Assembly: GCA_902500205.1 (NCBI GenBank) | Contig: GCA_902500205.1_4868.1 | Origin: Escherichia coli | GTDB taxonomy: Bacteria; Pseudomonadota; Gammaproteobacteria; Enterobacterales; Enterobacteriaceae | Reading direction: 5' to 3' (one strand) | Length of the DNA: 64,000 nucleotides | Position numbers and translations under genes: made by a program | Shown: positions 1 to 64,000 of the stretch, piece by piece | Layout: every line of letters begins with the position of its first letter | How positions within the stretch are numbered: the first letter of the stretch is position 1 | Notes under the pieces: generated by a model | The model's database searches: none | What the model was told of the DNA's origin: nothing | Seen by the model: only the letters and a program-made list of their open reading frames with translations

Positions 1-148
1 GTATCGCGATGGGTTAGGTGCGGATGTAAACATGTCTCCGGATGACGAGATGGTTATCCCTGGACTTGACCCGGACGCAGGTGTGGAAGGTGGCGTTGAC
101 CCGTCGAAAGACGACGACAACTGCACTGGTGGTGCGTGCAAGATTTAA
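1..148 (+). CDS. 3-prime end of a gene that starts upstream of the window (partial)
   Basis: Frame open from window edge to TAA at 146-148; followed by palindrome plus T-run terminator. Confidence 0.3.
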   Translation, partial: YRDGLGADVNMSPDDEMVIPGLDPDAGVEGGVDPSKDDDNCTGGACKI

Positions 149-159
149 AATACGTATTA

Positions 160-193
160 GGGTGTCCATATGGACACCCTAATTATTTTTTTG
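160..193 (+). terminator. intrinsic terminator (20-bp perfect palindrome GGGTGTCCATATGGACACCC plus T-run)
   Basis: Perfect palindrome at 160-179 followed by TAATTATTTTTTTG. Confidence 0.55.
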
Positions 194-210
194 TTTAAGG
201 AGCTATCAAT

Positions 211-1152
211 ATGGGCGAACGTTTCACTATCCAGATTCCGTATAACGTTATTGTTGAACCTAACCAGTACCTGGCACAGATTAATGAGCTTCTGGCTGGA
301 TTCTGCCAACGTCAGTTTGTTAAACCGTGGTCCTTTGAGAAACTGTACACTCTATGCGTGAACAGTGAAACCGGCCACACGTATGTCGAAGGTAAAGTCT
401 TCACAGGCGACCAGCGTTTGGAAGTAAATGATTTCGAAATGCCGTGGACATTGGAAGGTGTCGAGTATCGTGGTACGGTTGATCGCCCGCGTTACGTGCC
501 TTTGTACACCATCCCACAATGTATTACTAACGTTATGGGTTGGTCTAAAGCGCGTGGTATTCTGGATAACGGCGTCTGGTATAGCCAAGCCACCAAACTC
601 TACGAAGAAGACGGTGAAGCGGCAACCGGTATCAGTAAAAACAAACGCCGTTACATCATGGACGGTATCGGTGATGCTCTGGTCGTGCTGGTTAACTTGA
701 TGGAACTCATTAAGTTTGACTCGACCGATATCAGCACATATGTCAACGAAGCGCGTTCAAAGAACCCACATGCCGGGAACAGTCATTACTTGTTCCACAA
801 AATGCGTTTCCACCTCACAGCAGCTGTTGATTACATCTGGGATCAAGCCGGCATCGACTCAGCTAAGCAACTCGAATATAAACACTTCGAGAACAGCGAC
901 GCGGTAATGATCGAATGTCACTTCGCTCAGATGGTCGAATACGCCAATGCGCTGGCTAATGCGTACGATATGACTCTGGAACAGTGCTTCTCTCTGGCGT
1001 GGGATGAAATCAAAGACCGTAAGGGTTTCCTGAACGCGGACGGTATATTCGTTAAAGAAGCAGACATGACCGCCGCTGAAATCGAAGTAAACGGTTCCCT
1101 TACTGTAAAAGATGAGGCGTTTACCGATGGCGAAGAAACTGTTCACGGTTGA
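211..1152 (+). CDS. hypothetical protein (313 aa)
   Basis: ATG at 211 with AAGGAG about 9 nt upstream; long ORF. Confidence 0.75.
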   Translation: MGERFTIQIPYNVIVEPNQYLAQINELLAGFCQRQFVKPWSFEKLYTLCVNSETGHTYVEGKVFTGDQRLEVNDFEMPWTLEGVEYRGTVDRPRYVPLYTIPQCITNVMGWSKARGILDNGVWYSQATKLYEEDGEAATGISKNKRRYIMDGIGDALVVLVNLMELIKFDSTDISTYVNEARSKNPHAGNSHYLFHKMRFHLTAAVDYIWDQAGIDSAKQLEYKHFENSDAVMIECHFAQMVEYANALANAYDMTLEQCFSLAWDEIKDRKGFLNADGIFVKEADMTAAEIEVNGSLTVKDEAFTDGEETVHG

Positions 1153-1549
1153 TTACGATGAATACGTTGATCGTTTACTGGTCAACAATATCGTCTGGGA
1201 AGACCACGGTCTAATGCCATGGCATCTGAAACTCCTAGCGGAGCGTTCAGAACAATGTGGTGGTTTGGAGTTCGTACTTACAGACACGCCAATTCCGGTA
1301 CCACATATTGCGCCAGTGGAAAATCTGTACTTCTTCGATGCTAATGTGAAGTTACTACAGCAGGTACTCTATACGCATGATTGGCGAGGAGGCTGTCAAT
1401 TCCCAGAGAACGTTTTAAAGCTCTCTGAACGCTTCGGCACCGACATTGCGTACTGTCAAACGTTTCCAAAAGACTTGGGACGAAACAGCGTGGTTCTGTG
1501 GTATTACCCTCCGGTAGAAGATATCGTAAAAGTGATTATTGAACGCTAA
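1127..1549 (+). CDS. hypothetical protein (about 141 aa)
   Basis: ORF 1112..1549; ATG at 1127 has GAGG 9 nt upstream; overlaps stop of previous gene. Confidence 0.6.
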   Translation: MAKKLFTVDYDEYVDRLLVNNIVWEDHGLMPWHLKLLAERSEQCGGLEFVLTDTPIPVPHIAPVENLYFFDANVKLLQQVLYTHDWRGGCQFPENVLKLSERFGTDIAYCQTFPKDLGRNSVVLWYYPPVEDIVKVIIER

Positions 1550-1563
1550 AAAATAAAGCAAAC

Positions 1564-1603
1564 GAGTACCCCGTTAGGGGTACTCGCATTACTTATTTTT
1601 TTG
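1564..1603. terminator. bidirectional intrinsic terminator between convergent genes
   Basis: Hairpin GAGTACCCC-GTTA-GGGGTACTC flanked by A-run upstream and T-run downstream. Confidence 0.6.
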
Positions 1604-2155
1604 TTACGCTTGAGTCATGTCGGAGATGTCATAAACCAGACCGTTCAACTCAGTAACGGTGATCAGTTTACTGATATCGACACCATCGCTCGGAACTTCG
1701 GTCAAATAAACTTCAACCGTACCCGTCCACGCCAGTGACTTTCCATTGAAACGCAAATTGTGTTTCGTGGAAGACGTCATTGACTCCGTCGCATAAATCT
1801 CGCTCGCATCAATCAACCAATTGTACTTGGCCTGTAACAACGGAACGAGGTCGGCGGCTGTATTGGCGCTACTACCGTCCACAGACAGCACCACGTTTTC
1901 AAACAGGTGGGCTACGTCCAGTCGACGGTAAGTAAGACCCATCTTACCAAACGTACCTTTCTCAACGATACCAGAAACATCGAGACTGGTGTTCAGTCTG
2001 GTGTACTGTTCTGGGTCAGGATCGGCTGCGGTGATGTGCGACGGGTTACCGAACGACAATTTATCGATGGTCACGCCCTTACCAGTCAGTCCAGGATTCT
2101 GAGACACGATGAGATCGTAAACCAACTCTTTTGCGGTTTTTCCAAATAAACTCAT
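1604..2155 (-). CDS. hypothetical protein (183 aa), possible virion protein
   Basis: ATG start with AGAGG upstream; complete ORF. Confidence 0.7.
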   Translation of the reverse strand: MSLFGKTAKELVYDLIVSQNPGLTGKGVTIDKLSFGNPSHITAADPDPEQYTRLNTSLDVSGIVEKGTFGKMGLTYRRLDVAHLFENVVLSVDGSSANTAADLVPLLQAKYNWLIDASEIYATESMTSSTKHNLRFNGKSLAWTGTVEVYLTEVPSDGVDISKLITVTELNGLVYDISDMTQA

Positions 2156-2177
2156 AATGCGCTACCTCTGTGGTGTA

Positions 2178-4439
2178 CTATCGCGCTTGTGGTAGGAAAA
2201 TGTTCGCGATTTGTCGTGCTGGTATGATATCTAACGCGGCGTTGACGATGCTGCCCTGTGACCAGGCACTTGCCCAGTTCTGCGCCCAGATAGACGCGTT
2301 GATTTTAGCCTGCGCGATACCGTTGGTACGCTCGTAAAGCGTGGCAGCGCCCAACACAGACATAAATTCACTGAACTTGTTATCATCATCAAACACACCA
2401 ATATCGGTTACAATCGGCATGTACATAACGCGTGACAGGTCACGAATAGTTACCTGTATATCACATGACAACGGCAGACCGTCAGCACGCCACCCTAACC
2501 CACCTGTACCAAACTGGAGACTCAAGTTAGTTACCATGGCATTACGCATGGAATAACGACCACGAGAATAACACTCCAGATAGAACGGGTGCGTAAACGA
2601 TTGTTTACCGGTTGCTAACGGGCAAACTGCCGCTAACCAGAACGACAACGGGACAATCAGATCCTGGAACACATCTAAGTCGTTACCCGACCAACAGCGA
2701 AGGGGAATGCTTAGCGAGATATCGTCACCTGAGGTGTCTGAGGAGTCCCACACTTCCGGGAAGTCAATCACTGACGAGTTGTACAGCGACATAATCCCTG
2801 ATAAATGCAAGAAATCGAGTGCGCCTGTAAAGGCGGACTTCAACCCAGTAATGAGACCATCGACTGCGTCGAAACCAGTCTTACCACCAGAGAGGTTTAC
2901 TTCTAAAGAACGTGCTTTCTGTGTGGCGGAGTTAACCGTGCCAGAGATTTCAGGTTCTTTGGTGGTGTTGGAGAACGAACGCCCTACGGTATCACGTCCA
3001 TCAACACGCCAAGTAATCCACTGCGAACCATTGCGTATCTCCGAAGCGATGTTCGAAGTTAACCCATCCATAGCGCCTTCTAAAATATCGATATAGTCTT
3101 TGAAGACGCTACCGACAGATTCTTTCTGGCCTTGGTCCATCCAGTTTTCAATCTTCCCAATGTCGAGATTATTCTCATCCATTGAGTTTGCTTCGGTCTG
3201 ACTTTTAGCAACCTGTGCCTGGTTCTTTTCAACCTGTGCCATACGCTCGGCAAGCTCTTTACGTTGCGCATCACCTTCGTTTTCGAAGTTTTCAGCTTTA
3301 CCTCCTTGTGACTGAGCATCCTGAAGGCTTCCGTTCATCCCTGCTACCAGTTCGTCTTCTTTGTTATCGACGTTTTCAAAACCGGCATCGTACCCTTTAC
3401 CGGCTTTGGCTACGTATTCAAGGTTACGTAAAGAAACCTCGTACTGCGCAGCTTTCTCCAAATGGGTTGTTGAGTACGTCGCTTCCAGATAGAAGTTTCG
3501 CAAACGACGAGCCATGTCCTCTTCGTTACTCGACTCTTTACGAATTTTATCGATGGTTTTCGCCTGGTAGTTGGCTAATGTTTGGTAGCGGTTAATCATT
3601 CGATAGATATCGAACTCACCATCAGCTGTCCAGATTTCTGGCAGCATGGAGTACCACTCTTTACGGTCGCCGTTGTACTTGTTAGCAGTACCGCCTTTCT
3701 CAGACCCATCTACAGCATTAGCAAGCTGGAAAGTCCCTAACACACCCGTTGGCACCAATCGGCGATAAACTAACTGGGTGTTGACCATATTCTGCACAGC
3801 GCGCAGATACAAGTGCATTGTCGGTTTCACGTAGTAGTAGCGAGAAGTCTGCTTGTTCAGCACCATCTTCAACATACGTGGTGTAATTAGAATAACCGCA
3901 AAGGCAACCGTACCTACTGCGGCCCATATTGCTGCGGCGGCAACATACGTCCCCATCGCACGCAACATACCAGGGTAGTCACCTGTGCGCGCCAGATACG
4001 CTAGGTTGGAATCGTACATATTCGCGAAGAATGCAGCGACCCCGATATATCGAGGTTTACCGAAACGACAATGAAGATAAAAACTGTTTTGGTTAATAGC
4101 TTCGTAATAGAAAGTCCCTAAACGATAGGAACCACGTTGGTCTTGACCTTTAACGTACTTTGAGTACGAGCCACGACCTGCATCAGGTTGTGCAAAAGCA
4201 CCTGTTGAACTCGGATCAGCAAACATCGTAAACTGCGGCGGCGCATTTAACGCTTGCGAACCACCCATCGTGGTATCTTCAAACGAGAGCATCGCGTTAG
4301 AGTAACGACGCAAACCCAGGAAGCGCTCATCGCGTTGTGCGGTTGTACCGCCAAACAGGCCGGTTACCCATCCTGAATCTTTTAGTTGTCTTGCTTCCAC
4401 GTAAAACCTCTCTGTAAGATGATTAGGGGGTGTTGCCAC
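2178..4439 (-). CDS. hypothetical large protein (753 aa) with coiled-coil region and one hydrophobic segment
   Basis: GTG start 9 nt downstream of giant gene stop; hydrophobic stretch TYVAAAAIWAAVGTVAFAVILI. Confidence 0.7.
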   Translation of the reverse strand: MATPPNHLTERFYVEARQLKDSGWVTGLFGGTTAQRDERFLGLRRYSNAMLSFEDTTMGGSQALNAPPQFTMFADPSSTGAFAQPDAGRGSYSKYVKGQDQRGSYRLGTFYYEAINQNSFYLHCRFGKPRYIGVAAFFANMYDSNLAYLARTGDYPGMLRAMGTYVAAAAIWAAVGTVAFAVILITPRMLKMVLNKQTSRYYYVKPTMHLYLRAVQNMVNTQLVYRRLVPTGVLGTFQLANAVDGSEKGGTANKYNGDRKEWYSMLPEIWTADGEFDIYRMINRYQTLANYQAKTIDKIRKESSNEEDMARRLRNFYLEATYSTTHLEKAAQYEVSLRNLEYVAKAGKGYDAGFENVDNKEDELVAGMNGSLQDAQSQGGKAENFENEGDAQRKELAERMAQVEKNQAQVAKSQTEANSMDENNLDIGKIENWMDQGQKESVGSVFKDYIDILEGAMDGLTSNIASEIRNGSQWITWRVDGRDTVGRSFSNTTKEPEISGTVNSATQKARSLEVNLSGGKTGFDAVDGLITGLKSAFTGALDFLHLSGIMSLYNSSVIDFPEVWDSSDTSGDDISLSIPLRCWSGNDLDVFQDLIVPLSFWLAAVCPLATGKQSFTHPFYLECYSRGRYSMRNAMVTNLSLQFGTGGLGWRADGLPLSCDIQVTIRDLSRVMYMPIVTDIGVFDDDNKFSEFMSVLGAATLYERTNGIAQAKINASIWAQNWASAWSQGSIVNAALDIIPARQIANIFLPQAR

Positions 4440-4448
4440 CCCCTACGA

Positions 4449-7400
4449 TTAGCTTGCTTTCCGACTTACGTTTAACGACGGTGTCGGTTGGGTTATTTCC
4501 TGCCTACGTGCAGCTGAGCCCGGAGGAGCCACATTTGCCGCTTGCTGGATACTACCACCCCGTGTGTCGTTTGCCGCTCTTGGATTTGATTTCAAAATAT
4601 CACGAATCTCTTTCAAGTAATCGCGAGACTGAATCAGTACCTTGAGCTGCTGAACATCTATCGGGTCACCATTCAGCGTTGGCGTCGATGCTGTAGCATC
4701 AGAAGTTGGAGCGGCAACTGGACGAGCTGCTGCGTTAACCTGCGCTTCCGCGCCTGCTTTCACTTTAGCAACATCCGTTGCAGACAATCCTTCTGCTGCA
4801 GCTTGCGACGCTACGGTTTCGGCTGTTGTTGAGGCATCGGATGTTCCGGAACCACCTGTAGTTGGTGTAGGTGCTGCTGGTCCTACATTACCTGCGGCGG
4901 TAGCCATTGCATCTTGTGCCGCCATGGCCCCTTTCTGCGTCAATGCGTCATCACGACGATTAGCATTATCTGCTGGCAGGTTATCTGCTGGCGACAGACT
5001 CGGGTCATTAGCGGCCGGTGCACCCATTGCTGCTGCCGGGTTGGTTGGTGAGTTAGGCGACAATCCTGCAACCATATCCTTCGTCTTGCTCGGGTCGGCA
5101 GCGACTTCGTTGGCGGAAATTGCGCCCATGCGGCGGTTCAGTTCCTGAATAACCCCGTCTACGCTACGTATACGACCGTTGCTGTAGAAGACGTTGGCAT
5201 TCCCTCTCAATATTGCGGATGTAATCCCAGGAGCACTCGATGCCGCCATGTTCGGATTACGCTTCCATGCTTCCAGGAATTTCTTACCGCCGCCTGCACC
5301 CAGGAAGTGGTACAGATAAGCCACGGCTGGAGGTGGTGCTTTACCACCCAGGTCACGCTGTGCTTGTTGGATGTTGTCACGAATGAACTGTACACCCAAT
5401 ATAGCATTCGCCCACGGGTCCATTTGGTTAACACGCGGAATACCAAACTTCCGCGAATACCCCTTCATCATCCCGTTCCACGTGCCGTCAATGAACTGGA
5501 ACAGCCCAGACGCCGAAGCATACGGGTTTTTAGCGGTGTAGTTAAATCCGGACTCCGCCTTAGCCATTGCTAACGCCACTGCAGGTGGCACGCCCATCAT
5601 GTTCGCCGCATCGGTAATCAATGCTTTGATATTCGGAACGTTCAACGCACCCTTTCTACCCAACATTTCTATCGGGTATTTTTCAGCCAGTGACTTATAA
5701 TCACCGTCTTTCACATCACTCAGGTTAATCGAAGACGAACCAGTGGTCATTGCAGCGTAGTTCCGCACACCACCAACCGCATCGACGACTTGACCCAAGT
5801 TACCCGGCACACCACCACTCGTACCCGATGGAATGTAGCCTGAGGCGCGAGCACCGTCAGATGACAAAGAATCTCCCGAACTGATGTTCGAGTCTTCTTC
5901 ATCTTCATCGGTGACTTCCAGAGAACTGCGGTTCTTGTTACGATCCTTCCAGCGCGCACGCTTGCCATTATTTCTAATGGCTTTAATCATGTTACGCACG
6001 GCAAGGTCAGCTTCTTTTGACAGCAGCTTCAGCGTTTCCAGTTCGGCTTTGATGGACGATGGGTTCGTGTTAGCCTCACCCCCTAATGGGTTGATATTCA
6101 CTTCCCACACCGACTGTCTTATACCACCTTTCAAGCTGTAGGCTGTTGACATCATCAAGCTGATTTCGTACAGGTAGCCGCCGGTCAGCTTCAAGTTCAG
6201 CGGATCGGCTGTTGGCAGGTAACGCTTCACCCCAACCAAATACGTCATGAATACCGGTAAGAAACGGTCAAAGAACCACCGTTTCAAACGATCTTCTTTC
6301 GGTGTACCGATAGCGTCTGGAACCATCGAGGCGATTGCTTTCTTCCAATCTCCTTTGTAGCTTGCGGTTTTCACGTCAATGTCTTTGATGACGTTCTTCT
6401 CGAATACCGTGATCAAAGTGCGGGTGGCGTTATCGATGGTGGTAAAGCCGTAAGTCTTCCAACGCACCGATTCCATCGCATTCATGTCTTTCTGGTCGAG
6501 CACCGCATTCCAGTCTACCTGAATCTGAACCTGCTCTGTTCCGTCTTCCCAACCTTCTACCTTCGCCAGATTTTTGTTACGTTCGTTATCCAGCTGTCCT
6601 AGTTTGTTGATAGCTTCATCAACGCCAGCGGATTTAATCCCCTCCACGGCCGGTGCCATTCCGTACTTACGTGCTTTCTTATCGTCCATTCTGGACTTGA
6701 TTGCACGCTCGACTTCATTCTGCACTTCCATAACCTCTTCACCGCTCAAAAACTCCTTCGGTGTAAAGGTTACGACGTCCCAAGCCTTCGAGAAGAAACC
6801 TTGGTTGACTTTGCGTGGGTCAGTTAACGAAGAGAACGCTTTTGCATCCTTAGTCATCTTCATTTTGTTGAAGAGAGTCAGCATGTCCTCTTTCGATACT
6901 TTCTTCGCATCGCCGACGTCAGCCAACTGGATACTGTTCGGCATTGACTTCAGTGCCGTAATCCAGCGGAGATAAATCGGAATAAAGCGCTGAAGCATAA
7001 ACGCTTGGAAGGCCAACATCTCGCCTTTTTCCTCAACGTTAATACCGAACCCTTCAGCTAGCTTCTGAACGTCTTTTCCACTTAGCCCGCGGAGACTGGC
7101 TTGGCCATCTTCCGCGTAAGACACATACTCACGCAATGCGTCTTCTAAGTAACGCGCTTTCGCCCCGTCGTCCGACGACCACTTATCGTAATCACGGAAA
7201 CCGTACTGAGCTAAACGCATCTTATCCAGGTACTGGGTATAGGTAGTCGTTGCAATCCTGTACGCGGCGTAACCAGCCGCGGCGATCGCACCACCGATAA
7301 GAATTGCCGGCCAGCCCACTGCTGTCACGACGGCAGATGCCGCAGTTGCCACAGCGGACACCGCGGGTGCCGCCAAACGGGTTACTGCGAACTTACCGAC

Positions 7401-10400
7401 ATTCCACGCAGCCTTACCTAAAAGACCTACTGGTTTTAACACACCCCATTTCGTGATAGAACCGAGTATATTACCCACAGTTCCCAAGATACTGACGATG
7501 GGACCGATGATAGGTAAGCCTTTCACCATATCCCACAGACCGCCAGATTTCCCTTTGGAGCCCCGCGCTTTCTCTTTCTTCTCCTTACGTTTCTCACGCC
7601 AACGTTTGAAGAAGTTAAGGTAGTCGCGTTTTTCATCACTTTCAGGTGGCTTGTTACGTTTACCGAACTTCGCAAACATGGTACGAATAATGCCATCGTC
7701 ACCACCTGCACGGGATACTGATTCGCGCATGGTGTTAAACCATGACATCTCTTGCAAGCCGATCATTCGGTCCAAGCGTTCGAATAACCTTGCACCTGCA
7801 GACTTGGCAGCATTCTTCCCTTTGTTGATAACCCGACCTGCTGCATCGCGCGCGGTCTCAAGGTCGTCCTTCGCGTCACCGTAGACTTTACGGCCAGAAA
7901 GACCACCTTTCGCGTTCAAATGGCTGCGATAAAACTCAGCAACATCGTCATCACGTCCAGCCAACCGACGTTCAACTTCGTAACGTGTAGCAATGTCGTG
8001 TCGTGCTCCACGATATCCATCGAGCATATCCCCAGCCCGGCCTCGGAAACCACTGAACCAACCACGCAGGCGGTCACGTCCACGACCAAAGAACGCTTTT
8101 GTTCTTGACCAACGTCCACCAAAACGTTCAGACAATGACGATTTCGCACGATTATACGCCCCGCGAACTGCACGGCCGATCGTACTACCACCGCCACCGA
8201 CACCCTTCTCCATTTCTTCTGTCCAACTTTCGTCTTCCGGATCACCCGGTAAACGTTGGTTCAACAGTTTGTAGATACGGATAAGAATGTGGTTGGTTTT
8301 CTTGCCGGTTGATGAGAAGAGACTGAAACCACCACCCCCACCATCTTTACGGCCTTTCCACCAACGCGTCAGTGGGTTGTCGGTAATCATGTCTTTCAGA
8401 CGGTCGACACCACGTTTCGCAAAACCGAGCACTTTACCCGGTAAGCTCGTTACGCGGTTGAACGCTTTCTGGAGACGTGTCTTTTCTTCGCCTTCCGGAA
8501 TCTCGTTCAGCCAGTCCTTAATCTTACCAACGATGCTGCCCGCTTTCGGTGACAGGAAATCCAGGAACCGTTTCGGTAGCTTAGCCACCTTATTAAAGCC
8601 TAAGCCAATCTTACTGGCCAGACCTTGGGTCAGTGCTTGGATTTTCCCGCCTTTATAGTAGCGGAGTTTACCCGCAGCGGCTAAGTCAGCGGCTGCTAAT
8701 ACCAGATTACCTGCGGAGTCAACAATATCACTCCCCAGTTTGATGTCGTCCAGCGTTTTCAGCTGAACCATTTTACCATCAATGACCTGATAGTATTCTC
8801 CAGCTTCCAGACGCGCACCTTGCAGAACAACATTACCGTGGTCATCGTAAACGTCGCGGATACCCAGCAATCCTTTACCGAAAGAGCTTACCGCTTCAAA
8901 GCCCCCACGGACACTACCGCTGATAAGGCCACGCATCCGGGTTAAGAAACCAGGACCTTCTCCGCCGCCCATCCCCGCGATTTTACCGCGCGCCCAGCCA
9001 CCGAACTGATTCAGTTTATTCCAGGCACCTTTAACACCACGTTTTGCAAAGCCACCGATTCCTGCTGCAGTGTCGAACAACACACCGCCCCAACGACGAA
9101 TAAGCCCATCCTCACCGATGATAATACGGCGGCGTTTACCGCCACCGCTACCACCACCAGGACGAGGTGGTCCCATCTCTTCGTCACCAGAACCAGCACC
9201 CCCTGCTAACGAAGCCAGGAGAACCCCTTCTTCGTCCATACTTCTGACGTGTTCCAGAATTTTCTGGAGGGTGTCACTGTTGTTGTTACCCCGAATCGCT
9301 TCGATGATACCGTCAAAGTTATTCCGTGGTGCTTCTTCGCCACGGTTACGTTGACTCAACAATTCAACAAAGTTAGTCGAGGTTTCACCGTAGAGAACTG
9401 CGGCTAACTGCCGAGGCGACATTCCGCGGCCTTTACCACCGCCACGTAAAGCCGGCGGCAACGACGTGTCATCGGCACCACCACTTGCCCCTTGGTTCAT
9501 TCGGCGCAGATAGTCGCCTAACGCCGAACCGTTTTGCAGCTTACGTTGAATCTCCTGCTCACGAGTCAACGCACGACCGCTGCGTGTCTTACCCATTGCC
9601 AAGTCATTAAACAAGGTATAGGGATCGGACAGGTCTTTATCCACGCCGAAAGTGTCACTCTTCGCGTCGTAGTTAAAGATACCCGCATCGCGCAATGCTC
9701 GCTCACCGTAAATATTCACCGCCTCGTCGATAATTGCCTGACGTTGGGTGATAGATGACTGCACTGTGGAGATTTTGCGGGCCAGCTCGTTACTTAATTC
9801 GTTGCTACCGCCGACCAAGCTATCAGAATGCCCCTGTAACGCTTCCTTAATGCGTTCTGCGGCGTTTCCTGGCATATACCGATGAAGATGCATCGGGTCT
9901 TTCAGAATCGCTTCTACGTCGAATGCACGACCCTGCGAGGCACGTGACTCGATATAGTCGGCAAGATGCTGCCGATCCTTCTGCGAGAGCGTTTTGCCAC
10001 GGTCAACAAAATCTACAGTGCTGTTAATGGAATTTTGGAGACGCAGACGTTGCTCATCGTTTGCAACCGCCTTGCGTACGCGGTTACCGAGCACTTTGCG
10101 GTCTACAAAACCGCGGCTGGTGATGTCGTATTCCAGGTCGGCATGTTCGCCATAACCCCGACGAACAGATTTGTTAATCTCTGCCAGCCAGGCAGGAATA
10201 ACTTCAACCAGGCTAAGATATGCTTTACGGTCAAATTTCGCCGAACGGCTTAACGTTTCGCCATTACGTTCGTCAAGGAAGGCTTTCTCACGGTTTAACG
10301 GTTGGACAATACCGAGTTCATTCAATACCCGGAACAAATCCGCCAACGGTCCTTGCGTTTCGCCTGCGATGGCCGAGTTAGAGATAGAGGAAAGATTACC

Positions 10401-11570
10401 AAAGGTGAACGCGCCTTTCTGCAGGCGTTTCATGACCTCTGGATTTTTCTCCATCTCCTCGCGAGTCCATTTCTGGAGTTTCTCGATTTGTGGGCCGAGT
10501 AGTTTCTTCGCAAGGAATCCACTACCCCACGCAGTTGCTTTATCGCGAGCATTTGTTTTGCGACGTTCAGCAGTCAACGAAGAGCTGTCGCTCATGCCGA
10601 AATCGTCTTCAACACCCATGCCGAGAACAGACTCTAACAAACCACGACCTTCGCCAAATATACCAGAAATCTTCTTCTTGGTATTTTCGCGAATCATGTC
10701 CATAAACCCGTCAGCATAACGCAACGGGTTCATCCATTCCGCAGCCTGGCGTTTAACGTTCGCCCAACGGACTTCTGAGAAATCTTCCTTCGCGTAATCC
10801 GGCAATGCCGTGTTCTTCACGATGGCTTCTAAAGCAGGCGTATTACGATCGAACTCCGACTGCTTCATCTTCACGATGTCTTGAATGGCGAACAGGGTAC
10901 GGTATTGCAATTCGAGTTTCTTACGCTCGATGTTTAAGAATACCCCACGGCTTAACCCGGTTAACAGGTTAATGTCCTTCGCCATTCCAATCATGGTTTG
11001 GTGCATTGCATCCGCGCGCATCTCTTTGATGCTGTCGCGGAGCTTATCCTCTACCATGCGGTCCTGCAGCTGACGTTGTTCGTCGGCGTCCTTTGGCACA
11101 CCTGAGAATACGTCGCCCAGTTCACGATCCATCAATGCCTGATTCGGATCGTAGTTCTGGTAATCTAACTGGTCAGATTTTGACCACTTGTCGAAGCGCT
11201 TAGTAACTGCATCCGGCAAGTATTTCTTCATCGTCGGACCGAGTTGGCGCGCTTGCATCTTCAGCGTGCGCTCGGTCTTCTCAAGCTCCCCTTTCGTATG
11301 GGCGTAAATGTCCTTTGCTGCAGCTGCCGCTGACTGATAACCCTCGTATGCATCAGCTGCCGGCTTAGGCATCCCCTTGAGGATAACTTGGTCGCGTTTC
11401 CCTTCTGGCCAGATAGTTGACAACGCCGACTTCCTGGCAACATTCAGGGTACTGAGTATCGGGCTTCGTTTTTTCTCGTCTTTGGGACGGGGTGGTTCAC
11501 CGAAATCATCCCAGTCGTCGAGTCTATCTAAATCGATATCATCGAAACCGTCTTTGCCTCTTTTTGCCAT
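4449..11570 (-). CDS. giant virion protein (2373 aa) with C-terminal SLT-type lytic transglycosylase domain (phiKZ gp181-like)
   Basis: Single 7.1-kb ORF; C-terminal [35 protein letters not shown]...[10 protein letters not shown] matches SLT motifs (DNA about 5060-5440); Gly-rich low-complexity segments. Confidence 0.85.
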   Translation of the reverse strand: [2373 protein letters not shown]

Positions 11571-11600
11571 AATGTTTCTTCCAATTCAGGAGCCTAAAAA

Positions 11601-13214
11601 GTGAGAAAGCTTAACTGGGTAGATTTTTATCTACTGAACGTTAATAAGTCCCTGGTGTCGCATTTAAAACCAGTTACAACAACAGACACCTTTCAGGGAC
11701 TGACGAAAAACTTTCACCCTGAAGGACTGTATTCAACCGAAATTTTTGGCCTCACAGGGAGCGAAGCACGAGACTCAACGTTCTCGTACATTGATATCAA
11801 ACTGGATATCATTTCGCCGACCGTTTGTTTGGCATTGTTCCAGCTGAAACAGCTGTACGAAGAAATCTGTTCCGGGAAGCGATTCGCTATCTGGAATGAG
11901 AAAGAAAAAGATTTCGAGCCGGCTCTGCCCAGTGATAAAGGTGCAGACACCGGCTTCAACTTCTTCCTACGCTACTACGAACAACTGACACCGGGACGCA
12001 ACGAGTCGATGCGTCGCGACGAGACAGTCGATTTCTTCAATAAGTTCCGTCCGGTCAGTCTCAGCCGCTATGTGCTGGTTCTGCCTGCGGGATTACGTGA
12101 TTTGGTCATTCGTCAGGATGGCCGCGACCAAGAAGAAGAGATTGGCGGACTCTACCGTCGTCTGATTTCTCTGGCGCGTGCAATCCCCGACCGCAGTACG
12201 CGAACGGAACTGACTGACCCGGTTCGCTGGAAGCTCCAACAAACCTTTAATGACATCTGGATGTACTTCTTCAACATCCAGGATGGTAAAGGTGGTTTTG
12301 CACGTCGTAAAGTGACGTCACGTAAGTTAATGAACGGTACGCGTAACGTACTGTCTTCATTCTCAACCGGTTCCAAGGTCATGGGTCGCGAAGATGCGAT
12401 TCGTCCAACGGATACCCGTATCGGTTTGTACCAAACCCTGAAGGCATTACTGCCTGTGGCTCAATACCACATCCGTGAACGTTACCTCAGTAACATCCGG
12501 GCAGGGGACGGCAACTTATACGGCGTTAACACCAAAACACTCAAGCGTGAGTTCCTGGAAGTCTCCGGGCGGGTGTATGACCTTTTCACTACCGACGATG
12601 GCATCGAAACACTCATCAACAGAATGGAAGCGCGCGAGCTTCGACATAAACCGCTGATGATTGATCCGGACCATTACGTGGCATTAATCTACCAGGACAA
12701 ACGCAGCTTCAAAATCTTTTACGATATTGAAGACCTGCCGGAAGGACGTGACCGTAAGCTTGTCCGCGGACTGAGCTTAGCGGAACTCCTCTATTTGTCA
12801 GGTTACGATATTTGGAATGACTACTTCTCGTTCATCACGCGTTATCCGGTTACGGGACGCGGTTCGACTTACTCCTCGACCATAAGATTGGAGACCACCA
12901 CTTCTTCCCTCTATTTGCATGAACTGGAAGACGATTGGGTCACGTTAAAAGAGAAGGGTGCAATTAGTTTCCCTGACCGTACCGTGAAAACCTTTGTGGA
13001 ATCCATGGCACCACACCCATCCCGATTAGGGGGCTTGGGTGGTGACTACGATGGTGACACCGGCTCAGCAAACTGCCCGATGTCAACCGAAGCGCTCGAG
13101 GAAAATCGGAAGTGGGTCAGTTCGAAAAACTACTGGTTTGCAACAGACGGCAGTTTCAAAATCAATCCGGTTAATAACGTGATTAAAAGAACGACTGCTG
13201 CGCTGTTGAAATGA
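11601..13214 (+). CDS. RNA polymerase beta-prime-like subunit fragment carrying DYDGD (NADFDGD-like) motif; candidate virion RNAP subunit
   Basis: GTG start with AGGAG 9 nt upstream; GGDYDGDTG near residue 475, matching position of NADFDGD in bacterial beta-prime. Confidence 0.55.
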   Translation: MRKLNWVDFYLLNVNKSLVSHLKPVTTTDTFQGLTKNFHPEGLYSTEIFGLTGSEARDSTFSYIDIKLDIISPTVCLALFQLKQLYEEICSGKRFAIWNEKEKDFEPALPSDKGADTGFNFFLRYYEQLTPGRNESMRRDETVDFFNKFRPVSLSRYVLVLPAGLRDLVIRQDGRDQEEEIGGLYRRLISLARAIPDRSTRTELTDPVRWKLQQTFNDIWMYFFNIQDGKGGFARRKVTSRKLMNGTRNVLSSFSTGSKVMGREDAIRPTDTRIGLYQTLKALLPVAQYHIRERYLSNIRAGDGNLYGVNTKTLKREFLEVSGRVYDLFTTDDGIETLINRMEARELRHKPLMIDPDHYVALIYQDKRSFKIFYDIEDLPEGRDRKLVRGLSLAELLYLSGYDIWNDYFSFITRYPVTGRGSTYSSTIRLETTTSSLYLHELEDDWVTLKEKGAISFPDRTVKTFVESMAPHPSRLGGLGGDYDGDTGSANCPMSTEALEENRKWVSSKNYWFATDGSFKINPVNNVIKRTTAALLK

Positions 13215-13232
13215 TACCCATAAGGCACATGT

Positions 13233-16200
13233 ATGATTTTTCTGAAACAGTTTAACCAGCGCTTTACCGTGCGCAAGACCGATGAGTTCGGTCGTCCGCG
13301 TATTATCCCGCTGGAGAAGCTCCAGCTCCCACGTGGTTCTATCTACCACACCATCGATTTAGACCAGGTGGTTTTAGCACCACCGTTAACCACACCATGT
13401 TTTGGTCAGCTGGAAAAACCGGCGATGATTCGTCACCACTTCCAGCTGCCTGAAGACGGCATTATTGGCCACCCGCGTAAGAAACCGGTTGTTGGTCAAG
13501 AGCGCCAAATCTTCCAGTACCATCGTAACAACCGTCGTATTCGTCGCATGATTGAAGACGGCGTGGTACGTTCCGATCCGAAAGTGCTGCTCATCGAAAA
13601 CTACACCCCGATGCTGCCGCATTATTTCTACCCTGATACTCTGATGTCCTGGTACGAACGTCTGCACAACATTCAGCTGCTGATAACTAACCAGATGAAA
13701 ACTGACTCACGTGAGTACATGCGTCAGAACTACTACATCATCGAACTGGGTAACGTACTGCCTTCTTTCGATCGTTTTAAAATGACGTATAACGATCGTG
13801 TTAAAACCAAACTGGAGCGCTTTAAGGACTTTAATCTCCTGTGGTTACTGGAACTGTTCGGTTGGGCTTACGGCGATCAGCAAGCAACCCTGTTTGACGG
13901 TATGGACATGAACCAGCTGTCACGTGTGAACTTTATCTTCACGCACAACGGTGGTTTTACATCCATGAACATGGGTGTAATTGAAAGAATGCGTAAGTCT
14001 GCCGGTGGTCGTTTGACTGACGTGCAGATGGGCAGAATGTTCTACCGTACACTGACTACTGTGATGACCACACCGCCGTCTACCGACTACGAAGATGACG
14101 AGTTCGTTACACCGGAAGGGGACGAACGCGTACATCTGGGAGAGGACGACGATGTTGTTGAAGCCGTTGCCAGTAAACCGGAAGAAACCCTCGATATCGT
14201 CGACGATGAAGCAACACAAAGCGACAACGTTGACGATATATTGAACGATCATGAGTTCGATGAGAAAGAAGATCTGGTCATCGAAGCGCCGAAAGAAGAT
14301 GTCAAACCAACCACCATCGTCGTAGAACGCACCATCCCACACGATGCTGTGATTAAACAGGAAGTTGAGCGCCTGGCAGAAGCGGGCCGCGTCACCGCCA
14401 AAGCGTATCAGTTCCTGAACGAATCTTCTAAACGTTTCGTAAACTTACCCAACCCGTACAATCCTAAAGAGACGTACGGCGAAGGCCTGACCATCGATCC
14501 GAAGAAACTCGAAGTTAAAGCCGAGCCTAAGAAGATTGAACGCTTAGTTACGGATGAAGCCTGGGCGGAAAATACCACCGACCAAATCATTCGTCAGTAC
14601 AACCAGGAAATCTTCCCGAAAGATATTCTGGGGGCAGTAGCGTCATCCCAACGTCTTGGTTTAGCGATTCACAATCACACTGTCGAGAAAGAGATTTCCG
14701 TTACCGGGAATATCGAACACCACACGTTGCGTATTCAGCCGATTGGCGGAGAACCAACCACGGTACGTTTCTCAATTCCTGCATTAACCGAAGACGGTAC
14801 TTGGGTTGCAAATGGTGTGGAATATACAATGCGTCGTCAGCGTGTTGATCTTCCTATCCGTAAAGTGTCCCACGATACCGTAGCGTTAACCACTGCCTAC
14901 GGGAAGAACTTTGTCCGTCGCAGTGATAAAGTCGTCAATGATTACGGACGTTGGCTCACTAATGCGATTATTACTCGCGCGGTCGATCCGAAGAACACCG
15001 AAATTACTGATGCAAAACTGGCGAATGTGTTCGATCCGCTGTCTAAACTGCCGCGTCAGTACACCGAGGTGGCACGTCGTGTAGCAGCGTTCAACGCAAT
15101 TGGGTACCAATGGAACTTTGACATTAAACAGAAAGCGGCATTCTTTAACGAAGGGCAACTGGCAGACGCGGACCGTGTCGAGCTGGTACCTGTGGCGAAG
15201 AAACCGCGGAGTCATGTCATCGTCGGTATGGATAAAAACTCCCAGCTCTATCGAGTGGATAAGGATAAGACCGAACCACTGGGTACGCTCGCCGAAGTCT
15301 TTGGCGTGGACACCTCTAAGGCTCCACGTGAAATGACCGAACTGTCACTGATGGGCAAATCAATCTCGCTGGGCTTTGTGTTTGCGTACTATCTCGGGTT
15401 AACCGGGATGTTGAAACACTTTGGTATCAGTTACGAGGTTCTCTCTGTCGGACAACGTATCGATAAAGGTCAGTTCGACTCCATTATTCGTCTCCAGGAT
15501 GCGAAAATTGCAATTGTCTGCGAGAACGATCAACAGAGGATGATTGTCAACGGCTTAGACCGTTACATTAAACATTTTACCACGTATACCGAGTCGGAAG
15601 TTGACCGGGAAGACATTTACCTGAACCTGTTACGCGATGCAGATGGGCTAACACCACGCTACATCAAAGAGCTGAAACTGATGCGGACCGCATTTGTTGA
15701 TGACATGCACGCGCGTATCCTCAGGAAAATGGGCGAGCCGGAAACCTTTATCGGCTTACTGGAGCGTTCTAACGAACTGCTGCAGACGGACCACACGTTA
15801 CCGGAAATTAACGGTGACGAAATGATGTTCATCGGGAACCAACGTATTTCGTATCACATCTACACCGCGATGGTGCGGGCGATGCGTAACTACAACAACG
15901 CGCCTAACTCAAATCGTAAGTTTGAGTTGACGCAGGACATGGTGTGGGGTGCAATTAACTCCGACCCGTCTGTTCTGCTGGCTCCTGGCGCAAACCCGGT
16001 ACAGAACATCAAAGAAAAAGATGTTGTTACCATGGGCGGTACAGGTGGTCGTAACCGCAAGACCATGGTCTACAGTACCCGTGAATTCCAACCGAGCGAC
16101 CTGGGGATTATCTCCGGTAACACGGTCGATAACGGCGACGTAGGTATCACCGCCTTTGCAACAAACAATCCGCGTTACGACACCGTGGACGGCACGACCT

Positions 16201-17438
16201 TTAAAAAGGACCTCGATAAACTGAAGCCAGGTGAGGCACTGTCATTTATTGATGGCTTGGTGCCGGATACCCTGATGGACGATGCTAAGCGTCAGAACTT
16301 CGTTGGGATTCAATTCGGTTCTGCGACCAGTTGTGTTGGCGCAACCACCACACCGTATCGTACCGAGCAAGAAAAGTTCGTGGCACACCGTACTTCTGTG
16401 AAGCACGCACGCGTAATCGATAAACCTGGCAAGATTGTGGAGGTTCTTAACGACCACGTTAAAATCAAATACGACGACGGAGAGGAAGAAGCTTTCCCAC
16501 TGGGCCGTTGGTTCGGTCCGCACGAAGGGACTTACTACCCACACACTCTGGTAACGAAATGGAAGCGCGGAGATAAACTCCCTGCCGGTGCCGTTATCAC
16601 GTACAACGAACAACACTTTGAACCAGACATCTACGATCCAACGCAGGTCAGTTTTAAAAACGGGATACTGGCAACTGTCGCTTTGATTGAAGGGGAAGAA
16701 GTAATTGAGGACTCCAACGCCATTAGTGAGCGGTTCGCTGCTAAGGCTGAAGCCGATGTTACCAAACTCAAAGAAGTCACAATGACGTTTACCCAGAACC
16801 TGTTGGAGATGGTAAAAGAAGGGGACCACGTAGACGTGGATTCAATTCTATGCACCTTCACCGACAACCTGACCGGCGATATGAGCGGGTTCAGTAAAGA
16901 AGCAGCGGAAACGCTGCGTGAGTTAAGCTCCTTTGCACCACGCTCTGGTGTTCGTGGGTTTATCGACAAAATCGAAGTGGTTTACCACGGCGAGGTGGAA
17001 GATATGACCCCGTCTTTGGCGGAGATGGTTCGTAAATACGACCGTATACGTCGGAAGACTGCGCTGGCTCTCAAACGTGACGAGCCGAAGGACGGTCGAG
17101 TCAACGGTGATTTTCGTGTTGAGGGGGTGCCGTTAGCGTACAATAGCCTGTGTGTCCGATTCTACATCACACACCGGGTAGAGATGGCAGCAGCGGATAA
17201 GATGGTTATTGCTAACCAGCTGAAAACGACGGTTCAGGAAGTGATGTATGGAACCAACAAAACGGAAGACGGGCAGGAACTCGACATTATCTTTGGTCGT
17301 GATTCCGTCGACGCACGTATCGTAGGTTCTATCATGCGCATCGGAACCACCAACGCTGTCGGGTATCGTGGTGGGGAGAATATCGGACGCATCTTAGATG
17401 GTGAAGACGTCCCAGCCTTGCCGGCTAAAATCAACTAA
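13233..17438 (+). CDS. large protein (1401 aa), function unassigned; possibly RNAP-associated
   Basis: Long ORF immediately downstream of beta-prime-like gene; no motif I can name confidently. Confidence 0.8.
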   Translation: MIFLKQFNQRFTVRKTDEFGRPRIIPLEKLQLPRGSIYHTIDLDQVVLAPPLTTPCFGQLEKPAMIRHHFQLPEDGIIGHPRKKPVVGQERQIFQYHRNNRRIRRMIEDGVVRSDPKVLLIENYTPMLPHYFYPDTLMSWYERLHNIQLLITNQMKTDSREYMRQNYYIIELGNVLPSFDRFKMTYNDRVKTKLERFKDFNLLWLLELFGWAYGDQQATLFDGMDMNQLSRVNFIFTHNGGFTSMNMGVIERMRKSAGGRLTDVQMGRMFYRTLTTVMTTPPSTDYEDDEFVTPEGDERVHLGEDDDVVEAVASKPEETLDIVDDEATQSDNVDDILNDHEFDEKEDLVIEAPKEDVKPTTIVVERTIPHDAVIKQEVERLAEAGRVTAKAYQFLNESSKRFVNLPNPYNPKETYGEGLTIDPKKLEVKAEPKKIERLVTDEAWAENTTDQIIRQYNQEIFPKDILGAVASSQRLGLAIHNHTVEKEISVTGNIEHHTLRIQPIGGEPTTVRFSIPALTEDGTWVANGVEYTMRRQRVDLPIRKVSHDTVALTTAYGKNFVRRSDKVVNDYGRWLTNAIITRAVDPKNTEITDAKLANVFDPLSKLPRQYTEVARRVAAFNAIGYQWNFDIKQKAAFFNEGQLADADRVELVPVAKKPRSHVIVGMDKNSQLYRVDKDKTEPLGTLAEVFGVDTSKAPREMTELSLMGKSISLGFVFAYYLGLTGMLKHFGISYEVLSVGQRIDKGQFDSIIRLQDAKIAIVCENDQQRMIVNGLDRYIKHFTTYTESEVDREDIYLNLLRDADGLTPRYIKELKLMRTAFVDDMHARILRKMGEPETFIGLLERSNELLQTDHTLPEINGDEMMFIGNQRISYHIYTAMVRAMRNYNNAPNSNRKFELTQDMVWGAINSDPSVLLAPGANPVQNIKEKDVVTMGGTGGRNRKTMVYSTREFQPSDLGIISGNTVDNGDVGITAFATNNPRYDTVDGTTFKKDLDKLKPGEALSFIDGLVPDTLMDDAKRQNFVGIQFGSATSCVGATTTPYRTEQEKFVAHRTSVKHARVIDKPGKIVEVLNDHVKIKYDDGEEEAFPLGRWFGPHEGTYYPHTLVTKWKRGDKLPAGAVITYNEQHFEPDIYDPTQVSFKNGILATVALIEGEEVIEDSNAISERFAAKAEADVTKLKEVTMTFTQNLLEMVKEGDHVDVDSILCTFTDNLTGDMSGFSKEAAETLRELSSFAPRSGVRGFIDKIEVVYHGEVEDMTPSLAEMVRKYDRIRRKTALALKRDEPKDGRVNGDFRVEGVPLAYNSLCVRFYITHRVEMAAADKMVIANQLKTTVQEVMYGTNKTEDGQELDIIFGRDSVDARIVGSIMRIGTTNAVGYRGGENIGRILDGEDVPALPAKIN

Positions 17439-17485
17439 TGTAGGGCGGGTCGCTCCCGCCCGGTAAATAAACTCCGGAGTTAATA

Positions 17486-17779
17486 ATGGGAATTTTAGAT
17501 ACGCTCAAGCAGCAGCATGGGATTCCGGTGGGCCGTAATAGCACGAATCCGGAAACGGAAGGTTATTCCCCACAGCAACGCATGAACTTTGTTGTTCTGG
17601 GCAATGCGGTTGAATTGGCCACCGAAATTATTCACGGACTGCTGAAGGGCAGCAATGGCCTGTCTGACCGCATGGGCGATCAGCGTTTGCTGAAACGAGA
17701 CATCGCTGATATGGTGGGTGCGCGTATTACTGGTCGCATCCAGGATTCTATCAGCACCAAAAACGGGGGTCAGGCATGA
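17486..17779 (+). CDS. small hypothetical protein (97 aa)
   Basis: ATG with GGAG 6 nt upstream; stop overlaps next start (ATGA). Confidence 0.5.
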   Translation: MGILDTLKQQHGIPVGRNSTNPETEGYSPQQRMNFVVLGNAVELATEIIHGLLKGSNGLSDRMGDQRLLKRDIADMVGARITGRIQDSISTKNGGQA

Positions 17780-19251
17780 TCAACTTATATTCACTTAATG
17801 CTGTCACCAACGCAATGAAACTGGCGAAACAACACCAGGTTCGTTTAGAAGCTGACGTTGACAGTCCTGTTGGTCTACTGACAAAAGCGACTACGCAGCA
17901 GAGCGTTTTCGATACACAGATAACTGACGAAGAGTTCTTCCAGTCTCTGCCGGATATCACTGCACTGAAAACGCCGCAATCTGGCACGGGCGAAGCGTCT
18001 GTAATCGCGGACACGGCAGCGGGTCCAGAAACGCTGAACGTCGAAGACCACGAACCGACACTGTTCGAACTGAAACGTATGGCTATCCAACGTTGTCAGG
18101 GTATGCTTGACTTTGCCCGTAACGTTATTCAGCCGTTTGTTCAACTGGTTATCCAAAACAACCAGGGTATTGAAAACCAGGCAGTTAGCGAAGAGTGGGC
18201 ACTCGTACCTGCAGGTATGGACCCGGCGCTGAACTCCCCGGTGGTACAGGCGTTAATTGATTCGGTAGAAAACCCGCTGGGTAATGGTACTACGCATCCC
18301 GCAGTTAAAGCCAACGTCCCTGCCGATATCGAACTGCCGGAAACCGGCAGCAAAGCATACGACGATCTGGTTAAAGAACTGTTGAATGCGCTGGGTTGGA
18401 ATATCAACGAAGCCGTTCGCAACATGCTCGAAGGGAACATGCTCTCTCCGGTAAGCGACCAGGCACCACACAACCTGAAACGCAACATTCTGTTTATGCT
18501 GCTTTCTGGCTACTACCTGGAAATGCCGTGGAAAGACTCTGGTCTGAATAGCGGGCAGTGGAAAGCACAGATGCTGCCATTACATTACAGCTATATCGGC
18601 TGGGTTTACGCCTACACCCAGAACATCGTTACCCGCATCAAGACCGGTAACATTGTCTTCGGATACGACAACGTTGAGAAGAAAGTGTATATCTGTCAGG
18701 AAGTGATGGACGACTATCTGGAAAAAGGTGGTAGCGTTGAAGCGTTACTGGGCGCTATCTACCAGCTGGACGAAGGTGACACCAATGTCTCCACGCGTGT
18801 AGCTTCACTGTTGGAAAAACAGAAAGACTACATCGCTGCCTGGGGCCACCGTTCTGCGATTCAGCGTGCTAAGCTCGACAGCAGTTGGGTAACACGCAAT
18901 CGCCAGTCACTGAAACAAGCGTTTAACGTGGCCATCGATGCAACCGATCCTGAACTGTTCTGGCGTGGACAGGACGGTCAGGTAGCAACGCCGGAGTTCG
19001 TTAAGAAATCAACGGCAAGCTTCATCGATTCGTTCTTCACAACCGACACCACAGACATCACTGAGTTCGTTATCAAAGTCTCCGCGACTGAGGTCTTCGG
19101 TGAATACGAACTGTCCAAGCTGATGCTGGATATTCATCGTGGTATGATTGCTAACCGTCAACCTGACGAGGTGGCAACCGACTGGATGATTAACTACGTC
19201 CTGGATTGGATTTGTGGCGGTGTGGTTATTTCTGTACCGAGCAAAGTTTAA
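17776..19251 (+). CDS. hypothetical protein (491 aa)
   Basis: ATG overlapping upstream stop; long ORF. Confidence 0.75.
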   Translation: MINLYSLNAVTNAMKLAKQHQVRLEADVDSPVGLLTKATTQQSVFDTQITDEEFFQSLPDITALKTPQSGTGEASVIADTAAGPETLNVEDHEPTLFELKRMAIQRCQGMLDFARNVIQPFVQLVIQNNQGIENQAVSEEWALVPAGMDPALNSPVVQALIDSVENPLGNGTTHPAVKANVPADIELPETGSKAYDDLVKELLNALGWNINEAVRNMLEGNMLSPVSDQAPHNLKRNILFMLLSGYYLEMPWKDSGLNSGQWKAQMLPLHYSYIGWVYAYTQNIVTRIKTGNIVFGYDNVEKKVYICQEVMDDYLEKGGSVEALLGAIYQLDEGDTNVSTRVASLLEKQKDYIAAWGHRSAIQRAKLDSSWVTRNRQSLKQAFNVAIDATDPELFWRGQDGQVATPEFVKKSTASFIDSFFTTDTTDITEFVIKVSATEVFGEYELSKLMLDIHRGMIANRQPDEVATDWMINYVLDWICGGVVISVPSKV

Positions 19252-19266
19252 TAAAGAGAGGTGGTC

Positions 19267-19989
19267 GTGAGCGCCATTGAAACAGCACGTCGTGACGCGA
19301 CGAAAATTCATGCAGATTTAGTGGACCAAGGCACGGCCACCATCACCAAAGGGGGATGTTACATTTACATCCCTGTTGGCTTCGTGGCTAAAGAGCTGGC
19401 GGTAATTTCTTCGCAAGTCGAAATCGTCGGTATTTTCGCTATCTCCACTGACCGCAAAACCTACGGGGTATCGAACGTCACGACGTTCATTGAAATTACC
19501 CCGTCGGCGTTTGAGGAAATTGACGTTCAGGGTGTGCCGTATTACGAGTTCCGTTTTGACCCCGGCACGGTGGTGTTCCCCAACCGAATGCTGCAAGTGC
19601 TCTCCTCGCCAGTCTACAACATCGCTTCGTACATCTACGACTTCGGAAACCGGCCTTTCTGGTACACCGCAGTAGATGACGCTGAGCTATTGTCTGACAC
19701 TAAGACGTGGAACGGCTTTACGGTCTTTAACGACCAGATCACCGCTGACTGTTATGCTGCCCACACACAGCGTAAGGTTGGCGACCCGCGGACGTATTTC
19801 CGCTACACCCTGAAAAAAGACAGCGATTTGATGAATCGGGTGCAGTTTATTCCGCTGCGTTCAGGTTCATTGAACAAAACTTCCCGGCTGGCCAAGATTG
19901 CAGATGTGGAACTGAAACAGGGTATCCGTTCTGCACTCCAGGTCGATCCGGTACGTGCAGAGCCACTCGAGGATTTGTATATGAGGTAA
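19267..19989 (+). CDS. hypothetical protein (about 240 aa)
   Basis: ORF 19261..19989; GTG at 19267 has GAGAGG 5-6 nt upstream. Confidence 0.6.
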   Translation: MSAIETARRDATKIHADLVDQGTATITKGGCYIYIPVGFVAKELAVISSQVEIVGIFAISTDRKTYGVSNVTTFIEITPSAFEEIDVQGVPYYEFRFDPGTVVFPNRMLQVLSSPVYNIASYIYDFGNRPFWYTAVDDAELLSDTKTWNGFTVFNDQITADCYAAHTQRKVGDPRTYFRYTLKKDSDLMNRVQFIPLRSGSLNKTSRLAKIADVELKQGIRSALQVDPVRAEPLEDLYMR

Positions 19990-20051
19990 CTGAGGTAGGG
20001 TTATTGTACGTCCCCAATAACCCGCTTCGGTAATAACAACTGGGGAAACCA

Positions 20052-20855
20052 ATGGAAAACTTGTCACTACGTTATAACTGCGTGGCACTCGCTGGGGTCA
20101 ATAAAGGGGCAACGCTAAAGAAAGATGCGGACGGATATTACTACGTCCTGTTAGGTGCACTGAATATTTTCAACTCTGAGAATATTTACTACGCCTATAA
20201 CGAGTCAAAACATGTCTTCGAGCGCTCTAACGTTTTCATGCGTAAAGTTTTGGCGGGGAATCTCTTCGGTGAAGAAGACCATCCGCAATACGAACAAGGC
20301 ATGAGCGAAGCCCAGTGGATCGAACGTAACGAATGGATCGAAACGCGTAACGTGTGTATGCACATTCGCGAAGTAGAAGTGAAGCCGACCGACCAGATGT
20401 GTAACGGTCTGCCGGTGATGGAAATTTGGGGTTGGATTAAACCTAACCGTGAACGTGGTCCGCTTCTGGCGGAAGCACTAGAGAACCCACATCAGAACGT
20501 GTGTTTCTCGCTGCGTGCTATCGTTCGTGAAGGTCGTCTGGGTACGACTATCGTACGCCGCATCGATAAACTGGTCACCTTTGACTGGGTTATTGAAGAT
20601 GGCCTGCAAATCTGTAACAAATACTCTGCGATTCAACGCGGTAGTAAAGTAGCACAGGAATCTACTCGCACTTACGTCGACCGCCCTATCAGTCGTCAAG
20701 TGTTGGAAGACATTCTGTACAATCCGACAACGACCAGCGCTGTTGCCACTGAGTCCCGTCGTGGTGCTCTCCAGCAACTCGCGCAGGAATACCTGCAGCT
20801 GGCTCCGAAAGTGTCCAATCTGCGGGTAATGGGCATGGGTGTAAGGAGCTGGTAA
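20052..20855 (+). CDS. hypothetical protein (267 aa)
   Basis: ATG with GGGGA upstream; complete ORF. Confidence 0.7.
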   Translation: MENLSLRYNCVALAGVNKGATLKKDADGYYYVLLGALNIFNSENIYYAYNESKHVFERSNVFMRKVLAGNLFGEEDHPQYEQGMSEAQWIERNEWIETRNVCMHIREVEVKPTDQMCNGLPVMEIWGWIKPNRERGPLLAEALENPHQNVCFSLRAIVREGRLGTTIVRRIDKLVTFDWVIEDGLQICNKYSAIQRGSKVAQESTRTYVDRPISRQVLEDILYNPTTTSAVATESRRGALQQLAQEYLQLAPKVSNLRVMGMGVRSW

Positions 20856-20858
20856 AAA

Positions 20859-21488
20859 ATGGCAGAACATATCGACCCGTCATTAGAGCGGTGGTGTGAA
20901 CGCCAGATGCCGCACGTCGCCAAAAAGTTGACGTTACGTAAACTGACTGAACAGCCGCTGCATTTAAGCAAGTGTAAGATACCGACGTTTTCGCCGCGTA
21001 TCCCACTTTCGTGCGCGCCAGATGAAGACAAGACCGTGCCCAGGATTTGCTGCTCGGTAGATTTAGAGCGAGCGATTAAGGGTGCACGTCACAACTTCTC
21101 TGCAATCGAAATACCCACACGATTGTATCTTTACGGTTTTGATGAACGTGATGTAGCGCAGCCTTCGGTCAACCTGACACAGGAACCGAATCGGGCGGGT
21201 GAAGTATGGATTGTACCACACCGCATGTCGAACTGGGATATCAAACCGATTTACCTGGGCGAGATGCGGTTGTCAGAACTTCGCAACGGTGGCCATGTTT
21301 TTGTCTATCACTTAAGTTTCGGACAAGATGTGCGCCTGTCTACCAGTCAACTGTTGAAAGCCGGCGAATTTTATCGACTGATTATCAGCGTCAACTGGGA
21401 GCGCGGTGAAGTTAAGGTCTCGGAGGCGGTCGCCACTGCGCGTACTGCTTTTGATAACGCACTGAACGAATACGTCGTTTCACCGTAG
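20859..21488 (+). CDS. hypothetical protein (209 aa)
   Basis: ATG with AAGGAG 10 nt upstream. Confidence 0.7.
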   Translation: MAEHIDPSLERWCERQMPHVAKKLTLRKLTEQPLHLSKCKIPTFSPRIPLSCAPDEDKTVPRICCSVDLERAIKGARHNFSAIEIPTRLYLYGFDERDVAQPSVNLTQEPNRAGEVWIVPHRMSNWDIKPIYLGEMRLSELRNGGHVFVYHLSFGQDVRLSTSQLLKAGEFYRLIISVNWERGEVKVSEAVATARTAFDNALNEYVVSP

Positions 21489-21543
21489 TGCCTAGTTCGT
21501 GGTCTGCAAATCACAACTAAAAACCACTACAGTAGGGGGACGC

Positions 21544-21843
21544 ATGAAGGTCGTTAACATCGCAATACCTCCGACCCTTCGTTGTTTGACGCCGGAAGAA
21601 CTGAAAGCGTTAGCGATCTACGCTATCCAAGGAAAGGCTGGTAAAGAAGTGCTTGCCGAAATCTTATCGGAACGTTTTGATACAAAACGCAAGGTTAATA
21701 ACATCATCTCCGGAATCGCGTCGCTAGATATCATGGCACTCTATTGCGACATTAAAGAGGCTGGAGTGACAATCGACTATCGCCGTACTTACTTTCTACT
21801 CACTGAGCCGTATCGTTCGAATATGGCAATAAAGCAGATGTAA
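21544..21843 (+). CDS. hypothetical protein (about 99 aa)
   Basis: ORF 21499..21843; internal ATG at 21544 has AGGGGGA upstream. Confidence 0.5.
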   Translation: MKVVNIAIPPTLRCLTPEELKALAIYAIQGKAGKEVLAEILSERFDTKRKVNNIISGIASLDIMALYCDIKEAGVTIDYRRTYFLLTEPYRSNMAIKQM

Positions 21844-21896
21844 TTTTTTACATGACGTTGGTTTCATGTGTTGGGGAACAAAATAAGGACAAGAAG

Positions 21897-22445
21897 ATGT
21901 TTTATCTGGATAGCGATGGCGTTTTTGCACGCTGGCGTAAATACGTTTTATCCACGCATTTTCCCGGAATGACGATTAAAGAGTTTAACGCACTACCTGA
22001 ACTCCGTCGCCGTAGTTTGGTTCGTTCGATGTATCAGAACGATCCTGACTTGTTTTACAAACTCGAACCAATTGAGGGTGTAGAGCGAATCCTGGAAACG
22101 GTAGATAGACTTTGCGACAGTTGGGCAATACTCACCTCTGGATCAGAAGATCACTACGACCACCAATTGGTTGTGGATTCAAAACAACGGTGGTTCATGA
22201 AGCACTTTGGGGTACCAGCTGACAAAGTCATCGTCACCGAAAGTTCAGGGCAGAAGAAAGCTTACGCCTCGCGAGGTAATTTGCTTGTCGACGATTATGG
22301 TCGTAACTGTCGAGAATGGATTTTGCAAGGTGGCGCGGCAATATGGTCGCGAACTGAAGAACCGAACATTGATGGCATTTGCCTCCAGTGTGAAGCGTTC
22401 TACAATGACCCGATTACTCACTCGGGGACACTACTGCAAGTCTAA
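21897..22445 (+). CDS. HAD-superfamily hydrolase, likely 5-prime(3-prime)-deoxyribonucleotidase-like
   Basis: ORF 21852..22445; ATG at 21897 has AAGGA upstream; N-terminal FYLDSDGV fits HAD motif I (DxDGV). Confidence 0.55.
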   Translation: MFYLDSDGVFARWRKYVLSTHFPGMTIKEFNALPELRRRSLVRSMYQNDPDLFYKLEPIEGVERILETVDRLCDSWAILTSGSEDHYDHQLVVDSKQRWFMKHFGVPADKVIVTESSGQKKAYASRGNLLVDDYGRNCREWILQGGAAIWSRTEEPNIDGICLQCEAFYNDPITHSGTLLQV

Positions 22446-22518
22446 GCTCCACTAGGCTCATCCTATCTTCGGATACGGGTGAGTCTTTTTATTTTATTAA
22501 TTGCATTCAAAAAGAACT

Positions 22519-22541
22519 GAGATATATATTACTTAGGTGAG
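22519..22541 (+). promoter_or_regulatory. recurrent promoter-like motif GAGATATATATTACTTAGGTGAG
   Basis: Member of a 6-copy motif family GATATTA(T/C)CT..GTGA upstream of plus-strand genes. Confidence 0.4.
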
Positions 22542-22591
22542 CGTTACACGTTAACGCTTTAATCGACTATTACCCAGAAGGAGTATTTACA

Positions 22592-22990
22592 ATGACTAAC
22601 CAACTACGCCAAGACCCGTTTGTTGCCATGATGCTTTGTGCTAAAGCCGAGAGCAACGAAGCCGATTTAATTCGTCTGTTGACTGATGACGAATACCTTA
22701 TCTCCGAGCGCGATAAACGTTTAAAAGAACTCTACAAGCCAGAAACCGGTGAATCGCTCGGCAATCAAGACGCCTGGAAGTTTCTTATTCTTGTTGCTGA
22801 TGAAACGTGGCGAGCAAAAAATCCCATCGTCTGTGATATTACAGACCTACCGTACAAATACGGCGGACTCATCACTAGCGACCAGCACCTTAAAGCGTTC
22901 TTTGTTGGTGAAGCAATGCAAGAACTGCAAGATGTTCTTATTACAGCAACGGACACTTTGAAACGTTTGCGCGCCGAGCAGCTAATCTGA
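22592..22990 (+). CDS. hypothetical protein (132 aa)
   Basis: ATG preceded by conserved leader TTAATCGACTATTACCCAGAAGGAGTATTTACA. Confidence 0.65.
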   Translation: MTNQLRQDPFVAMMLCAKAESNEADLIRLLTDDEYLISERDKRLKELYKPETGESLGNQDAWKFLILVADETWRAKNPIVCDITDLPYKYGGLITSDQHLKAFFVGEAMQELQDVLITATDTLKRLRAEQLI

Positions 22991-23044
22991 TCTCTCAAAA
23001 ATCACGAATCGTACAAATCCTTTGACTGTGTAGGAAGGAATAAA

Positions 23045-23434
23045 ATGAAAATCGCAGAGGGGTTAGTAGATGCGTGCAGAGACCCATTCACGCTGTGGGT
23101 TCTTTGTGGCTTGCGCCGAGACGATCGTTTCGGTGAGTTTGTTCGAAATCCAGATGCTTTACTAAGCTTCGTAGAAAGCGAGGAGAAGCGTTTAGAGGAG
23201 ATTAAAGAGGAAAGTAGTACCCTTACACCAGATATGGTGGTTTATAGCCGTATGACGTCACACAGGTGGCGTACGACCCATCGGCTGAAGGGAACCTCAA
23301 TGAAGGAATTGATTGAAGGGTTATCAAAGGCGCTTTCGTCTGATAACATTATCTGGCCGGTGTTGTATACCAACGAAGACCATTCTGATAACGTGAAGGT
23401 TACACTGACACGTTGTTATCACACATTCTCGTAG
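23045..23434 (+). CDS. hypothetical protein (129 aa)
   Basis: ATG with AGGAAGGAATAAA leader. Confidence 0.65.
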   Translation: MKIAEGLVDACRDPFTLWVLCGLRRDDRFGEFVRNPDALLSFVESEEKRLEEIKEESSTLTPDMVVYSRMTSHRWRTTHRLKGTSMKELIEGLSKALSSDNIIWPVLYTNEDHSDNVKVTLTRCYHTFS

Positions 23435-23468
23435 TAGTTAATCGACCATTACCGTAAGGAATATTTAC

Positions 23469-24140
23469 ATGCAGGGCACTGAACTCAACAAACTTTGGGA
23501 AAAACTGGTTCGTCAATTCCGCGACTTCTATCGATATACCGATAGCGCGCATCGCATGGATCACATCAACTCAGTTAAATCAAATGCGATTCGTATCGCG
23601 TATATGCTTGGGCAAACCGAACACCTGAAGCTGATACTGATTGCGGTGGCAGCTCACGATATCTTCTCTACCAAAGAAGACCGCGCGTCACACCACATCA
23701 AAGGGTATAGCTGGATACTGGATAACAAGCCAGTGCTCAAACGTAAGTATAAACTTACCGATGATGAATGTTTGACGATTGCCCATGCAGTCTTAGAACA
23801 CCGCAGTTCTCACAAAGGGAACTACAACGGGATTGTCTCTGAGATAGTTGCCGCAGCTGACCGCGGTATACCGTCTGTAGATGACGTGAGCAATTACATG
23901 CACCGTTCTTATCTGTTTGCCCGTGAACAGGGTAAAAGTAAAGGCGATGCAAAATTCCATGCCGTTGGTCACGTCCAACAGAAGTTCGGACGCAACGGTA
24001 TTAGTAATGTCCCTAGTTGGTACGGTACGCTCTTCGCAGAGCGCATTCTGGAACGCAGGGATTTCGTGGAGCAGCTAGATATTAGCTATTTCACAGATAC
24101 CATTATCGACGACCTCGAAGCTCGTCTTTCACACGATTAA
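23469..24140 (+). CDS. hypothetical protein (223 aa), weak HD-domain-like H...HD pattern
   Basis: ATG preceded by conserved leader TTAATCGACCATTACCGTAAGGAATATTTAC; HRMDH and AAHDIF motifs. Confidence 0.65.
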   Translation: MQGTELNKLWEKLVRQFRDFYRYTDSAHRMDHINSVKSNAIRIAYMLGQTEHLKLILIAVAAHDIFSTKEDRASHHIKGYSWILDNKPVLKRKYKLTDDECLTIAHAVLEHRSSHKGNYNGIVSEIVAAADRGIPSVDDVSNYMHRSYLFAREQGKSKGDAKFHAVGHVQQKFGRNGISNVPSWYGTLFAERILERRDFVEQLDISYFTDTIIDDLEARLSHD

Positions 24141-24166
24141 TCACACTGACCTTAAGGAATATTAAG

Positions 24167-24655
24167 ATGGCTGAAGTAACTTCAATGAAAGCACTGCACA
24201 AACTGATCGCTGAACTGGACACGCCGGCAGCAACCCTGTCCGAAGACCTGGCGCTGAATGCTGAGCCGCTGGTTAAGATTTACGAAGAAACACTCCCCGT
24301 AACGAAAGTTGGGGATGTGGACTATCGCTTCACACTGGAAGACGCGGACGCTCTGCGACAGCACGACGCAAACTTCACTGAACTGTTCGGTGGCATTGCC
24401 GGTGGTCTGATTGCTGACCGTGCGAAAGCGGATAGCGAAATCGGTGCACTGGACTTAACGCTGGATATCGGTAACGCAGCATTCTCTACCGTGTTCTCTC
24501 GCCCGGTTACTGAAAACCCAACTCAGAAAGAATGGGCAGCGTCCATCTCTTACGGTTACGGTTCTCCAAAGTCTAAAGCGTTGGAAGGCAAGCTGCGTAA
24601 AGAGTTTGCCAAGTCCATGATGGCAACTGATGAAGAAGACGAAGACGACGAATAA
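24167..24655 (+). CDS. abundant small acidic protein (162 aa, C-terminal DEEDEDDE)
   Basis: Conserved leader plus AAGGAAT RBS; codon usage strongly skewed to CTG/CGT/GGT/AAC. Confidence 0.75.
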   Translation: MAEVTSMKALHKLIAELDTPAATLSEDLALNAEPLVKIYEETLPVTKVGDVDYRFTLEDADALRQHDANFTELFGGIAGGLIADRAKADSEIGALDLTLDIGNAAFSTVFSRPVTENPTQKEWAASISYGYGSPKSKALEGKLRKEFAKSMMATDEEDEDDE

Positions 24656-25017
24656 TGATTCCGTCCAGCCCAAAGGAACTCGCTGAGCTACTCGGGGCTA
24701 AAGTGGAATGTCATCCTAATGTGAATCCTGCTACTGGGTTACGTTGGGATGGCACCATTGCGTCACACGAGGAAATCGGTCTCACCGTCACCTTCCCTAA
24801 ACCTATGCCTGCGCCTATTGCGCTTGCTGTTAATCCTAAATTTTATCGAGAGGAATACACCATGTCACAATCAGAAAACGCGAAACAAGTTATCGTAGAC
24901 ACCTTGCAGGATTTTGACCCGGAAGAGTTCGGGCCTGATGCCGACGGCGGTGAAGCACGTGCTGCGCACATTGCAGAAATCATTGAAGAAGCCTTGAAAG
25001 AAAAAGGCTTCCTCTAA
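24655..25017 (+). CDS. hypothetical protein (120 aa)
   Basis: TAATG stop-start overlap with upstream gene; alternative internal start at 24862 with GAGAGG RBS. Confidence 0.45.
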   Translation: MIPSSPKELAELLGAKVECHPNVNPATGLRWDGTIASHEEIGLTVTFPKPMPAPIALAVNPKFYREEYTMSQSENAKQVIVDTLQDFDPEEFGPDADGGEARAAHIAEIIEEALKEKGFL

Positions 25018-25074
25018 AGAAAACATTAGGGTGGTCTTATGACTGCCCTATTTTTTTTTGATTTTGGAGCTACA

Positions 25075-25617
25075 ATGAAGCAACTTAATACTCTCGGTCA
25101 GGATGATATCAAACCGATTCCATCTGATATGAAACGTGAAGACATTATTCGCCACATCAATCAGATCGGTGACGTGTTTACGTTGTCCATGAAAGCCATA
25201 TTGGAAGACGCATTCGAAACCATTGCCGAATATCCGGTTGAGATTATTCCGCACACCATCAACGGCTACCAGCGTTTTCTCGACACTATTACCAAAGGTA
25301 GTAGTGGTCGTATCATCGCAGGCTTTATCATCCGCTTTAAGTGCTTGTTGCAAGTAGAGCTGGGTGACGAGGTACTCCGTCGGCTGGAACACGAACTCAT
25401 TAGCATGTCTGCCAACGACATTCTCGCGGCCGAATCGGGGCAAGGTTATAAAGACGGGATGTCTCTCTGGAAGATTGCCCATCCTGACCTAGGTGACGTT
25501 CAACCACCGTCTGAGTTCGATGTGCTCGTAACTTATCTGTTACTGCTGCAAATTAAGAACCTATTAATTCGTGCTAATGCGCAGCGTGAAATTGATGCTA
25601 GCCAACCGAAAAAATAA
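25075..25617 (+). CDS. hypothetical protein (about 180 aa)
   Basis: ORF 25039..25617; ATG at 25075 has GGAG 6 nt upstream. Confidence 0.6.
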   Translation: MKQLNTLGQDDIKPIPSDMKREDIIRHINQIGDVFTLSMKAILEDAFETIAEYPVEIIPHTINGYQRFLDTITKGSSGRIIAGFIIRFKCLLQVELGDEVLRRLEHELISMSANDILAAESGQGYKDGMSLWKIAHPDLGDVQPPSEFDVLVTYLLLLQIKNLLIRANAQREIDASQPKK

Positions 25618-25620
25618 AAC

Positions 25621-25663
25621 GTACCTCTCTCCATCCGGAGAGAGGTAACGCTTGTTTTTTTTG
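25621..25663. terminator. bidirectional intrinsic terminator
   Basis: Hairpin ACCTCTCTCC-ATCC-GGAGAGAGGT flanked by A-run and T-run; sits between convergent genes. Confidence 0.65.
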
Positions 25664-25665
25664 TC

Positions 25666-26541
25666 TTAGCGCATCTGGTTGGCCATCTGCTCGTCGGAGA
25701 CAGAGTTGTAGCCACCTGGGGTTGCGTTGACGTCCGGGTTGATACCATCGGTCTGCTGAGACGGAGTGAGCCACAGTTTGCGTTCGTAAGGACGCAGACC
25801 GTACAGCTTCATACGGTCCAGCTCTTTCGCAGCGGCCTGCATCGGACCCCAACCTGTCCATTGCTGGGAGGTAAAGGCGATTGACAGTTCGTTAATCTGC
25901 GGACCGGTGTTGGTTTCACGCTCACCGATATCCTGGCCAGCGGTTTCCGGAATCATGTTCGTTAACCACCACGCGTTCTGCGGTTTACGCTGATACGCAT
26001 CTGGCTCGATGAACAGCACGGTCATGCTGTACATATCCGGCAGGTGGTCAGGAACGTTCGGGTTGATTGCGGCCAGGCCTGGGTGACCAGTCTGGGGATC
26101 ACAAACACCGTAAACCAGCCACGCCCACAGCATGTTCTGGTACACCTTCCCGAGTTTATCCGGGGTGGTGAAGGTAACAGAGGACAGTGCTTCCGTTACC
26201 AGACCAGCTTCATACTGGGTACGGTTGTTACGACCCTGCTGAGTTTCAACAGCCGCATGGCTCAGGGTTTTATCCAGGCCAGTAATCTCGGAGTGAACCT
26301 CGATAAAGGACTTGATAGCCTGACGCCACATCTGCGGGTTCGGCATGTAATCCACCCAACGAGGGAATTCCATGACACGCGCAATGACGTTACGACGCAG
26401 ACGAGAGGCGTTAGTAACGAACTTGCCAACCTGTCCAACCGGGCCGTTTTGGCCCGAGGAGAACGCGTTGACCATATCGTACTGGCCGCCGTCGACGTGC
26501 AGACCCTGATCAGGCAAAATGAGACGATCTTTGATTGCCAT
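25666..26541 (-). CDS. tail tube protein candidate (291 aa)
   Basis: Directly downstream (3-nt gap) of sheath-sized gene on same strand; size typical of myovirus tube protein; assignment by order and size only. Confidence 0.7.
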   Translation of the reverse strand: MAIKDRLILPDQGLHVDGGQYDMVNAFSSGQNGPVGQVGKFVTNASRLRRNVIARVMEFPRWVDYMPNPQMWRQAIKSFIEVHSEITGLDKTLSHAAVETQQGRNNRTQYEAGLVTEALSSVTFTTPDKLGKVYQNMLWAWLVYGVCDPQTGHPGLAAINPNVPDHLPDMYSMTVLFIEPDAYQRKPQNAWWLTNMIPETAGQDIGERETNTGPQINELSIAFTSQQWTGWGPMQAAAKELDRMKLYGLRPYERKLWLTPSQQTDGINPDVNATPGGYNSVSDEQMANQMR

Positions 26542-26544
26542 CTA

Positions 26545-28590
26545 TTAGCTCTCCCGACGGTAAACTTTGATAGTGGTGTTGAACTGGGTGAGCAGCACAC
26601 CGCCTTCAGCGATCAGGTCCAGCGTCACAGAGTAACCATTGGATTTATCGTCTGCAGTGAAGTACGCCTTCGGAGTGACGACAGCAACGTTATCGAGACG
26701 GCCTTCCAGACGTTCGATAATTTTGTTCTCAATCATCTTCGCACGTTCATCATCCGTCATGGCCGCTTCGCCAGACATGTCCGCCCATACACGGTCGGAA
26801 ACACGATAGACGTAGGTCATCATGAAGTTGAACAGGGCGTTGTTCAGTACAGAACGATCTTCGCTGTAGATTGACTGAATCGCCGGAATGAACAAGCGAT
26901 AGTAGTCGTAGGAACGGGCAGTGATCAGCGACACATCCCAGTCAGACGCATACACTTCGTTGCCTTTCCACGGCATACTCAGGTCAGTCAGATCTTCGAT
27001 AATCGTCAGTTCGCCACGGCTGAAACGATAAGCCGGTTTTGCACGACCGTCGCCTGCACCCAGGTACTTCGAGAAGAAGTTCGCCAGGGAGTAGTTCATC
27101 GGAACAGGCTTCTTGTAGGAAGAGTTCTTGATGAACGCCGATTGGCCGGTGACCATACCACGTGCAGCCGGAGTGCCGTAATAGGCAGATTCCGGTACCG
27201 CTGTGATCAATTCGATCAGGGCGATTTTTGCACTTTCTTCTGTCTGCTCATCGTTACGACCTTGGTTGTAAACGTGAGTCGCCAGCGTCAAGAAGGTGTT
27301 ACGTGAACGACCGATGAAGTTCACGAGCGCAGCTTTAGTATCGAAGCTAAAGCCAGAGTCCCAGAAACAACCCAGCGAGTATTTCAGCTCGTTGTCGTAA
27401 CGGACTTTACCGCCATCCGGGAACAGCAGCATTTCACGGCGAACGAGTTCGTCGTAAACGTCGTTGTTCATGGTACCATCGCTACCACCTTGCAGGTAGT
27501 GGATGTTGGATGCGGAGAACACAACTTTACCGGTTTCAGTAGCCGGGTTTACCTGAAGACCATCGTAAGGCTGGCCCAGTAAATCATAGCCGCCAAAGAT
27601 GTCAACCATATACGGGTCAGCAGGCGCATCAGTTGTGATAGCGGCCTGAGCCAAGCCCAGTACAGTTTCCAGGTTCTCGCGATACAGATAGAACTGCTCG
27701 AAAGGACCATAATCTGGCAGCTCGCCAATGTCAGGCATCGTCTGACGATATGCATCCGCAACAACAACTTCGAAGTCGAGTTGCGTTCTCATCGGCTGAT
27801 AGTATGCATCGGGCTTAAAGCTAAAATTGATGCTACTCATGCCAGTGAGAGTTTTCCACACTACCGGAGAAGTCACGCCTGCCAGGGTTTCGAACCATTG
27901 CAGGGTGTAAACACGACCACCGACTTCATTTTGATAGGAGGAGGTCAGAGCCGGGCTGGATTTCTCGCTGAGTGGGATCAGTTTGAAACCGAAACCGTTG
28001 ACGTCAGCACCCGCATACGGGCCTGCGATATCGAACAACGGATACAGCTTCGATTTCGTGCCGCCTTCGCCAGTCATCGTCCCCTCGATAACCACACCTG
28101 CGCCGATGGCCGGGGTAGTTTCGTCGATTACGACAGAACGGAAGACGATTACCAAACCGTCAACTTGTTCTTTGATCTTGGGCTTGCCCGAGTTGTCGTA
28201 CTGAACGATCCCGTTGCTGTCGCGTTCGTAGGACGGAACTTTCGTTTCGAGTACGTCGGCGAATACGCGAACACTTGCGGTTTTCGCATCTTCAGGGATC
28301 AAGCGCTGATACATACACTCGTTTGCGTTAGCGTTGAACATCGCCTGATAGGGCGTGTTGAACGTCGCGTAGGGGCCTCGCAAGTCAAAGACATTGCGAC
28401 CAAGCAGAGACAGTGCATTATCCCCGGTTAACGGGAACGCCTCGTTGTCTACCCCGCGCGCGGCAAAGGTGAAGATCAGCGGCTTATGAATTGCGTCACC
28501 CGTAGGGGTACGCACAAGCTCGGGGACAGAGTTATCCTGCCAACCTTGCTTGTTATTCAACGGCGCGCCGTTTCGTGGAATAAAAGTCAT
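26545..28590 (-). CDS. tail sheath protein candidate (681 aa)
   Basis: ATG with GGAG upstream; size and sheath-then-tube order typical of contractile tails; no motif confirmation possible. Confidence 0.75.
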   Translation of the reverse strand: MTFIPRNGAPLNNKQGWQDNSVPELVRTPTGDAIHKPLIFTFAARGVDNEAFPLTGDNALSLLGRNVFDLRGPYATFNTPYQAMFNANANECMYQRLIPEDAKTASVRVFADVLETKVPSYERDSNGIVQYDNSGKPKIKEQVDGLVIVFRSVVIDETTPAIGAGVVIEGTMTGEGGTKSKLYPLFDIAGPYAGADVNGFGFKLIPLSEKSSPALTSSYQNEVGGRVYTLQWFETLAGVTSPVVWKTLTGMSSINFSFKPDAYYQPMRTQLDFEVVVADAYRQTMPDIGELPDYGPFEQFYLYRENLETVLGLAQAAITTDAPADPYMVDIFGGYDLLGQPYDGLQVNPATETGKVVFSASNIHYLQGGSDGTMNNDVYDELVRREMLLFPDGGKVRYDNELKYSLGCFWDSGFSFDTKAALVNFIGRSRNTFLTLATHVYNQGRNDEQTEESAKIALIELITAVPESAYYGTPAARGMVTGQSAFIKNSSYKKPVPMNYSLANFFSKYLGAGDGRAKPAYRFSRGELTIIEDLTDLSMPWKGNEVYASDWDVSLITARSYDYYRLFIPAIQSIYSEDRSVLNNALFNFMMTYVYRVSDRVWADMSGEAAMTDDERAKMIENKIIERLEGRLDNVAVVTPKAYFTADDKSNGYSVTLDLIAEGGVLLTQFNTTIKVYRRES

Positions 28591-28647
28591 GGAACGTCTC
28601 CATATATTCGTCTTAAAGACCTGATGGTCATACTAAGGATCATACTC

Positions 28648-29553
28648 ATGGCACTCGAAAACGCTTACAGCGGTAATCCCTTTAATGCACTTGACCTTAC
28701 TCGCACCAAGGCAGACCTGGAATTAGCCCGTAAACTTAACCAAACTGTCTCGCAGTCCGATGAAGTTCATTACGTTGTTGAGACCGCTGATGTAAAACCG
28801 TTTCCTTTGCCGATTGTTATCGGCGACGACGTTTATGTATACGCAGCCACGTTTACCACGCTGGATAAGACCAACGAGCTAAAAATACGAAACCCAGTCG
28901 AACACGCATTGCGTCTCGACCAGGCTCGCTGGGAATTGGTGTGGAAACGGAGTAATGGTAAGCTTGCTGCACTGATGGCACAGATGCCCTACCACCATGA
29001 GATTTTCAGCAAATGGGTGTCGGATGCGATTACCCACACGTTTGCACTTGCTCCATATCAAAGTGGGCAAATCAAAGCGTTGGCTGCATTGTTCTCTGTG
29101 GGACAGTTCTATAATCACGTCGAAGATGATGTGAAAGCTTTACGTTTGCAGCAGATGCTGGAGCAACAATTAGGCTTACCTGCGGAACTGTTTGAATCAG
29201 TGACAGGCCACACAGAATATCTTTTCCCGCGTAATATCGCAGAATTCGTCGAAATGGTGCAGGCTGCAGATATCACTCCGCGGGTGCGTGACCTGAGCAT
29301 TCTGTCTCTGCAGCAGATGTTGAATACCAGCTTCTTCGGGGTGAGTTATGAAAAACAACTCGCTACCAGCGCCATCGAATATCCGCCTAGTCTCTTCGTT
29401 ATGATTAAGGCTTGTCTGGATAATAACATGTTTAACCGCAGTCGGTTAGGTGGGATTGTGAAGAAGTCAGACACCGCTAAGAAACGCGATAAGTTTGAAT
29501 TCACCTACAACCTTCTGATGAATCAAAACACCAAACCACTGAACATCAAGTAA
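28648..29553 (+). CDS. hypothetical protein (about 301 aa)
   Basis: ORF 28486..29553 overlaps sheath gene; ATG at 28648 has AAGGA upstream. Confidence 0.6.
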   Translation: MALENAYSGNPFNALDLTRTKADLELARKLNQTVSQSDEVHYVVETADVKPFPLPIVIGDDVYVYAATFTTLDKTNELKIRNPVEHALRLDQARWELVWKRSNGKLAALMAQMPYHHEIFSKWVSDAITHTFALAPYQSGQIKALAALFSVGQFYNHVEDDVKALRLQQMLEQQLGLPAELFESVTGHTEYLFPRNIAEFVEMVQAADITPRVRDLSILSLQQMLNTSFFGVSYEKQLATSAIEYPPSLFVMIKACLDNNMFNRSRLGGIVKKSDTAKKRDKFEFTYNLLMNQNTKPLNIK

Positions 29554-29563
29554 GAGGCCCACT

Positions 29564-32077
29564 ATGGAGAACTGGCTGGTCGCTCACGCCGTTAAAAATG
29601 CGTGGCAGCGTCCGTACCTCGATGGGGTGTTGAACATTGCGCCTTTTCGATTAACTGAAAAGACCGGAGCGATCGGGTTTTTCAAGCACGGGCGTAATCC
29701 GATTCCTTTACCGGGCGAGGGGTGGTGGCACGCGTTTGTAATTGACAAGCTCCACCTCAACTACGGCAACTTGAGCATCCCTCCTGAGCGCTGGAAGAAA
29801 CTTACTACGTGTGTAAATAACTTCCATGCGTGGATGCAGGTGTACAACGAAGATGGGACAATTATCCCGTCGAACTCTGTGTATTTCTGGCGGACACTCT
29901 CTGGTCAGATTTACATGGCGATTCCGCAAACGGAACGCTACAAGTGGTTAGACGACACACCATGTTATCTACGCATTTATGCCGGTAATGATGGCGGCGA
30001 AAACGCTCCTGTTGTTAAACCGACATTCATCGAACCGTATAATCCGCCGAACCCACAACAGATCCAGATCGTCTTAGACCGTTATAATCTGTTGAAAGGC
30101 CAGAAAATCGGCTATGTCGATTTCTGGGTAAACGGAAAGATGATTGCTAATCCTAAGCCCGCGGATATCAAAGCATGGGATGATGTTGAAATTCGTGTCG
30201 ATGGGCGTATTCGTCGTGTGATTGAATACCGTTGTGGGGATTTGCAAACGTTCTACTCAACGCTTGACCAAACACGAAAATACCTGCTGCACATTCCAAA
30301 AGGGGATGGCATTTGGATTTTCAACAACGACTGTGAAATTCAGTTGTTGTGGAAAGGCGAAGGGCGTTACTACCACCGCCACCGTCATCAGGCCGTGCGT
30401 CAATTGACGTGGAACGATATATCGATTCCGTCGATGCGGATTTCGAAATACCGCACCGCTTTCACTAACCCAATGAATGATATCGACGAACTAACGATTC
30501 GTTTATTGATACGCGACGATTTCCTTGACCTGAAGCCGCTGTATAACTCCACCCACACACATGACCTCTATCGTCTTAGCGACGAGCAGATCATCGGTGC
30601 GATGGTGGGGGCAAACTCCAACGTACCAGAGTGGACCGCAGCAGCGCTCGAGGAATCGGCAGCGAATCGGTTAGCGGCAGCCAAACTCCGGAACATCACA
30701 CGCGATCTCTGCACTGATGCGTACGGCTACAATGCCGCCGCACGTTACAGTGCCGACACTCCACAGCGTCTGGAACTTACATCCGGTGGCTATCGCGGTA
30801 CTTTGCCCGACTTACTGGCAACGCTGTCAACTGTATACGAGTACGATGCCGATGGGTTGCTGTTAGAACATCACCGTAATGCAGGCTACGATGTTTACAT
30901 CCCTCGCAATCCAGAAGCACGAATCATCGAGGCTATTGCGGGTGAAGTCTCGGATGCGGTGAAGATTGTTGACAACGCTCCCGACTTTGAAATTGAGCCG
31001 GGTTCAAACGTTGGGTTGTGGATTCGAATGGTCATCGGGGAAGTTCCAACCAACGACTACTACAAAGCCGAGGAAGGAACGGATTATACTCGCGACGGAA
31101 ATAAAATCACCTGGACCGTAGATCGGACACGACGTCACCCGACAGTGATTTACGACGACTTCCATCTGTTCTTCGAAGTGGATGTTAAGGTGTCGGAAGG
31201 TCAGATACGTATTCCGATTGTAGCACGCAACCAAGACGGGCAGCAGCGCACGCTGTGGCTACCGATGGAAACGGTTGAAGTGTGGTTGAACAACCACCCA
31301 CTGGTGCACGGTATCGATTACCACACCCGCTGGCCGGAAATTGTGGTGGTTTGTAAAGCGTGGATGGCGGACGGGGATACAAATAAAGTCTCAGTGCGTT
31401 GTCGTGGCGTGACCGGTGAACTCCGTATTCCTAAACATGGTTTCGTGTCAAACGGACTGCTGTCTAATAACAGCCAGTTTGATTGCCGTGACGACAAAGT
31501 GATTCGTGTCGTGGGCGGCGGTTCACTGCTATTGCGTGACGAAGTCGTGTTCCGTGAAGACAACACTGTAGGTGTTGACATCGTGCAAGACGGGTTCCCA
31601 TACTCGGTCGACGATCCGACTATTCCGTTGCGGACGCTGGTAAGCGGCGATACGTACGACTTGCGCGACACTGCCCGTGATTTGGACACACGCGTCGAGG
31701 CTTACCTGTCTAACTGGTTCCCGACACCTCCGCCGGTTAACCCGGTACCGTTGCCGTATCTGTATCACCTCTATTCGCCAACCCTGAACAAAATCTTGTG
31801 GGACTACTTGCAAGGTATTCTGATTCTGCGGGAAGACGATCCGGAGTATCGTATCTCGACGTCACAGCTGGATGACATCATGGAGCGTTATAAAGACCTC
31901 CTGCCGTTTGACCCGGCCTATATCGGTTACGATAAAGCGTTTGTGAAACTGCATCCGCATGTGAAGTACGAAACGGTAGAAATCAACGAACTTGGCTTTG
32001 CTTTCTTAGACCGCGTCAATGAACGTTATCTGAATGGCGAAGTGCAGCTTAATCAGTATCTGATAATCAAGGGTTAA
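29564..32077 (+). CDS. hypothetical protein (837 aa), probably structural
   Basis: ATG with AAGAGG upstream; long ORF. Confidence 0.8.
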   Translation: MENWLVAHAVKNAWQRPYLDGVLNIAPFRLTEKTGAIGFFKHGRNPIPLPGEGWWHAFVIDKLHLNYGNLSIPPERWKKLTTCVNNFHAWMQVYNEDGTIIPSNSVYFWRTLSGQIYMAIPQTERYKWLDDTPCYLRIYAGNDGGENAPVVKPTFIEPYNPPNPQQIQIVLDRYNLLKGQKIGYVDFWVNGKMIANPKPADIKAWDDVEIRVDGRIRRVIEYRCGDLQTFYSTLDQTRKYLLHIPKGDGIWIFNNDCEIQLLWKGEGRYYHRHRHQAVRQLTWNDISIPSMRISKYRTAFTNPMNDIDELTIRLLIRDDFLDLKPLYNSTHTHDLYRLSDEQIIGAMVGANSNVPEWTAAALEESAANRLAAAKLRNITRDLCTDAYGYNAAARYSADTPQRLELTSGGYRGTLPDLLATLSTVYEYDADGLLLEHHRNAGYDVYIPRNPEARIIEAIAGEVSDAVKIVDNAPDFEIEPGSNVGLWIRMVIGEVPTNDYYKAEEGTDYTRDGNKITWTVDRTRRHPTVIYDDFHLFFEVDVKVSEGQIRIPIVARNQDGQQRTLWLPMETVEVWLNNHPLVHGIDYHTRWPEIVVVCKAWMADGDTNKVSVRCRGVTGELRIPKHGFVSNGLLSNNSQFDCRDDKVIRVVGGGSLLLRDEVVFREDNTVGVDIVQDGFPYSVDDPTIPLRTLVSGDTYDLRDTARDLDTRVEAYLSNWFPTPPPVNPVPLPYLYHLYSPTLNKILWDYLQGILILREDDPEYRISTSQLDDIMERYKDLLPFDPAYIGYDKAFVKLHPHVKYETVEINELGFAFLDRVNERYLNGEVQLNQYLIIKG

Positions 32078-32079
32078 TC

Positions 32080-33723
32080 ATGGCGAAGATTGCGTCCAAA
32101 TTAATCGACAAGGATCGCGGGTTCGAAGTCTGGGACCCGAGTGAATTGTACGAACCAAACAAACCAACAGGTTACGTACCTAACCCACGCGACCTCATCG
32201 TGAACGACATGACCTCCGGTTTTGACCGTGTGGTTAGCGTAAACTATTCGGTACCGTCGTGGGAAACAGAACCGTTCGGTGGCGTTGGTGTGGCAAACCA
32301 AGACGGGCGTCTTAATGGTCACTACCCACTACGCTCTGACAGATATCGCGTCTACGTGGACAGCACCAAACTTCCACCGACGATGGTTATCGATGATGCC
32401 GTCACTTTCAACGGTCCCGATATCGACGGTGTGCGTATCTTGCGTGGCTCATCTGTAAACGATGATGCGGAAATCCTGTCTGGTTATTACAAAGACGGGG
32501 TTCTGAAAAAGAACTATCTGCCGGTGCAGACTATCAGTGCGGCTGACGCAGAAACCGTGGTGAAGCAAGCGATTCCTGGGAGCTGCCTGGCCGAAGTCAG
32601 TAACGGCGAAGAGTGTACCTTCCTGGTCTACTCCGACGTCGGTAACGTTGTTCAGATCGCTCACGGTCACATCATCAAGACCAATCTGGTGATGGCGCAA
32701 GAGACTCCGTCTCGCACTGTGCTAGGTATTAAACTGGTTTCTCCGTTCCTGGTAGACGACAACGGTACTACGCTGACGCTGCCGATTAACATCCCGCTGG
32801 AATCTATTCCGCTGTGGTGTGACATCCAGTACAGCGACGGAACCAAACGCCTACCTATTGATGGCTCGCGTGTGAAGTTTAACGGTCTGCGCAACTCTGG
32901 TGCTCACGACACATTCTACATTGCGTCAAACGCCGGTAATGAGTTACCTTGCCAGTTAAGCTATCAGCTGGCCCGTGGTGAAACCTACGGTGGTACTGAC
33001 ATTGTTAAAGATACAATTGTCAAAGACTACACCGCTGTAACCGAAACAGTCGATGGTGCTTATTCCATGAAGCTGTTTGTGGTTCCGCGTTGGTTGGATG
33101 CGAACCGTGGTTATCGTCTGTCGTTCCTGCTGTACAACCTGACACGCGGCCAAGTCTACGACGCGACCGCAAACATCCAGTACACCACAGGGACTACTTT
33201 CGACCCACTATTGATGGGTGTGAAACAGCGTCTGAACGTGCAGGTGGATATCAGCAAAGTAAATCCACAATTCCGCGCATTCATCCAGGCGCAGTCTTTC
33301 GCCATCACGTTAGTGAACCCAGGTAACGAGTTGAATACCAACTTCCTTATCGAATACCTGCCAGATGGGCTGGTCTACGGTAATGAAATTTGGGCGGAGT
33401 TCAAATACTCTAACGTCAACTACTCCACGCTGAACCTTCGTTGTGGTTGTGCCTCTAAAGCCGAGTGGCTTAAAGCGTTGTACGAGCCGATTTATCCGCT
33501 CTACGATCGTCGTAATGAATCTGAGGCTCCCGAGCCTACACACTTTGAGGTGCATGTCGGTGGTAAGGTTTACACCCACAGCATCGATGAGTGGTTAAAT
33601 GAGCAAACGGTAGATTATCGTATCGCTCTGGACGATTCGTTAGTTATTCGCTGGATTCGTCGCACTCCTACGGATACGCTTAACCTCGCGGCTACGCCAA
33701 TGCTGGCGCACCACATCGAGTAA
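32080..33723 (+). CDS. hypothetical protein (547 aa)
   Basis: ATG 2 nt after upstream stop. Confidence 0.8.
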   Translation: MAKIASKLIDKDRGFEVWDPSELYEPNKPTGYVPNPRDLIVNDMTSGFDRVVSVNYSVPSWETEPFGGVGVANQDGRLNGHYPLRSDRYRVYVDSTKLPPTMVIDDAVTFNGPDIDGVRILRGSSVNDDAEILSGYYKDGVLKKNYLPVQTISAADAETVVKQAIPGSCLAEVSNGEECTFLVYSDVGNVVQIAHGHIIKTNLVMAQETPSRTVLGIKLVSPFLVDDNGTTLTLPINIPLESIPLWCDIQYSDGTKRLPIDGSRVKFNGLRNSGAHDTFYIASNAGNELPCQLSYQLARGETYGGTDIVKDTIVKDYTAVTETVDGAYSMKLFVVPRWLDANRGYRLSFLLYNLTRGQVYDATANIQYTTGTTFDPLLMGVKQRLNVQVDISKVNPQFRAFIQAQSFAITLVNPGNELNTNFLIEYLPDGLVYGNEIWAEFKYSNVNYSTLNLRCGCASKAEWLKALYEPIYPLYDRRNESEAPEPTHFEVHVGGKVYTHSIDEWLNEQTVDYRIALDDSLVIRWIRRTPTDTLNLAATPMLAHHIE

Positions 33724-33731
33724 CAAACCTT

Positions 33732-33755
33732 CCTCCACCCCTTCGGGGGTGGAGG
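33732..33755 (+). promoter_or_regulatory. perfect 10-bp stem-loop (CCTCCACCCC-TTCG-GGGGTGGAGG) overlapping the Shine-Dalgarno region of the terminase gene
   Basis: 3-prime arm contains GGAGG positioned 12 nt before terminase ATG; no T-run. Confidence 0.45.
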
Positions 33756-33767
33756 TATGGAGATTGT

Positions 33768-35879
33768 ATGATACTGCGAAAAAACGATTGGCGGCACTAT
33801 CCGGGGGCGATTGTTGACGATGTCACGCCAAACGTGCACTTCCTTCAATTCGCCACAACACTACAGGGATTAGGTGTCCAGCACTGGTACGTACACCTGG
33901 CGTTACACAATCCTGAGCTACGTGGTGTTGATCCATTCAGTCCGGATTTAACGCTCGAACAAAAAGCGATGATTGTTACGGAGTGCGCGGAAAACCCATG
34001 GTACTTCTTCCGTGAATGTGTCCGTGTCCCTGCGGATGGTGTAAAAAACGGGATGCCGTTTCGTCTAGACCGCGGTAACTTTTCGATGTACTGGATTTTC
34101 TTCAACAACATCGACGCCGCTATCGAGTTTCTCCGTCAGCATGGTAAAACTGTCGGGATGTCCGCACTGCTATTATGGCTGATGCGCTTCCTGGAGAACT
34201 CACGTACGATTCTTATCACGAAGGGTCCTGCCCTGCGTGAAGAAACTATCAACAAGATGAAGCAACTGCGTAACGCGTTACCGGATTACCTCTGGCCTCA
34301 TCATCCGGACGATCCTGATAACCGTGAGACATTTGCTTGTCTAGCACAGGGTAACAAACTTATCACCGGCATCGGCCAGAACGATAAGGAAGCCGCGAAC
34401 GGGGTAGGCCGTGGACTCACAGCCGGACGCCTGTTCTCGGACGAAGGACCGTTTACCAACAACATCCACCATATCCTCCCTGCTGCACTAGCATCGGGTA
34501 CCGCGGCGCGTCGTATTAACGAAGCCGAAGGTGTTCCATACGGCAACGTCTTCGCAACAACGCCTGGGGATTTGGCGACAGAAGAAGGCGAGTACATGTA
34601 CAGCCTGATGACGTCGGGGATTTCGTGGGATGAACGGTATATCGACATTCCGACTCGTGCACAACTGATTGACATGATTCGCAAAGGCTCTACTGCGAAG
34701 ATTCCACGTATCATGTTCTACGTGAAATACAACCACCGCCAACTCGGTACCACGGACGAAGAACTCGCAGATATGATTGCGAACGCCCCAGGTACACTAG
34801 ACCAAATCCGCCGTGACTTCGGTGGTGAATGGACAACCGGTGGTTACAACAAACCGTTCTCAGGCGATGATGCAAGACGTATGAACGCCTCGCGTATTCG
34901 TGCGGCGCAGAAAATTATTTCTGCTTCCAACTACGTAACGGATTGGTATTACACTGAAGAACAGATGCTGGTTAAAATGCAAGACCGCCACATCATCGGT
35001 TTGGATACTTCCGAAGCCGTTGGACGTGACGCCATTGCCATGTCAATCGTCAACTCTGTCACTGCCGAATATGCCGGCAAGCTCACCGTGAACGAAACAA
35101 ACGTCATCGGGTTTGCGATTCACTTAGCAGACTTCATGATCGAATATCCGAACACGGTACTCATTCTGGAACGACGGTCTACCGGCTCCTCGGTAGCAGA
35201 TGCCATTATACTGCAGCTGCAATCTAAGGTTCGCGATTTGCATCGTCGTTTGTACGTGAAAGTGACCCAGGATTACTCAAGGAACGATGAACTTTACAAA
35301 GAGTTCCATCGTGGCCCTGTGGGCAGTCCAGAGCGCTTCTGGGACAAATTCCGTAAATACATCGGTTTCTCAACCGACCAGGATAAACGCCGTAAGTTGT
35401 ATGGTGAAGTATTTACCACGGCGTTGCGTCTTTCTGCGGACTTACTGCGGTCAGGCGAATTGATCGACCAAATCCTCGGTCTCGTCGAACGAAACGGGCG
35501 CATAGACCACCGTGCATCCGGTCACGATGACCTGGTAATATCCTGGCTTCTGGCAATGTGGTTACTTCTGTTCGGCAACAACTTAGGCCACTACGGTATA
35601 AGTAACAGCCGACTGATGATGCGCAACCGCAATATGCTCGGGGGCATGGCAGGTGAATTCGATGAAGAGGCTGCAGTCGAGGAAGAAGAAAAGCAACAAC
35701 AACTGATGGGGCAAATTGAAACGATGATTAGACAGAGTCAAGTTGTAGCCGACCCGGTACAACAGCTCATGTACAAGAATCGTATTCAAGCGCTCGTCTC
35801 TCAACTCAACACTGACGTTCGTAACGTCGCATCGATGGAAAGCTTGAAAGAGCTAATCCAACGACAGAGGATGAAGTGA
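33768..35879 (+). CDS. terL: terminase large subunit (703 aa)
   Basis: Walker A-like LRQHGKT resembling T4 gp17 SRQLGKT; C-terminal nuclease-like IIGLDTSEAVGRD and HDD. Confidence 0.7.
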   Translation: MILRKNDWRHYPGAIVDDVTPNVHFLQFATTLQGLGVQHWYVHLALHNPELRGVDPFSPDLTLEQKAMIVTECAENPWYFFRECVRVPADGVKNGMPFRLDRGNFSMYWIFFNNIDAAIEFLRQHGKTVGMSALLLWLMRFLENSRTILITKGPALREETINKMKQLRNALPDYLWPHHPDDPDNRETFACLAQGNKLITGIGQNDKEAANGVGRGLTAGRLFSDEGPFTNNIHHILPAALASGTAARRINEAEGVPYGNVFATTPGDLATEEGEYMYSLMTSGISWDERYIDIPTRAQLIDMIRKGSTAKIPRIMFYVKYNHRQLGTTDEELADMIANAPGTLDQIRRDFGGEWTTGGYNKPFSGDDARRMNASRIRAAQKIISASNYVTDWYYTEEQMLVKMQDRHIIGLDTSEAVGRDAIAMSIVNSVTAEYAGKLTVNETNVIGFAIHLADFMIEYPNTVLILERRSTGSSVADAIILQLQSKVRDLHRRLYVKVTQDYSRNDELYKEFHRGPVGSPERFWDKFRKYIGFSTDQDKRRKLYGEVFTTALRLSADLLRSGELIDQILGLVERNGRIDHRASGHDDLVISWLLAMWLLLFGNNLGHYGISNSRLMMRNRNMLGGMAGEFDEEAAVEEEEKQQQLMGQIETMIRQSQVVADPVQQLMYKNRIQALVSQLNTDVRNVASMESLKELIQRQRMK

Positions 35880-36118
35880 TGACTCAACTCTACTATGCAA
35901 TCGTGATGGTAATGTGGATTTGCCTGTACTTTGGCTTACGCCACACCATCGAAGTAATACGCATCCACGCACAAAGCCACGATGTCTGCACACGCACAAT
36001 GCGGCTCGGACAGATCACCTGTAGCTTTGGCGTATTGCTTATCGGTGGACTATCGACCGCGGGGCTACACGTTGTGTATACCCTACATCAAGTTGCCGTA
36101 TCGGGAGCACTCGCCTGA
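35879..36118 (+). CDS. small membrane protein (about 79 aa, two hydrophobic helices)
   Basis: ATG overlapping terminase stop; hydrophobic segments YYAIVMVMWICLYFGL and VLLIGGLSTAGLHVVY. Confidence 0.5.
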   Translation: MTQLYYAIVMVMWICLYFGLRHTIEVIRIHAQSHDVCTRTMRLGQITCSFGVLLIGGLSTAGLHVVYTLHQVAVSGALA

Positions 36119-36146
36119 ATCAACTTTAACTCGAAAAAATACGACG

Positions 36147-36190
36147 TAGCCACCTCTCCGAAACTGGAGAGGTGGCATTTTATTTTATTT
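36147..36190. terminator. bidirectional intrinsic terminator
   Basis: Hairpin GCCACCTCTCC-GAAAC-TGGAGAGGTGGC with T-run downstream and A-run upstream. Confidence 0.65.
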
Positions 36191-37561
36191 CTGCAAAGAG
36201 CGGATCAAGAAGTACAACAACAACGCATTACGCAAAGCGGCCAATGCGGCTTCATGGCGGATATGTGTTTCTCGTGCAGCCAGTTTCTCAATCCGTTCAC
36301 GCAACGATAACACGTATGGGTTAGGGGACTTCGAAGCCTGGTACAACGAACGCATACGCAGTAGAACCGTACTCGCATCGTTAAAGTTCAGACGAGAAGT
36401 AACAATTTCGTCGAACGCGTGCGATAGCGTGTCCTCCATGATAGCGTTAATCTCATCACGCTTTTTGCCAAGTGGTAGACTTGCAATATACGCCAGCAAA
36501 GTTTTCAGTGCCGCGGGAGATGCTTTGGGTACTAGCTCCAACACCACTTTTGCTAATTGCTCTTTGTAAAGATTGTTGATATCGTAAGACGCATCAAACA
36601 GATTCTGCTTAGCGATATCCAGTGCACCCACTTTGTCACGGATAATCGACTCGCCATCTAACTCAATTCGGGTTGACTGCGTAATCACACGACTGTTATC
36701 ACGACGCACTTTGTCAAGCACCGCGTAATAGTCCTTCACGGTTTGTTTGGTACGGGTGTTCAGGTCGGTGATAAAACGCAATACCAGGTCTGGCGTATCA
36801 AAACGTTTAACCGCGTCGTAGTTTGGGTACTCCGGAGAACAGAAGTATTCTGAACGCTCCTGCATGTGCAGACCCCAGTTGCCTAAACGACGGATATCGA
36901 ACTTTAACGACAACATCGAGTATGCGGCGTCGGCGGCGGCCATATCGACCGGCTTGGGGAAGAAGTGATAATATATACTGGAGTAGAATTTGAATTGCAG
37001 AAGCGTTACTAACGATACCGCCGCGGCGTGGATTTCACGATCGGCGAATTTCGGCATCATTCGATGTAGAGTATACACCGTAGAGAGGTTATACGGATCA
37101 CCCGCCACTGCCCAGTCGGTGTTAATCGTACCCGATTCTTTAATCATCTCGAACAGATAATCTTCATCCACTTTCAAGACATCTTCAAAAAAGCGGTTAC
37201 GGTCAGAATCGTAGAAACGAATGGTGTGGACGCCTAATAGATTAGACCCTAGCCACTCCACATTGCCTTCACGTTTAAGAATGTTATCCACGTGAAGTTG
37301 AATTTGCTTTGCAAAACGACGATCGATAACGACGTGTTTAAAACATTCGTCAAACACTTTACGTAATCGGTCATTCTTCATGGCTTCTGCAGCAACTACC
37401 AGCCCCATCGGAACGTAGCCGCCAAAACCGTAGTCGTAATACAAGCCCGTAGAATACGTGTCATCGTCGAAGAATGGGTCACGTCCGAATGATTCGACGG
37501 CAACCTTCACTCCGGTATCACGATAACAACCGGCACTGAAATCATAAACCAATTCAGACAT
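36185..37561 (-). CDS. hypothetical protein (458 aa)
   Basis: ATG with AGAGG upstream on minus strand. Confidence 0.8.
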   Translation of the reverse strand: MSELVYDFSAGCYRDTGVKVAVESFGRDPFFDDDTYSTGLYYDYGFGGYVPMGLVVAAEAMKNDRLRKVFDECFKHVVIDRRFAKQIQLHVDNILKREGNVEWLGSNLLGVHTIRFYDSDRNRFFEDVLKVDEDYLFEMIKESGTINTDWAVAGDPYNLSTVYTLHRMMPKFADREIHAAAVSLVTLLQFKFYSSIYYHFFPKPVDMAAADAAYSMLSLKFDIRRLGNWGLHMQERSEYFCSPEYPNYDAVKRFDTPDLVLRFITDLNTRTKQTVKDYYAVLDKVRRDNSRVITQSTRIELDGESIIRDKVGALDIAKQNLFDASYDINNLYKEQLAKVVLELVPKASPAALKTLLAYIASLPLGKKRDEINAIMEDTLSHAFDEIVTSRLNFNDASTVLLRMRSLYQASKSPNPYVLSLRERIEKLAARETHIRHEAALAALRNALLLYFLIRSLQK

Positions 37562-37584
37562 GGCGCTAAACCTCTAAAAATTTA

Positions 37585-37615
37585 CGGATATATGTTATCA
37601 TACTGAGAGTATACC
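37585..37615 (+). promoter_or_regulatory. promoter-like motif (weaker family member) GGATATATGTTATCATACTGAGAG
   Basis: Resembles the GATATTAtCT..GTGA family; lies in a divergent intergenic region. Confidence 0.3.
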
Positions 37616-37633
37616 TGAAGGAGATTTTACCCA

Positions 37634-38767
37634 ATGATGAACTATGAACGTAAGCACGCGTGGCAAGAAAAGCTACGCACGGGACAGATACATTCTGCCC
37701 AACAAGTGAAGATGTGGGTGCTGCCGCACGGCGTCATCTGCGAAATGGTCCAGGTCGGAGGATTACCTATTCTTCGAAATGGTAAATACGATTCGATGAA
37801 CACGGTACTCGCGCGCTTGCTGGCCGATGCAGGCATAATGGGTACCGTGATTTTATATTCAACCGCAACGATTCCCCAGAATCTTTCTCGCTGGTTAACG
37901 CATTGGCTTTCCAATGACCCTGGCGAGGACGATCCGTGGCTACGTTCGATGACAGTGACAACAATGGGTCAACGGCCGACGAAACCCCTCCCATTCCAGG
38001 TCAATGTAATTGAACCAGCTATTCTGGAAGCGGGTGAAGTGTTTGAAGCAATCAAACATCGATCTCGCGATGTTAGCATCAGTCAGTTTCTTATCGAAGC
38101 GAATGATGTGACTTACCGGCTGGAACCTGTACGACGTATGGACGCTCGTATCGTCGACTGCACAGAGTTCGGTTATGTCTTGCGTACACAGGGCAACCAT
38201 ACCTTCCTGGCATCGATGCTCTCTCGCCGCGTGCAGGGACAGTTAGCACACTACAAAGTGTCCCCTGCTGACCTCGTCGGTACCGACGTTAAGGTCGAAT
38301 ACACAATGTTTACCGAAGGGAATCGACTGTGTAATTTTAAGTCTCCGGTAGTCTATCGGAGTAAGGCACTTGATGCCTTAGGCGACCAGAATGTCCCGAC
38401 ATACGATGGCCCCTATCCGTTTAAATCGCAAGCATCTGCAAACCGTGCGCTCCTTACGGTAACTCGGTGTAAACGCGCAGCGATCACACTGACCGACGGG
38501 GAAATTTATGGTAAGGACACTGAGTCTGACGCAAAACTCTTTTCGTTCCGGCGTGGTGTGAAACCTGGATTGTATGCCGCGACGTTTGAAAAGGGGGATG
38601 ACGTCGAGTTCTGGCAGTTCGACAGCGATTTCGCAGTAGATGCGATTGACCCAGATGCGTTAGTGAGTGTCATCACAGACCAAATCTTTTACGCGACGGG
38701 TATGAACCTGCTGGAAATCTTTTTAATGTACGATGCCAGATTACCTTCACAGTCAGTCAAAACGTAA
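37634..38767 (+). CDS. hypothetical protein (377 aa)
   Basis: ATG with AAGGAG upstream. Confidence 0.75.
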   Translation: MMNYERKHAWQEKLRTGQIHSAQQVKMWVLPHGVICEMVQVGGLPILRNGKYDSMNTVLARLLADAGIMGTVILYSTATIPQNLSRWLTHWLSNDPGEDDPWLRSMTVTTMGQRPTKPLPFQVNVIEPAILEAGEVFEAIKHRSRDVSISQFLIEANDVTYRLEPVRRMDARIVDCTEFGYVLRTQGNHTFLASMLSRRVQGQLAHYKVSPADLVGTDVKVEYTMFTEGNRLCNFKSPVVYRSKALDALGDQNVPTYDGPYPFKSQASANRALLTVTRCKRAAITLTDGEIYGKDTESDAKLFSFRRGVKPGLYAATFEKGDDVEFWQFDSDFAVDAIDPDALVSVITDQIFYATGMNLLEIFLMYDARLPSQSVKT

Positions 38768-38777
38768 GGAGCCTCCT

Positions 38778-39287
38778 ATGTTTACTGCGCCAACCATGCG
38801 GGTGGAGCAAGGTCTTAACCTGGTGGTACACGACCAGCGGTTAATCGACCTCTGCGACACAAGCATAATTACTGCGATGATGGACCATAACCCTTTAGGT
38901 GACTACGGAAATACCAGCGAGATTTTGGCTGTTGCTGCCGTCCTCCGTCGTATTTACGGTCAAATAACCATCGTAGATCTCTGTAACTTCATTGACAACC
39001 ACAGAGATTTAACTAAAGGGTTGGTCGCACTTACTCAAGATGGGGTGTCAAGTTTTGACAGTTCTCTTGGTAATTTCCTAGACATCGGTTCCGGGTTCGA
39101 CTCCGGGCTAATGTTCATCACTCGTGAACGCTACGTCGCCGTCTGGGAATTTCTGCAACGCATGGGTGTGCATGTTCCTGCAAAGATCATGCATTACCAA
39201 ACTTACGACCTGAATATTTTCGGGGAGCCAGGGTTATGGATAAAACCAGTACACCTTGGCCTTGATGGCTACACCATCAAGTGTTAA
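38778..39287 (+). CDS. hypothetical protein (about 169 aa)
   Basis: ORF 38733..39287; ATG at 38778 has AGGAG upstream. Confidence 0.65.
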   Translation: MFTAPTMRVEQGLNLVVHDQRLIDLCDTSIITAMMDHNPLGDYGNTSEILAVAAVLRRIYGQITIVDLCNFIDNHRDLTKGLVALTQDGVSSFDSSLGNFLDIGSGFDSGLMFITRERYVAVWEFLQRMGVHVPAKIMHYQTYDLNIFGEPGLWIKPVHLGLDGYTIKC

Positions 39288-39292
39288 GTCAC

Positions 39293-39345
39293 TAGGCGTA
39301 CTCTCTTCGGGGAGTACGCCAATCTTATTTTTTTTATTTTTTTGG
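39293..39345 (+). terminator. intrinsic terminator
   Basis: Hairpin GGCGTACTC-TCTTCGG-GGAGTACGCC followed by TTATTTTTTTTATTTTTTTGG. Confidence 0.7.
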
Positions 39346-39770
39346 TTACTTTTTAACCAACCGGTTAAAGGGGTCTGGGAAGCATCAGAAAACGATTAGG
39401 TGGTATCGACGTAGGGTAGCTCGTTTTTGGCAGTTTATCGTTTTCTAGGGTCTGTTACGTGCGTTTTAGAGGGGGTTATGTATCGAGACAGAGAATTTAT
39501 TTTTGTCGGGGCGAGGAAATTCAGGGAATGGGGATTCAGGATTGTATGTTTTTTAACCAGTTATTAAAAACGCTCTAGAAAGCGCTAGAACGAGATTTAA
39601 CTCAGACCCAGTACACTTGGGTTCCCTATACCGGAAAATCGCGCCAGCGGGCCGCTGAGAGCGCGAGAGAGCCATTCCCGTTTCGGTTCCGAGGTGACGG
39701 TCGCGGCCGGCGACGACGATCACACGTTGGGTAGCACTTCGTGCCATGTCTGGGTGAAAACTGGATCGTT

Positions 39771-39796
39771 CTGTAACCGACACACACTGTCGGTTA
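39771..39796. other. perfect 10-bp stem-loop GTAACCGACA-CACAC-TGTCGGTTAC in ORF-free region
   Basis: Read directly; no T-run downstream. Confidence 0.4.
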
Positions 39797-39905
39797 CTTA
39801 CGAGTTCTTTGGGTTGTTTAATTCACTCTAAAATCCCCCTTAGGGGATAATTTAATCTAATTCTCAAAATTTCTTTTTAAAACAATCACTTAGATTGTTT
39901 TTTAG

Positions 39906-40150
39906 ATTGATCCTGTGGATCGGGTCGAAGACCCTTTCCTTATACGCGTGCGCGTGCGCGCACCCGTATCCTCCAGGATCTTTTAAAATATATAATAATA
40001 TTAAATATAATAATACCTTTAGGTATTATATTTAATTATTATAATTATTTATATAAATAAATATATTAATATATTAAGATCTTAAAACGCGTGCGGGCGC
40101 GCGCGTGATCCTTATTAAGAGATCGTGATCGGACGGAAGACCGAGATCGG
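39906..40150. other. origin-like dyad element: AT-rich core flanked by alternating-GC boxes and 8 GATC sites
   Basis: ACGCGTGCGCGTGCGCGCAC (39944-39963) and CGCGTGCGGGCGCGCGCGTG (40088-40107) flank a 96-bp core of about 95% AT with dyad centre near 40019; 8 GATC in 240 bp. Confidence 0.45.
39981..40076. repeat. AT-rich low-complexity core (ATA/TAA repeats) with central inverted repeat
   Basis: Arms ATAATACC / GGTATTAT around TTTA centre; bounded by GATCTTTTAAAA and AAGATCTTAAAA. Confidence 0.6.
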
Positions 40151-40280
40151 GTACCCTGTGTATTTTTTACGTGGTTTCCCTATCGTGTGTTCAGACCACC
40201 ACTCGATGTCCAAAAACCCATAGCTTCGGTGGTCGCCTCCCTGGTCGGTAGACTCTGACAAGTCGACCCACACCACCAAC

Positions 40281-40303
40281 CCGTCCGGGGACGGATTTTT
40301 ATT
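40281..40303 (+). terminator. terminator-like hairpin plus T-run inside ORF-free region
   Basis: CCGTCCGGGGACGG followed by ATTTTTATT. Confidence 0.35.
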
Positions 40304-40358
40304 CCAACGACAAGCTCCACGAAAATCCCCGCAGAGGGACTCACTGCTGTGTGACTCA

Positions 40359-40398
40359 CCGGCTCCTGGACGCCTACGCCTCGAGCCGGTAATTTTTT
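40359..40398 (+). terminator. terminator-like hairpin plus T-run inside ORF-free region
   Basis: CCGGCTC...GAGCCGG stem followed by TAATTTTTT. Confidence 0.4.
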
Positions 40399-40489
40399 GA
40401 TTACGTGAGTTTGTTGTTATATGCGAATAGCGATTGACCGCGCCAATGGTCCAATCACTTTTTAAACCCTGCACGCTAGGGCTCCAAGT

Positions 40490-40519
40490 CCTGGGATTGA
40501 TACCCAGGACGCTTTTTCG
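40490..40519 (+). terminator. terminator-like hairpin plus T-run inside ORF-free region
   Basis: TCCTGGG-ATTGATA-CCCAGGA followed by CGCTTTTTCG. Confidence 0.35.
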
Positions 40520-41056
40520 AAAATACCTGCCGTGGTGTCTTCGACAAAGCGCAATCTAACACTGCGTGATTTATTATGTTCTGGAAAACTTTCGCCGTGG
40601 AACAGAACCGGTGAGCGTCGGCGGGGATTCCGACAATCACCACCCATTCAGGTACTCGGTAGATAACCGACCTGCCGACGGTGCTACGTCGGGCGTAGTT
40701 CGGTTTGCGAGAGTGTCGAGAAAGTCGACTGCGCACCCATGACAAAATCCGAGTTGACCGTGGCAGCGCCAGAGGACTGGGCAGCGGAGAGACGTCGTTG
40801 AACTTACCTCCGATAGTTATCGCTGATTCCGCTCTGGCGTCGGGCCAAAACTGATTCGAATTCGGCGTTGCGTCGAAAAGGGGTCTGCGTGTAGAACCGC
40901 AGACTTGGGGGATAACTCCAAAGTGGGGTGATCGGATCTTGACGGCTCGGAATAGACGAGAGGGGTGGGTACTCCCGTTGAGAAACGACGGTACCTGGCT
41001 GATTAAAATTTACAGATTCTGCGTGAGGTATGATAAACCAAACGGAGAATTAAACC

Positions 41057-41632
41057 ATGAACTTGTATCGCGTCGGGTTTTACCGAAACGAGATGCCTGA
41101 ATCGGTTTTGGTTGTCTTAGCCGAAAACGAGGAGCAGGCCAAATCCTTCTGGCCGGTTAGCGCAGAGCGTCCAGCGGTTGCGTGCTGCTACGACGGCGCT
41201 GTGTCTACCCCGATGGTTACGCCTGGGGTGGTTCTGAAGCAAGGCCGATGGGAAGATTACTCCCATCCCGGTTTGGAGTTTGTTTCCGAACCTGCCAGAC
41301 ATTCCTGGGAATTTCCCTCAGGCAACACCGAGACGTATTTCGGATTTCAGGTTAAACAACCTTCGACGCTCAAACTGTACCTGGTGTACAGCGACGCCGC
41401 TACCGAAGACTACGTCGATTCCGGAATCATCGTCGGGGCAACAACCCCTGCTGCGGCATTCGCACATTGGGACGGTGATAAACCCGGAATCGTTTCGGTC
41501 TGTGAGCTACCACTTGAAGCCGGTTTGGTTACGAACATCAAGTGTGAGCAAGGCCAGGAGCTGACTTGGATGCGCCAGGATTACCTGACGGAAACGACAT
41601 TCGAATACACACCGAGGAGGGTGACCCAATGA
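41057..41632 (+). CDS. hypothetical protein (191 aa) built from two tandem copies of a roughly 80-aa domain; translationally coupled to HslV-like gene
   Basis: ATG with GGAG upstream; stop TGA overlaps next start (ATGA); N-half and C-half share LY..(D/E)..IV.A.T..AA pattern. Confidence 0.65.
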   Translation: MNLYRVGFYRNEMPESVLVVLAENEEQAKSFWPVSAERPAVACCYDGAVSTPMVTPGVVLKQGRWEDYSHPGLEFVSEPARHSWEFPSGNTETYFGFQVKQPSTLKLYLVYSDAATEDYVDSGIIVGATTPAAAFAHWDGDKPGIVSVCELPLEAGLVTNIKCEQGQELTWMRQDYLTETTFEYTPRRVTQ

Positions 41633-42120
41633 CGACGATAGCGTTCGACGGAAAAGTCTTAGCTGCTGACGGTCAGCTGACCCGCGGGTCGAATATCTGC
41701 AACCTGAACACCCAGAAGTTATTCATCTGCCCTTCTGACGAGGAATGGTGGATTACTGGTGAACGGATTGTGGCGTTCGGAGTAAGCGGTGACATCACAG
41801 GACAGTTGGCCCTGCTGGAAACGGTCCGCTTGAGACCCGGCTACAAGGGATTAACACAAAGCTCGCAGTTACCTACGAAGATGGATTTTACTTTCCTGAT
41901 GCTTTTGGCCTCAGGAAAAGCGATAGTCGGCGGAAAACGTGAAGACGACGTGACGTTGTGGTGGAGTGAAGCCACACCACCTCTGGCAACCGGAAGCGGT
42001 TACGAGTATGCGTTGGGTGCGATGAAGATGGGCGCGAATGCGGTTCGTGCTGTTGAGATTGCGTCCGAATGCGATATCTACACCGGTGGTGAGATTAGCA
42101 CTTACGAATTACGGAGGTGA
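41629..42120 (+). CDS. HslV/proteasome beta-like Ntn-hydrolase threonine peptidase (163 aa)
   Basis: Begins MTTIAFDG (Thr directly after initiator Met); ADGQLTRG, ATGSGYEYALGAM and AVEIASECDIYTGG align with HslV MTTIVSV, GDGQATLG, AIGSGGPYAQAA, ALDIAGDICIYTNH; GAGGAGG RBS 8 nt upstream. Confidence 0.8.
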   Translation: MTTIAFDGKVLAADGQLTRGSNICNLNTQKLFICPSDEEWWITGERIVAFGVSGDITGQLALLETVRLRPGYKGLTQSSQLPTKMDFTFLMLLASGKAIVGGKREDDVTLWWSEATPPLATGSGYEYALGAMKMGANAVRAVEIASECDIYTGGEISTYELRR

Positions 42121-42212
42121 ATCATGCGGGAGTCAGAAGCACGCAAGCTTGACCCCATCAATCGCCTGCGATAACGGGGTAGCGCATCCGTATAAACACG
42201 TTCAAGAATTCT

Positions 42213-42288
42213 AGGAAAGTGACGCAATTGGTAGCGTACCGGTCTCCAAAACCGGCTGTTTAGAGTTCGAGTCTCTACTTTCCTGCCA
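42213..42288 (+). tRNA. tRNA-Trp (anticodon CCA) with encoded 3-prime CCA
   Basis: Hand-folded cloverleaf: 7-bp acceptor AGGAAAG/CTTTCCT, D-arm ACGC/GCGT, anticodon stem CCGGT/ACCGG with loop CTCCAAA, T-arm TAGAG-TTCGAGT-CTCTA, discriminator G then CCA. Confidence 0.85.
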
Positions 42289-42354
42289 CATTTAGCCAAC
42301 AAGGCCATGATTCAAAGCAGAATGACACCGAATGTCTAACTGCGGAGAATAATC

Positions 42355-42597
42355 ATGAACTTGTATTTGCTAGAACGAACTGACGATATCGGGTATGATG
42401 AATTTGATTCCATAATCGTGGCGGCTCCTACGGAGCAAGCCGCGTGTGCAATTCCTCCCGACCGTGGTCATTGGATGGACTGCCGCTGGTTACCGAAAGA
42501 GCGCTGGGATGAAGGGCTTACCCTGACCGTTACCCTTATCGGCACTACGCACTATCCTGCTGGGACCGTCGTTCATGAATCGTTCAATGCTGGCTAA
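42355..42597 (+). CDS. small protein (80 aa), single-copy paralog of the repeat domain in the 191-aa protein
   Basis: Same leader and start (GGAGAAT..ATGAACTTGTAT) as gene at 41057; N-terminus MNLYLLERTDD...IIVAAPTEQAA parallels MNLYRVGFYRNE...VLAENEEQAK. Confidence 0.55.
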   Translation: MNLYLLERTDDIGYDEFDSIIVAAPTEQAACAIPPDRGHWMDCRWLPKERWDEGLTLTVTLIGTTHYPAGTVVHESFNAG

Positions 42598-42600
42598 ACA

Positions 42601-43630
42601 GTGGGCTTCGGCCCACTAACCCTATTCGAGCCATGATACTTACTCAGATTGTGCGGGTTGATGTCCCGCATGAGCCGGTAGCAGCTCAGACCTACGGTAA
42701 ACCGATAAATCCGTAGCAGCCAGGTACACAAAGCACCAGGTCGCTTGTACAGGATGCTGGGTATCTGACCGGTCATAACCTCATTCGATACGAGACACGT
42801 TTATGCATGAAATATTCCAGTACATCAGGATGTTGATTTCAAACGTCCGGTTCTGGGTATTCAATCATGTTTGGTTTACAGGCGATGGGTTTTCCCGCAA
42901 GGGCCCCACTTACAGACTGGCGTCTCCACGACAACCGTCCCTAGGGGACAGGCAAGCACCGGCCCATTAAGCCGCCATGCTACGCCTGTAAATCCACAAT
43001 CTGATAACCGAATGGGATTGAGTTCCCAGTGTTAGGGTGACTGTGTGTCACCGTAGGCGCGGTACCTCATACGGCCGGTACGCCACGAATGTACGTGATA
43101 GCAGGTGGTGCTTGGAGACGCTAAGACCTGACCTTACGGCCAGGCTCAGAAGAAGAAGTTCATCACCCGCATTCAGAAATGAATTTAGGTTAATTATTGG
43201 AAGTGGTGAAATCGTTTACGTGATAACTTAGTAGTATGCAACGAACAATACCAGAGTGACTTTACGAGGTTACTGTGGTATATGTCGGTGCGCCGGGCAA
43301 CGTGTTGCCGCAGATAAGCCCGAGGGAGCTGAATGCACTAACACACGCCGGGATGCACCGGCACCTTACAATGGGAGCGCTGTCACCATCAGTGATGACA
43401 GGAGTGAAGGATTCGTACCTCACTCGACTGGGCGGAAGCCTGGGCGTTCCCCCATCTTCACATCATGGCCGGCTTGCCGGTTCAACGTAGACGTCTCGTA
43501 AGAGATTTCCAGTCAGGCAACTGATAACACACCTAAGCGTCGACCTTGGACGTATGGTGTCTGGTTAAGTCCCCCGAAACGGAAACCAGTAGGGGTGTGG
43601 TACGTTGAGTGTAACTATCATGATGCCATG
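42601..43630 (+). ncRNA. candidate large structured noncoding RNA region (family unknown)
   Basis: About 1 kb with no convincing ORF; many local hairpins (GTGGGC-TTCG-GCCCAC, GTCCC-TAG-GGGAC, GGTGAC-TGTGT-GTCACC) and a long-range complementary pair TTACAGGCG / CGCCTGTAA about 100 nt apart. Confidence 0.3.
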
Positions 43631-43636
43631 AACAAT

Positions 43637-43706
43637 GGCTTTGTAGCTCAGGTAGGTAGAGCAGCCTCTTCGAGGAAGGTCGCCGGTTCGAGACCGGTCA
43701 AAGCAA
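43637..43706 (+). tRNA. degenerate tRNA-like element (possible pseudo-tRNA)
   Basis: Canonical D-arm (TAGCTCAGGTAGGTAGAGCA) and T-arm (CCGG-TTCGAGA-CCGG) but mismatched anticodon stem, 1-nt variable loop and G1-A72 mismatch. Confidence 0.3.
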
Positions 43707-43707
43707 G

Positions 43708-43782
43708 AGCAGTGAAGTTAGAGGAATTAACACCCGACTCATAATCGGATATTTCGCGGGTTCGAATCCCTGCCACTTGCTC
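43708..43782 (+). tRNA. degenerate tRNA-like element with CAT anticodon loop (Met/Ile-like), two 1-nt bulges
   Basis: Anticodon arm CCGA-CTCATAA-TCGG and T-loop TTCGAAT present; acceptor and T stems each need a bulged T; no clean CCA. Confidence 0.3.
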
Positions 43783-44161
43783 GCCCCATTTGTGTTATCC
43801 TTATCCCGAAGGCATTCGAAATAAGACGCGTATCCACACACGGGTCAAGGGTAACACGAACCACTTCCGCGGTCACCGTGTCCATTGCCGCCTACCTGCA
43901 TGGGCTGTCCTCCGACACGGTGACTTCGGGCCAACTTACAGGCCAGGGCTGTTTGGGTTTTTCTTACGCATCCATCCAGAGCCACCTCGCGCCCTAGTCT
44001 GTATACCCCTTTTCTGTTCCTGGTTTGCCAACTAAATCAATTAAGCCTGGTGCGTTGCCCTGGGAACAGAAAAACTTATTCGGTTACACACCGAACCCAC
44101 CCACGAGGGATATGTCGTGGACCACCAATAGAAGCAGCAATAGTAGTAAGAAGGAAGCAAC

Positions 44162-44983
44162 ATGTTTACAGTTAAACGTGTAATTGATGGTGACCGCATT
44201 ATTACCGAGCATGAAAAGGTTCGTATCGGTGACCGTAAGTCTCGTGTATTCCGCGAGGCATTAAAAATGCTCGAGAACGAGCGCTTCGACATCGTTGTCG
44301 ATGATGAAAAGTTAGCCCTTAATCCGGGGTTAAAACGCGTTGCCCCTGATGTGCCTGATCCGAACACCATGCATTTGTCTGACTACTGCAGCTGGTCGCA
44401 CAGATTATATAAAAGTCAGGTTTATGCACACACGTATTTGCGGCAGCTTTTCCCCAACCTTATTATCCCCGATTTGGAAACGGTCGAGGTGTTTAACTGC
44501 AACGCACGCGAGTTTATTAGCTACGTGCTAGATAATAAGGGCAATGCTATCTTGGTACTGGACACAAATTCCAGTATACCTGATGCTGTGGCTAGCATAC
44601 GTGGTGAAATCGTCGGTTACGGTACTCCCCCAGAGAAATTAGGCTGGTACAAACCATCTCCTGATAGCGACATGGCGATCATTGTCTACACTCAGGAAGA
44701 ACTGCAACAAGTCGAATTAGAGCCTGGTCCATCTATCGAGTTCACTGATGTCCAGGAGCAAACGCAGTGGGTTAACGGTGAGTGCGTTGTTACTGTTTTA
44801 AAAGGCGCTCGCCCTGGCGACCGGTCAGTCGATGAACTGATTGGCGCAATGTGCATCGAAGAAGAATCTGGGTACGATCCTGATAACCAGATCAGTGCCG
44901 GTGCGTTGTACGAACTGTTTTATAAAGGCGACGAAGTCTACGTGGTTAACTCTCACGGTAAGACTACCGACGCCCTTCGCTGA
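44162..44983 (+). CDS. hypothetical protein (273 aa)
   Basis: ATG with AAGGAAG upstream. Confidence 0.75.
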   Translation: MFTVKRVIDGDRIITEHEKVRIGDRKSRVFREALKMLENERFDIVVDDEKLALNPGLKRVAPDVPDPNTMHLSDYCSWSHRLYKSQVYAHTYLRQLFPNLIIPDLETVEVFNCNAREFISYVLDNKGNAILVLDTNSSIPDAVASIRGEIVGYGTPPEKLGWYKPSPDSDMAIIVYTQEELQQVELEPGPSIEFTDVQEQTQWVNGECVVTVLKGARPGDRSVDELIGAMCIEEESGYDPDNQISAGALYELFYKGDEVYVVNSHGKTTDALR

Positions 44984-45073
44984 ATTAGCTAACGCCCAGT
45001 AGCTATGTTCCTGACGATTAGCCCTCGTCTGACCTTGTAAGACCTTGTAGATTTACATGCCAACACCAGGGAA

Positions 45074-45116
45074 GTCCTCACTCTTCGGAGTGAGGACAAC
45101 TCTTTTATTTTTTTTG
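45074..45116 (+). terminator. intrinsic terminator
   Basis: GTCCTCACTC-TTCGG-AGTGAGGAC followed by long T-run. Confidence 0.7.
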
Positions 45117-45132
45117 TATTCCAAATATACAC

Positions 45133-45154
45133 AGATAGATATTACCTAAGTGAG
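45133..45154 (+). promoter_or_regulatory. recurrent promoter-like motif AGATAGATATTACCTAAGTGAG
   Basis: Family member; about 55 nt upstream of ATG at 45207. Confidence 0.4.
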
Positions 45155-45206
45155 ATGAGAAAGCCTCATCTGAATTCTCCCAACTCGACTATAAAAGGTA
45201 TGCATC

Positions 45207-46157
45207 ATGTACAGACCAAGTAATCCTAGCGCTATCGAAGGATTAAACCAGGATGGCTTCAGCCTCGCAGAAGCAACCCGCATTCGACCTTTCTTACCTC
45301 GCAGATTCTTCCCTTTCGGTTCGTTATACAGAACGAACTTTGACGCCTGGGAAGCGATACGTGCTGTAAAAGATGCACTACAGTACAAGAACTTCGAATT
45401 CCGATTTGTGTTCAAATGGGGCAACGGCGAATTGCTCCACTACTTCGGATTCCAACAGAACGAGTTTATTGAGTATACCTCACCTACGTACCACACCAGG
45501 TTCTTAAGTATCGAATTCGTTCGCCATTTCGGCGATGCACTCTTTACGGAACGTGCGGCAGATGAAAACCATGGACGTAGGCTGGTGTTAACGAACGGTG
45601 GATTACGCATCAAGATGAATCGTTTACGGGAAGCGTATAACCAGCTCATCAATCCTGAACCGGTAATGTTTCCAACAGTCGCAGATTTGAACGTTACACC
45701 ACTCCAGCTACCTGTGGATATAGACAAACCGATCCTGGCAATCAGAGCACTGCAGGCAGGTTACGCAAACTGGTATAAAGGGCACAGTCTCCCGAACACC
45801 AGATTGAACATCGAACCGTATGAGTTGTGTTTATTCTTAACTCTACGCAAGCGGTTTGAGCCAGATAACTTAGACTTACGTTATCTGGCTAAAACAGATA
45901 GCGGTAGTTACTACCCAACGACCTGGATGCTAGCGGCTGTACTACCCGGCGGTGAAATTATCGGTAACCCTGTCACCGATGTTCAACAGTTACCATCACC
46001 GTTAGCACCACCGAAGGATTCAATCTATCCATACGCTTCGTGGTACGCGAGTAGTATTGGCGTGAGGTGGTTGATGTTACACGTTCCCGAAGAGGTCTAT
46101 AATTTATTCCCGCATGAGCAATGGCTCCGTGCGTATGAAATTCGGTTTGGTTGGTAG
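45207..46157 (+). CDS. hypothetical protein (316 aa)
   Basis: ATG with AAAAGG upstream. Confidence 0.75.
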   Translation: MYRPSNPSAIEGLNQDGFSLAEATRIRPFLPRRFFPFGSLYRTNFDAWEAIRAVKDALQYKNFEFRFVFKWGNGELLHYFGFQQNEFIEYTSPTYHTRFLSIEFVRHFGDALFTERAADENHGRRLVLTNGGLRIKMNRLREAYNQLINPEPVMFPTVADLNVTPLQLPVDIDKPILAIRALQAGYANWYKGHSLPNTRLNIEPYELCLFLTLRKRFEPDNLDLRYLAKTDSGSYYPTTWMLAAVLPGGEIIGNPVTDVQQLPSPLAPPKDSIYPYASWYASSIGVRWLMLHVPEEVYNLFPHEQWLRAYEIRFGW

Positions 46158-46168
46158 TCGATGCTTTT

Positions 46169-46202
46169 GAGGGAACTTCGGTTCCCTCTTTTTTTCTTTT
46201 TT
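46169..46202 (+). terminator. intrinsic terminator
   Basis: GAGGGAAC-TTCG-GTTCCCTC followed by TTTTTTTCTTTTTT. Confidence 0.7.
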
Positions 46203-46238
46203 CACGACTGCCTCAGAATCTTATAGGAGGAAGTTACC

Positions 46239-46655
46239 ATGATTACGCAGTGCTATTACCAGACGCAAGATTTATTTAAAGCATTGGAAGAAAATAAGTT
46301 ACCCACGACTTTAAGACCGCAGTGCAGTTATTCAAGAATGCTTGCAAGTGAGGTCTTTCCGGTGCTAATGCAGTTGCCTCAATTCCAACCGTGGCTCGAC
46401 TCGCTAGATGTGGTAGATGTTGTGGCTATCTACACTGGGTCAGACACACCAACAATAAATACAAGCGAGTGTTTATCCCGTAGCGAATCGTCGGTGTTAA
46501 ATGAAATGCCGCAGCTAATGCCTTCTTTATTCGATTCGATGTGCGCTGCAGTTATGCAGAAACGACTACCTTATGAGGAAGTATTCGCCATTGTGTTAGA
46601 CAGCATCCACGCAATGAATTATAAACACTATAAAACCCTCGGAACTTTACACTGA
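46239..46655 (+). CDS. hypothetical protein (138 aa)
   Basis: ATG with AGGAGG upstream. Confidence 0.65.
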   Translation: MITQCYYQTQDLFKALEENKLPTTLRPQCSYSRMLASEVFPVLMQLPQFQPWLDSLDVVDVVAIYTGSDTPTINTSECLSRSESSVLNEMPQLMPSLFDSMCAAVMQKRLPYEEVFAIVLDSIHAMNYKHYKTLGTLH

Positions 46656-46722
46656 CTTTTTTACGGCAGGCACCTATCTTGTAGGGAGTCTGTGCTGTAA
46701 TAGATTCCAAAGGAGATGCTCG

Positions 46723-47112
46723 ATGAAAAACAAACTGCGTCCGCTGGACGTGATTATGGCGCATCCGGATACCCTCAAGAAAATTAAAGTGGTCAACGAA
46801 CTTGACCGTGGTCTCCTGGATACTATTCAATGGGGTTTTACTTTCCACCCCGATGAAGAGAACAACACGCGTCAATTAGATGTCTGCGACGGCGTAGAAA
46901 TCGATTGGTCTTCTAACGAAGGCTTTGATGATGTCGTCGATTATGTTAAACAAGCCACCGTTCCGCCTGTGTTCCCAGTAGCGGGTTTAGCGGAACACAC
47001 AATTTCTCTCCGCCGACTGGTTAACGCTCAACCAGAAATCGTGCGTGAAGGTGAAGCGTGGACGTCAGGCATTACCCACCATCTTAAGGATGTGTTGGGT
47101 GTTGCCGGTTAA
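46723..47112 (+). CDS. hypothetical protein (129 aa)
   Basis: ATG with AAAGGAG upstream. Confidence 0.65.
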   Translation: MKNKLRPLDVIMAHPDTLKKIKVVNELDRGLLDTIQWGFTFHPDEENNTRQLDVCDGVEIDWSSNEGFDDVVDYVKQATVPPVFPVAGLAEHTISLRRLVNAQPEIVREGEAWTSGITHHLKDVLGVAG

Positions 47113-47121
47113 AAAAGAAGA

Positions 47122-47166
47122 AGTACCTCTACGCGAGTAGAGGTACGGAATCTTTCTTTTTTTTGT
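47122..47166. terminator. bidirectional intrinsic terminator
   Basis: GTACCTCTAC-GCGA-GTAGAGGTAC with A-run upstream and T-run downstream between convergent genes. Confidence 0.65.
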
Positions 47167-47978
47167 TACGACTTGAAGCGTCCACCGTTCATGTAGTTCC
47201 AACGGTTTCCGATGTTGTCGTTGTGGACCAGACAACGTTGCATTTTCGGCAAGGTGTCTTCGAACATTTGACCCGCGTCCGAGTAACCTTCAATAACGTT
47301 TCTGAAGGCACCGAACTCCATACCATTTTCCAGTTTACCGGAGTCCATGTCGAAGATCATGGTGTTGTAGATATATTGCTTAACAGCCATAACTGCCAGC
47401 TCACCTACAACCGGATAGAAGGCCGGCTTGATTTCGTTCATCTCCTGGGATAGTTCGTACTTCACCACGAGTTTGGTAGAGTAAACGAACATGCCTGGGT
47501 CTTTGATACGGATGGTATTCGGACCGAGCACTTCAACTTCTGGTGAGGCGATACGCGGCATCGCGGATTGACTATCAACCACTTGCTGGGTGGATGCTAA
47601 TACGCCAGAGGTGGCACCGTCCAGATATGAACCTGCGGGAGGCATGGTGTACGCCTGTCCGGCAACGGGTGTTACAGAGATATGGGCGTCCAGAATTGGG
47701 CGACCACCTGTTTTGATGTCGTCGAGATAATACACGCGACTGAAATAATCTTGCGTGTCGTTATCCCAAGGAACACCTTGCAAATCTACTTCTTGATACT
47801 GCCCCATTCTGGAGATTTCAGGGACCAGAATTTCACGAATAACGCGTTGTTGAATTTCGTTATCTACAGAGCTTGCAATTCCCAGTAACTTGAGGTTTTC
47901 TGGAACAAAAGCCGCCTGTAGAATCGGGGCAGGGATATGCTGTCTGATTTTACGCAGACAGTAGTCGATAACATTCAT
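47166..47978 (-). CDS. hypothetical protein (about 270 aa)
   Basis: Track ORF 47166..48008 begins with TTG; ATG 10 codons in (MNVIDY) has AGGAG 8 nt upstream. Confidence 0.7.
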   Translation of the reverse strand: MNVIDYCLRKIRQHIPAPILQAAFVPENLKLLGIASSVDNEIQQRVIREILVPEISRMGQYQEVDLQGVPWDNDTQDYFSRVYYLDDIKTGGRPILDAHISVTPVAGQAYTMPPAGSYLDGATSGVLASTQQVVDSQSAMPRIASPEVEVLGPNTIRIKDPGMFVYSTKLVVKYELSQEMNEIKPAFYPVVGELAVMAVKQYIYNTMIFDMDSGKLENGMEFGAFRNVIEGYSDAGQMFEDTLPKMQRCLVHNDNIGNRWNYMNGGRFKS

Positions 47979-48098
47979 TCTAAGGCTCCTATGAAGCTCG
48001 TAGGACAACTCATACCATCGGGTAATGCTATCCCATTACCTGACATTAAAATACGTTTTACGACCTTTATGTGCGCACCATACTCGAAGAAATTTTGC

Positions 48099-48118
48099 AT
48101 AGATATTATCTTCGTGAA
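48099..48118 (+). promoter_or_regulatory. recurrent promoter-like motif ATAGATATTATCTTCGTGAA
   Basis: Family member; about 25 nt upstream of operon start at 48142. Confidence 0.4.
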
Positions 48119-48141
48119 TTATCCTTAAGGAGCATTTCTCG

Positions 48142-48462
48142 ATGACGCGCATGTTCTTTAATTTCTCTCCAGGGACAAATGAACAGATTGTGCCTGCGGA
48201 CATGTTACTGTGCGCGATACAAGAAGTTATTTATCCCGGCACGCATGAGTTTCCACGTGAGTGGACACGCATTGCCGAAAGTTATTTTGGCACGGAAGCG
48301 TGGTTTGTTATTTCGGCGTTGGGCCGAAACCATCGCTATCCCTTTCATTACAAAAATGGAGTTGTGCAAACGTGGTCAGAATATACCTCGAACCAGCTGC
48401 GGTTCATTCTAGCTTCTGGGGGCCTGTCGATGCTTCCCAGTACGCTACCGCTCTGCGGATGA
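48142..48462 (+). CDS. hypothetical protein (106 aa), first gene of translationally coupled operon
   Basis: ATG with AAGGAG upstream. Confidence 0.6.
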   Translation: MTRMFFNFSPGTNEQIVPADMLLCAIQEVIYPGTHEFPREWTRIAESYFGTEAWFVISALGRNHRYPFHYKNGVVQTWSEYTSNQLRFILASGGLSMLPSTLPLCG

Positions 48463-49022
48463 GCCAAAAAGAACGCGAGATGTTAACTGTACAACTGTTA
48501 CACACTGCGCTCGAAGATATCTTTTACTCCGTTCCGGAAATGCCTAATGCACGTATGGAACCTTTGCTGGAACCTTATACTGACGCTTTTAATCTCACGA
48601 TGATGTTGGTGGCTGACCAGATCATACTCCCACCGAAAACAGTTCCTGTGGAACGTACATATGTTTCCAGTGGCGGTTTGGGTGCCCCGGTTAATAAGAC
48701 GAAAGAGACCGTAGCGATTTTACGTTCTACCGAATATCTTATCGGATTGGCATTCGAAGACTGTTACAACAGTTTCCTGGACAGTATCCATGCACTTGTG
48801 GAGAATGCTGTGAAGGCCACCAACCAGCCGTTTAATCGTTATGCGACGATTAAACTGGAACCACACATAACCCATCGTGGGCAGGTGCAATCTCTGGAGT
48901 TGCAAATTGGAGAAGACATCAGATTCATCCACTACCGCCAGTGCTTCCCAAACAAACGATATCGTCCGTCTGGTACTGATCGATCACATCGCCTCGACGG
49001 CATACGTCAGGATATTGAATGA
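48459..49022 (+). CDS. hypothetical protein (about 187 aa)
   Basis: Track ORF 48261..49022; ATG at 48459 overlaps upstream stop (ATGA). Confidence 0.6.
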   Translation: MSQKEREMLTVQLLHTALEDIFYSVPEMPNARMEPLLEPYTDAFNLTMMLVADQIILPPKTVPVERTYVSSGGLGAPVNKTKETVAILRSTEYLIGLAFEDCYNSFLDSIHALVENAVKATNQPFNRYATIKLEPHITHRGQVQSLELQIGEDIRFIHYRQCFPNKRYRPSGTDRSHRLDGIRQDIE

Positions 49023-49035
49023 CCCCAGCGACATC

Positions 49036-49344
49036 ATGTTCAGCATGTATGATGTTAATACGGGGTTGAAGCATATCATTCTCTGTATGCTCGAATACAT
49101 GATTCCGACATTTACAGAACACGGTACGTGGGACGTAGAAACAGTCTCACTGATTGTTAGGTGCTATCGTCCCAGAAGTCATTCGCGGGAAATCCACACC
49201 ATCGCGTCTCACGTTCATCGTGCTATCTGTGAGGAAATGGGCATTCCTCCGAAAGGGTATCGGTATCATTATAATCAAGCAGACAGAATTCTCCGTTTCA
49301 TTCCACGTAAGGTAACAGATGTCTATGATGACGGTTTATACTGA
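49036..49344 (+). CDS. hypothetical protein (about 102 aa), start uncertain
   Basis: Track ORF 48877..49344 overlaps previous gene; first ATG past overlap is 49036. Confidence 0.4.
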   Translation: MFSMYDVNTGLKHIILCMLEYMIPTFTEHGTWDVETVSLIVRCYRPRSHSREIHTIASHVHRAICEEMGIPPKGYRYHYNQADRILRFIPRKVTDVYDDGLY

Positions 49345-49726
49345 GTTCGTGCGATTGACTTGCCGACTCACCGCACTCGTCAAAGAGAATCTCGGCATCG
49401 ATTACCAGGATGCTGCGGTAGAGCTTGACGACTATATCGAGCAAATTGTTCGGTTGCATGTTCTGCGGAAAAAATATGGCGTTATCGATAGCATGATACG
49501 CCAGTTCTTTATGGAGTATGTTCACGATAACCCAATCATTACTCCAACCACGTCGGCAAAATACTGGGCTCTTTGTCGATTTGAGTTGTTGATACGGGAC
49601 ACCGATTGCATCTGGCAAGCAATCGACGAGGACATGACTTATTTACCACAATCCGACTTCCTCCTTTGGCATGTAGGAGATGGTGTCTGGAAAATGTTAA
49701 CTACAGGGGTTACTTACAATGATTGA
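49319..49726 (+). CDS. hypothetical protein (135 aa)
   Basis: Complete ORF in operon. Confidence 0.6.
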   Translation: MSMMTVYTEFVRLTCRLTALVKENLGIDYQDAAVELDDYIEQIVRLHVLRKKYGVIDSMIRQFFMEYVHDNPIITPTTSAKYWALCRFELLIRDTDCIWQAIDEDMTYLPQSDFLLWHVGDGVWKMLTTGVTYND

Positions 49727-50228
49727 GCGATCTCATTTTTATATCCCCGGCTATCAGTTATTGGCTGGGCCGTTAACGGAGTTTTCGCCAAACGATGTGC
49801 TCCGCGAAGTGAATGACGATTTGAACTCGATAATCAATACCGCCATGAGCTTCGTGGAACGTGGAACCATTGGTAGTGAGTTAAAGTTTATGATGAACAA
49901 TACCTTTGGGTTTGTTTCTCGTACACTGAATGCGCACGGCGTTGTGTTGGAAAATGAGCAAGTAATCACTTACGGCACCGCAATTCAAAACATCGGTCGT
50001 GCGTATATGACCGCCGTATCGCAGTCTCCTTATTGGTTTACTCACTACGGTCGTTGGGTCGGTGCACAATACACAACGCGCAATCCGGCGGATGTCGAAT
50101 TCTTATTAGACTATAACGGTGGTGATAAATTCCCACAGTTTGCCAGCCAGGAAGCGTACGAGCGAATCACCCCACAACTTCTGCCTGTTATCGATTTGCT
50201 TATCGGTAATCTCGGAGGTCGTGTATGA
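49719..50228 (+). CDS. hypothetical protein (169 aa)
   Basis: 8-nt overlap with upstream gene. Confidence 0.65.
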   Translation: MIERSHFYIPGYQLLAGPLTEFSPNDVLREVNDDLNSIINTAMSFVERGTIGSELKFMMNNTFGFVSRTLNAHGVVLENEQVITYGTAIQNIGRAYMTAVSQSPYWFTHYGRWVGAQYTTRNPADVEFLLDYNGGDKFPQFASQEAYERITPQLLPVIDLLIGNLGGRV

Positions 50229-50713
50229 GCGTTCTGTTTGATGTGGCGGATATTGCGAACCAATATAGCGCGACTCGGTTTTACGAGCATGTTCGTGAAG
50301 CGGCATTGCGTGTACTGGAAGCCAGTAACCTGGAGATTGATGAAACACAGATACGTGATTTTTATCAACGTTTTGCGTTTGCGTATATCATCGGTGTGAA
50401 AACTCGTGACCCTTCGACGATGGTTGATTTGTTACAGGAAGACACGCTTGAACCTCTGGGCAATTGGGAGTTGGTGTCCGATGGTCTGTCCGTTGACCAG
50501 TTCGCTAAGGAAACGTCTGTCGATACGACGTTTCTGGCAGCACAAGGTTCGCCCGAACAACATCAAGCCGCCTTCGGCGCTGCGGTAAGTTTGCTGGCCG
50601 AAGAGTTAACAAACTTAACTGGTTTTGCTGGGCTGATAGAGTCGCTGTATCCGGGGCGATATCAAACGTATGTGGGTGATAGTTTTAACGATGTGGTGTT
50701 AATCTGCGAATGA
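50225..50713 (+). CDS. hypothetical protein (162 aa)
   Basis: ATGA stop-start overlap. Confidence 0.65.
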   Translation: MSVLFDVADIANQYSATRFYEHVREAALRVLEASNLEIDETQIRDFYQRFAFAYIIGVKTRDPSTMVDLLQEDTLEPLGNWELVSDGLSVDQFAKETSVDTTFLAAQGSPEQHQAAFGAAVSLLAEELTNLTGFAGLIESLYPGRYQTYVGDSFNDVVLICE

Positions 50714-51141
50714 AACTGTACATGACCATAGGCGAAGTCTTCAAATATGAGTCGTTGTTGGCACGGGCCGAGATTGCTGATACTAGCGAGATCGAGCCCG
50801 CTGTCGCTTATTTGTTTCTGGCCAGTTACGCCGAATTAACGGTACGTTCTATTGTTAATGGGCTAGGTAAGGGTAAGAACTTTCTTACTTTTATTCCCCC
50901 AGACCCTGCGTTGATACTGGAACAGTTGCGCGGGATGTGGGGTACTGAAAAGGTGCTGCCTCTAAACTGCTACAGCATGAGCAGTGGGATTAAGGATGAT
51001 GTTCGGTTCTATGAAATCCTTTCCGTGATAGAACGTGTGTGGGGCATGGCTGGCTTGACTCCAGAAGACGGAGCAAAAAAGACAAAGGTTTCACTCCTTA
51101 TGAATGAAATTGGCAACGCACTCATCTGTGTTGAATGTTAA
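50710..51141 (+). CDS. hypothetical protein (143 aa)
   Basis: ATGA stop-start overlap. Confidence 0.65.
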   Translation: MKLYMTIGEVFKYESLLARAEIADTSEIEPAVAYLFLASYAELTVRSIVNGLGKGKNFLTFIPPDPALILEQLRGMWGTEKVLPLNCYSMSSGIKDDVRFYEILSVIERVWGMAGLTPEDGAKKTKVSLLMNEIGNALICVEC

Positions 51142-51150
51142 GGAGTACGA

Positions 51151-51750
51151 ATGATCTACAAGGTGATCGCCAACCACTTGATTAATGTGGACTTGGGGGT
51201 CGTGGGGTATCTTCCGGACGGTATGCGGTTTTTGGATTTGGTGGTTGACACCGTAGTCCGCCTACCGCGTATCACCGTGGAGATACCCGTAAAAGAATTG
51301 GACCAGGACGAGATACACGAACTTATACGTGAAACGCTGACTAGCTATACGTACGAGTTTCGTTGCATGTTGCCTCGCACCGACCTTACGTTCTTGCACG
51401 ACTTCTTTACGTTACTGACTGACGAGTACCGTCGGTGGAAGTTTAATGTTGCAATGGAAGCCAGCACTGAGTCACATTTTAACGGGCTGACACCATTGTT
51501 AGATTTAGCGTTGGTGTACAAAGAGCAAGACAGTTCACACTGGGCCACGCTCAAGCACTACACGTTGGATCTAATGGCGACCGCCGTAACGGAGGCAGTT
51601 ATGGCGCATTATGTTGAGCCGGTGAAGATGTTCTTAGAGGCGCATAATGGCGCTATCCGTACGTTGGTTCTCAAGGTGGACTTCCCGAAAACACCAGTGA
51701 CCAATGCTTTGGATATGAGGCTGCTTATTGATGTTCCTGAGGAGGAATAA
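51151..51750 (+). CDS. hypothetical protein (199 aa)
   Basis: ATG with AAGGAG upstream. Confidence 0.7.
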   Translation: MIYKVIANHLINVDLGVVGYLPDGMRFLDLVVDTVVRLPRITVEIPVKELDQDEIHELIRETLTSYTYEFRCMLPRTDLTFLHDFFTLLTDEYRRWKFNVAMEASTESHFNGLTPLLDLALVYKEQDSSHWATLKHYTLDLMATAVTEAVMAHYVEPVKMFLEAHNGAIRTLVLKVDFPKTPVTNALDMRLLIDVPEEE

Positions 51751-52160
51751 TGTTCGATTTACGCACACTGGTCGCTGGGCAAAAAGTTAACATTGTTTAC
51801 GACACCCCTTTGAAAGGGCAAGAGACGCGTGTAATTATTCTGGCAACCGGCGTTGGCTATGAAATGGCCAAAAGCTATATGGATGTGATGGCGGAGCAGA
51901 AGAATATCTACTCATCCATCGTCTCTCAGCCAGAAGATAACGTGAACAAATACACGTATCTGATTTTCAAAGGTGTTGACGGCAAACCAAAAGTCGCTGC
52001 CGATGCCTGGATTCGTGATGTTCAGATTATCGAAAACACGAAGGTGCGCTTCACCGTCACCCTGGATAACAAACAGGAGATTGACGACCTTAAACGCGCC
52101 CTGGCTGCCAATGGTTTCAATGATGTCGATTTTGAAATCGTTGAGAGCATTGCCGGTTAA
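51750..52160 (+). CDS. hypothetical protein (136 aa)
   Basis: TAATG overlap; GAGGAGG RBS. Confidence 0.7.
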   Translation: MFDLRTLVAGQKVNIVYDTPLKGQETRVIILATGVGYEMAKSYMDVMAEQKNIYSSIVSQPEDNVNKYTYLIFKGVDGKPKVAADAWIRDVQIIENTKVRFTVTLDNKQEIDDLKRALAANGFNDVDFEIVESIAG

Positions 52161-52164
52161 AGTA

Positions 52165-52202
52165 ATCCCACTCTTCGGAGTGGGTTATTTTTTTTTCTTT
52201 TT
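52165..52202 (+). terminator. intrinsic terminator closing the operon
   Basis: CCCACTC-TTCGG-AGTGGG followed by TTATTTTTTTTTCTTTTTT. Confidence 0.7.
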
Positions 52203-52251
52203 TCACGTATCCCGCAAGTCTTATAGCTGAGTAAAAACCAAGGGGCCAGAC

Positions 52252-54531
52252 GTGGACTACAATTCACCATTTCGTCTTAGTCAAGACGAGTATCATCGCG
52301 ACATTGACGTTATCGATGCGTACTACGAACAACTGGCGCTCTACATTCATACCGTCACCAACGGGAAATATTCTTTGGAGTTCTGTCGACAGCAGGTCGA
52401 AGAAATGTTCCAACCTGGTGGTGAGTTAGTACACGAATTCCCCGTGTGTAAGATGTGGGTGCGCAATCAAAAGACCGGCGATCGCGAAGAAAAATACACC
52501 ACGGTAGATAAACTGTTCCGTACAGTGATTGATAAGCAGATCATTTCTGCACCGTCGTTGACTTTCTATTTGCCGGAACACGTAAAGCGTTCTAAGCTTG
52601 CCGAATTTACCGCAGAGAACGTGCGTAAGCGTGCGGTGGTTAAGAAAGAGATGTATGCGGCCGGTGCTGCAGGCAACGAAGTTTTACGTATTAACAAAAA
52701 GAACGAACAGAACGCTGTTAAAACGCTGAACAACGGGATGTCTGGTGCATTCTCATCACCGTACACGGTAATCTTTAACCAGTCTTCGCACTCTGTATTG
52801 ACGTCAACCTGCCGTACGGCTACATCGTTCGGTAACGCGGGCAACGAACGTCTACTGGGCGGTAATCGTCACTACGACACGCCGTCCCGTGTTATCGACC
52901 ACTTACTGTCTATTGGTACACTGACTAACTTTGCGGAGTTCAAGAAGTGTATGGAACTCTATAACCTCCACTACCCAACAGTGGACGAGGTTATGGAAGT
53001 GGTTATGTACTCTGCAGAGTTTTACTTCCGTAACGACGAAGGGCTGGAGTTCATTCGTCACTACGTCGGTAATTGTAGCCCGCTGGTACGTGCAGCGTTT
53101 GTCTACATGGGTGACTTCTACCACCTGGCGAAATACAACGATGAATTCATGCGCGGATTTATCGGTGCGCTGATTGCCGAGGAGATGGAAGACGAGATCA
53201 CCGATTGGGATGCTGCTGAGCGCTCTATCGACGGTGACATGCAGATCATTATCTCGCAGTTCCGTACTGATATCGTGCCGTTAGGTAAGTCGTTCTCTGA
53301 CGTTAAACTCAAAGACGAAAACACGAACAAAGCGGAACCGTGGGATAAGCAGGAAAAATACAAAGAGCTGATTCGCTCAGCTGTGTATCTGCAGAAAACC
53401 ATCGGTAAGTACGCGTGCTTGATTCGTAATATCCTGACCACCAAAAACCTGCCAATCAACATTGCCAGGATGCCTGATGTGGTTCGTCGTGTTGGCGTGG
53501 TGTCTGATACCGACTCCACGATGATGACTGCACAGTGGTGGGCGCAGTGGTATACCGGTCAACATTACGGTCGTGAAGCTACGCGCGTATCGGATGCGAT
53601 GATTTATATCGCAACCCAGCACTTACGTCATCTGATGGCGAGTATGTCGGCGAATATCGGTGTGGCGAAAGAGCGTCTGTTTTTGTACGCAATGAAGAAC
53701 GAATTTAAGTTCGACTCCTTTGCGTTAACCACGAAAGCAAAACACTATTTCTCCATCATCACTGGCCAGGAAGGGCAGTTGAAGTCTGACCCTGAGTTAG
53801 AAGTTAAGGGCGTGTCTTTACGTACGTCGAACATTCCTCCGGTGGTCATGAAAGAGTTCAAACGCACGATCAAAGAACTCTGTGAGATCGTGGCACGTGG
53901 TGACAAGATTAAGATTCTGCCTCTGCTGGAAAAGGTTGCTGCAATTGAGCACGTTGTGGTGGACTCTATTCGTGCTGGTAAAGCAGGCTACCTGAAAACA
54001 ACCAACGTCAAAGACCGTAGTGCGTACTCTGAAGATGATGAAAAGAGTTACCACTACCACCGCATGTACAACGCTATCTTTGGACCGAAGTACGGCTACC
54101 TGGACGAACCGCCTTATGACGCCGTGAAGCTTCCGGTAAACCTGGAGAACAAAACAGCCGTTAAAGAGTGGCTGGAAAACATTAAAGACCCGATGATTAA
54201 GACCACCGCAACACGGTGGTTCGAAGAAAACAACTATCGTACCTATCGTACTCTGATACTGCCAGAGTTCCTGGTGGAAAACTTCGGTATTCCGCCGGAG
54301 CTGATTGATGCTGCAGACACACGTCGAAGCGCATTCTCCACAGTAGAACCTTACTATCACATTCTGGAATGTCTGGGTGTGTTCATGATGGACAAGAATA
54401 GAACTCGTCTGCTTTCGGATTACTACGGTGAGTCTGTAGATTCCGTCAAGGAAGAATTAGGTAGTGGTGAGTACGTTAAGAAATCTGAACGTGATGGAGA
54501 GGAAGAAGATGGGGAAGAAGCGGAGGAGTAA
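52252..54531 (+). CDS. hypothetical protein (759 aa)
   Basis: GTG start with AAGGGG 6 nt upstream (no in-frame ATG upstream); long ORF. Confidence 0.8.
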   Translation: MDYNSPFRLSQDEYHRDIDVIDAYYEQLALYIHTVTNGKYSLEFCRQQVEEMFQPGGELVHEFPVCKMWVRNQKTGDREEKYTTVDKLFRTVIDKQIISAPSLTFYLPEHVKRSKLAEFTAENVRKRAVVKKEMYAAGAAGNEVLRINKKNEQNAVKTLNNGMSGAFSSPYTVIFNQSSHSVLTSTCRTATSFGNAGNERLLGGNRHYDTPSRVIDHLLSIGTLTNFAEFKKCMELYNLHYPTVDEVMEVVMYSAEFYFRNDEGLEFIRHYVGNCSPLVRAAFVYMGDFYHLAKYNDEFMRGFIGALIAEEMEDEITDWDAAERSIDGDMQIIISQFRTDIVPLGKSFSDVKLKDENTNKAEPWDKQEKYKELIRSAVYLQKTIGKYACLIRNILTTKNLPINIARMPDVVRRVGVVSDTDSTMMTAQWWAQWYTGQHYGREATRVSDAMIYIATQHLRHLMASMSANIGVAKERLFLYAMKNEFKFDSFALTTKAKHYFSIITGQEGQLKSDPELEVKGVSLRTSNIPPVVMKEFKRTIKELCEIVARGDKIKILPLLEKVAAIEHVVVDSIRAGKAGYLKTTNVKDRSAYSEDDEKSYHYHRMYNAIFGPKYGYLDEPPYDAVKLPVNLENKTAVKEWLENIKDPMIKTTATRWFEENNYRTYRTLILPEFLVENFGIPPELIDAADTRRSAFSTVEPYYHILECLGVFMMDKNRTRLLSDYYGESVDSVKEELGSGEYVKKSERDGEEEDGEEAEE

Positions 54532-54644
54532 GAATAAGTCACGATCGTGTGTACCACAAACAATAACCGTTACGTGGGTGGACCCAGCACCGGTACCGAC
54601 GGCGCTACTCAATCTTTGGTTATCTTATCTAAAGGATGAACATT

Positions 54645-54917
54645 GTGTCGAAACGAAACAGTAAAGCAAATAACTGGGGCTGGCGACAGCTCTATTTGCA
54701 CAGCCAGCCTAACCTGGTACGGCAGCATGTGTTGTCTTTGCCGACGCAGTTTCAAACAATGGCATCGTGTGAAGGTTCAGTATCGCCACGCGATGATCGT
54801 TGGAAAACCGTGAAACCGGTTGTGTCTATTGACAAGCAATTTGACAATCCTCTCGACGGTTGGTTTGCAGCAATAGGCGGTTTAAACGTACGGGTGGAAG
54901 GGTATGTATCGAAATAG
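54645..54917 (+). CDS. small hypothetical protein (about 90 aa)
   Basis: Track ORF 54636..54917; GTG at 54645 has AAGGA 8 nt upstream. Confidence 0.35.
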   Translation: MSKRNSKANNWGWRQLYLHSQPNLVRQHVLSLPTQFQTMASCEGSVSPRDDRWKTVKPVVSIDKQFDNPLDGWFAAIGGLNVRVEGYVSK

Positions 54918-55101
54918 TGGGAAGTCCACAGAGATGATAACCGCAATCCGTCGCGACCTCGAAGAACGAGGTTGTGTGGATATTGAGTTGCATCAGGCAG
55001 GCGAAACGGTGCATATCACGGCATTGGATGCCAAACGGAAACGTAGCATCACTGTGTGGGGTAAACCGTACGCAAGTGATCTCACGGAGACGATAAAATA
55101 G
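54904..55101 (+). CDS. small hypothetical protein (65 aa)
   Basis: ATG with GAAGGG upstream; followed by terminator. Confidence 0.4.
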   Translation: MYRNSGKSTEMITAIRRDLEERGCVDIELHQAGETVHITALDAKRKRSITVWGKPYASDLTETIK

Positions 55102-55110
55102 TAGACAGAC

Positions 55111-55156
55111 AAAAAAAATAAAAAAAAGAACTACACACCGAAGTGTGTAGTTTTTG
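55111..55156. terminator. bidirectional intrinsic terminator
   Basis: A-run, hairpin CTACACAC-CGAA-GTGTGTAG, T-run; between convergent genes. Confidence 0.65.
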
Positions 55157-55204
55157 TATATAGTATGAATACTCGAAAGAGTGTTCGCGAGGAGAGAGTA
55201 AGTC

Positions 55205-56272
55205 TTATTTTTCTTCTAGCTCTGTCATCAACGGGATAATCAAATCGCGTTGGATGAAGTTATAGAAGGATTTGGTCAAACGTGTGAGGACTTTAGAGTC
55301 CACATAACGCGCCAAATCAACCAACATCGTACGTTTGTGTTTCTCCATATTCCCCTGGTTGTATTGAAGACAAAACAGTGCCCAGTACCAGTTCACCATG
55401 TTCTGGTGCCAGGTGTTCTGCAGTGTTTGACCTGGTTCTCGAAAGACAATCAGTTCCAGTGCAGTGTGGCCTTCTTCATCAGGGTGTTGGAAGAACAATG
55501 GGATGTTGTTTAAGACTTGTCCCGGTAACGGGTTGGCAGCCAGTAGTTTACTACGGATGCCTTTTGCGTGCTTCACAGCTAAAGCTTGAAGCGGCGGAAC
55601 AGGAATGACACGTAATGTTTCATCCGGTTCAATCTCTTTCCCGAAGGCTATCGCACGATGTATATTTACAAAGGCGATATCCATGTAGCTCGGCAACATG
55701 CGAGAGATCACATGTCGTTGGAGATACACAGGTGTGGCAATAGGTTCGGTACCGCGACTGTAGTGCTGCTGGCCTTTGACATATTGCCAAAGCAAAGCAA
55801 CCAGGTTGATTTCGATCACCGTAACACCTCGGGGCCGTCCGTCACCGAACTTCCAATTGAGGTTGGTATACTCATGGTAGAGGTAACGGGCGGGGGTGTA
55901 GTCGCGGAACGAAAGGTCTGGATTTACTGGGCGGGCTACGAGAGAGATTACCTCATCTTGGCCCTGGATAAACTTGCTATTAAAGATTTGACCGTACTCA
56001 CCAACAGACGTCAAGCGTAAGGCGTTACCGATCTGAACAAGCTTGCGACGGCAAGCCCATTCGATGTCTTCGTACTCTGGTTCACCGGCATAGCCGATGG
56101 CAGACAACACCTGTTGCAACAAATGGCCATTACCAGCACTGCGATTAAGCTGTTCGAAGTAGTTGCGTATACGCTGGCTGTTGTTTTTTACGTGAGCCGC
56201 TAATGTTATAGCGGAGGGGTCCGTGCTGTGACCCTTTATGGCCACTTGGTTTAACTCGGCTTGGCTGAACAT
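55205..56272 (-). CDS. hypothetical protein (about 355 aa)
   Basis: Track ORF 55205..56293 begins with GTG; ATG at 56272 has TAAGGAG 6 nt upstream. Confidence 0.75.
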   Translation of the reverse strand: MFSQAELNQVAIKGHSTDPSAITLAAHVKNNSQRIRNYFEQLNRSAGNGHLLQQVLSAIGYAGEPEYEDIEWACRRKLVQIGNALRLTSVGEYGQIFNSKFIQGQDEVISLVARPVNPDLSFRDYTPARYLYHEYTNLNWKFGDGRPRGVTVIEINLVALLWQYVKGQQHYSRGTEPIATPVYLQRHVISRMLPSYMDIAFVNIHRAIAFGKEIEPDETLRVIPVPPLQALAVKHAKGIRSKLLAANPLPGQVLNNIPLFFQHPDEEGHTALELIVFREPGQTLQNTWHQNMVNWYWALFCLQYNQGNMEKHKRTMLVDLARYVDSKVLTRLTKSFYNFIQRDLIIPLMTELEEK

Positions 56273-56323
56273 GGCAGACTCCTTAGATTCCACATAGGAA
56301 GTCAGTCACAGTCAAAAATATCT

Positions 56324-56348
56324 CAGATTGATATTATCTATGTGACAG
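56324..56348 (+). promoter_or_regulatory. recurrent promoter-like motif CAGATTGATATTATCTATGTGACAG
   Basis: Family member upstream of the abundant 617-aa protein gene. Confidence 0.4.
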
Positions 56349-56419
56349 TTCCTGAGAAATGTCTGGACTATGTGCCTTGTAAGTAAGCGACGGCGTACTT
56401 GCATTCCATGGAATTACAG

Positions 56420-56439
56420 GCAGATATTATCTCTGCGAA
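56420..56439 (+). promoter_or_regulatory. recurrent promoter-like motif GCAGATATTATCTCTGCGAA
   Basis: Second copy about 40 nt upstream of ATG at 56479, followed by conserved leader. Confidence 0.4.
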
Positions 56440-56478
56440 CCGAACTATGATTGCAATCACTATTAAGGAATATTTAAA

Positions 56479-58332
56479 ATGGTAAAAATCGTTGACTCTA
56501 ACAACAACGCTCAGCAGAACAACACTCAGACTCAAGACACCGCACCACTGGGCGGTCTGGGCAACGAGACTGTAAAAGTGCAAACTGCTGTGCCGGGTAC
56601 TTCTACTGTCAGCCAATTCGATAACGCATTTGGCATCCGCAACATCAGCACCTATGCAATGCACTTCGTCAACCTCCTGGACGAGCTGAAGAAAAGCAAC
56701 GAATACCTCAACGCGTTCCGCTGGGGCACCATCGCCGGCGTGGGTAACGAAATGGGTTCCGCGGCGTATGTCGCAGGCCAGTGGCAGGGCCACTGGCTGT
56801 ATGGTATCATCTTCTTTGAACGCGGTCAGTCTCTGCGTCTGAAAGAAACTACCAACAACGGCCAGGAAGACTACTACACCATCACTGAACTGTTCAACAA
56901 AGACGTGCTGGCAGTAGTACAGAAAAACATCATGGAAGCGCATGGTCTGACCAATGCGAACTTCATGATCATCAACTCCGTACCAGACCTGGGTAAAGTT
57001 CTGGATGCTGAGTGGGCACGTACTCTGATGGGTCAGATGATGATGGGCATCTTCGGTCGTATCGCAGGCTACCTGGGTACGCTGAACCTGCGTAAGCATG
57101 ACCGTTATCAGGCTGCAGTAATGCCGCTGGAAGATGGTGCGGTTGTGGATGCTAACGGCCACGCACAGCGTGCTGATTTCGCAATCACCGTTGAACACAG
57201 CCCAAGCAACGTAACCGACGCCACTCCGACTCTGCTGGACACCAATCAGGTACAGGTGTATCCGCGTGTATCCGGTACTGGTTTCGTCAATATGCGTTTC
57301 ACCGGTCAGAAGCCTGTCGTTAACGGCGTCTACGACCTGAAACAGCTGCAGGCTGAAATCGTAGTAAGTCTGATCGATTCTCAAACTGAAGGTGCAATGG
57401 CACCGTATGAACGTCAACTGCTGCTGCTGGCTGCATTTGCAGAAATCGCGGCAATCGGTGGCTGGCGTGACCTGTTTGTGAAACGTCTGAACAAACAAGA
57501 TCGCAAGTTCTCCCGTGTGGCAGAATACCTGTCCTGGGGCGCTGACGCTCGTCCTGACGTATCCAAAATCGACGGTAGCCGTGAAGCTATCGAAGGTTGC
57601 CTGGATATGTTCGCACCGCGTGAAGCAGCACTGGTAGTTAGCCATCGTGCCGGTAACGGCCTGGGTGGTCTGTCTACTTTGCTGTCTGAAATTGCGGTCG
57701 GTTACGACAACTCTCTGAAACAGCTGCTCGCTATTCTGAATTCCATGTCCCCGCGTGATCAGAACGGCGAAGTTGTTGCAGCGACCAGCTTCACTGCAGT
57801 ATTTGCTTCTGCACTGAAAGCACAGCTGGGCGATGCCTTCAATGGTACCATCCATTGCAGCCACATCGTGAAAGCAGCCGTACCGACTGTTTCCGGTGTT
57901 TACACCGGTACTGCACAGAAACGTAGCTTCCAGGATATGGACCTGATTTCCGTTGTTACCAAACTGGGTGATAACGCGAACGACGTCTATAGCTACCTGA
58001 ACGCACAGTCCTACAGCCACCGTGAACTGAACGAGCGTCAACAGCGTATCTACATGCTGAAACTGGCCGCTTCTCTGTTCGCATCCAAAGCACCGCAAGC
58101 TACCGGTGAATCTCTGGATATGGCTATCAACCCGATCTTCGGTAAATGCCTGCTGGACTTCGTCCGTAACAACTGCACCTGGTCTATGACTGGTGTAAAT
58201 GCCTACAACACGATGGCGACCTCTCTGTTCTTCAACAACGGTGGGGAAGACTTCACGCTGTCTGGCAACGGCCTGTCTGCAAGCGGTTCCGATTTCGGTC
58301 TGGGCGTGACTCTGAGCAACTTCAAACTGTAA
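56479..58332 (+). CDS. abundant 617-aa protein, candidate chimallin (phage-nucleus shell protein); major capsid protein not excluded
   Basis: Strongly host-optimised codons; conserved leader plus AAGGAAT RBS; directly upstream of a beta-prime-like gene, mirroring the phiKZ shell-protein/nvRNAP-subunit adjacency as I recall it. Confidence 0.8.
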   Translation: MVKIVDSNNNAQQNNTQTQDTAPLGGLGNETVKVQTAVPGTSTVSQFDNAFGIRNISTYAMHFVNLLDELKKSNEYLNAFRWGTIAGVGNEMGSAAYVAGQWQGHWLYGIIFFERGQSLRLKETTNNGQEDYYTITELFNKDVLAVVQKNIMEAHGLTNANFMIINSVPDLGKVLDAEWARTLMGQMMMGIFGRIAGYLGTLNLRKHDRYQAAVMPLEDGAVVDANGHAQRADFAITVEHSPSNVTDATPTLLDTNQVQVYPRVSGTGFVNMRFTGQKPVVNGVYDLKQLQAEIVVSLIDSQTEGAMAPYERQLLLLAAFAEIAAIGGWRDLFVKRLNKQDRKFSRVAEYLSWGADARPDVSKIDGSREAIEGCLDMFAPREAALVVSHRAGNGLGGLSTLLSEIAVGYDNSLKQLLAILNSMSPRDQNGEVVAATSFTAVFASALKAQLGDAFNGTIHCSHIVKAAVPTVSGVYTGTAQKRSFQDMDLISVVTKLGDNANDVYSYLNAQSYSHRELNERQQRIYMLKLAASLFASKAPQATGESLDMAINPIFGKCLLDFVRNNCTWSMTGVNAYNTMATSLFFNNGGEDFTLSGNGLSASGSDFGLGVTLSNFKL

Positions 58333-58360
58333 TCGAATCGGTTACTGAGTAGTTAGGAAA

Positions 58361-58400
58361 CGGACGGGGGCTAACGCCTCCGTCCTTCCCTCTTTTTTTG
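58361..58400 (+). terminator. intrinsic terminator
   Basis: GGACGG...CCGTCC hairpin followed by TTCCCTCTTTTTTTG. Confidence 0.55.
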
Positions 58401-58414
58401 TTGAGGTTGACAGT

Positions 58415-59923
58415 GTGAGAAAGGTACCAAAATTCTACGGAATATCCGGCCGGTTGGTTAGTCAGGATAACTATTTGTCCGATTTGCAAATAGAAGCTGC
58501 TGCCAAAGGTATTAAACCACCCACTATTATTAACGATGTCGCCGTTAACGGGGATGCGATCGAGGTTGCTGAACTTATCGATCGCATGGTACAGAACAGA
58601 ATCGTTGACGAAGAACTGAACTCTGCACCGATTTGTAGTTTGGATTGTCCGGCACCGATCGCGCATCGTTACAATCTCGGTTGTAAGTGTCCGACGTGTG
58701 GCTATGTTGTAACTGAACATCGAATTGAATCCGATGTCTGGTTACGTGCACCCGATGAAATGGGTAACTTCGTCAACCCACGATTCTGGGCAATGTTCAA
58801 TGCTTTCTTTAATAGCAAGTTGAAGAAGTTTGAACGTAACAAGGTCACTATCGAACGCGGTAATGACTTGATGATGTGGATGATTGACCCGTATTACCGT
58901 ATAGAAGAACCAGACGGTAAACGCGCACATGCTGTGAAACGTGTATTGGAAGAACATGGTTTCGTTCGTGGCTTGCGCAATCTGGTTGATAACCACGTTA
59001 GTATCTTTAACATCCTTACCACGCCAGAAGCCTGGAAGGAAATCTTCGCACCTAATCGGCATAACGCCGCTGAAGGTGAACGCTTACGTTTACAATGGAA
59101 GGAGCTATTCGAAACGCAACGCCATGCATTCTTCCCAAGACACTTACCGCTAATCTCCTCTAAGCTTATCGTTACTGAGGAAGGTCGTCGTGGTGTCATG
59201 GTAGACCCAGTGTTCACGGGTGCTATCGATGCGGTGAAAAATATCGCGTTACTTTATACGCGGCGTAAAGCGATCGAACCACGTTTTCTGATTAGTCGCG
59301 CTTTGAAAGCCAACCGTCAGTTAACGTACTTCCACATGGACTTCCGTCGTGAGTCTATGGAAGGTAAACCGGGTGACTATCGTGCGAAATTGGGTTCTAC
59401 CCATATCCCATTCGGTGGTCGTGCAACCATCTCACCTATCTCAGAACCACACGATGCCTGGAAGTTAAAAGCACCATGGCGTTGGATGGTTGGGTTGATG
59501 TCGACCCACATCGAGAACAAACTGCTACGACGGGGTTATTCGTCACGGCAATGTGAACGTATCGTTGCAAAAGCGGCAATGCAGTATGACCCGCTTGTAG
59601 ATGAAATCTTTAAAGAACTGATTCGTGAATCCCCAGGCGGTCTTGGGATCATGGTCATACCGCTACGTAACCCAACGCTGGTACAGTTGTCTATTCAAAC
59701 GCTGTACATCGATGAAGTTGTTACCGATGTTAACCAGTGTTCGCTGCGTATCTCTGACCGTGTGATCAAGATGGCTAACGGTTCGAAAAGAGCCCCATCG
59801 GACGGGAAACCTCTGATGCGTATTCTCCTGAAATGCTGGGAAACCCTAAAGCGTATCTACCAGAAATGGGGACGAAAGTCTGAAACAACAGATACGATGG
59901 CCTACGCTAAACAATACTGCTAA
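58415..59923 (+). CDS. RNAP beta-prime-like N-terminal subunit, 5-prime exon (frame reads on into candidate intron before stopping)
   Basis: Zinc-ribbon pattern CSLDCPAPIAHRYNLGCKCPTCG near residue 73-95; LRNPTLVQLSIQTLY resembles beta-prime NRAPTLHRLGIQAF; NADFDGD absent from this ORF. Confidence 0.75.
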   Translation: MRKVPKFYGISGRLVSQDNYLSDLQIEAAAKGIKPPTIINDVAVNGDAIEVAELIDRMVQNRIVDEELNSAPICSLDCPAPIAHRYNLGCKCPTCGYVVTEHRIESDVWLRAPDEMGNFVNPRFWAMFNAFFNSKLKKFERNKVTIERGNDLMMWMIDPYYRIEEPDGKRAHAVKRVLEEHGFVRGLRNLVDNHVSIFNILTTPEAWKEIFAPNRHNAAEGERLRLQWKELFETQRHAFFPRHLPLISSKLIVTEEGRRGVMVDPVFTGAIDAVKNIALLYTRRKAIEPRFLISRALKANRQLTYFHMDFRRESMEGKPGDYRAKLGSTHIPFGGRATISPISEPHDAWKLKAPWRWMVGLMSTHIENKLLRRGYSSRQCERIVAKAAMQYDPLVDEIFKELIRESPGGLGIMVIPLRNPTLVQLSIQTLYIDEVVTDVNQCSLRISDRVIKMANGSKRAPSDGKPLMRILLKCWETLKRIYQKWGRKSETTDTMAYAKQYC

Positions 59924-60126
59924 CGGTTGTGATAATGGGTAATCAGCAGCGAAGCCTCGTGAGAGGAACGTTCAACGACTATCGCTGAAATGCGAGTAGG
60001 GGTCCCAGTGGACTTCGAAGTGGGAGAACACCTAAGGCGATAGCTATGGTGAAGATATAGTCTGTGCCTTATCGAGAGATAAGGAGGGTGTCTTAGCACA
60101 CCTGCTGTATACGGAAACGGTATACG
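59762..60126 (+). mobile_element. candidate group I self-splicing intron (no internal ORF); boundaries approximate
   Basis: Elements resembling group I Q, R and S in order: AATCAGCAGC (59941), GTTCAACGACTATC (59970), GAAGATATAGTC (60051); GACTAT/ATAGTC can pair as P7; GNRA-capped hairpin CCTTATC-GAGA-GATAAGG (60067-60084). Confidence 0.6.
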
Positions 60127-60366
60127 GTGGACAAACAGGATTTCGATGGCGACCAGTTCCAGGTACGTTTGCCAGTCGATGAAACTGAGATGAAGTTGGC
60201 GCTCCAATTCCGTCCAGATAACGGCTTTATGTCTTCTACTGATGTGGACCGCGTAGAACACGGCATGGTTTTACATAACGAGCTAATCAGTATGCAGAAC
60301 CAGTTCCTTATTGAAGCAGATGAGGATGATGAAGAAGGCATTCCGTTGGAAGCGGTGATGGGCTAA
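60127..60366 (+). CDS. 3-prime exon of the beta-prime-like gene, carrying the catalytic DFDGD motif
   Basis: VDKQDFDGDQFQVRLP matches NADFDGDQMAVHVP; no ATG or credible RBS of its own (track start is GTG). Confidence 0.65.
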   Translation: MDKQDFDGDQFQVRLPVDETEMKLALQFRPDNGFMSSTDVDRVEHGMVLHNELISMQNQFLIEADEDDEEGIPLEAVMG

Positions 60367-60379
60367 TAGGAGTATTGTA

Positions 60380-60961
60380 ATGTGGCTACAAGGTAGCACG
60401 GTGTGGACGAAACAGACCGAAGGTAGCGGGGCACTCAGCGTATTCAAAGAATCGTTTTCGCTGTCTAGCCTGGCACCCGATCTCGTTGACCGTGTAAAAG
60501 AACATTGTCAGGACTTAATCTCACTGGAGCGTTTCCGTGAAACATTCAGTACCGCACGTAAATTACGTTATAGCGATGCGGTAGAGATGGTAAGACAGAT
60601 CGAAGAGTTGGGTGAATTCCAGTTCGCCAATGCTGCTTTACAGCCATTCCTCGTTGCCATGCCGGAATATCGTAAGTTGTATAATGACGGTATGGCGACT
60701 GGCTATGAGAACGGCTTTTCGCGGTTGGATGTGTTCAAAGGCAATGCGTATATGCGTACCGATGACCACTTCCGCGAAGCAACATCGGGCATTTCGACGA
60801 AGTACGATGAAGATAAGATTTGGCAATGGGCTACCAATGAAGATCGTGCAGTACGACTGAGTCGAATCGATAAAGTGGATATTCAACTTAACTGGGCACG
60901 CATGTCAGCTTTCGACTGGGAAGATGGTGATCCCTGTTCGGAACTTGGCGCGACGTGTTAA
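60380..60961 (+). CDS. hypothetical protein (193 aa)
   Basis: ATG shortly after exon 2 stop; followed by terminator. Confidence 0.7.
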   Translation: MWLQGSTVWTKQTEGSGALSVFKESFSLSSLAPDLVDRVKEHCQDLISLERFRETFSTARKLRYSDAVEMVRQIEELGEFQFANAALQPFLVAMPEYRKLYNDGMATGYENGFSRLDVFKGNAYMRTDDHFREATSGISTKYDEDKIWQWATNEDRAVRLSRIDKVDIQLNWARMSAFDWEDGDPCSELGATC

Positions 60962-60967
60962 AAAAAG

Positions 60968-60996
60968 ATGGGGCTTCGGCCCCTCTTTTTTTCTTC
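60968..60996 (+). terminator. intrinsic terminator
   Basis: GGGGC-TTCG-GCCCC followed by TCTTTTTTTCTTC. Confidence 0.6.
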
Positions 60997-61044
60997 ACTG
61001 GGGGCTGTATGCAGCATCCTACCTTGAATTTGACAGGAGCTAAC

Positions 61045-61431
61045 ATGATTGCGGTAGGAACCTTATCCACACGTGGCTGGGCACGTACACCCCAGGAAAA
61101 GGCGCGTGAGTTGATGAACCATTACACCGAGTCTGGCTATAGCCAATCGGTGGTTTATCGTGGGAACATTAAATCACTTGCGTATACGCAAGCTGTGTTT
61201 GCACAAGATCCCGACGGGATGGTTGCCCAGATTAAAATGGATTTGGAGAACCTCTACGGGAACGTATTTCCTGCTGGCGTTGAAGTTGAAACCAGCTGGG
61301 AGTTTTTAAAAGATTCAGATGTGCGTTACCGCATCTTCATTAGTGTCCGTGTGCAAGAAGTTGTAGACGGTGAATGGTACGATGTTGAGCGGTACGTGGA
61401 TACCGAGTCGAGTGCGATTGAGGATATGTAA
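61045..61431 (+). CDS. hypothetical protein (about 128 aa)
   Basis: Track ORF 60955..61431 starts inside the terminator; internal ATG at 61045 has AGGAG 6 nt upstream. Confidence 0.55.
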   Translation: MIAVGTLSTRGWARTPQEKARELMNHYTESGYSQSVVYRGNIKSLAYTQAVFAQDPDGMVAQIKMDLENLYGNVFPAGVEVETSWEFLKDSDVRYRIFISVRVQEVVDGEWYDVERYVDTESSAIEDM

Positions 61432-62105
61432 TGAGCCAGGAACCTACATTTAACGGTGTACCGTTAAGTCAGATGAATGAGCAGATGCGCTTTGAGTATA
61501 ACAAACTCAAAGAGATTGAAAAGGATTTGGCGGAAAGCCAGAACGTCTGTAGCGTCTTCACCGAAGCACAGTTCCGACGTCAGGGCTTACCACTGTTGTC
61601 CGGGATGCTTGATGGTACTTTTAACGAAGAGACCTGGACGGCTTACGTAGGAAGTCCATTTGTACCCCTACAGATTGTGGACGATGCTGATAATAGCAAA
61701 CTGCTATTTACCATCCCCGCTCTGCTGAACACCGGCCGCTCGTTAATCACCGTTGACGGCGAACCTTCCCTCTCTGATGAGACTGAGTACATCCGTCGTC
61801 AGGTTGATGTGATTGCAACCGTCGGTGAAACCCAGATGTACAAGATGATCGATTACACCCTAACCGGGATCGAAAATATGTCTCTGGCTGAAAATTCAGT
61901 TCGTGCGAAGTACATTATTGACTTGCTGAACTGGATTTTCCGACGCTACGGTGTGGGTGGTCAATTGCCATATCCGGAAGGGTTGGTTGAATACGTCGAT
62001 AAAATTACTGGCGGTAAAAACACGGCGACAGCTGCAGAGACTTCGGTGCAAGCCCCAGCTCAAACGCAGCCAATCGTAGGGATCGGTGATGGAGAAGATT
62101 ACTAA
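61431..62105 (+). CDS. hypothetical protein (224 aa)
   Basis: TAATG overlap with upstream gene; GAGGA RBS. Confidence 0.7.
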   Translation: MSQEPTFNGVPLSQMNEQMRFEYNKLKEIEKDLAESQNVCSVFTEAQFRRQGLPLLSGMLDGTFNEETWTAYVGSPFVPLQIVDDADNSKLLFTIPALLNTGRSLITVDGEPSLSDETEYIRRQVDVIATVGETQMYKMIDYTLTGIENMSLAENSVRAKYIIDLLNWIFRRYGVGGQLPYPEGLVEYVDKITGGKNTATAAETSVQAPAQTQPIVGIGDGEDY

Positions 62106-63237
62106 ACCTCCCAAGAAACCAGAAGGCGTTAAGCGCCTTTTGAACACTAATGATATCCATTTGTTGCATAAACGTGTGCCCACATGGCACATCGTGGATG
62201 TGATACGTGAGATACTCATTAGCTGCGAAAATACGCTTGACGCCTTTTATATAGCAGGGGATTTATTTGATGATTCCCGACATCTTCGCCAGGAAGATTC
62301 TCAAGAAGCTGTGGGCTTCTTGACGTGGTTGCTCCAGTGGTCTAAGGCCACTAATACCGCCGTTCGCATCGTTGAGGGAACACCGTCCCATGACCACGGC
62401 CAGTCCAAAATAGTTGAGTCGCTGAACATCAGTATAGGCGCAGACTGTTTGTATTTGGCAGGGATCGGGATATTTTACGATCCGGCTCTCGATGCGATGG
62501 TAGGTTGGGTGCAGGACGAATATAAAGCTGCTGGCGTCGATGAAATTAATGCTGCTGCCACTGAGGCAGAAATGGCAGAACTGATGGCGACACGAGGCCT
62601 GGAGAAGTTAGACTTTATCTTCATGCACGGCTGCTTCCAGTTTCAACTCCCTGTCGAGTCCCCTCGTTCTTTCCACGAGGAGTTCTGGTTGCCGAGAGTC
62701 AAGCACCTGATATTTATCGGGCATGACCATCGACCCAAGGAATTAGACAAGATAAGAGTTGTAGGTAGTCCTGAGCGACTATCTCAAGGTGAAGAGGAGG
62801 ACAAAGGCGTAGCTCTTGTCGATTTCACCGATACGGTTGCCAGGGATTATTTCCTGGTTAACCCACGCGCGTGCCCGCAGAAAAAGATTCGGGCACAGGA
62901 AGACTTTGATGCGCAGTTAGCAGCTTGTCTTTCTGCATTAGAATACATCGACAATCATCCTTCGTCCGCTATTGGACGATTTGAAGTCGAGTATTACGCA
63001 GGTTCACCGATGGCCGAATATGTTAGTCGGTGGAAAAAAGAATACACGTTCCACATTTCTGGAGAACGTGTGCGCTCCTCTGAAGAAGAGGAGTTGTTAG
63101 TGAAGAGTTTTTCGAACGAAGCCCCAGTGTACGAAAAACCTACTCCTGAGAACTTCGAACGGTTGGTTCTCGAAGAGCTAACATCAGTGAAGTACGACCC
63201 TGATGTTGTTACTGCAATCATTAGGAAAATAGAATGA
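62089..63237 (+). CDS. SbcD/Mre11-family nuclease (calcineurin-like phosphoesterase)
   Basis: Phosphoesterase motifs in order: DIH, GDLFDD, TPSHDHG, FMHG, IGHDHR. Confidence 0.7.
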   Translation: MEKITKPPKKPEGVKRLLNTNDIHLLHKRVPTWHIVDVIREILISCENTLDAFYIAGDLFDDSRHLRQEDSQEAVGFLTWLLQWSKATNTAVRIVEGTPSHDHGQSKIVESLNISIGADCLYLAGIGIFYDPALDAMVGWVQDEYKAAGVDEINAAATEAEMAELMATRGLEKLDFIFMHGCFQFQLPVESPRSFHEEFWLPRVKHLIFIGHDHRPKELDKIRVVGSPERLSQGEEEDKGVALVDFTDTVARDYFLVNPRACPQKKIRAQEDFDAQLAACLSALEYIDNHPSSAIGRFEVEYYAGSPMAEYVSRWKKEYTFHISGERVRSSEEEELLVKSFSNEAPVYEKPTPENFERLVLEELTSVKYDPDVVTAIIRKIE

Positions 63238-64000
63238 ATCCAATCAGTGTTGATCGCACTTTCGGGTTCTATTCAGTGTCAATCGCCAGTTCGCTGGCGT
63301 TTGAAGGTCTGCTGCATACCGGCGAATACGCCGACTGGAAAGGCGAATTGCCTATCCATTCCTATCAGGAAATATACCTGAATCTCCGGACATTGTTCCG
63401 TAACGCCTTCTATGCGTTTGAAGAGAATAGAGAACGGTTAACACCCGACGTGATGCTAACATCGATTGAAGAAGATATTAATAATCTTACGGCTACCGCG
63501 AGAGCGGTAGCCCCTTCGGTGTTATGCGTTCCGTACCTTTGTAGCTATCGTAGCGCTAACAAAGTGTTTCCCGAAGCCTCGTTCAAAAACATCGCAGGCG
63601 GGCAGGATAAGATGACGCCAAACCAGCTGCACTATAATGCACTGGAACACGACACCTTAAAAATGTACGGTGAGAAACACGAAAATGACTTCCGTCAATT
63701 CGATGTTTTCCCAGAGGGTAGCCGCGACACACTGTTACTGACCCACATGCCAGCTGATCTCCTGGCACGTAAAGATTTCCCTAAACTGGGTTTGTTGGAA
63801 TCACACACCGGTAAAGTGAAAACGCAACTGGAGTGGTACACCAAACTTAACGGGAAACCCCAACATATTCCGTTTAACAAAGCGTTCCTGACGTTGTTTG
63901 GCGACGGGATAATGTTTTCACCCCTCGATCGCAAAACGCGTGGGGTGGTGTTAAAAACCGCAGAGAAGTACAGCTGGAAACAGGATACCACAATGGACCG
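63234..64000 (+). CDS. hypothetical protein, 5-prime partial (runs off the window end)
   Basis: ATG overlaps upstream stop (ATGA); frame open for 255 codons to window end; absent from track only because no stop is reached. Confidence 0.6.
   Translation, partial: MNPISVDRTFGFYSVSIASSLAFEGLLHTGEYADWKGELPIHSYQEIYLNLRTLFRNAFYAFEENRERLTPDVMLTSIEEDINNLTATARAVAPSVLCVPYLCSYRSANKVFPEASFKNIAGGQDKMTPNQLHYNALEHDTLKMYGEKHENDFRQFDVFPEGSRDTLLLTHMPADLLARKDFPKLGLLESHTGKVKTQLEWYTKLNGKPQHIPFNKAFLTLFGDGIMFSPLDRKTRGVVLKTAEKYSWKQDTTMD

Follow-up and report, generated by a model that had tools for sequence, protein, structure and literature searches.

The window (the whole stretch of DNA analyzed here, 64 kb in length) derives from an SPN3US-like jumbo phage of Salmonella (Seoulvirus, ~98% identity). 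It contains a box, AATCGACYATTA, a real conserved sequence that stands just 5′ of the ribosome-binding site in a set of probable early genes, whose early status is judged from the type of their promoters. The features around this box, in and near the leaders of five genes, are as follows:

22457..22495, + strand: terminator-like hairpin with a UUCG loop and a 3′ T-run, at the end of the upstream operon (gp248 homolog); RNAfold
22517..22541, + strand: class A early-type promoter CTGAGATATATATTACTTAGGTGAG of gene 22592, core AGATATATWTTACYTAGGTGA conserved
22539..22559, + strand: 5′-terminal stem-loop of the predicted early transcript, AGCGTTA / TAACGCT with a 5-nt loop; a hairpin lies at the same place across class A promoters
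22561..22572, + strand: leader box AATCGACTATTA of gene 22592 (SPN3US gp249 homolog), exact 12-mer
22578..22594, + strand: SD block AAGGAGTATTTA, CA, and ATG of gene 22592
23440..23451, + strand: leader box AATCGACCATTA of gene 23469 (HD-domain protein, gp251 homolog), exact
23456..23471, + strand: SD block AAGGAATATTTA, C, and ATG of gene 23469
24137..24169, + strand: eroded leader of gene 24167 (gp252 homolog), recognized by identity: TTAATCACACTGACC, TT, AAGGAATATTAA, G, ATG
45064..45117, + strand: terminator-like hairpin (UUCG loop) and T-run, 5′ of the gene 45207 cassette; RNAfold −22.0 kcal/mol
45133..45154, + strand: class A-like promoter AGATAGATATTACCTAAGTGAG of gene 45207 (gp5 homolog), 0 mismatches to AGATAKATATTAYYT
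45153..45171, + strand: 5′ stem-loop of gene 45207, AGATGAG / CTCATCT with a 5-nt loop
45183..45194, + strand: diverged leader box ACTCGACTATAA of gene 45207
56325..56339, + strand: class B early-type promoter core AGATTGATATTATCT (distal) of gene 56479 (gp22 homolog)
56418..56432, + strand: class B-like promoter core AGGCAGATATTATCT (proximal) of gene 56479, 2 mismatches
56455..56481, + strand: eroded box AATCACTATTA fused to SD block AAGGAATATTTA, AA, and ATG of gene 56479

The first of these hairpins was missed by a simple terminator scan because its stem is imperfect; RNAfold gives −18.3 kcal/mol for 22448-22497, which is followed by UCUUUUUAUUUU. The box begins at −31 from the ATG in gene 22592 and at −29 in gene 23469, and no promoter motif was found in the 34-nt intergenic spacer before the latter. 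At gene 45207 the ACTCGACTATAA box begins 24 nt 5′ of the ATG and adjoins a weak SD (AAGG). The eroded box of gene 56479 (AATC-ACTATTA) is AATCGACTATTA minus one base.

How similar are these leaders? An earlier note on this DNA described nearly the same sequence from −33 to the ATG in genes 22592, 23469, 24167, and 56479, with partial versions at 45207 and 23045. We counted identity over −33..−1, where random leaders of the same phage share 17.3 ± 2.4 positions (99th percentile, 23). The description holds for genes 22592 and 23469 (27/33 identical) but is too strong for 24167 and 56479, which combine the SD block with an eroded box (23469 versus 24167, 25/33; 24167 versus 56479, 26/33). The AAGGARTATTWA block is exact at 22578, 23456, 24154, and 56465, 13-14 nt 5′ of the ATGs at 22592, 23469, 24167, and 56479; these four matches in the window compare with 0.89 expected, and none of 100 shuffles reached four. 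The full box TTAATCGACYATTACC is mismatch-free at just two sites, 22559 and 23438 (genes 22592 and 23469), and no further site was found in the window even when three mismatches were allowed. As an independent check, both strands of the window were scanned with a position weight matrix (PWM) trained solely on box copies of another genus, Erskinevirus. Its top three sites were 22561 and 23440 (19.8 bits each) and 45183 (16.2 bits), which upholds the partial version at 45207. The leaders of 24167, 56479, and 23045 scored below 0; the CGACYAT core is lost at 24167, and the supposed partial version at 23045 (AATCACGAATCG) is unsupported, its identity to the other leaders (18-20/33) being at background level.

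The genome-wide search for the leader that the earlier note proposed bore fruit in SPN3US, which has six exact copies of AATCGACYATTA against ~0.06 expected. All six lie on the sense strand, 29-31 nt 5′ of a start codon. Four of five one-mismatch copies fall ≤60 nt 5′ of a start, and a loose box core falls within −50..−10 of at least 13 genes (binomial P ~1e-8). The SD block—AAGGAG/AAGGAA with an A/U-rich spacer of 7-8 nt—precedes 10 SPN3US genes, always at −13/−14, and the box lies 0-5 nt from the SD, in agreement with the earlier proposal of an optimized translation initiation region. The consensus is (T)AATCGACYATTA in this phage and a CGACYAT core across relatives. In the literature searched we found no published account of the AATCGACYATTA box, nor 5′ transcript ends, translation, or temporal expression data for the SPN3US-type phage group; no Rfam family matched the box, and its complementarity to 16S, 23S, and 5S rRNA is limited to chance-level matches of 6-8 nt.

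In what context does the box occur? It usually belongs to a repeated cassette that runs from a terminator through the early-type promoter CAGATATATATTACYTAGGTGAG and a 5′ hairpin, whose sequence varies, to the box, SD, and ATG. Erskinevirus and Machinavirus, two genera of Erwinia jumbo phages, have the same cassette, as do jumbo contigs from metagenomes. The promoter core AGATATATWTTACYTAGGTGA has 49 matches in IMG/VR, confined to jumbo-phage contigs of 107-246 kb and one 7-kb fragment, and all seven SPN3US copies lie in front of genes; the class B motif AGATAGATATTATCT is repeated ~45-50 nt 5′ of many SPN3US starts. A hairpin follows nearly all of 47 unique class A promoters (mean minimum free energy −8.1 kcal/mol; mean z −2.2 versus shuffles), yet with differing stems (GAGAGTT/AACTCTC, GAGATT/AATCT, GAGCGTT/AACGCT, GATAGA/TCTATC). 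The box itself is predicted to be mostly unpaired (0.65 versus 0.36 in the hairpin region).

The earlier note also suggested that the box might mark a transcription start, which we find unsupported for the box itself. Because phiKZ-type early promoters have an AT-rich block centered at about −10 (PMC7598289), transcription of gene 22592 is predicted to start near 22536-22538, ~25 nt 5′ of the box, the 5′ hairpin separating the two; no promoter motif accompanies the box of gene 23469. Wherever a class A promoter is present, the box lies 3′ of its predicted start and is therefore transcribed.

Is the box tied to the promoter or to the ribosome-binding site? Its position tracks the SD and ATG, not the promoter. 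Among paralogous cassettes the hairpin loop and the hairpin-box, box-SD, and SD-ATG spacers vary while the box stays constant. Across three phages of two genera (SPN3US; Asesino and phiEaH2), the orthologous gp101 leaders have a nearly invariant stretch from box to SD, A[A/T]TCGACTATTAATCTAAAGGAGTATT, whereas the loop and the coding sequence diverge. The box is 0-5 nt from the SD in all clades examined; in Machinavirus-like phages it adjoins the SD (..GACYATCAAGGA..), with 29-47 nt from predicted start to box and 19-21 nt from box to ATG. In SPN3US gp180 and gp184, an extra terminator-like hairpin intervenes between the 5′ hairpin and the box, which remains beside the SD. Boxes without a promoter motif also occur inside operons—at gp251 in the window and at gp131, gp182, and gp183 in SPN3US—and account for 6 of 13 copies at Machinavirus-like loci, including three consecutive ChrisDB genes. 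In class A leaders of Seoulvirus and Erskinevirus, the box likewise keeps an almost constant distance from the predicted start (mostly 28 nt); the SD-versus-promoter argument there therefore rests on the exceptions.

The box might instead be a compact initiator-type promoter for a phage multisubunit RNA polymerase, a reading that we consider unlikely. AATCGACYAT would then occupy about −10 to −1 of a second start, used at another infection time and lying just after YAT, and the transcripts would have a 14-20 nt leader carrying the SD. In SPN3US gp180 and gp184, directly 3′ of the extra terminator-like hairpin and its T-run, the box is placed where a promoter would be expected, and this counts against a role at the RNA level. 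A promoter would also fit the sense-strand-only orientation and the separate box copy of each operon-internal gene. Nonvirion polymerases of jumbo phages use short start-abutting elements of the same size and format (phiKZ T-3ATG+1 and AR9 A-11ACA-N6-TW+1; PMC7598289), and phiKZ gp54, with an early and a middle start, is a precedent for tandem promoters (PMC8244752). However, the box has neither TATG nor AACA-N6-TW, and comparison with published jumbo-phage promoter consensus sequences (phiKZ late, AR9 late; PMC7598289) gave no match. Elements resembling phiKZ middle/late motifs are separately enriched 5′ of other SPN3US genes (WWTTACG, 2.7-fold; NTATGA, 3.1-fold), and the box is unlike both; nor was any box found 5′ of annotated structural, replication, or RNA-polymerase genes. 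In Machinavirus-like phages every copy is fused to the SD at a fixed 1-nt spacing, a rigid coupling unexpected of a promoter, and a start there would put the SD at +3. In phiKZ, moreover, no leaderless transcript was detected and 5′ UTRs are typically 31-40 nt (PMC8244752).

Could the likeness of the leaders be a by-product of cassette duplication or recombination, the box having no biochemical function of its own? The cassette would then carry expression signals from place to place and offer homology at which small genes are shuffled, as proposed for PeSL cassettes, which the whole unit mirrors (terminator, AT-rich region, early promoter, stem-loop, SD, and ATG; PMC2839356). Copies do cluster at small genes of unknown function (gp55/56, 131-137, 180-184, and 249-252), and the neighboring gp251 and gp252 leaders look like diverging duplicates. 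Nevertheless, we give this account little credence: simple shared ancestry or gene conversion does not predict a conserved island between variable spacers, the core persists in three genera and in metagenomic relatives even as the hairpin loops and coding sequences drift apart, and the box is also found detached from the promoter. The sole apparent rearrangements at the locus, in SPFM genomes, look like assembly artifacts.

The predicted single-stranded state of the box, on the sense strand between 5′ hairpin and SD, would also suit an RNA processing site, the other role suggested in the earlier note, at which RNase E/G or a phage endoribonuclease cuts off the protective hairpin, inactivating early messages on schedule or maturing them. 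RNase E prefers A/U-rich sites with U at +2, and the Seoulvirus box contains a similar YAUUA; T4 RegB, which cleaves early mRNAs, offers an analogy, as the gene set here also appears early. We think processing improbable. The Machinavirus box (GACYAUCAAGG) loses the AUU context but keeps the CGACYAT core, degenerate RNase E sites would not require a conserved CGAC, operon-internal copies have no hairpin to remove, and we identified no candidate nuclease.

Least probable of all, in our view, is a DNA operator at which a phage repressor blocks early transcription just 3′ of the early promoters. The candidate, gp101, is an Xre/Cro-type HTH protein (Pfam HTH_3, E 2e-7), and its gene lies behind a class A promoter and box in an arrangement kept in Asesino, phiEaH2, and a metagenomic clade, as would suit autoregulation. 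By inspection, the Seoulvirus box forms an imperfect palindrome (TAATcGaCtATTA, 10/13 positions), but its arms are not conserved in the Machinavirus (CTAATCGACYATCAAGG) and metagenomic (CGACTTGTTAACC) versions. All copies share one orientation, their distance is fixed to the SD rather than to the promoter, and some precede operon-internal genes far from any promoter. Chimallivirus early transcription, furthermore, is enclosed in a membrane vesicle that perhaps keeps cytoplasmic proteins out (bioRxiv 10.1101/2023.09.20.558163).

We tentatively favor, at close to an even chance, the reading of the box as a sequence-specific 5′ extension of the early-mRNA ribosome-binding site that acts at the RNA level—a candidate translational enhancer or operator read by some factor. 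The existence of the box and its distribution, strand, spacing, and conservation are shown; we infer the RNA-level action, the effect on translation, and its direction alike. In its commonest arrangement, the box is the last module of a cassette opened by an intrinsic terminator. The early-type promoter CAGATATATATTACYTAGGTGAG would serve the phage virion RNA polymerase, and the 5′-terminal stem-loop probably protects the transcript; it is followed by the predicted single-stranded box, 0-5 nt, AAGGAG/AAGGAA, 7-8 A/U-rich nt, and the ATG. The box lies at −30 to −19, within the mRNA covered by the initiating 30S subunit, where a factor would read it at translation initiation and either enhance initiation of box messages or shut it off later. 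The reader could be part of the ribosome, S1 for example, or an RNA-binding protein of phage or host dedicated to the task. Known upstream enhancers acting through S1 are A/U-rich and loosely defined; unlike them, the box has a specific G/C-containing core (CGAC) and would therefore need a specific reader, which counts against the RNA-level interpretation, as does the merely chance-level complementarity to rRNA.

Which known systems come closest? An architectural precedent for the favored reading is the T7 gene 10 leader (g10-L), which starts with a 5′ stem-loop and has the enhancer sequence UUAACUUUA. This "epsilon" enhancer is a short element 5′ of the SD that boosts translation many-fold, presumably by contacting the ribosome or S1 rather than by pairing with rRNA (PMC8748333). 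The two leaders are alike in length (~50-60 nt) and in layout: a phage-polymerase transcript with a 5′ stem-loop, a short element, an AAGGAG-type SD, and an A/U-rich spacer. However, the T7 element is purely A/U-rich, whereas the box (AAUCGACYAUUA) has a G/C core and is found in >13 genes per genome and in several phage genera, and the T7 effect is known where that of the box is presumed. The PeSL (promoter-early stem-loop) cassettes of T4-type phages, composed of an AT-rich region, strong early promoter, stem-loop, SD, and ATG, are likewise repeated intergenic units of ~100 bp before small genes of unknown function (PMC2839356). Their promoter is sigma-70-like and their stem-loop is a terminator, whereas the cassette here has a promoter of the jumbo-phage virion-polymerase type, a separate upstream terminator, a stem-loop at the transcript 5′ end, and the additional conserved linear box. 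The class A and class B motifs 5′ of the box fit the description of phiKZ-type jumbo-phage early promoters, which have a conserved AT-rich block of ~10 nt near −10 and can be found bioinformatically (PMC7598289, PMC8244752, and PMC11512511). The box itself differs from phiKZ and AR9 promoters, having no TATG, A-rich TACT middle motif, or AACA-N6-TW, and lies 3′ of where early transcription is predicted to begin. In T4, two proteins act on early mRNAs: RegB cleaves them at GGAG in the SD, and RegA recognizes AU-rich sequences, only loosely defined, near the AUG. Like these sites, the box is a common cis element in the initiation regions of early messages that would allow coordinated posttranscriptional control; unlike them, it lies 5′ of the SD and is sequence-specific.

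From what kind of genome does this leader come, and to which known genes do its bearers correspond? A megablast search with positions 22000–25000 returned 31 near-full-length matches, at 95–99% identity, to SPN3US-group Salmonella jumbo phages (Seoulvirus), and in SPN3US coordinates the window begins near 200.7 kb, passes the end of the record, and stops at about 24 kb. Phages of this group are relatives of phiKZ that have both virion and non-virion multisubunit RNA polymerases and are independent of host transcription (PMC7598289). The genes with the leaders at issue correspond to the following SPN3US genes (gp, SPN3US gene numbering):

Gene at 22592: gp249
Gene at 23045: gp250
Gene at 23469: gp251, an HD-domain protein
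Gene at 24167: gp252
Gene at 45207: gp5
Gene at 56479: gp22

The gp249 and gp250 homologues (22592–22990 and 23045–23434; 132 and 129 aa) show a weak N-terminal likeness (BLASTP E 0.027) and have the motifs (Q/R)DPF..(M/V)LC and KRL(K/E)E(L/I) in common; judged by their sequences, they may be old tandem paralogues. Considered as a nuclear-shell protein, gp22 gave no Pfam matches and no PDB sequence matches. The final 190 nt of the megablast query (24810–25000) were unmatched among the 20 listed relatives (coverage to 2810/3001), and the open reading frame 3' of the gp252 homologue has 120 aa in the window vs. 67 aa in SPN3US (gp253); this stretch is a variable spot adjoining the cassette region. 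A full-length group I intron lies at 59763–60084 on the plus strand (Rfam RF00028, 69.4 bits, E 1.6e-15). It spans the annotated junction of gp23 (RNA polymerase beta subunit 1) and gp24, and these are therefore probably exons of a single polymerase subunit gene.

How much of the leader do the six genes share? The earlier note had described a nearly identical leader at 22592, 23469, 24167, and 56479 and partial versions at 23045 and 45207. The extended Shine–Dalgarno (SD) block of that leader, AAGGARTATTWA, occurs four times in the window (0.89 expected), before the first four genes and each time 13–14 nt 5' of the ATG, and the 16-mer TTAATCGACYATTACC upstream of it occurs in the window only at 22559 and 23438. 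Just upstream of the SD lies an element that we call the box (core CGACYAT; full form AATCGACYATTA). A 12-column matrix, trained solely on copies from the Erwinia jumbo phage genus Erskinevirus and thus avoiding circularity, was run over both strands of the window. Its top three sites were at 22561 and 23440 (19.8 bits each) and at 45183 (16.2 bits, before the gene at 45207), and the leaders of 24167, 56479, and 23045 scored below 0. From −33 to −1, the leaders of gp249 and gp251 agree at 27/33 positions, gp251 and gp252 at 25/33, and gp252 and gp22 at 26/33, against a background of 17.3 ± 2.4 positions (99th percentile 23) for random leader pairs in an SPN3US-like phage; the gp250 leader is at background identity. 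Matrix scores and pairwise identities together indicate that only two genes, at 22592 and 23469, carry the whole leader. Those at 24167 and 56479 retain the SD block, and their box is eroded (TTAATCACACTGACC in the former and AATC-ACTATTA, with one base missing, in the latter). The partial copy at 45207 is a genuine, diverged box, and the one claimed at 23045 is not borne out. The leader feature is real, is larger than the earlier note saw, and is conserved over several genera.

How common is the box across a whole SPN3US genome? Counting in that genome and its annotation, we found six copies of AATCGACYATTA (∼0.06 expected), all on the sense strand and all 29–31 nt 5' of gene starts (gp66, gp101, gp135, gp184, gp249, and gp251); the minus strand held no copy with one mismatch or fewer. 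Of five copies with one mismatch, four likewise lie before starts (gp30, gp56, gp131, and gp182), and the loose core falls within −50 to −10 of 13 genes (binomial P ∼ 1e-8). At gp30, an ATG preceded by an SD (GGAG) lies 28 nt past the start of the box, directly behind a class B promoter (SPN3US 23831–23886; promoter classes are defined below), and the true start is probably this ATG, 27 nt upstream of the annotated one. The SD block is a module separate from the box. Ten SPN3US genes have AAGGARTATTWA upstream, four of them with a box, among these gp22 with its eroded copy only; the shorter GGARTATW precedes 18 genes, 5 of which are box genes (Fisher P = 8e-4).

What surrounds the box? Two early-type promoter motifs lie upstream of genes in SPN3US and in the window. 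The class A motif, tttCAGATATATATTACYTAGGTGAG, has seven SPN3US copies, each before a gene (gp5, gp55, gp66, gp101, gp135, gp180, and gp249). Class B is the semi-palindromic AGATAGATATTATCT, ∼45–50 nt 5' of many SPN3US starts, including that of gp34, a non-virion polymerase subunit. In the window, these motifs and the strong terminator-like hairpins upstream of class A promoters are placed as follows:

22457–22495: terminator-like hairpin, UUCG loop and T-run
22517–22541: class A motif
45064–45117: terminator-like hairpin, UUCG loop and T-run
45133–45154: class A motif
48097–48111: class B site
56325–56339: class B site before gene 56479
56418–56432: class B site before gene 56479

Jumbo-phage early promoters have a conserved AT-rich block of ∼10 nt centered near −10 (PMC7598289, PMC8244752, PMC11512511), and both classes agree with this description; class A is such an AT-rich block, repeated upstream of presumed early operons. 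Since class A fits such a block at about −10, transcription of gene 22592 is predicted to start at about 22536–22538. At nearly all class A promoters a hairpin starts no more than a few bases from the predicted transcription start, with stems that differ between copies (arms GAGAGTT/AACTCTC, GAGATT/AATCT, GAGCGTT/AACGCT, GATAGA/TCTATC, and GAGCATTGA/TCAATGCT). When each of the 47 unique class A leaders was folded against shuffles, the mean minimum free energy was −8.1 kcal/mol and the mean z −2.2; RNAalifold on ungapped 30-nt leaders returned no structure because loop lengths differ. The leader of the earlier note thus forms the 3' portion of a repeated unit of ∼130 nt, the cassette, which runs terminator, promoter, 5' hairpin, box, SD, ATG. 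Class B sites mostly have neither 5' hairpin nor box, and a single one faces both divergent genes at gp220/gp221. Erskinevirus and metagenomic relatives likewise have proteins with the DPF motif of gp249 and gp250 encoded 3' of class A cassettes.

How far do the cassette and box extend among other phages? A 100-nt cassette query matched 58 phage records, some of them from Erwinia phages that belong to other genera. In IMG/VR, the class A core had 49 instances, all in jumbo contigs of 107–246 kb save for one 7-kb fragment; the sources were SPN3US, phiEaH2, Caitlin, ChrisDB, Huxley, one more isolate genome, and seven metagenomic contigs. In these relatives a hairpin comes after the promoter, and most also have a box adjoining the SD. 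An IMG/VR scan with the box plus AGGA yielded, among the matches listed, mostly chance hits on unrelated contigs. The versions of the box by clade are as follows (Machinavirus is a further Erwinia jumbo phage genus):

Seoulvirus and Erskinevirus: (T)AATCGACYATTA, N4-5, AAGGAG
Machinavirus-like: (A)ATCGACYATC or tTGACYATC, fused to AAGGA
Metagenomic clade: CGACTTGTTAACCTAAAGGAG

Machinavirus-like leaders also have the heptamer ACTATCA on either side of the SD (ttgACTATCAaggaatACTATCAtg), and in SPN3US the SD is bracketed by TATTA and TATTTA in a like direct-repeat layout.

Does the box keep its place relative to the promoter or to the SD? The box 3' end lies 0–5 nt before AAGGA in all clades. 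In Machinavirus-like leaders the predicted start-to-box distance varies from 29 to 47 nt, and the box-to-ATG distance is fixed at 19–21 nt. Among gp101 orthologues (SPN3US, Asesino, and phiEaH2) the box-to-SD segment is almost invariant, and hairpin loop, SD–ATG spacer, and coding sequence diverge. Two leaders have an extra strong terminator-like hairpin and T-run between 5' hairpin and box, an attenuator-like layout absent from other cassettes, and the box still adjoins the SD in both:

SPN3US 165687–165790: gp180 leader
SPN3US 167500–167625: gp184 leader

The box also occurs away from any promoter motif: at gp251 in the window (34-nt spacer), at gp131, gp182, and gp183 (within or just past the upstream coding sequence), and in 6 of 13 copies at Machinavirus-like loci, among them those of three ChrisDB genes in a row. 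Folding predicts a mostly unpaired box (probability 0.65) and gives the SD of class A leaders an unpaired probability of just 0.42. The hairpin 3' arms (AACUCU, AAUCU, and AACGCU) resemble an anti-SD and could base-pair with the SD, AAGGAG, instead (e.g., 22552–22558 with 22578–22584); such pairing may form a structural switch.

The reading that we tentatively prefer, at somewhat less than an even chance, is that the box acts at the RNA level, where it would extend the ribosome-binding site of probable early genes on the 5' side in a sequence-specific way. It lies within the stretch covered by the initiating 30S subunit and would act there as an enhancer or operator of translation initiation. 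The main rival, that the box is an initiator-type promoter, we regard as unlikely: jumbo-phage polymerases do use short promoters abutting the start, and the box follows a terminator in two cases, but it is rigidly fused to the SD and does not occur upstream of genes with structural or replication annotations. That it is an RNA processing site appears improbable, and we think even less of a DNA operator bound by the Xre-type protein gp101, which matches Pfam HTH_3.

Does the box match any known promoter or RNA element? It lies 25–63 nt downstream of the promoter and shares only TATTA with the early consensus AGATATATATTACYT; the upstream half differs, so the early consensus is unmatched. The phiKZ late promoter is T-3 A T G+1, which overlaps the start and needs each of its four bases, and that of AR9 is A-11 ACA, 6 N, T, A/G+1 (PMC7598289). 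TATG was not found in the box or its 3' flank (22561–22577 and 23440–23455), nor was an AR9-type AACA-N6-TW arrangement found in the box. Two motifs, WWTTACG and NTATGA, similar to the middle (A-rich plus TACT) and late (TATG) elements of phiKZ, are enriched within −100 to −1 of SPN3US starts (24 vs. 8.9 expected, 2.7-fold, and 36 vs. 11.5, 3.1-fold), before genes other than the box genes. The box also resembles the T7 promoter, TAATACGACTCACTATA, as TTAGGTGA within class A resembles the SP6 promoter, ATTTAGGTGACACTATA; we set this likeness to single-subunit polymerase promoters aside on the spacing mismatch (CGACT-ATTA vs. CGACTCACTATA). Rfam 15 at the gathering threshold found nothing at the leaders in the whole window, and at E up to 5 gave just two chance-level matches in 22450–24250, both away from the leaders. 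Three further candidates were discarded: rRNA pairing (longest complement 6 nt to E. coli 16S rRNA, positions 60 and 873, and 8 nt to 23S, both at chance level), a phage antisense partner (no intergenic sense-strand reverse complement beyond one 8-mer by the gp5 terminator), and a dimeric operator (the TAAT..ATTA symmetry is not kept in other clades).

What would such an element mean for these phages? What is known of gene regulation in nucleus-forming jumbo phages comes mainly from phiKZ, 201phi2-1, and AR9. Our literature searches found nothing on it in Seoulvirus, Erskinevirus, or Machinavirus, no transcript mapping for SPN3US or relatives, no paper with the box or promoter strings, and no description of the box or cassette. 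The analysis yields two classes of early promoter consensus that can be tested, a conserved stem-loop at the 5' end, and a sequence-specific, SD-adjoining element that marks a defined set of more than 13 genes in each genome. Were the box to control translation, it would offer a handle on coordinated posttranscriptional control of early genes in these phages and would also be an expression element for Salmonella and Erwinia that is compact and portable; were it a promoter, it would represent a new class for a multisubunit phage RNA polymerase. A more speculative and rather improbable idea is that 5' hairpin and CGACYAT box are a dedicated signature of virion-polymerase mRNAs made in the early-infection vesicle, which a conserved phage factor or phage-modified ribosomes would read for mRNA extraction, ribosome loading, or later silencing. 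If true, the signature would be a virus-specific mRNA “zip code” between transcription compartment and cytoplasm in a bacterium.

The box belongs to a known general kind, that of phage early-gene regulatory cassettes and leader elements. The leader of T7 gene 10, which begins with a 5' stem-loop, is its nearest functional counterpart. The epsilon element of that leader is the A/U-rich UUAACUUUA, first proposed to be complementary to 16S rRNA 458–466; the box, in contrast, has a CGAC core and only chance-level 16S complementarity. The T7 leader has an enhancer upstream of the SD that increases translation of the cistron behind it (PMC8748333), and the box is likewise a short element a few nucleotides 5' of the SD, predicted to be single-stranded (0.65). 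The cassette as a whole most closely resembles the PeSL elements of T4-type phages (PMC2839356). Recombination junctions of the PeSL type, located between close relatives, bear on a further reading, a recombination linker without a function of its own, which we hold to be as improbable as a processing site; the only rearranged copies examined, SPFM5 and SPFM12, resemble scrambled assemblies. In these records the locus is permuted in pieces of 20–60 nt (SPFM5 16249–19309 and SPFM12 19143–20463) under the description “XXX.”, and several SPFM genomes are alike; given such small scrambled pieces and placeholder descriptions, we dropped them as natural recombinants at the box and treat them as apparent assembly artefacts. 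A sigma-70 scan of 22300–24700 placed no site at the cassette. Both PeSL and the cassette are repeated intergenic units that combine AT-rich region, early promoter, stem-loop, SD, and ATG; however, PeSL promoters are sigma-70-like and served by the host polymerase, whereas the cassette motif is of the jumbo-phage type.

Follow-up and report, generated by a model that had tools for sequence, protein, structure and literature searches.

Genomic setting of the block

What is the function of a 1.77-kb block without genes that lies between two runs of genes on the same strand? Within the 64,000-nucleotide stretch of DNA analysed here (the window), the block occupies positions 39290-41056, and an earlier inspection of the letters (the sequence-only reading) had proposed it as a replication origin, or possibly a packaging or recombination site. 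The block belongs to an SPN3US-like jumbo Salmonella phage. On its left lie structural and packaging genes, with the terminase large-subunit gene about 3.4 kb upstream of the element described below and a gene with a DNA-ligase fold two places upstream of it, and on its right follows a long, rightward, polymerase-rich run carrying DNA polymerase, SbcD, non-virion RNAP and helicase genes. The proteome of the phage includes SbcD-like and SMC-like proteins, a class whose substrates are palindromes and DNA ends. The left edge of the block is formed by the intrinsic terminator of the upstream operon (39291-39345, + strand), for which a terminator scan returned a hairpin at 39295-39320 followed by two T-runs; this same hairpin and a T-run stand 3' of the homologous gene in every relative. 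At the right edge, an A/T-rich TTTAC motif and the leader of the first gene (41057 onwards) of the early/replication run occupy 41005-41056 on the + strand, and a tRNA-Trp gene begins at 42213. The protein adjacent to the element, of 169 aa, had no Pfam match, fell into a PHROG without assigned function and gave an AlphaFold model with a pLDDT of 52.

The block had been called free of ORFs, and in substance this is correct: ORFs as long as 119 aa can be drawn mechanically, yet they lack a coding signature. Compared with two relatives of 70% identity, substitutions were spread over the three codon positions as 162/166/151, showing no 3-nt periodicity, and indel lengths were mostly not multiples of three, on which grounds we rejected a coding function.

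A unique AT-rich palindromic element

The features that had drawn attention to the block are concentrated in about 260 bp (about 39905-40148), the remainder of the 1.77 kb being a separate feature. In SPN3US coordinates, 39.9-40.2 kb of the window corresponds to about 1-270, wrapping back to about 240,380. At the centre of this element lies an AT core of 97 nt (39982-40078, 94.8% AT), in line with the roughly 95% stated before. Its best 90-nt window reaches 95.6% AT, as compared to 73% for the runner-up in the 64-kb window and 74% in the whole SPN3US genome. The core holds perfect palindromes at 40010-40029, 40045-40060 and 40066-40077, the first being the central inverted repeat noted earlier, ATAATACCT-tt-AGGTATTAT. 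Also as described, the core is flanked by two alternating-GC boxes, ACGCGTGCGCGTGCGCGCAC from 39944 and CGCGTGCGGGCGCGCGCGTG from 40088, which repeat one another in direct orientation and are palindromic individually. GC box 1 (39942-39969) is a palindromic purine/pyrimidine run of 23 nt, the longest in the 240-kb genome (next 16). In 8 of 12 lineages this box is a palindrome without a loop, each lineage having its own sequence; GC box 2 (40087-40107) is a palindrome whose length depends on the lineage. The SPN3US type and Asesino are alone in favouring a pairing of box 1 with box 2, which would make the entire element one dyad. Between box 1 and the core lies the most conserved junction, TTCCTnCAGGATCTTTTAAAA (39966-39990), and to the right of the core a conserved GTGATCCTTATTAAGAGATC leads into the right GATC cluster (40105-40148). 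On the left, a TCCTTAT motif accompanies a second cluster (39905-39941); the positions of its sites shift among lineages, 9 of 12 of which retain its density.

Immediately 5' of the element, a conserved A/T-rich motif, AAAATTTCTTTTTAAAACAATCACTTA (39866-39892, + strand), ends in ACTTA and appears promoter-like. Its ACTT is invariant in 12 lineages, and this locus is the only + strand occurrence of TCTTTTAAAA in the SPN3US genome. In form, AAAATTTCTTTTTAAAACAATCACTTA is an A-rich run with (T/C)ACT after it, similar to the phiKZ middle promoter, a motif that its source describes in words only (PMC8244752).

The GATC sites were likewise as reported, eight in 240 bp (39909, 39918, 39977, 40078, 40107, 40121, 40127 and 40145). 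Neither the window, with a background of 2.4/kb, nor the 240-kb genome has a denser stretch; the runner-up in the genome has 4 sites, and GATC is halved overall (489 versus 937 expected). The element is thus the sole extreme AT peak of the SPN3US genome and also marks its highest GATC density and its longest alternating purine/pyrimidine run. Five to eight GATC sites within 320 bp are found at the element in 9 of 12 lineages, and the one in CAGGATCTTTT, at 39977 within the junction, is the only site common to all 12. The phage also carries a gene for a Dam-family methylase (PF02086, E = 2.5e-52; TIGR00571, 1.4e-71; 1.4e-54 against E. coli Dam, 2g1p), and such a gene is encoded in every element-bearing genus. 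Judging from its family, the phage enzyme probably methylates GATC. In Machinavirus ChrisDB, Caitlin and SNUABM4 the cluster is reduced to 2-3 sites, although Dam is retained.

Conservation and symmetry at the DNA level

Searching related phages, a check that had been suggested for the element, showed that its position and architecture are kept in four genera, Seoulvirus, Erskinevirus, Machinavirus and Wellingtonvirus, as well as in metagenomic relatives. The same slot and order of parts persist at a flanking-protein identity of only about 50%. In Derbicusvirus (CR5, Derbicus and Phobos), the slot is filled by a different element of about 130 bp with 78-80% AT. A mobile origin, for instance a MITE, was rejected, the element being single copy and syntenic across genera. 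Iterons or flanking direct repeats were also discarded, reaching significance in only 2-3 of 12 lineages. In a scan of bacterial and archaeal genomes, the gapped element pattern gave 0 matches, and a 20-base motif gave 7, all attributable to chance.

In each of the 12 lineages, single-strand folding of the element yielded a z-score between -4 and -8.5. The palindromes are composed of 473 Watson-Crick versus 26 G-T pairs and have loops of 0-3 nt, often none. At the same two positions of the core, the relatives have palindromes of other sequence (ATCCCgtaGGGAT, ATACTACTAC/GTAGTAGTAT, AAACCCtacGGGTTT and AACTCtttGAGTT). Because they change in sequence but stay Watson-Crick dyads with tiny loops, they are DNA dyads and not RNA hairpins, a pattern that points to a site acting at the DNA level.

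A structured RNA locus fills the remainder of the block

The sequence-only reading had seen in the 1.7 kb an ORF-free block with an oriC-like element. It missed that most of the block is no mere spacer about an origin but a locus of conserved, structured non-coding RNA (+ strand), previously undescribed and with strong covariation. Left of the element, a conserved non-coding segment (39346-39865, + strand) contains two TTTTTAACC motifs (39350 and 39549) and three conserved hairpins (39606-39622, 39734-39744 and 39773-39797), which show + strand G-U pairs and some compensatory changes; the order of its motifs is common to 4 genera. Right of the element, a T-run with TTAC (40161-40170) is followed by a conserved segment and a terminator-like hairpin with T-run (40281-40302), all on the + strand. 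The TTAC is invariant in 12 lineages, and the whole of 40161-40302, which shows 71-81% identity to SPAsTU and SNUABM29 across the aligned parts, is possibly a small transcription unit. A second T-run and TTAC motif, TAATTTTTTGATTAC, precedes a conserved TTATATGCGAA (40390-40480, + strand), with a three-way identity of 0.72-0.88 at 40386-40445 and 0.62-0.68 at 40445-40485; a TATGC motif some 20-25 nt 3' of the TTAC recurs in other genera. The T-run plus TTAC and the TTTTTAACC motif were also listed de novo as candidate promoter motifs.

Further downstream, the conserved structured-RNA region at 40481-40854 (+ strand) opens with a hairpin (40488-40510), continues with CUUUUUCGA, which pairs with UCGACAAAG, and further on contains CCUAACAC, UUAUUAUGUUC, GAACUUACC and GGGCCAAA. 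RNAalifold on an 11-lineage alignment returned a helix whose inner stem has 4 compensatory sequences per pair. The most clearly defined part of the locus is a 150-nt motif (40855-41004, + strand; model R1) comprising five helices, a hairpin with a GNRA cap and the invariant core UCUUGGCGGCUCGGAAAGACGAGAGGGG; it is embedded in a stretch of conserved RNA motifs that spans about 520 nt, and lies some 1.2 kb upstream of the tRNA-Trp gene. R1 is single-copy and present in all 15 element-bearing loci; in SPAsTU, an extra gene intervenes between the motif and the leader of the first gene. Of its 34 pairs, 17 show changes on both sides, and 96.6% of cells in the alignment are paired, whereas slid controls reach 36-47%. 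The 150-nt motif, for which the covariation support is unusually strong, is a new structured RNA.

Known RNA families were rejected for the block, as it had no match in Rfam 15 at gathering score; relaxing the search to E = 5 over 39200-41150 added only weak chance matches to miRNA, lncRNA and sRNA families, none over 40855-41004. GOLLD, ROOL and the T4 stable RNAs are comparable in being multi-helix phage non-coding RNAs of several hundred nucleotides next to a tRNA gene; the RNA described here differs from them in its helices and core and in being confined to the SPN3US-like phage clade. No R1 match was obtained in the three Derbicusvirus loci, and the CR5 slot is too small for the RNA locus. 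Because an AT-rich element is retained in Derbicusvirus where the RNA is missing, an AT-rich DNA site is a requirement of the slot itself.

The element as a candidate replication origin

What, then, would such a site be for? Our leading reading, a tentative one, is that the element is a cis-acting DNA site that serves as the replication origin of SPN3US-like jumbo phages. In a literature search, no origin or packaging site was found described for SPN3US-like or phiKZ-like (nucleus-forming) jumbo phages, and queries on the origin, termini and transcriptome of SPN3US and the chimalliviruses returned nothing relevant. According to this proposal, the duplex would open in the roughly 100-bp, 95% AT core, and the flanking GC-rich alternating palindromes may act as clamps or, as cruciform or Z-DNA, absorb supercoils, thereby confining or promoting the opening. 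The invariant junctions TTCCTnCAGGATCTTTTAAAA and GTGATCCTTATTAnGAGATC are putative binding sites for a phage protein. Methylation of the flanking GATC sites by the phage Dam would tie firing to the replication state, because newly copied DNA is hemimethylated. Finally, the promoter-like motif about 85 bp upstream could, in the manner of the T7 and T4 origins, provide a transcript for priming or activation.

The comparison with oriC made by the sequence-only reading survives in part. As in E. coli and Salmonella oriC, an AT-rich region prone to unwinding stands beside a dense cluster of Dam sites, eight in 240 bp, and the cluster is kept in most lineages. The element is nonetheless not a member of the oriC family, because it lacks a cluster of DnaA boxes: 39290-41056 contains no exact copy of TTWTNCACA, and the two boxes with one mismatch correspond to 1.1/kb, versus 1.7/kb across the window. 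It further differs from oriC in its far more AT-rich and palindromic core and in its flanking GC palindromes. A test against the 13-mer repeats of the DUE (GATCTnTTnTTTT) found one element motif, GTGATCCTTATTAAGAGATCG, that resembles the R 13-mer region GTGATCTCTTATTAGGATCG, at a score matched by 15 of 500 shuffles and reached in 7 of 500 random phage windows. With the 13-mer likeness at chance level and the DnaA boxes absent, homology to oriC was rejected. The host initiator may not even reach the DNA of a nucleus-forming phage. No initiator gene was recognised, and the model of the adjacent 169-aa protein is too poor to judge.

Other origins share individual traits with the element. The T7 primary origin and T4 oriF and oriG are intergenic, next to early or replication genes, and have a promoter just upstream of an AT-rich unwinding element; the putative promoter at 39866-39892 stands in the same relation to the AT core. 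Unlike the element, these origins are devoid of GC-palindrome brackets and a GATC cluster. The HSV origins oriS and oriL are palindromic, with an AT-rich centre and conserved protein-binding flanks, and their dyad hampers assembly and cloning. They have no sequence or protein kinship to the element, and no counterpart of UL9 was identified in the phage. GC skew, put forward as a check on the origin, proved uninformative. Cumulative skew climbs along the entire genome with gene orientation, and its minimum at SPN3US position 1 is trivial drift, because nearly all genes are on one strand and the slopes are equal between the genome halves; the + strand slope is identical at 1-111 kb and 161-201 kb, without an inflection attributable to replication. 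We therefore dropped skew as an origin locator.

Possible packaging, RNA-level and other roles

The pairing of origin and packaging site as candidates, as first proposed, is still the right short list for a site that is unique and conserved and that combines an AT core with Dam sites in a phage encoding Dam. All of the features listed in support of an origin are equally compatible with a pac site, and a Dam-regulated pac of a P1-like headful phage, in which GATC groups flank a bendable AT centre and Dam times the terminase cut, is the main rival, though in our view an unlikely one. The 161-bp P1 pac has 4 + 3 GATC hexamers flanking IHF and cleavage sites and is regulated by adenine methylation (PMC10028697). 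The resemblance is evident in the size (about 160-260 bp), in the two GATC groups, here 3 + 5 around the roughly 100-bp AT core, in the phage's own Dam and in the uniqueness of the site in a headful-packaging phage, not far downstream of the terminase large-subunit gene. In P1, however, the sites are a fixed TGATCA/G hexamer inside pacA, whereas the GATC context in the element varies, sharing no hexamer beyond GATC itself. Nor is a small terminase gene known near the element, the adjacent 169-aa protein having no family match, and T4-like, sequence-independent headful packaging has been assumed for SPN3US and phiKZ (PMC5694885; PMC6256631). Several public records start inside the element, at the equivalents of window positions 39873, 40008-40010 and 40071-40080, as physical ends at a pac site would. 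They are not independent evidence, and we rejected them as physical ends: the BYU records were opened by convention, the 60-nt lines of the SPFM1 record run in reverse order (in BLAST tables, the other fragmented SPFM matches have the same appearance), and the remaining starts coincide with palindromes of the AT core, where assemblers probably have common break points.

A function in RNA or transcription, with the element as part of one or more long non-coding transcripts of the block, with four consecutive hairpins, or as a promoter, insulator or terminator module between gene runs, seems to us more doubtful still. It would account for both flanks being conserved structured RNA on the + strand, for the invariant promoter-like A/T-rich motifs (ACTTA and TTAC ends) on both sides, for the terminator-like score of GC box 2 and for the position of the block between a same-strand packaging/structural run and the polymerase-rich run. 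Yet the tiny loops and near absence of G-U pairs set its palindromes apart from the adjoining true RNA helices, the GC boxes are not followed by a U-run, and neither the GATC clustering nor the purine/pyrimidine alternation has a rationale at the RNA level. The AT-rich element of Derbicusvirus, which stands without an RNA locus, also speaks against this explanation. Least probable among the readings weighed here is another DNA role, as a recombination hotspot, concatemer resolution site, fork barrier or anchor of the genome in the phage nucleus. A unique, conserved, palindromic site in a phage encoding SbcD-like and SMC-like proteins would suit such roles, but no feature favours them over an origin or pac, and no recombinase or partition gene adjoins the element.

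Implications for nucleus-forming jumbo phages

Extending the origin reading to the entire block, one may picture that nucleus-forming jumbo phages have a compact control region, uniting an origin, its gating by Dam in the nucleus and partner RNAs. We regard this combination as improbable, ranking it below the RNA-level role and above the other DNA roles. The phage Dam, acting inside the phage nucleus, would gate origin firing, and the structured RNAs, including the 150-nt motif, would serve the origin as primer, regulator or scaffold, reminiscent of ColE1 RNA II or the mitochondrial D-loop region. If true, the phage family would thereby gain its first described origin and its first origin-linked RNA. 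Apart from this reading, a new structured RNA heads the early/replication gene run, and the GATC cluster together with the phage Dam gene suggests that methylation is regulatory, and not merely anti-restriction, in these phages. A sharply defined, single, conserved candidate of 260 bp makes the start of replication or packaging directly testable, and marks a region for phage engineers to avoid or exploit.

Results

By BLAST, the window region shares 94–98% identity with Salmonella phage SPN3US and near relatives, jumbo myoviruses (240 kb) assigned to the genus Seoulvirus. The block at 39290–41056 is an unannotated gap preceded by the gene that closes the conventional map (38733–39287) and followed by the one that opens the rightward run (from 41057), and position 1 of the SPN3US record falls inside it, at 39873. 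A coding test against SPAsTU (71% identical) and pEa_SNUABM_29 (67.5%) upheld its description as ORF-free: each of the three phases took a similar share of the substitutions (162/166/151), and most indels had lengths not divisible by three.

Across the related phages, the corresponding intergenic slot is preceded by a 377-aa gene and then a gene of ~170 aa, with the terminase large-subunit gene ~3.4 kb upstream in SPN3US. Downstream of the block is a run of small genes and tRNAs together with genes for DNA polymerase, an SbcD-like protein, RNA polymerase and helicase. The 377-aa protein (37634–38767, + strand, two genes upstream of the block; PHROG 8136, function unknown) gave a confident predicted model (pLDDT 85.7) that Foldseek matched to ATP-dependent DNA ligases (T4 ligase, E = 2.6e-6, probability 1.0), with low TM-scores of 0.3–0.4. 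No obvious KxDG adenylation motif was found in its sequence, and it may be a ligase-like protein that is either divergent or inactive. The 169-aa protein adjoining the block received no family annotation in profile searches and no usable structure model. Its ORF (38733–39287, + strand) is listed as 184 aa, whereas the PHROG profile and all homologues start only from residue 16, and the length annotated in relatives is 169 aa; translation probably begins at 38778. On the + strand, the window also carries a tRNA-Trp(CCA) called by both tools (42213–42288), a second tRNA-like sequence (43637–43706; Rfam 36.4 bits, no ARAGORN call) at about the counterpart place of a 'tRNA-OTHER' entry in SPN3US, and a group I intron (59763–60084; RF00028, 69.4 bits, E = 1.6e-15).

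Within the block lies an AT element of ~260 bp (~39905–40148), whose parts the sequence-only reading had located correctly. The GC boxes lie at 39944 and 40088, the core described as about 95% AT measures 94.8% over 39982–40078, and all eight GATC sites are present between 39909 and 40148. In a scan of the whole SPN3US genome, reassembled from five fetches, the core was the sole extreme AT peak (95.6% vs 74% for the next best) and GC box 1 the longest alternating purine-pyrimidine run (23 nt vs 16). The GATC clustering likewise far exceeded chance, forming the densest window of the genome (eight sites vs four in the next), and GATC is about two-fold depleted genome-wide (489 sites vs 937 expected, 52%).

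The search in related phages that had been proposed as a check recovered the element in the same slot in four genera and in every relative examined: Seoulvirus (SPN3US type, SPAsTU, SNUABM_29), Erskinevirus (Asesino), Machinavirus (Huxley, pSal-SNUABM-04, SNUABM_6, ChrisDB, Caitlin, SNUABM_4) and Wellingtonvirus (Kwan, SNUABM_11), together with one IMG/VR contig and three metagenome contigs. Across these genera the flanking 377-aa protein retains just 48–60% identity. The alignment revealed a common skeleton, running from an A/T-rich motif ending ACTTA through a variable hairpin/GATC segment, TCCTTnnATTA, GC box 1, TTCCTnCAGGATCTTTTAAAA(GAAT), the AT core, which carries palindromes in two places, GC box 2, GTGATCCTTATTAnGAGATC and more GATCs to a T-run and TTAC. 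The element was not detected beyond this clade: when viral, metagenome and bacterial-genome collections were scanned, all matches were to relatives or due to chance.

Perfect dyad symmetry is retained in all 12 lineages by GC box 1 and by both palindromes of the AT core, although their sequences differ. Examples for GC box 1 are GTGCGCGT/GCGCGCAC, CGCGTAC/GTACGCG and GCGTGTGCG/CGCACACGC; those for the core are ATCCCgtaGGGAT and ATAATACCTttAGGTATTAT, and ATACTACTAC/GTAGTAGTAT, AAACCCtacGGGTTT and AACTCtttGAGTT. Loops measure 0–3 nt and G-T accounts for just 26 of the 499 pairs, unlike the RNA helices adjoining the element, which contain many G-U pairs. Folded as single-stranded DNA, the element was far more stable than shuffles in every lineage (z = -4 to -8.5), the conserved fold being a row of local hairpins. 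A dyad spanning the whole element, with box 1 pairing to box 2, was favoured in the SPN3US type and Asesino and not in the other lineages. As judged from these patterns, the palindromes argue for a site acting at the DNA level.

SPN3US encodes a D12-class, Dam-family methylase outside the window (SPN3US 96875–97669; PF02086, E = 2.5e-52; TIGR00571, 1.4e-71; E. coli Dam, 1.4e-54; DpnM, 1.9e-37), and every element-bearing genus has an orthologue. Nine of the 12 lineages carry 5–8 GATC sites per 320 bp around the element, compared with 1–3 per kb elsewhere in each locus, yet only the GATC within CAGGATCTTTT is common to all 12 and no extended consensus surrounds the sites across them. ChrisDB, Caitlin and SNUABM_4 retain only 2–3 sites. 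What appears to be selected is therefore how densely GATC occurs, as in systems that sense methylation, although one subclade can do without the cluster.

The element had been likened to enterobacterial oriC, and the likeness holds for the AT core with Dam sites; membership of the oriC family does not hold. The block contains no DnaA-box cluster, and the resemblance of the oriC R 13-mer region to the conserved right-hand motif is at chance level, an equal alignment score being obtained with 3% of shuffles and with 1.4% of phage windows drawn at random. The E. coli oriC sequence used as query was present in 5425 of 5426 complete genomes, with ≥95% identity in all and 100% in the records listed. 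GC skew, also suggested as a check for an origin, was uninformative either way: the cumulative curve climbs along nearly the whole SPN3US genome because nearly all genes lie on the + strand, and the + strand slope is equal in both halves, so skew speaks neither for nor against an origin.

Outside the element, the block is a structured-RNA locus. Three-way identity peaks at 39705–39800, 40386–40650 and 40828–41000, the AT element not being the maximum. The segment 40855–41004 (+ strand) is alignable across all four genera and shows clear compensatory changes as well as a GNRA-capped hairpin; this 150-nt motif comprises five helices and a 28-nt invariant core (TCTTGGCGGCTCGGAAAGACGAGAGGGG / UCUUGGCGGCUCGGAAAGACGAGAGGGG). 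Its covariance model found exactly one copy in each of the 15 element-bearing loci and no match elsewhere in the SPN3US genome searched. Searches against Rfam 15 gave no matching family. In an alignment fitted to the model, 96.6% of cells were paired vs 36–47% with slid partners, both sides had changed in 17 of 34 pairs, and covariation scored 0.446 vs 0.04–0.09. Ordered conserved motifs extend upstream to ~40481, including a GC hairpin and then CUUUUUCGAGA pairing with UCGACAAAG around a covarying inner stem, making the 150-nt motif the 3' end of a ~520-nt series of conserved RNA motifs. In Kwan (L007 3903–4412), as also in Wellington, an HNH endonuclease gene is inserted within this locus, between the element and the 150-nt motif, which is intact. 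On these comparative data, the 150-nt motif is a well-supported new structured RNA, independent of what the AT element does.

The left part of the block (39346–39865, + strand) also holds ordered conserved motifs, including two copies of TTTTTAACC and conserved hairpins with G-U pairs at 39606–39622, 39734–39744 and 39773–39797, which keep a near-constant distance of 268–304 nt to the ACTTA motif in all genera. The invariant A/T-rich motifs ending ACTTA or TTAC that bracket the element look like phiKZ promoters as verbally described and are putative promoters. An intergenic unit that recurs across the window is built from a GC hairpin, then a short spacer, then T7-8 and a G (+ strand: 186, 1596, 25053, 25656, 39337, 45109, 47158, 58393; - strand: 55117–55126), with (N)TTAC following at 1596, 39337 and 47158; TTATTTTTTT occurs seven times vs 0.15 expected. 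The unit may serve the phage RNA polymerases as terminator and promoter in one.

In Derbicusvirus, the slot holds a different element (Derbicus, L020 ~6990–7170; Phobos, L021 ~6940–7120; CR5, L022 ~6930–7110). It consists of GGGGGGATCAAGGGGGGATGGATAA and then ~130 bp of 78–80% AT, nearly C-free on the + strand, with ATTAG and GAATGAATG repeats and the palindrome AATTGATnGTAnCAATTA; a hairpin and TTATTTTTT..ATATATTAC follow on the 3' side, immediately ahead of gene 1. The intergenic space in CR5 is only ~550 bp, and GATC in these loci is rarer than in the SPN3US genome (0.3–0.9 per kb). Since none of the three loci matched the RNA model, the comparison indicates that an AT-rich DNA site is needed in this slot for itself, whether or not the RNA locus is there.

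Discussion

The AT element is real, and replication origin and packaging site, both named by the sequence-only reading, were the right two candidates; in the literature searched, no origin, pac site or transcript map is described for SPN3US-like phages. The closest architectural match is P1 pac, a methylation-regulated site of 161 bp with 4 + 3 GATC hexamers around an IHF site and a cleavage site (PMC10028697). The element is likewise unique, has its GATC sites in two groups and lies near the terminase gene of a phage with its own Dam gene, and the same sequence evidence fits an origin and a pac site alike. However, T4-like headful packaging is assumed for SPN3US-like phages (PMC5694885), and we regard a P1-like pac site as rather unlikely. 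Several public phage records begin inside the element by BLAST, which is weak evidence for pac given three other sources of such starts. For the BYU records, the opening point was set through alignment with the family (PMC6256631). In the SPFM1 record (LR535901), the order of the 60-base lines is reversed over at least the first 4.5 kb, although every line by itself reads forward; this artefact of file handling scrambles genes and yields bogus 'hypothetical proteins'. SPFM5-10, 12, 14, 15 and 20 appear to share it, judging by the 17–29 pieces in their BLAST matches. The remaining starts fall on AT-core palindromes, at which assemblies probably tend to break.

A role of the element at the RNA or transcription level is less probable still, because its palindromes are zero-loop Watson-Crick dyads. 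We rank a replication origin first, as a tentative assignment, on four grounds: the extreme unwinding-prone core, structural brackets that can change in sequence, a position heading the run of replication genes, and the fact that the slot still contains an AT-rich site when all else has been replaced.

Follow-up and report, generated by a model that had tools for sequence, protein, structure and literature searches.

A Probable Noncoding RNA Gene Cluster Beside an Origin-Like Element in SPN3US-Like Giant Phages

Introduction

In the tRNA region of phage T4, species 1 and 2 are small stable RNAs of unknown function, which are transcribed together with the tRNAs and cut from a precursor that they share with them. 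At the T4 origins oriF and oriG, an unwinding element lies downstream of a middle promoter, and ColE1, with its RNA II and RNA I, has a transcription-primed origin. GOLLD and ROOL are large ornate RNAs of phages and prophages, which are represented as Rfam families and have been seen as nanocages by cryo-EM (10.1101/2024.12.08.627333). In the chimalliviruses phiKZ and 201phi2-1, sRNAs have been mapped by ONT-cappable-seq, including sRNA005 and an sRNA from the gp182 5'UTR, and these sRNAs have a start site closely before a terminator, at a position that is conserved between the genera (PMC11512511). Although chimallivirus-type jumbo phages are intensively studied, their noncoding RNAs are almost unexplored, and the searchable literature yielded neither a transcriptome or start-site map of SPN3US or Seoulvirus, nor a description of the gene-free region considered here. 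In this work, we focus on this region, the largest gene-free one of SPN3US-like genomes, and describe it as a conserved module, in which an AT- and GATC-rich element is joined to candidate RNA genes that are supported by covariation and would have phage-type promoters of their own. We think it rather probable, on the evidence of the sequence, that a conserved + strand noncoding RNA gene cluster lies beside the origin-like element, organized as two transcription units with phage-type promoters.

The Gene-Free Module and Its Borders

The window, namely the whole stretch of 64,000 nucleotides that was analysed, is identified by its 95–99% identity to Seoulvirus phages as DNA of an SPN3US-like (Seoulvirus) nucleus-forming giant (jumbo) Salmonella phage. 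The module occupies a 1.77-kb gene-free gap without a conserved ORF, the largest such gap in the 240-kb genome, and is kept as a single module in Seoulvirus, Erskinevirus, Machinavirus and Wellingtonvirus phages; scans of IMG/VR and metagenomes added relatives that all fall within the same clade. The records of relatives carry no CDS annotation across the gap, and the longest frame (minus strand, 40115–40474) is broken in phages that are 95–98% identical, in agreement with the earlier note on this DNA, which had seen no credible ORF here. Small ORFs annotated in some relatives were considered as coding sequences and rejected, their frames not being conserved.

Compared with SPAsTU and pEa29, block 39330–41001 shows 67–71% identity, and genes have been gained or lost at both of its borders. 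The left border of the conserved noncoding module is marked by T0 (39295–39344, + strand), a strong terminator with an 11-bp stem and a T8-A-T7 tail, which ends the upstream operon and which in SPAsTU and pEa29 is parted from the module by additional inserted genes. Region A (39330–39900) is conserved noncoding DNA left of the AT-rich element, containing the repeat ACGT(A/T)GGGTAGC at 39409–39420 and 39724–39735, as well as a second repeat, TTTTTAACCA, at 39349 and 39550. The perfect 10-bp stem-loop that the earlier note had placed at 39771–39796 is found about 2 nt away, at 39773–39797 (GTAACCGACA-CACAC-TGTCGGTTAC), and its stem has a compensatory change from A-T to T-A in pEa29; the palindrome noted near 39830–39853 is likewise present, as a 6-bp hairpin (ATCCCC-CTTA-GGGGAT) at 39833–39848.

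Predicted Phage-Type Promoters

The promoter class considered here, T-run–AC–N15–TRTG, was defined through pattern enrichment, with 24 matches in SPN3US against 5.7 ± 1.9 expected; the window, taken by itself, shows a weak enrichment (7 matches at 4 sites, where 1.44 ± 1.51 would be expected; reached in 1 of 100 shuffles). Most + strand matches lie 10–60 nt before start codons, and the genes concerned mostly belong to replication or nucleotide metabolism, among them those for DNA polymerase, a DprA-like protein, thymidylate kinase, an SMC-like protein and an exoribonuclease. Within the module, P1 (40163–40189, + strand; TTTTTTAC-N15-TGTG) sits 80 bp right of the origin-like element, is kept in Seoulvirus and Erskinevirus, and would start a transcript, here called RNA-A, near 40189. 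P2 (40393–40423, + strand; TTTTTTGATTAC-N15-TATG) lies between the hairpin units T2 and T3 and would start a second transcript, RNA-B, at G40423; its GTTATATGCGAA hardly varies among Seoulvirus and Erskinevirus phages, all 12 sequences of alignment A3 have the same TATGCGAA, and Wellingtonvirus-type lineages have an analogous hairpin-T-run-N-TATG upstream of the T3 homologue. No ORF follows P1 or P2, and no ribosome-binding site follows P1. The positions of both matches fit the suggestion of the earlier note that transcription would run rightward from the origin-like side. A degenerate match, P4 (41009–41032, + strand; TTTAC-N15-TATG), was found by eye before the first downstream gene, and full matches of the form T5-6 AC-N15-TGTG occupy its position in seven other lineages. 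No match of this class was found in Region A, nor in any lineage between T3 and the 3' domain of RNA-B, the latter speaking for read-through at T3.

In phiKZ, middle and late promoters are marked by AT-rich sequence around −24 and by a TATG that overlaps the start site (PMC7598289), and P1 and P2 share these features, namely the upstream AT-rich element and T(A/G)TG at the predicted start. The early (virion-RNAP) consensus AGATATATATTACYTAGGTGAG has 11 sites in SPN3US when up to 6 mismatches are allowed; every one of them is a + strand site outside the module.

Conserved RNA Structure

The three + strand hairpin/T-run units reported in the earlier note are present, at slightly refined coordinates (T1, 40281–40303; T2, 40358–40398; T3, 40488–40519). 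Terminator-like sites between 37000 and 43500 number 11 against 6.4 ± 2.0 expected, which is suggestive only, and a loose scan with 0.87 sites per kb per strand in SPN3US leads to an expectation of about 0.36 in 410 bp, where 2 were found in addition to T2. What we take as decisive is conservation with compensatory changes, and not pattern counts. Comparison with related phages revealed such changes, and the + strand RNA structures are kept in phages of 67–80% identity and beyond, so that the conservation of the hairpins in relatives, which the earlier note had made a test, is borne out. The extent of 40110–40520 that had been proposed for the hairpins proved too short, as the conserved structured RNA runs on to about 41000.

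The central part of RNA-B (40578–40860, + strand), derived by RNAalifold from seven sequences, includes the helices GUUCUG/CAGAAC, GGUGAGCG…/…UCACC, GGUACUCGG/CCGAGU..ACC and UGGCAGCGCCAGAG/CUCUGGCG..GCCA, and 21 pairs in helices 13–21 are changed on both sides. The universal 3' domain of RNA-B (40860–41002, + strand) comprises AUUCGGCGUUGCGUCG, the helix GUCUGCG/CGCAGAC (40883–40904), a small CUCC hairpin, an invariant CUCG-GAAUAGA-CGAG at 40946–40960 and a terminal helix (40962–41000), which is capped by the GNRA loop GAGA (40980–40983). In this terminal helix, both partners have changed in 8 of 13 pairs, and pairing holds in 98.7% of cells. In general, a plain terminator, too, would show covariation in a terminal hairpin, a point that weighs against the arrangement preferred here.

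In a sequence-only alignment of 18 distinct lineages, 94.2% of cells in the 3' domain are paired, against at most 48% with partners slid; in the CM-based alignment of 40421–40551, 96.8% of cells are paired and 17 of 35 pairs are changed on both sides, while none of 500 shuffles was as good and slid partners gave at most 52% paired and at most 5 double-changed pairs; and over 40160–41010, pairing holds in 91.8% of the cells of 178 pairs (slid partners: at most 44.6%), and 49 of these pairs are double-changed (slid partners: 5–14), with covarying helices throughout the 850 nt, the structures in two of the three covariation counts having been derived from or fitted to the very alignments counted. 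Cells with G.U exceed those with A.C on the + strand (177:21, 102:8 and 37:5), and RNAalifold energies are better for the + strand in four of four alignments. The thermodynamic z-score of 40579–41002 is unremarkable (−1.4). Judged by its covariation and strand asymmetry, the region of about 40160–41000 is conserved as + strand RNA structure, and the module probably encodes a noncoding RNA family that is new and may be a large ornate phage RNA. Rfam assigned neither GOLLD, ROOL nor any other family to the module when the whole window was searched at the gathering threshold, and with 4227 models at E up to 10, 39200–41150 gave chance-level miRNA/sRNA matches only, again without GOLLD or ROOL.

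T3, Hairpin H4 and Proposed Read-Through

The predicted 5' part of RNA-B contains two internal hairpins (40433–40481, + strand), GAUUG…CAAUC at 40433–40457 and CCCUG-CACGC-UAGGG at 40467–40481, in which substitutions among close relatives are confined to loops; helices 1 and 2 of the CM-based alignment show both-side changes in 6 of 7 and 2 of 5 pairs, respectively. T3 (40488–40519, + strand) has an 8-bp stem, GTCCTGGG/CCCAGGAC (40488–40510), with a 7-nt loop, a tail GCTTTTTCGA/GCUUUUUCG (GC-T5) and a hairpin energy of −13.8 kcal/mol, and in the CM-based alignment 4 of its 8 pairs are changed on both sides, with pairing in 98.9% of cells. All 16 of 16 lineages have a hairpin followed by CUUUUUCGAR, with stems that are wholly different. 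CTTTTTCGA was tried as a phage-specific terminator signal and rejected, TTTTTCGA having 12 copies against 8.2 expected, with one other copy following a hairpin.

H4 (40511–40550, + strand) is a 15-bp hairpin of three 5-bp segments split by single-nucleotide bulges, whose 5' arm is the T3 U-tract. Both-side changes occur in 5 of its 15 pairs, and pairing holds in 97.8% of cells. Searches with covariance model R1 recover the hairpin from Erskinevirus (E 1e-13 to 1e-15) as well as from Machinavirus (E 3e-6 to 4e-4); folding z-scores are −6.5 for T3 together with H4 (40486–40555) and −3.5 for 40423–40519. The T3 U-tract (GCUUUUUCGA) is invariant because it builds the 5' arm of the covarying H4, and since H4 forms only in RNA past T3, the functional RNA must read through T3. 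For T3 itself, we favour a role inside RNA-B, as an attenuator or a structural element. Just 3' of H4 lies the invariant CUAACAC (40556–40562, + strand), which has the same relative position in 12 lineages.

These data bear directly on a different explanation, which we regard as unlikely, namely that the region encodes three separate or nested short sRNAs ending at T1, T2 and T3, which act by classical trans base-pairing on host or phage mRNAs, the region past T3 being unrelated and having its own start. Each unit does consist of a hairpin with a U-run at a conserved position, an invariant single-stranded segment precedes T2, and 40423–40519 has the classic layout of a conserved 5' end, two hairpins and a terminator, with the z-score of −3.5 given above; in addition, sRNAs are reported in the related phages phiKZ and 201phi2-1 (PMC11512511). 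A conserved TATG at 40575–40578, after CUAACAC, could be the separate start of a long RNA, with T3 then a real end; however, it stands without a promoter-class T-run and is absent in Huxley-type lineages. Moreover, the covarying H4 requires T3 read-through, the U-tracts of T1–T3 are short (T5, T6 and T5) whereas operon-end terminators of the same genome commonly have T7–T9, and the invariant 10-mer before T2 is without a complementary target in the phage genome. The noncoding nature of the short transcripts envisaged in the earlier note is supported, but the three units do not appear as equivalent transcript ends, as T1 is weak or replaced, T2 is terminator-like and T3 has its U-tract in H4.

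T1, T2 and the Putative RNA-A

In the preferred arrangement of two transcription units, T1 and T2 belong to the putative RNA-A. T1 (40281–40303, + strand) consists of a 5-bp stem CCGTC/GACGG (40281–40294) with the loop CGGG and the tail ATTTTTATT, which reads U5-A-UU as RNA (A-T5-A-TT as DNA); it falls under the −7 kcal/mol cut-off of our own scan, and is still listed by the terminator scan of the tool. In relatives its T-run and the following CAACGA are kept and the stem before the T-run differs, being long in pEa29 (−27.3 kcal/mol) and GCCACUC…GAGUGGC in Erskinevirus. T1 would be a weak, perhaps partial terminator inside RNA-A. A small hairpin, UCCC-CGCAGA-GGGA (40326–40339, + strand), has by eye in alignment A3 the stem GCCCC/GGGGC in pEa29 and GCGAC/GUCGC in Erskinevirus, with a similar loop; it was left out of the pair counts because RNAalifold pairs those columns otherwise. 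Between this hairpin and T2, the invariant and apparently single-stranded CUGCUGUGUG (40344–40353, + strand) is a candidate interaction site. Alignment A3 has GCTGTGTG at this site in 12 of 12 sequences and the full CTGCTGTGTG in 11 of 12, and in Machinavirus-type lineages UGCUGUGU also precedes the T3 homologue. No 10-mer complementary to CUGCUGUGUG occurs elsewhere in the SPN3US genome, and the 7-mer TGCTGTG is not enriched in the phage genome.

T2 (40358–40398, + strand) has an 8-bp stem, ACCGGCTC/GAGCCGGT, at 40358–40390, a 2x2 internal loop and an upper stem, followed by AA and by T6 at 40393–40398. Its hairpin energy is −18.8 kcal/mol, and the terminator scan missed it solely through an 8-nt loop limit. 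Across Seoulvirus lineages the closing pair is A-U, U-A or C-G and the seventh pair changes from U-A to C-G, and a strong hairpin with T6–T9 is found at this position in each lineage. The T-run of T2 doubles as that of P2, and the T2/P2 layout is that of the terminator-promoter junctions between protein-coding operons at 46189/46197 and 52188/52198. T2 is likely a terminator fused to promoter P2, and would form the 3' end of RNA-A. Around T2, a covarying long-range helix (40306–40317 with 40407–40418) has 2 pairs changed on both sides, which hints that some RNA also passes T2 and crosses P2. Folding z-scores for the RNA-A part are −2.1 (40306–40399) and −0.4 (40185–40305), the latter being unremarkable.

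We consider it quite unlikely that a single ornate RNA of about 0.6–0.85 kb, comparable to GOLLD and ROOL, covers all of 40189–41000, with the hairpin-U-runs serving as architecture rather than as transcript ends. Such an RNA would account for the covarying helices along the entire 850 nt, the base-paired T3 U-tract and the double-changed helix that encloses T2, and its universal 3' domain, variable 5' region, GNRA tetraloop, phage location and distance of 1.2 kb from tRNA-Trp resemble what is described for GOLLD (10.1101/2024.12.08.627333). However, T2 with P2 is exactly like the junctions of protein-coding operons, the helix enclosing T2 is broken in Asesino, and the RNA-A part acts like a unit of its own, since Machinavirus and Wellingtonvirus lineages lack it or have something else in its place. 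A long-range pairing of 40433–40445 with 40867–40880, proposed by RNAalifold, was rejected as well, an ungapped complement search having recovered no consistent partner in other lineages where the 3' segment differs.

The Origin-Like AT-Rich Element

The origin-like element (39905–40135) contains a palindromic core of about 100 bp of almost pure A+T at 39978–40080, which is bounded by alternating purine-pyrimidine GC-rich hairpins (39942–39969 and 40087–40106) and by the invariant flanks …CAGGATCTTTTAA and GTGATCCTTATTAAGAGAT. Its core is the largest AT island of the 240-kb SPN3US genome (111 bp; runner-up 40 bp), and GATC, too, is nowhere denser than in the element (8 per 250 bp; next 4), in a genome where it is under-represented (489 against 939 expected). 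The element is kept in 14 of 15 lineages, and the AT island with the GATC cluster in all genera examined. Early-promoter sites are absent from the core, whose central palindrome resembles the early consensus only loosely, and whole-genome GC skew is uninformative on the origin because it tracks the direction of transcription. No replication origin is described for these phages in the literature searched, and this AT-rich, GATC-dense element may be the first recognisable one.

An improbable explanation of the neighbouring RNAs is that they are origin-associated transcripts, which prime or regulate replication at this element in the manner of the R-loop of T4 oriF/oriG or of ColE1 RNA II/RNA I. 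The conserved AT island and GATC cluster, the lack of a described origin in the literature searched, and a promoter class common to replication and nucleotide-metabolism genes would suit this role, but both P1 and P2 are found on the downstream side of the AT-rich core and are directed away from it, and no promoter-class match on either strand faces or reads into the core. A primer, moreover, has no need of extensive conserved tertiary-style structure such as a GNRA loop and invariant loops, and the element is itself a putative origin.

Downstream Genes

The downstream operon, on the same strand as the RNA module, comprises a hypothetical gene, an HslV-like peptidase gene and tRNA-Trp (42213–42288), the latter about 1.2 kb downstream of the RNA module. 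The first downstream gene has its ATG at 41057, and its identity varies between phages. The conserved neighbour genes (377 aa, 169 aa and 458 aa) fall into PHROGs without an assigned function, and searches of Pfam and the PDB gave no relatives for them.

It is very improbable that the module is a long cis-acting leader, in which the serial attenuators T1–T3 and antitermination control read-through into this operon. Its position directly upstream of the genes on their own strand, the serial weak terminators typical of attenuation and the antitermination proposed for 201phi2-1 (PMC11512511) speak for a leader, but most lineages have a promoter of its own for the first gene, P4, placed after the RNA, the first gene varies and border insertions leave the module intact, and in several lineages a T6 run and P4 come directly after the 3' terminal helix, which suggests a stop there. 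That there is no RNA, and that DNA-level cruciforms, protein-binding palindromes or a small protein explain the region, is hardly credible, since the neighbouring palindromic DNA and a 119-aa minus-strand ORF in the window are outweighed by an excess of G.U over A.C and a better + strand folding that the symmetry of duplex DNA leaves unexplained, by stems that covary while their sequences diverge completely, and by frameshifts or stops of the ORF in 95–98% identical relatives.

Proposed Explanation

For the cluster of two transcription units, which is the explanation we prefer, promoter use, transcript ends, timing and expression are predicted from the observed sequence elements, conservation, covariation and strand. 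Both units would be transcribed from T-run–AC–N15–T(A/G)TG by an RNA polymerase of the phage itself, probably the non-virion, middle-class one. RNA-A would start near 40189 at P1, stop partially at T1 (about 115 nt), end at T2 (about 210 nt), and carry the invariant single-stranded CUGCUGUGUG. RNA-B would start near 40423 at P2, with T3 acting at most as a partial terminator or attenuator that gives a product of about 97 nt, while the conserved product would pass T3 into a structured region of roughly 480 nt, whereupon the U-tract would pair into H4. Past H4, RNA-B would continue through CUAACAC and a heavily paired body of about 450 nt and end near 41000 in the helix with the GNRA cap. Its full length would be about 580 nt, and the promoter of the downstream genes would follow its end.

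Our best guess is that the cluster yields stable structured RNA with a role in trans, in which it would be a scaffold or partner for a protein or for ribosome- or tRNA-related factors and be co-expressed with the replication genes; the RNAs do not look like a classical base-pairing sRNA. As a more tentative suggestion, which we hold to be possible but doubtful, 40423–41000 (perhaps from 40189) would represent an undescribed class of large ornate RNA, universal to the enterobacterial clade of nucleus-forming jumbo phages (Seoulvirus, Erskinevirus, Machinavirus, Wellingtonvirus and metagenomic relatives), GOLLD/ROOL-like in kind but unrelated in sequence, and coupled to the possible first recognisable origin, with T3-H4 as a switch between short and long isoforms. 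The exact coordinates, helices and targets for compensatory mutation make a role of RNA in nucleus-based infection, as well as the start of replication, testable in the tractable SPN3US/Salmonella system.

Comparison with Known Systems

Like GOLLD and ROOL, and in kind only, the module would provide a phage-encoded, heavily paired noncoding RNA of several hundred nt, with a tRNA gene nearby. Unlike them, it matches neither family model, is smaller (about 580 nt if started from P2), and belongs to virulent nucleus-forming jumbo phages of enterobacteria, beside an origin-like element. It shares with the sRNAs of phiKZ and 201phi2-1, two phages that are not among the 63 blastn relatives, the feature of short noncoding transcripts in related giant phages, here predicted from sequence; those sRNAs, however, arise mostly from premature termination in the 5'UTRs of protein genes, whereas the present module is a stand-alone, gene-free one of 1.7 kb with more structure. 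Species 1 and 2 of T4 resemble it in lying beside phage tRNA genes, although here two protein genes and their own promoter separate the module from tRNA-Trp. As in T4 oriF/oriG and ColE1, middle-type promoter matches and a structured RNA adjoin an AT-rich, easily unwound element, but the promoters are downstream of the core and face away, no antisense partner is evident and the origin is putative. Finally, T1–T3 are like intrinsic terminators in their G+C-rich hairpins with a T-run within 0–2 nt, and T2 in its place at a terminator-promoter junction, while T3 differs in that its U-tract lies within a conserved downstream helix and in that something other than termination keeps its tail invariant. 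The module also shows that hairpins resembling terminators, in the intergenic DNA of phages, can belong to longer RNAs, which is relevant to automated annotation.

A conserved gene-free module

Over 39200-41200, the window shares 95-99% identity with some 30 genomes of Seoulvirus (among them SPN3US and the SPLA and SPFM series), and a metagenome-assembled contig of 241.8 kb is identical to it over the compared part. Such phages are phiKZ-like, nucleus-forming jumbo phages, whose transcription depends on multisubunit RNA polymerases of their own, one virion and one non-virion (PMC7598289; PMC13282480). The hairpins considered here lie in an ORF-free gap (39288-41056) with a plus-strand gene on either side. 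The earlier note's view that this DNA holds no credible ORF was borne out, as no CDS is placed in the gap in the RefSeq or GenBank annotations of relatives, and the sole long open frame (minus strand, 40115-40474) was rejected as a gene because it is frameshifted or stopped in 95-98% identical phages. In SPN3US, the gap is 1716 bp long (239883-240413 plus 1-1185, spanning the arbitrary record start), and is the largest ORF-free gap found in that genome, the runners-up being 927 and 816 bp.

Sensitive blastn recovers the entire block 39330-41001 in Salmonella phage SPAsTU (70.5% identity) and Erwinia phage pEa_SNUABM_29 (67.5%), and the extra genes of these two phages sit exactly at its two borders. 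Judged from these alignments, the gap is a single conserved module. Partial matches occur in Erskinevirus (phiEaH2, Asesino, Stratton), Machinavirus (Huxley, ChrisDB, Caitlin, SNUABM_4) and Wellingtonvirus (Kwan, Wellington), and, with the relatives added by pattern scans of IMG/VR and of metagenomes, the most conserved part is represented by 21 distinct versions. A 191-aa gene (41057-41632), without PHROG or Pfam family, is present in the window and SPLA5c and missing in SPN3US, where an HslV-like gene directly follows the module instead. Since this gene varies, and since SPAsTU and pEa_SNUABM_29 carry other genes at both borders, the borders are hot spots of gene gain and loss. Upstream, 36185-39287 carries three genes of unknown function, encoding 458 aa (minus strand, phrog_2921), 377 aa (plus, phrog_8136) and 169 aa (plus, phrog_9731), for which Pfam or PDB relatives were not found; in annotated relatives of all four genera, the 377-aa and 169-aa genes immediately precede the module. 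The products of these genes are candidates for proteins acting on the module.

Hairpin units and compensatory changes

The three plus-strand units of hairpin and T-run reported earlier are present as described. T1 (40281-40294) reads CCGTC-CGGG-GACGG, then ATTTTTATT; T2 (40358-40390) is formed by ACCGGCTC and GAGCCGGT, followed by AA and six T at 40393-40398; and T3 (40488-40510) reads GTCCTGGG-ATTGATA-CCCAGGAC, then GCTTTTTCGA. By pattern counts alone, their excess over chance is only suggestive: a tool scan of 6.5 kb yielded 11 terminator-like sites where 6.4 ± 2.0 would be expected, genome-wide density predicts about 0.36 loose sites per 410 bp per strand, and folding z-scores in the region span -0.4 to -6.5.

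Comparison with relatives is more informative. Three alignments of the region (12 phages; 7 phages; and one aligned with covariance model R1) exhibit stems preserved via compensatory changes, while substitutions among close relatives are located in loops. The closing pair of T2 is A-U, U-A or C-G according to lineage, with a U-A to C-G replacement at the seventh pair; Erskinevirus has a different G+C hairpin at this position, then seven to nine T. In T3, four of eight pairs are changed on both sides (98.9% paired cells), and a hairpin followed by (G)CUUUUUCGA(R) stands at the equivalent place in all 16 lineages examined, even with wholly unlike stems (GUCCUGGG, CACCCUGG, CGCCUCGG, GCCCAG, GCCCCC). 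T1 is the weakest of the three units: its T-run and the CAACGA behind it are conserved, but the preceding stem is non-homologous between genera.

Directly 3' of the T3 stem lies H4 (40511-40550), a 15-bp hairpin whose 5' arm is the invariant T3 tail GCUUUUUCGA; five of its pairs are changed on both sides (97.8% paired cells), and T3 and H4 together have a z-score of -6.5. Because H4 forms only in RNA already past T3, a selected RNA would read through T3. A check of the genome indicated that terminators do not generally carry CTTTTTCGA as their tail, and the invariance of this sequence is thus due to the T3-H4 RNA element. An invariant CUAACAC follows H4 immediately in 12 lineages. Across 40421-40551, paired cells reach 96.8% versus 83.6% in shuffles (none of 500 attaining the observed value) and 17 of 35 pairs are changed on both sides, versus at most 52% paired cells and five double-changed pairs with slid helix partners; the alignment behind these statistics was fitted to the model, and hence is biased toward the structure. 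R1, although built from Seoulvirus alone, detects copies both in Erskinevirus (E 1e-13 to 1e-15) and in lineages of Machinavirus type (E 3e-6 to 4e-4).

Extent and strand of the structure

On seven sequences, RNAalifold proposes 196 pairs over 40160-41010, of which 178 are left after removal of three doubtful long-range helices. In this structure, paired cells amount to 91.8%, versus at most 44.6% with partners slid by 1-3 columns, and 49 pairs are double-changed versus 5-14 in slid controls, the latter contrast being the more trustworthy since this very alignment yielded the structure. For the 3' domain (about 40860-41002), an independent test used 18 distinct lineages aligned by MAFFT on sequence only, and gave 94.2% paired cells versus at most 48% when slid. 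Its terminal helix (40962-41000), capped by a conserved GNGA tetraloop, has 98.7% paired cells and 8 of 13 pairs changed on both sides, one pair occurring as C-G (7 times), A-U (5), G-C (4) and G-U (2); the element CUCG-GAA(U)AGA-CGAG is invariant in the 18 lineages.

G.U cells far outnumber A.C cells in proposed pairs (177:21, 102:8, 37:5), and consensus folding favours the plus strand in four of four alignments (e.g., -77.0 vs -57.2 and -395 vs -342 kcal/mol), which points to a plus-strand RNA and rules out a purely DNA-level explanation.

Promoter-like matches

A layout of a T-run, then AC(G) and, about 15 nt on, TTATAG recurs in the window. The strict pattern TTTTTT(N)ACG-N12-14-TTRTAG has four promoter-like matches (46197-46226, 46657-46684, 52198-52226, 56184-56211) versus 0.01 expected, and a DNA polymerase gene is among those behind them; the RNA downstream of two copies (46679, 56206) has GGAG…GUGCUGU in common with the invariant CUGCUGUGUG of the region studied. 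A simpler form gives seven matches at four sites in the window, versus 1.44 ± 1.51. The relaxed class, T5+ N0-4 AC N14-16 T(A/G)T(A)G, has 24 matches in the SPN3US genome versus 5.7 ± 1.9 in Markov-1 simulated genomes, 18 of them on the plus strand and most 10-60 nt ahead of a start codon, of genes including those for DNA polymerase, a DprA-like protein, thymidylate kinase, an SMC-like protein and a 3'-5' exoribonuclease. The class fits what is published for phiKZ, where TATG at the start site is combined with an AT-rich element around -24 (PMC7598289).

Two matches conserved in relatives, P1 (40163-40189) and P2 (40393-40423), have no ORF after them. A single T-run serves both T2 and P2, as at the terminator-promoter junctions 46189/46197 and 52188/52198. 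In none of the lineages examined does the stretch from T3 to the 3' domain contain a promoter-class match; beyond the terminal helix, seven lineages carry another one, P4, of which the window has a degenerate form. Distinct from this class is a derived consensus, AGATATATATTACYTAGGTGAG, likely that of early (virion-RNAP) promoters, with 11 sites in SPN3US (4427, 56294, 65413, 94239, 113986, 165687, 223277 and others), all on the plus strand and none in the module, and with window copy 22522-22543; a conserved leader, AATCGACTATTAATCTAAAGG, follows several of them.

The origin-like element and other features

Immediately to the left of the hairpins, an element at 39905-40135 comprises an A+T palindromic core of about 100 bp with alternating purine-pyrimidine G+C hairpins and invariant sequences on either side. 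The core (111 bp in SPN3US) is the largest AT island of that 240-kb genome, and the element is its densest GATC window (8 sites/250 bp), GATC being otherwise depleted genome-wide. The element is conserved in all genera examined, with covariation between the two arms of the central palindrome (TACCT/AGGTA, ATCCC/GGGAT, ATATC/GATAT), and it looks like a DNA unwinding region and putative origin. P1 and P2 are oriented away from it. Many genome records (SPN3US, Proteus phage 7, EC001, JN03, SEGD1, SPFM2, SPFM16, SPFM17) begin in or beside the core (39873, 40008-40010, 40071-40080), possibly because assemblies break at the AT palindrome or because a convention was copied.

The left half of the module (39330-39900) is likewise conserved noncoding DNA, without a promoter-class match, and contains ACGT(A/T)GGGTAGC twice (39409, 39724) and TTTTTAACCA twice (39349, 39550). 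The 10-bp stem-loop and palindrome noticed earlier were located at 39773-39797 and 39833-39848, the former with a compensatory A-T to T-A change in pEa_SNUABM_29. Elsewhere, the window carries a group I intron (59763-60084, plus strand; Rfam RF00028, 69.4 bits, E 1.6e-15) and a weak tRNA-like match (43637-43706; Rfam tRNA, 36.4 bits), on which ARAGORN makes no call and which the SPN3US annotation lists as 'tRNA-OTHER', in overlap with a hypothetical ORF of the minus strand.

Proposed RNAs and known systems

The best-supported reading is that of two noncoding genes. RNA-A would run from P1 to T2, possibly stopped in part at T1; RNA-B would start at P2 and be halted at T3, within the gene, no more than partially. 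The conserved product of RNA-B would include H4, CUAACAC and the 3' domain and measure about 580 nt. The RNA-B core (T3, H4, CUAACAC and 3' domain) is universal in the clade, and RNA-A is restricted to Seoulvirus and Erskinevirus, Machinavirus-type lineages having other hairpin-U-run units in its place. A single RNA of about 850 nt, origin-related transcripts and a cis-acting leader are less probable alternatives to this division. Three independent short sRNAs are a further one, close to the earlier proposal of short noncoding transcripts, which is supported as to RNA-level conservation and only in part as to length, H4 needing the T3 tail and the structure extending to about 41000.

The module matches no Rfam family, and a literature search yielded no description of this region and no Seoulvirus transcriptome. 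We class the region as encoding a probable structured noncoding RNA of the phage, with a real chance that it represents a new large-RNA class. Small RNAs are known from transcript mapping in both phiKZ and 201phi2-1, and the closest analogues, in kind and not in sequence, are GOLLD and ROOL, the large ornate phage RNAs found near tRNA genes.
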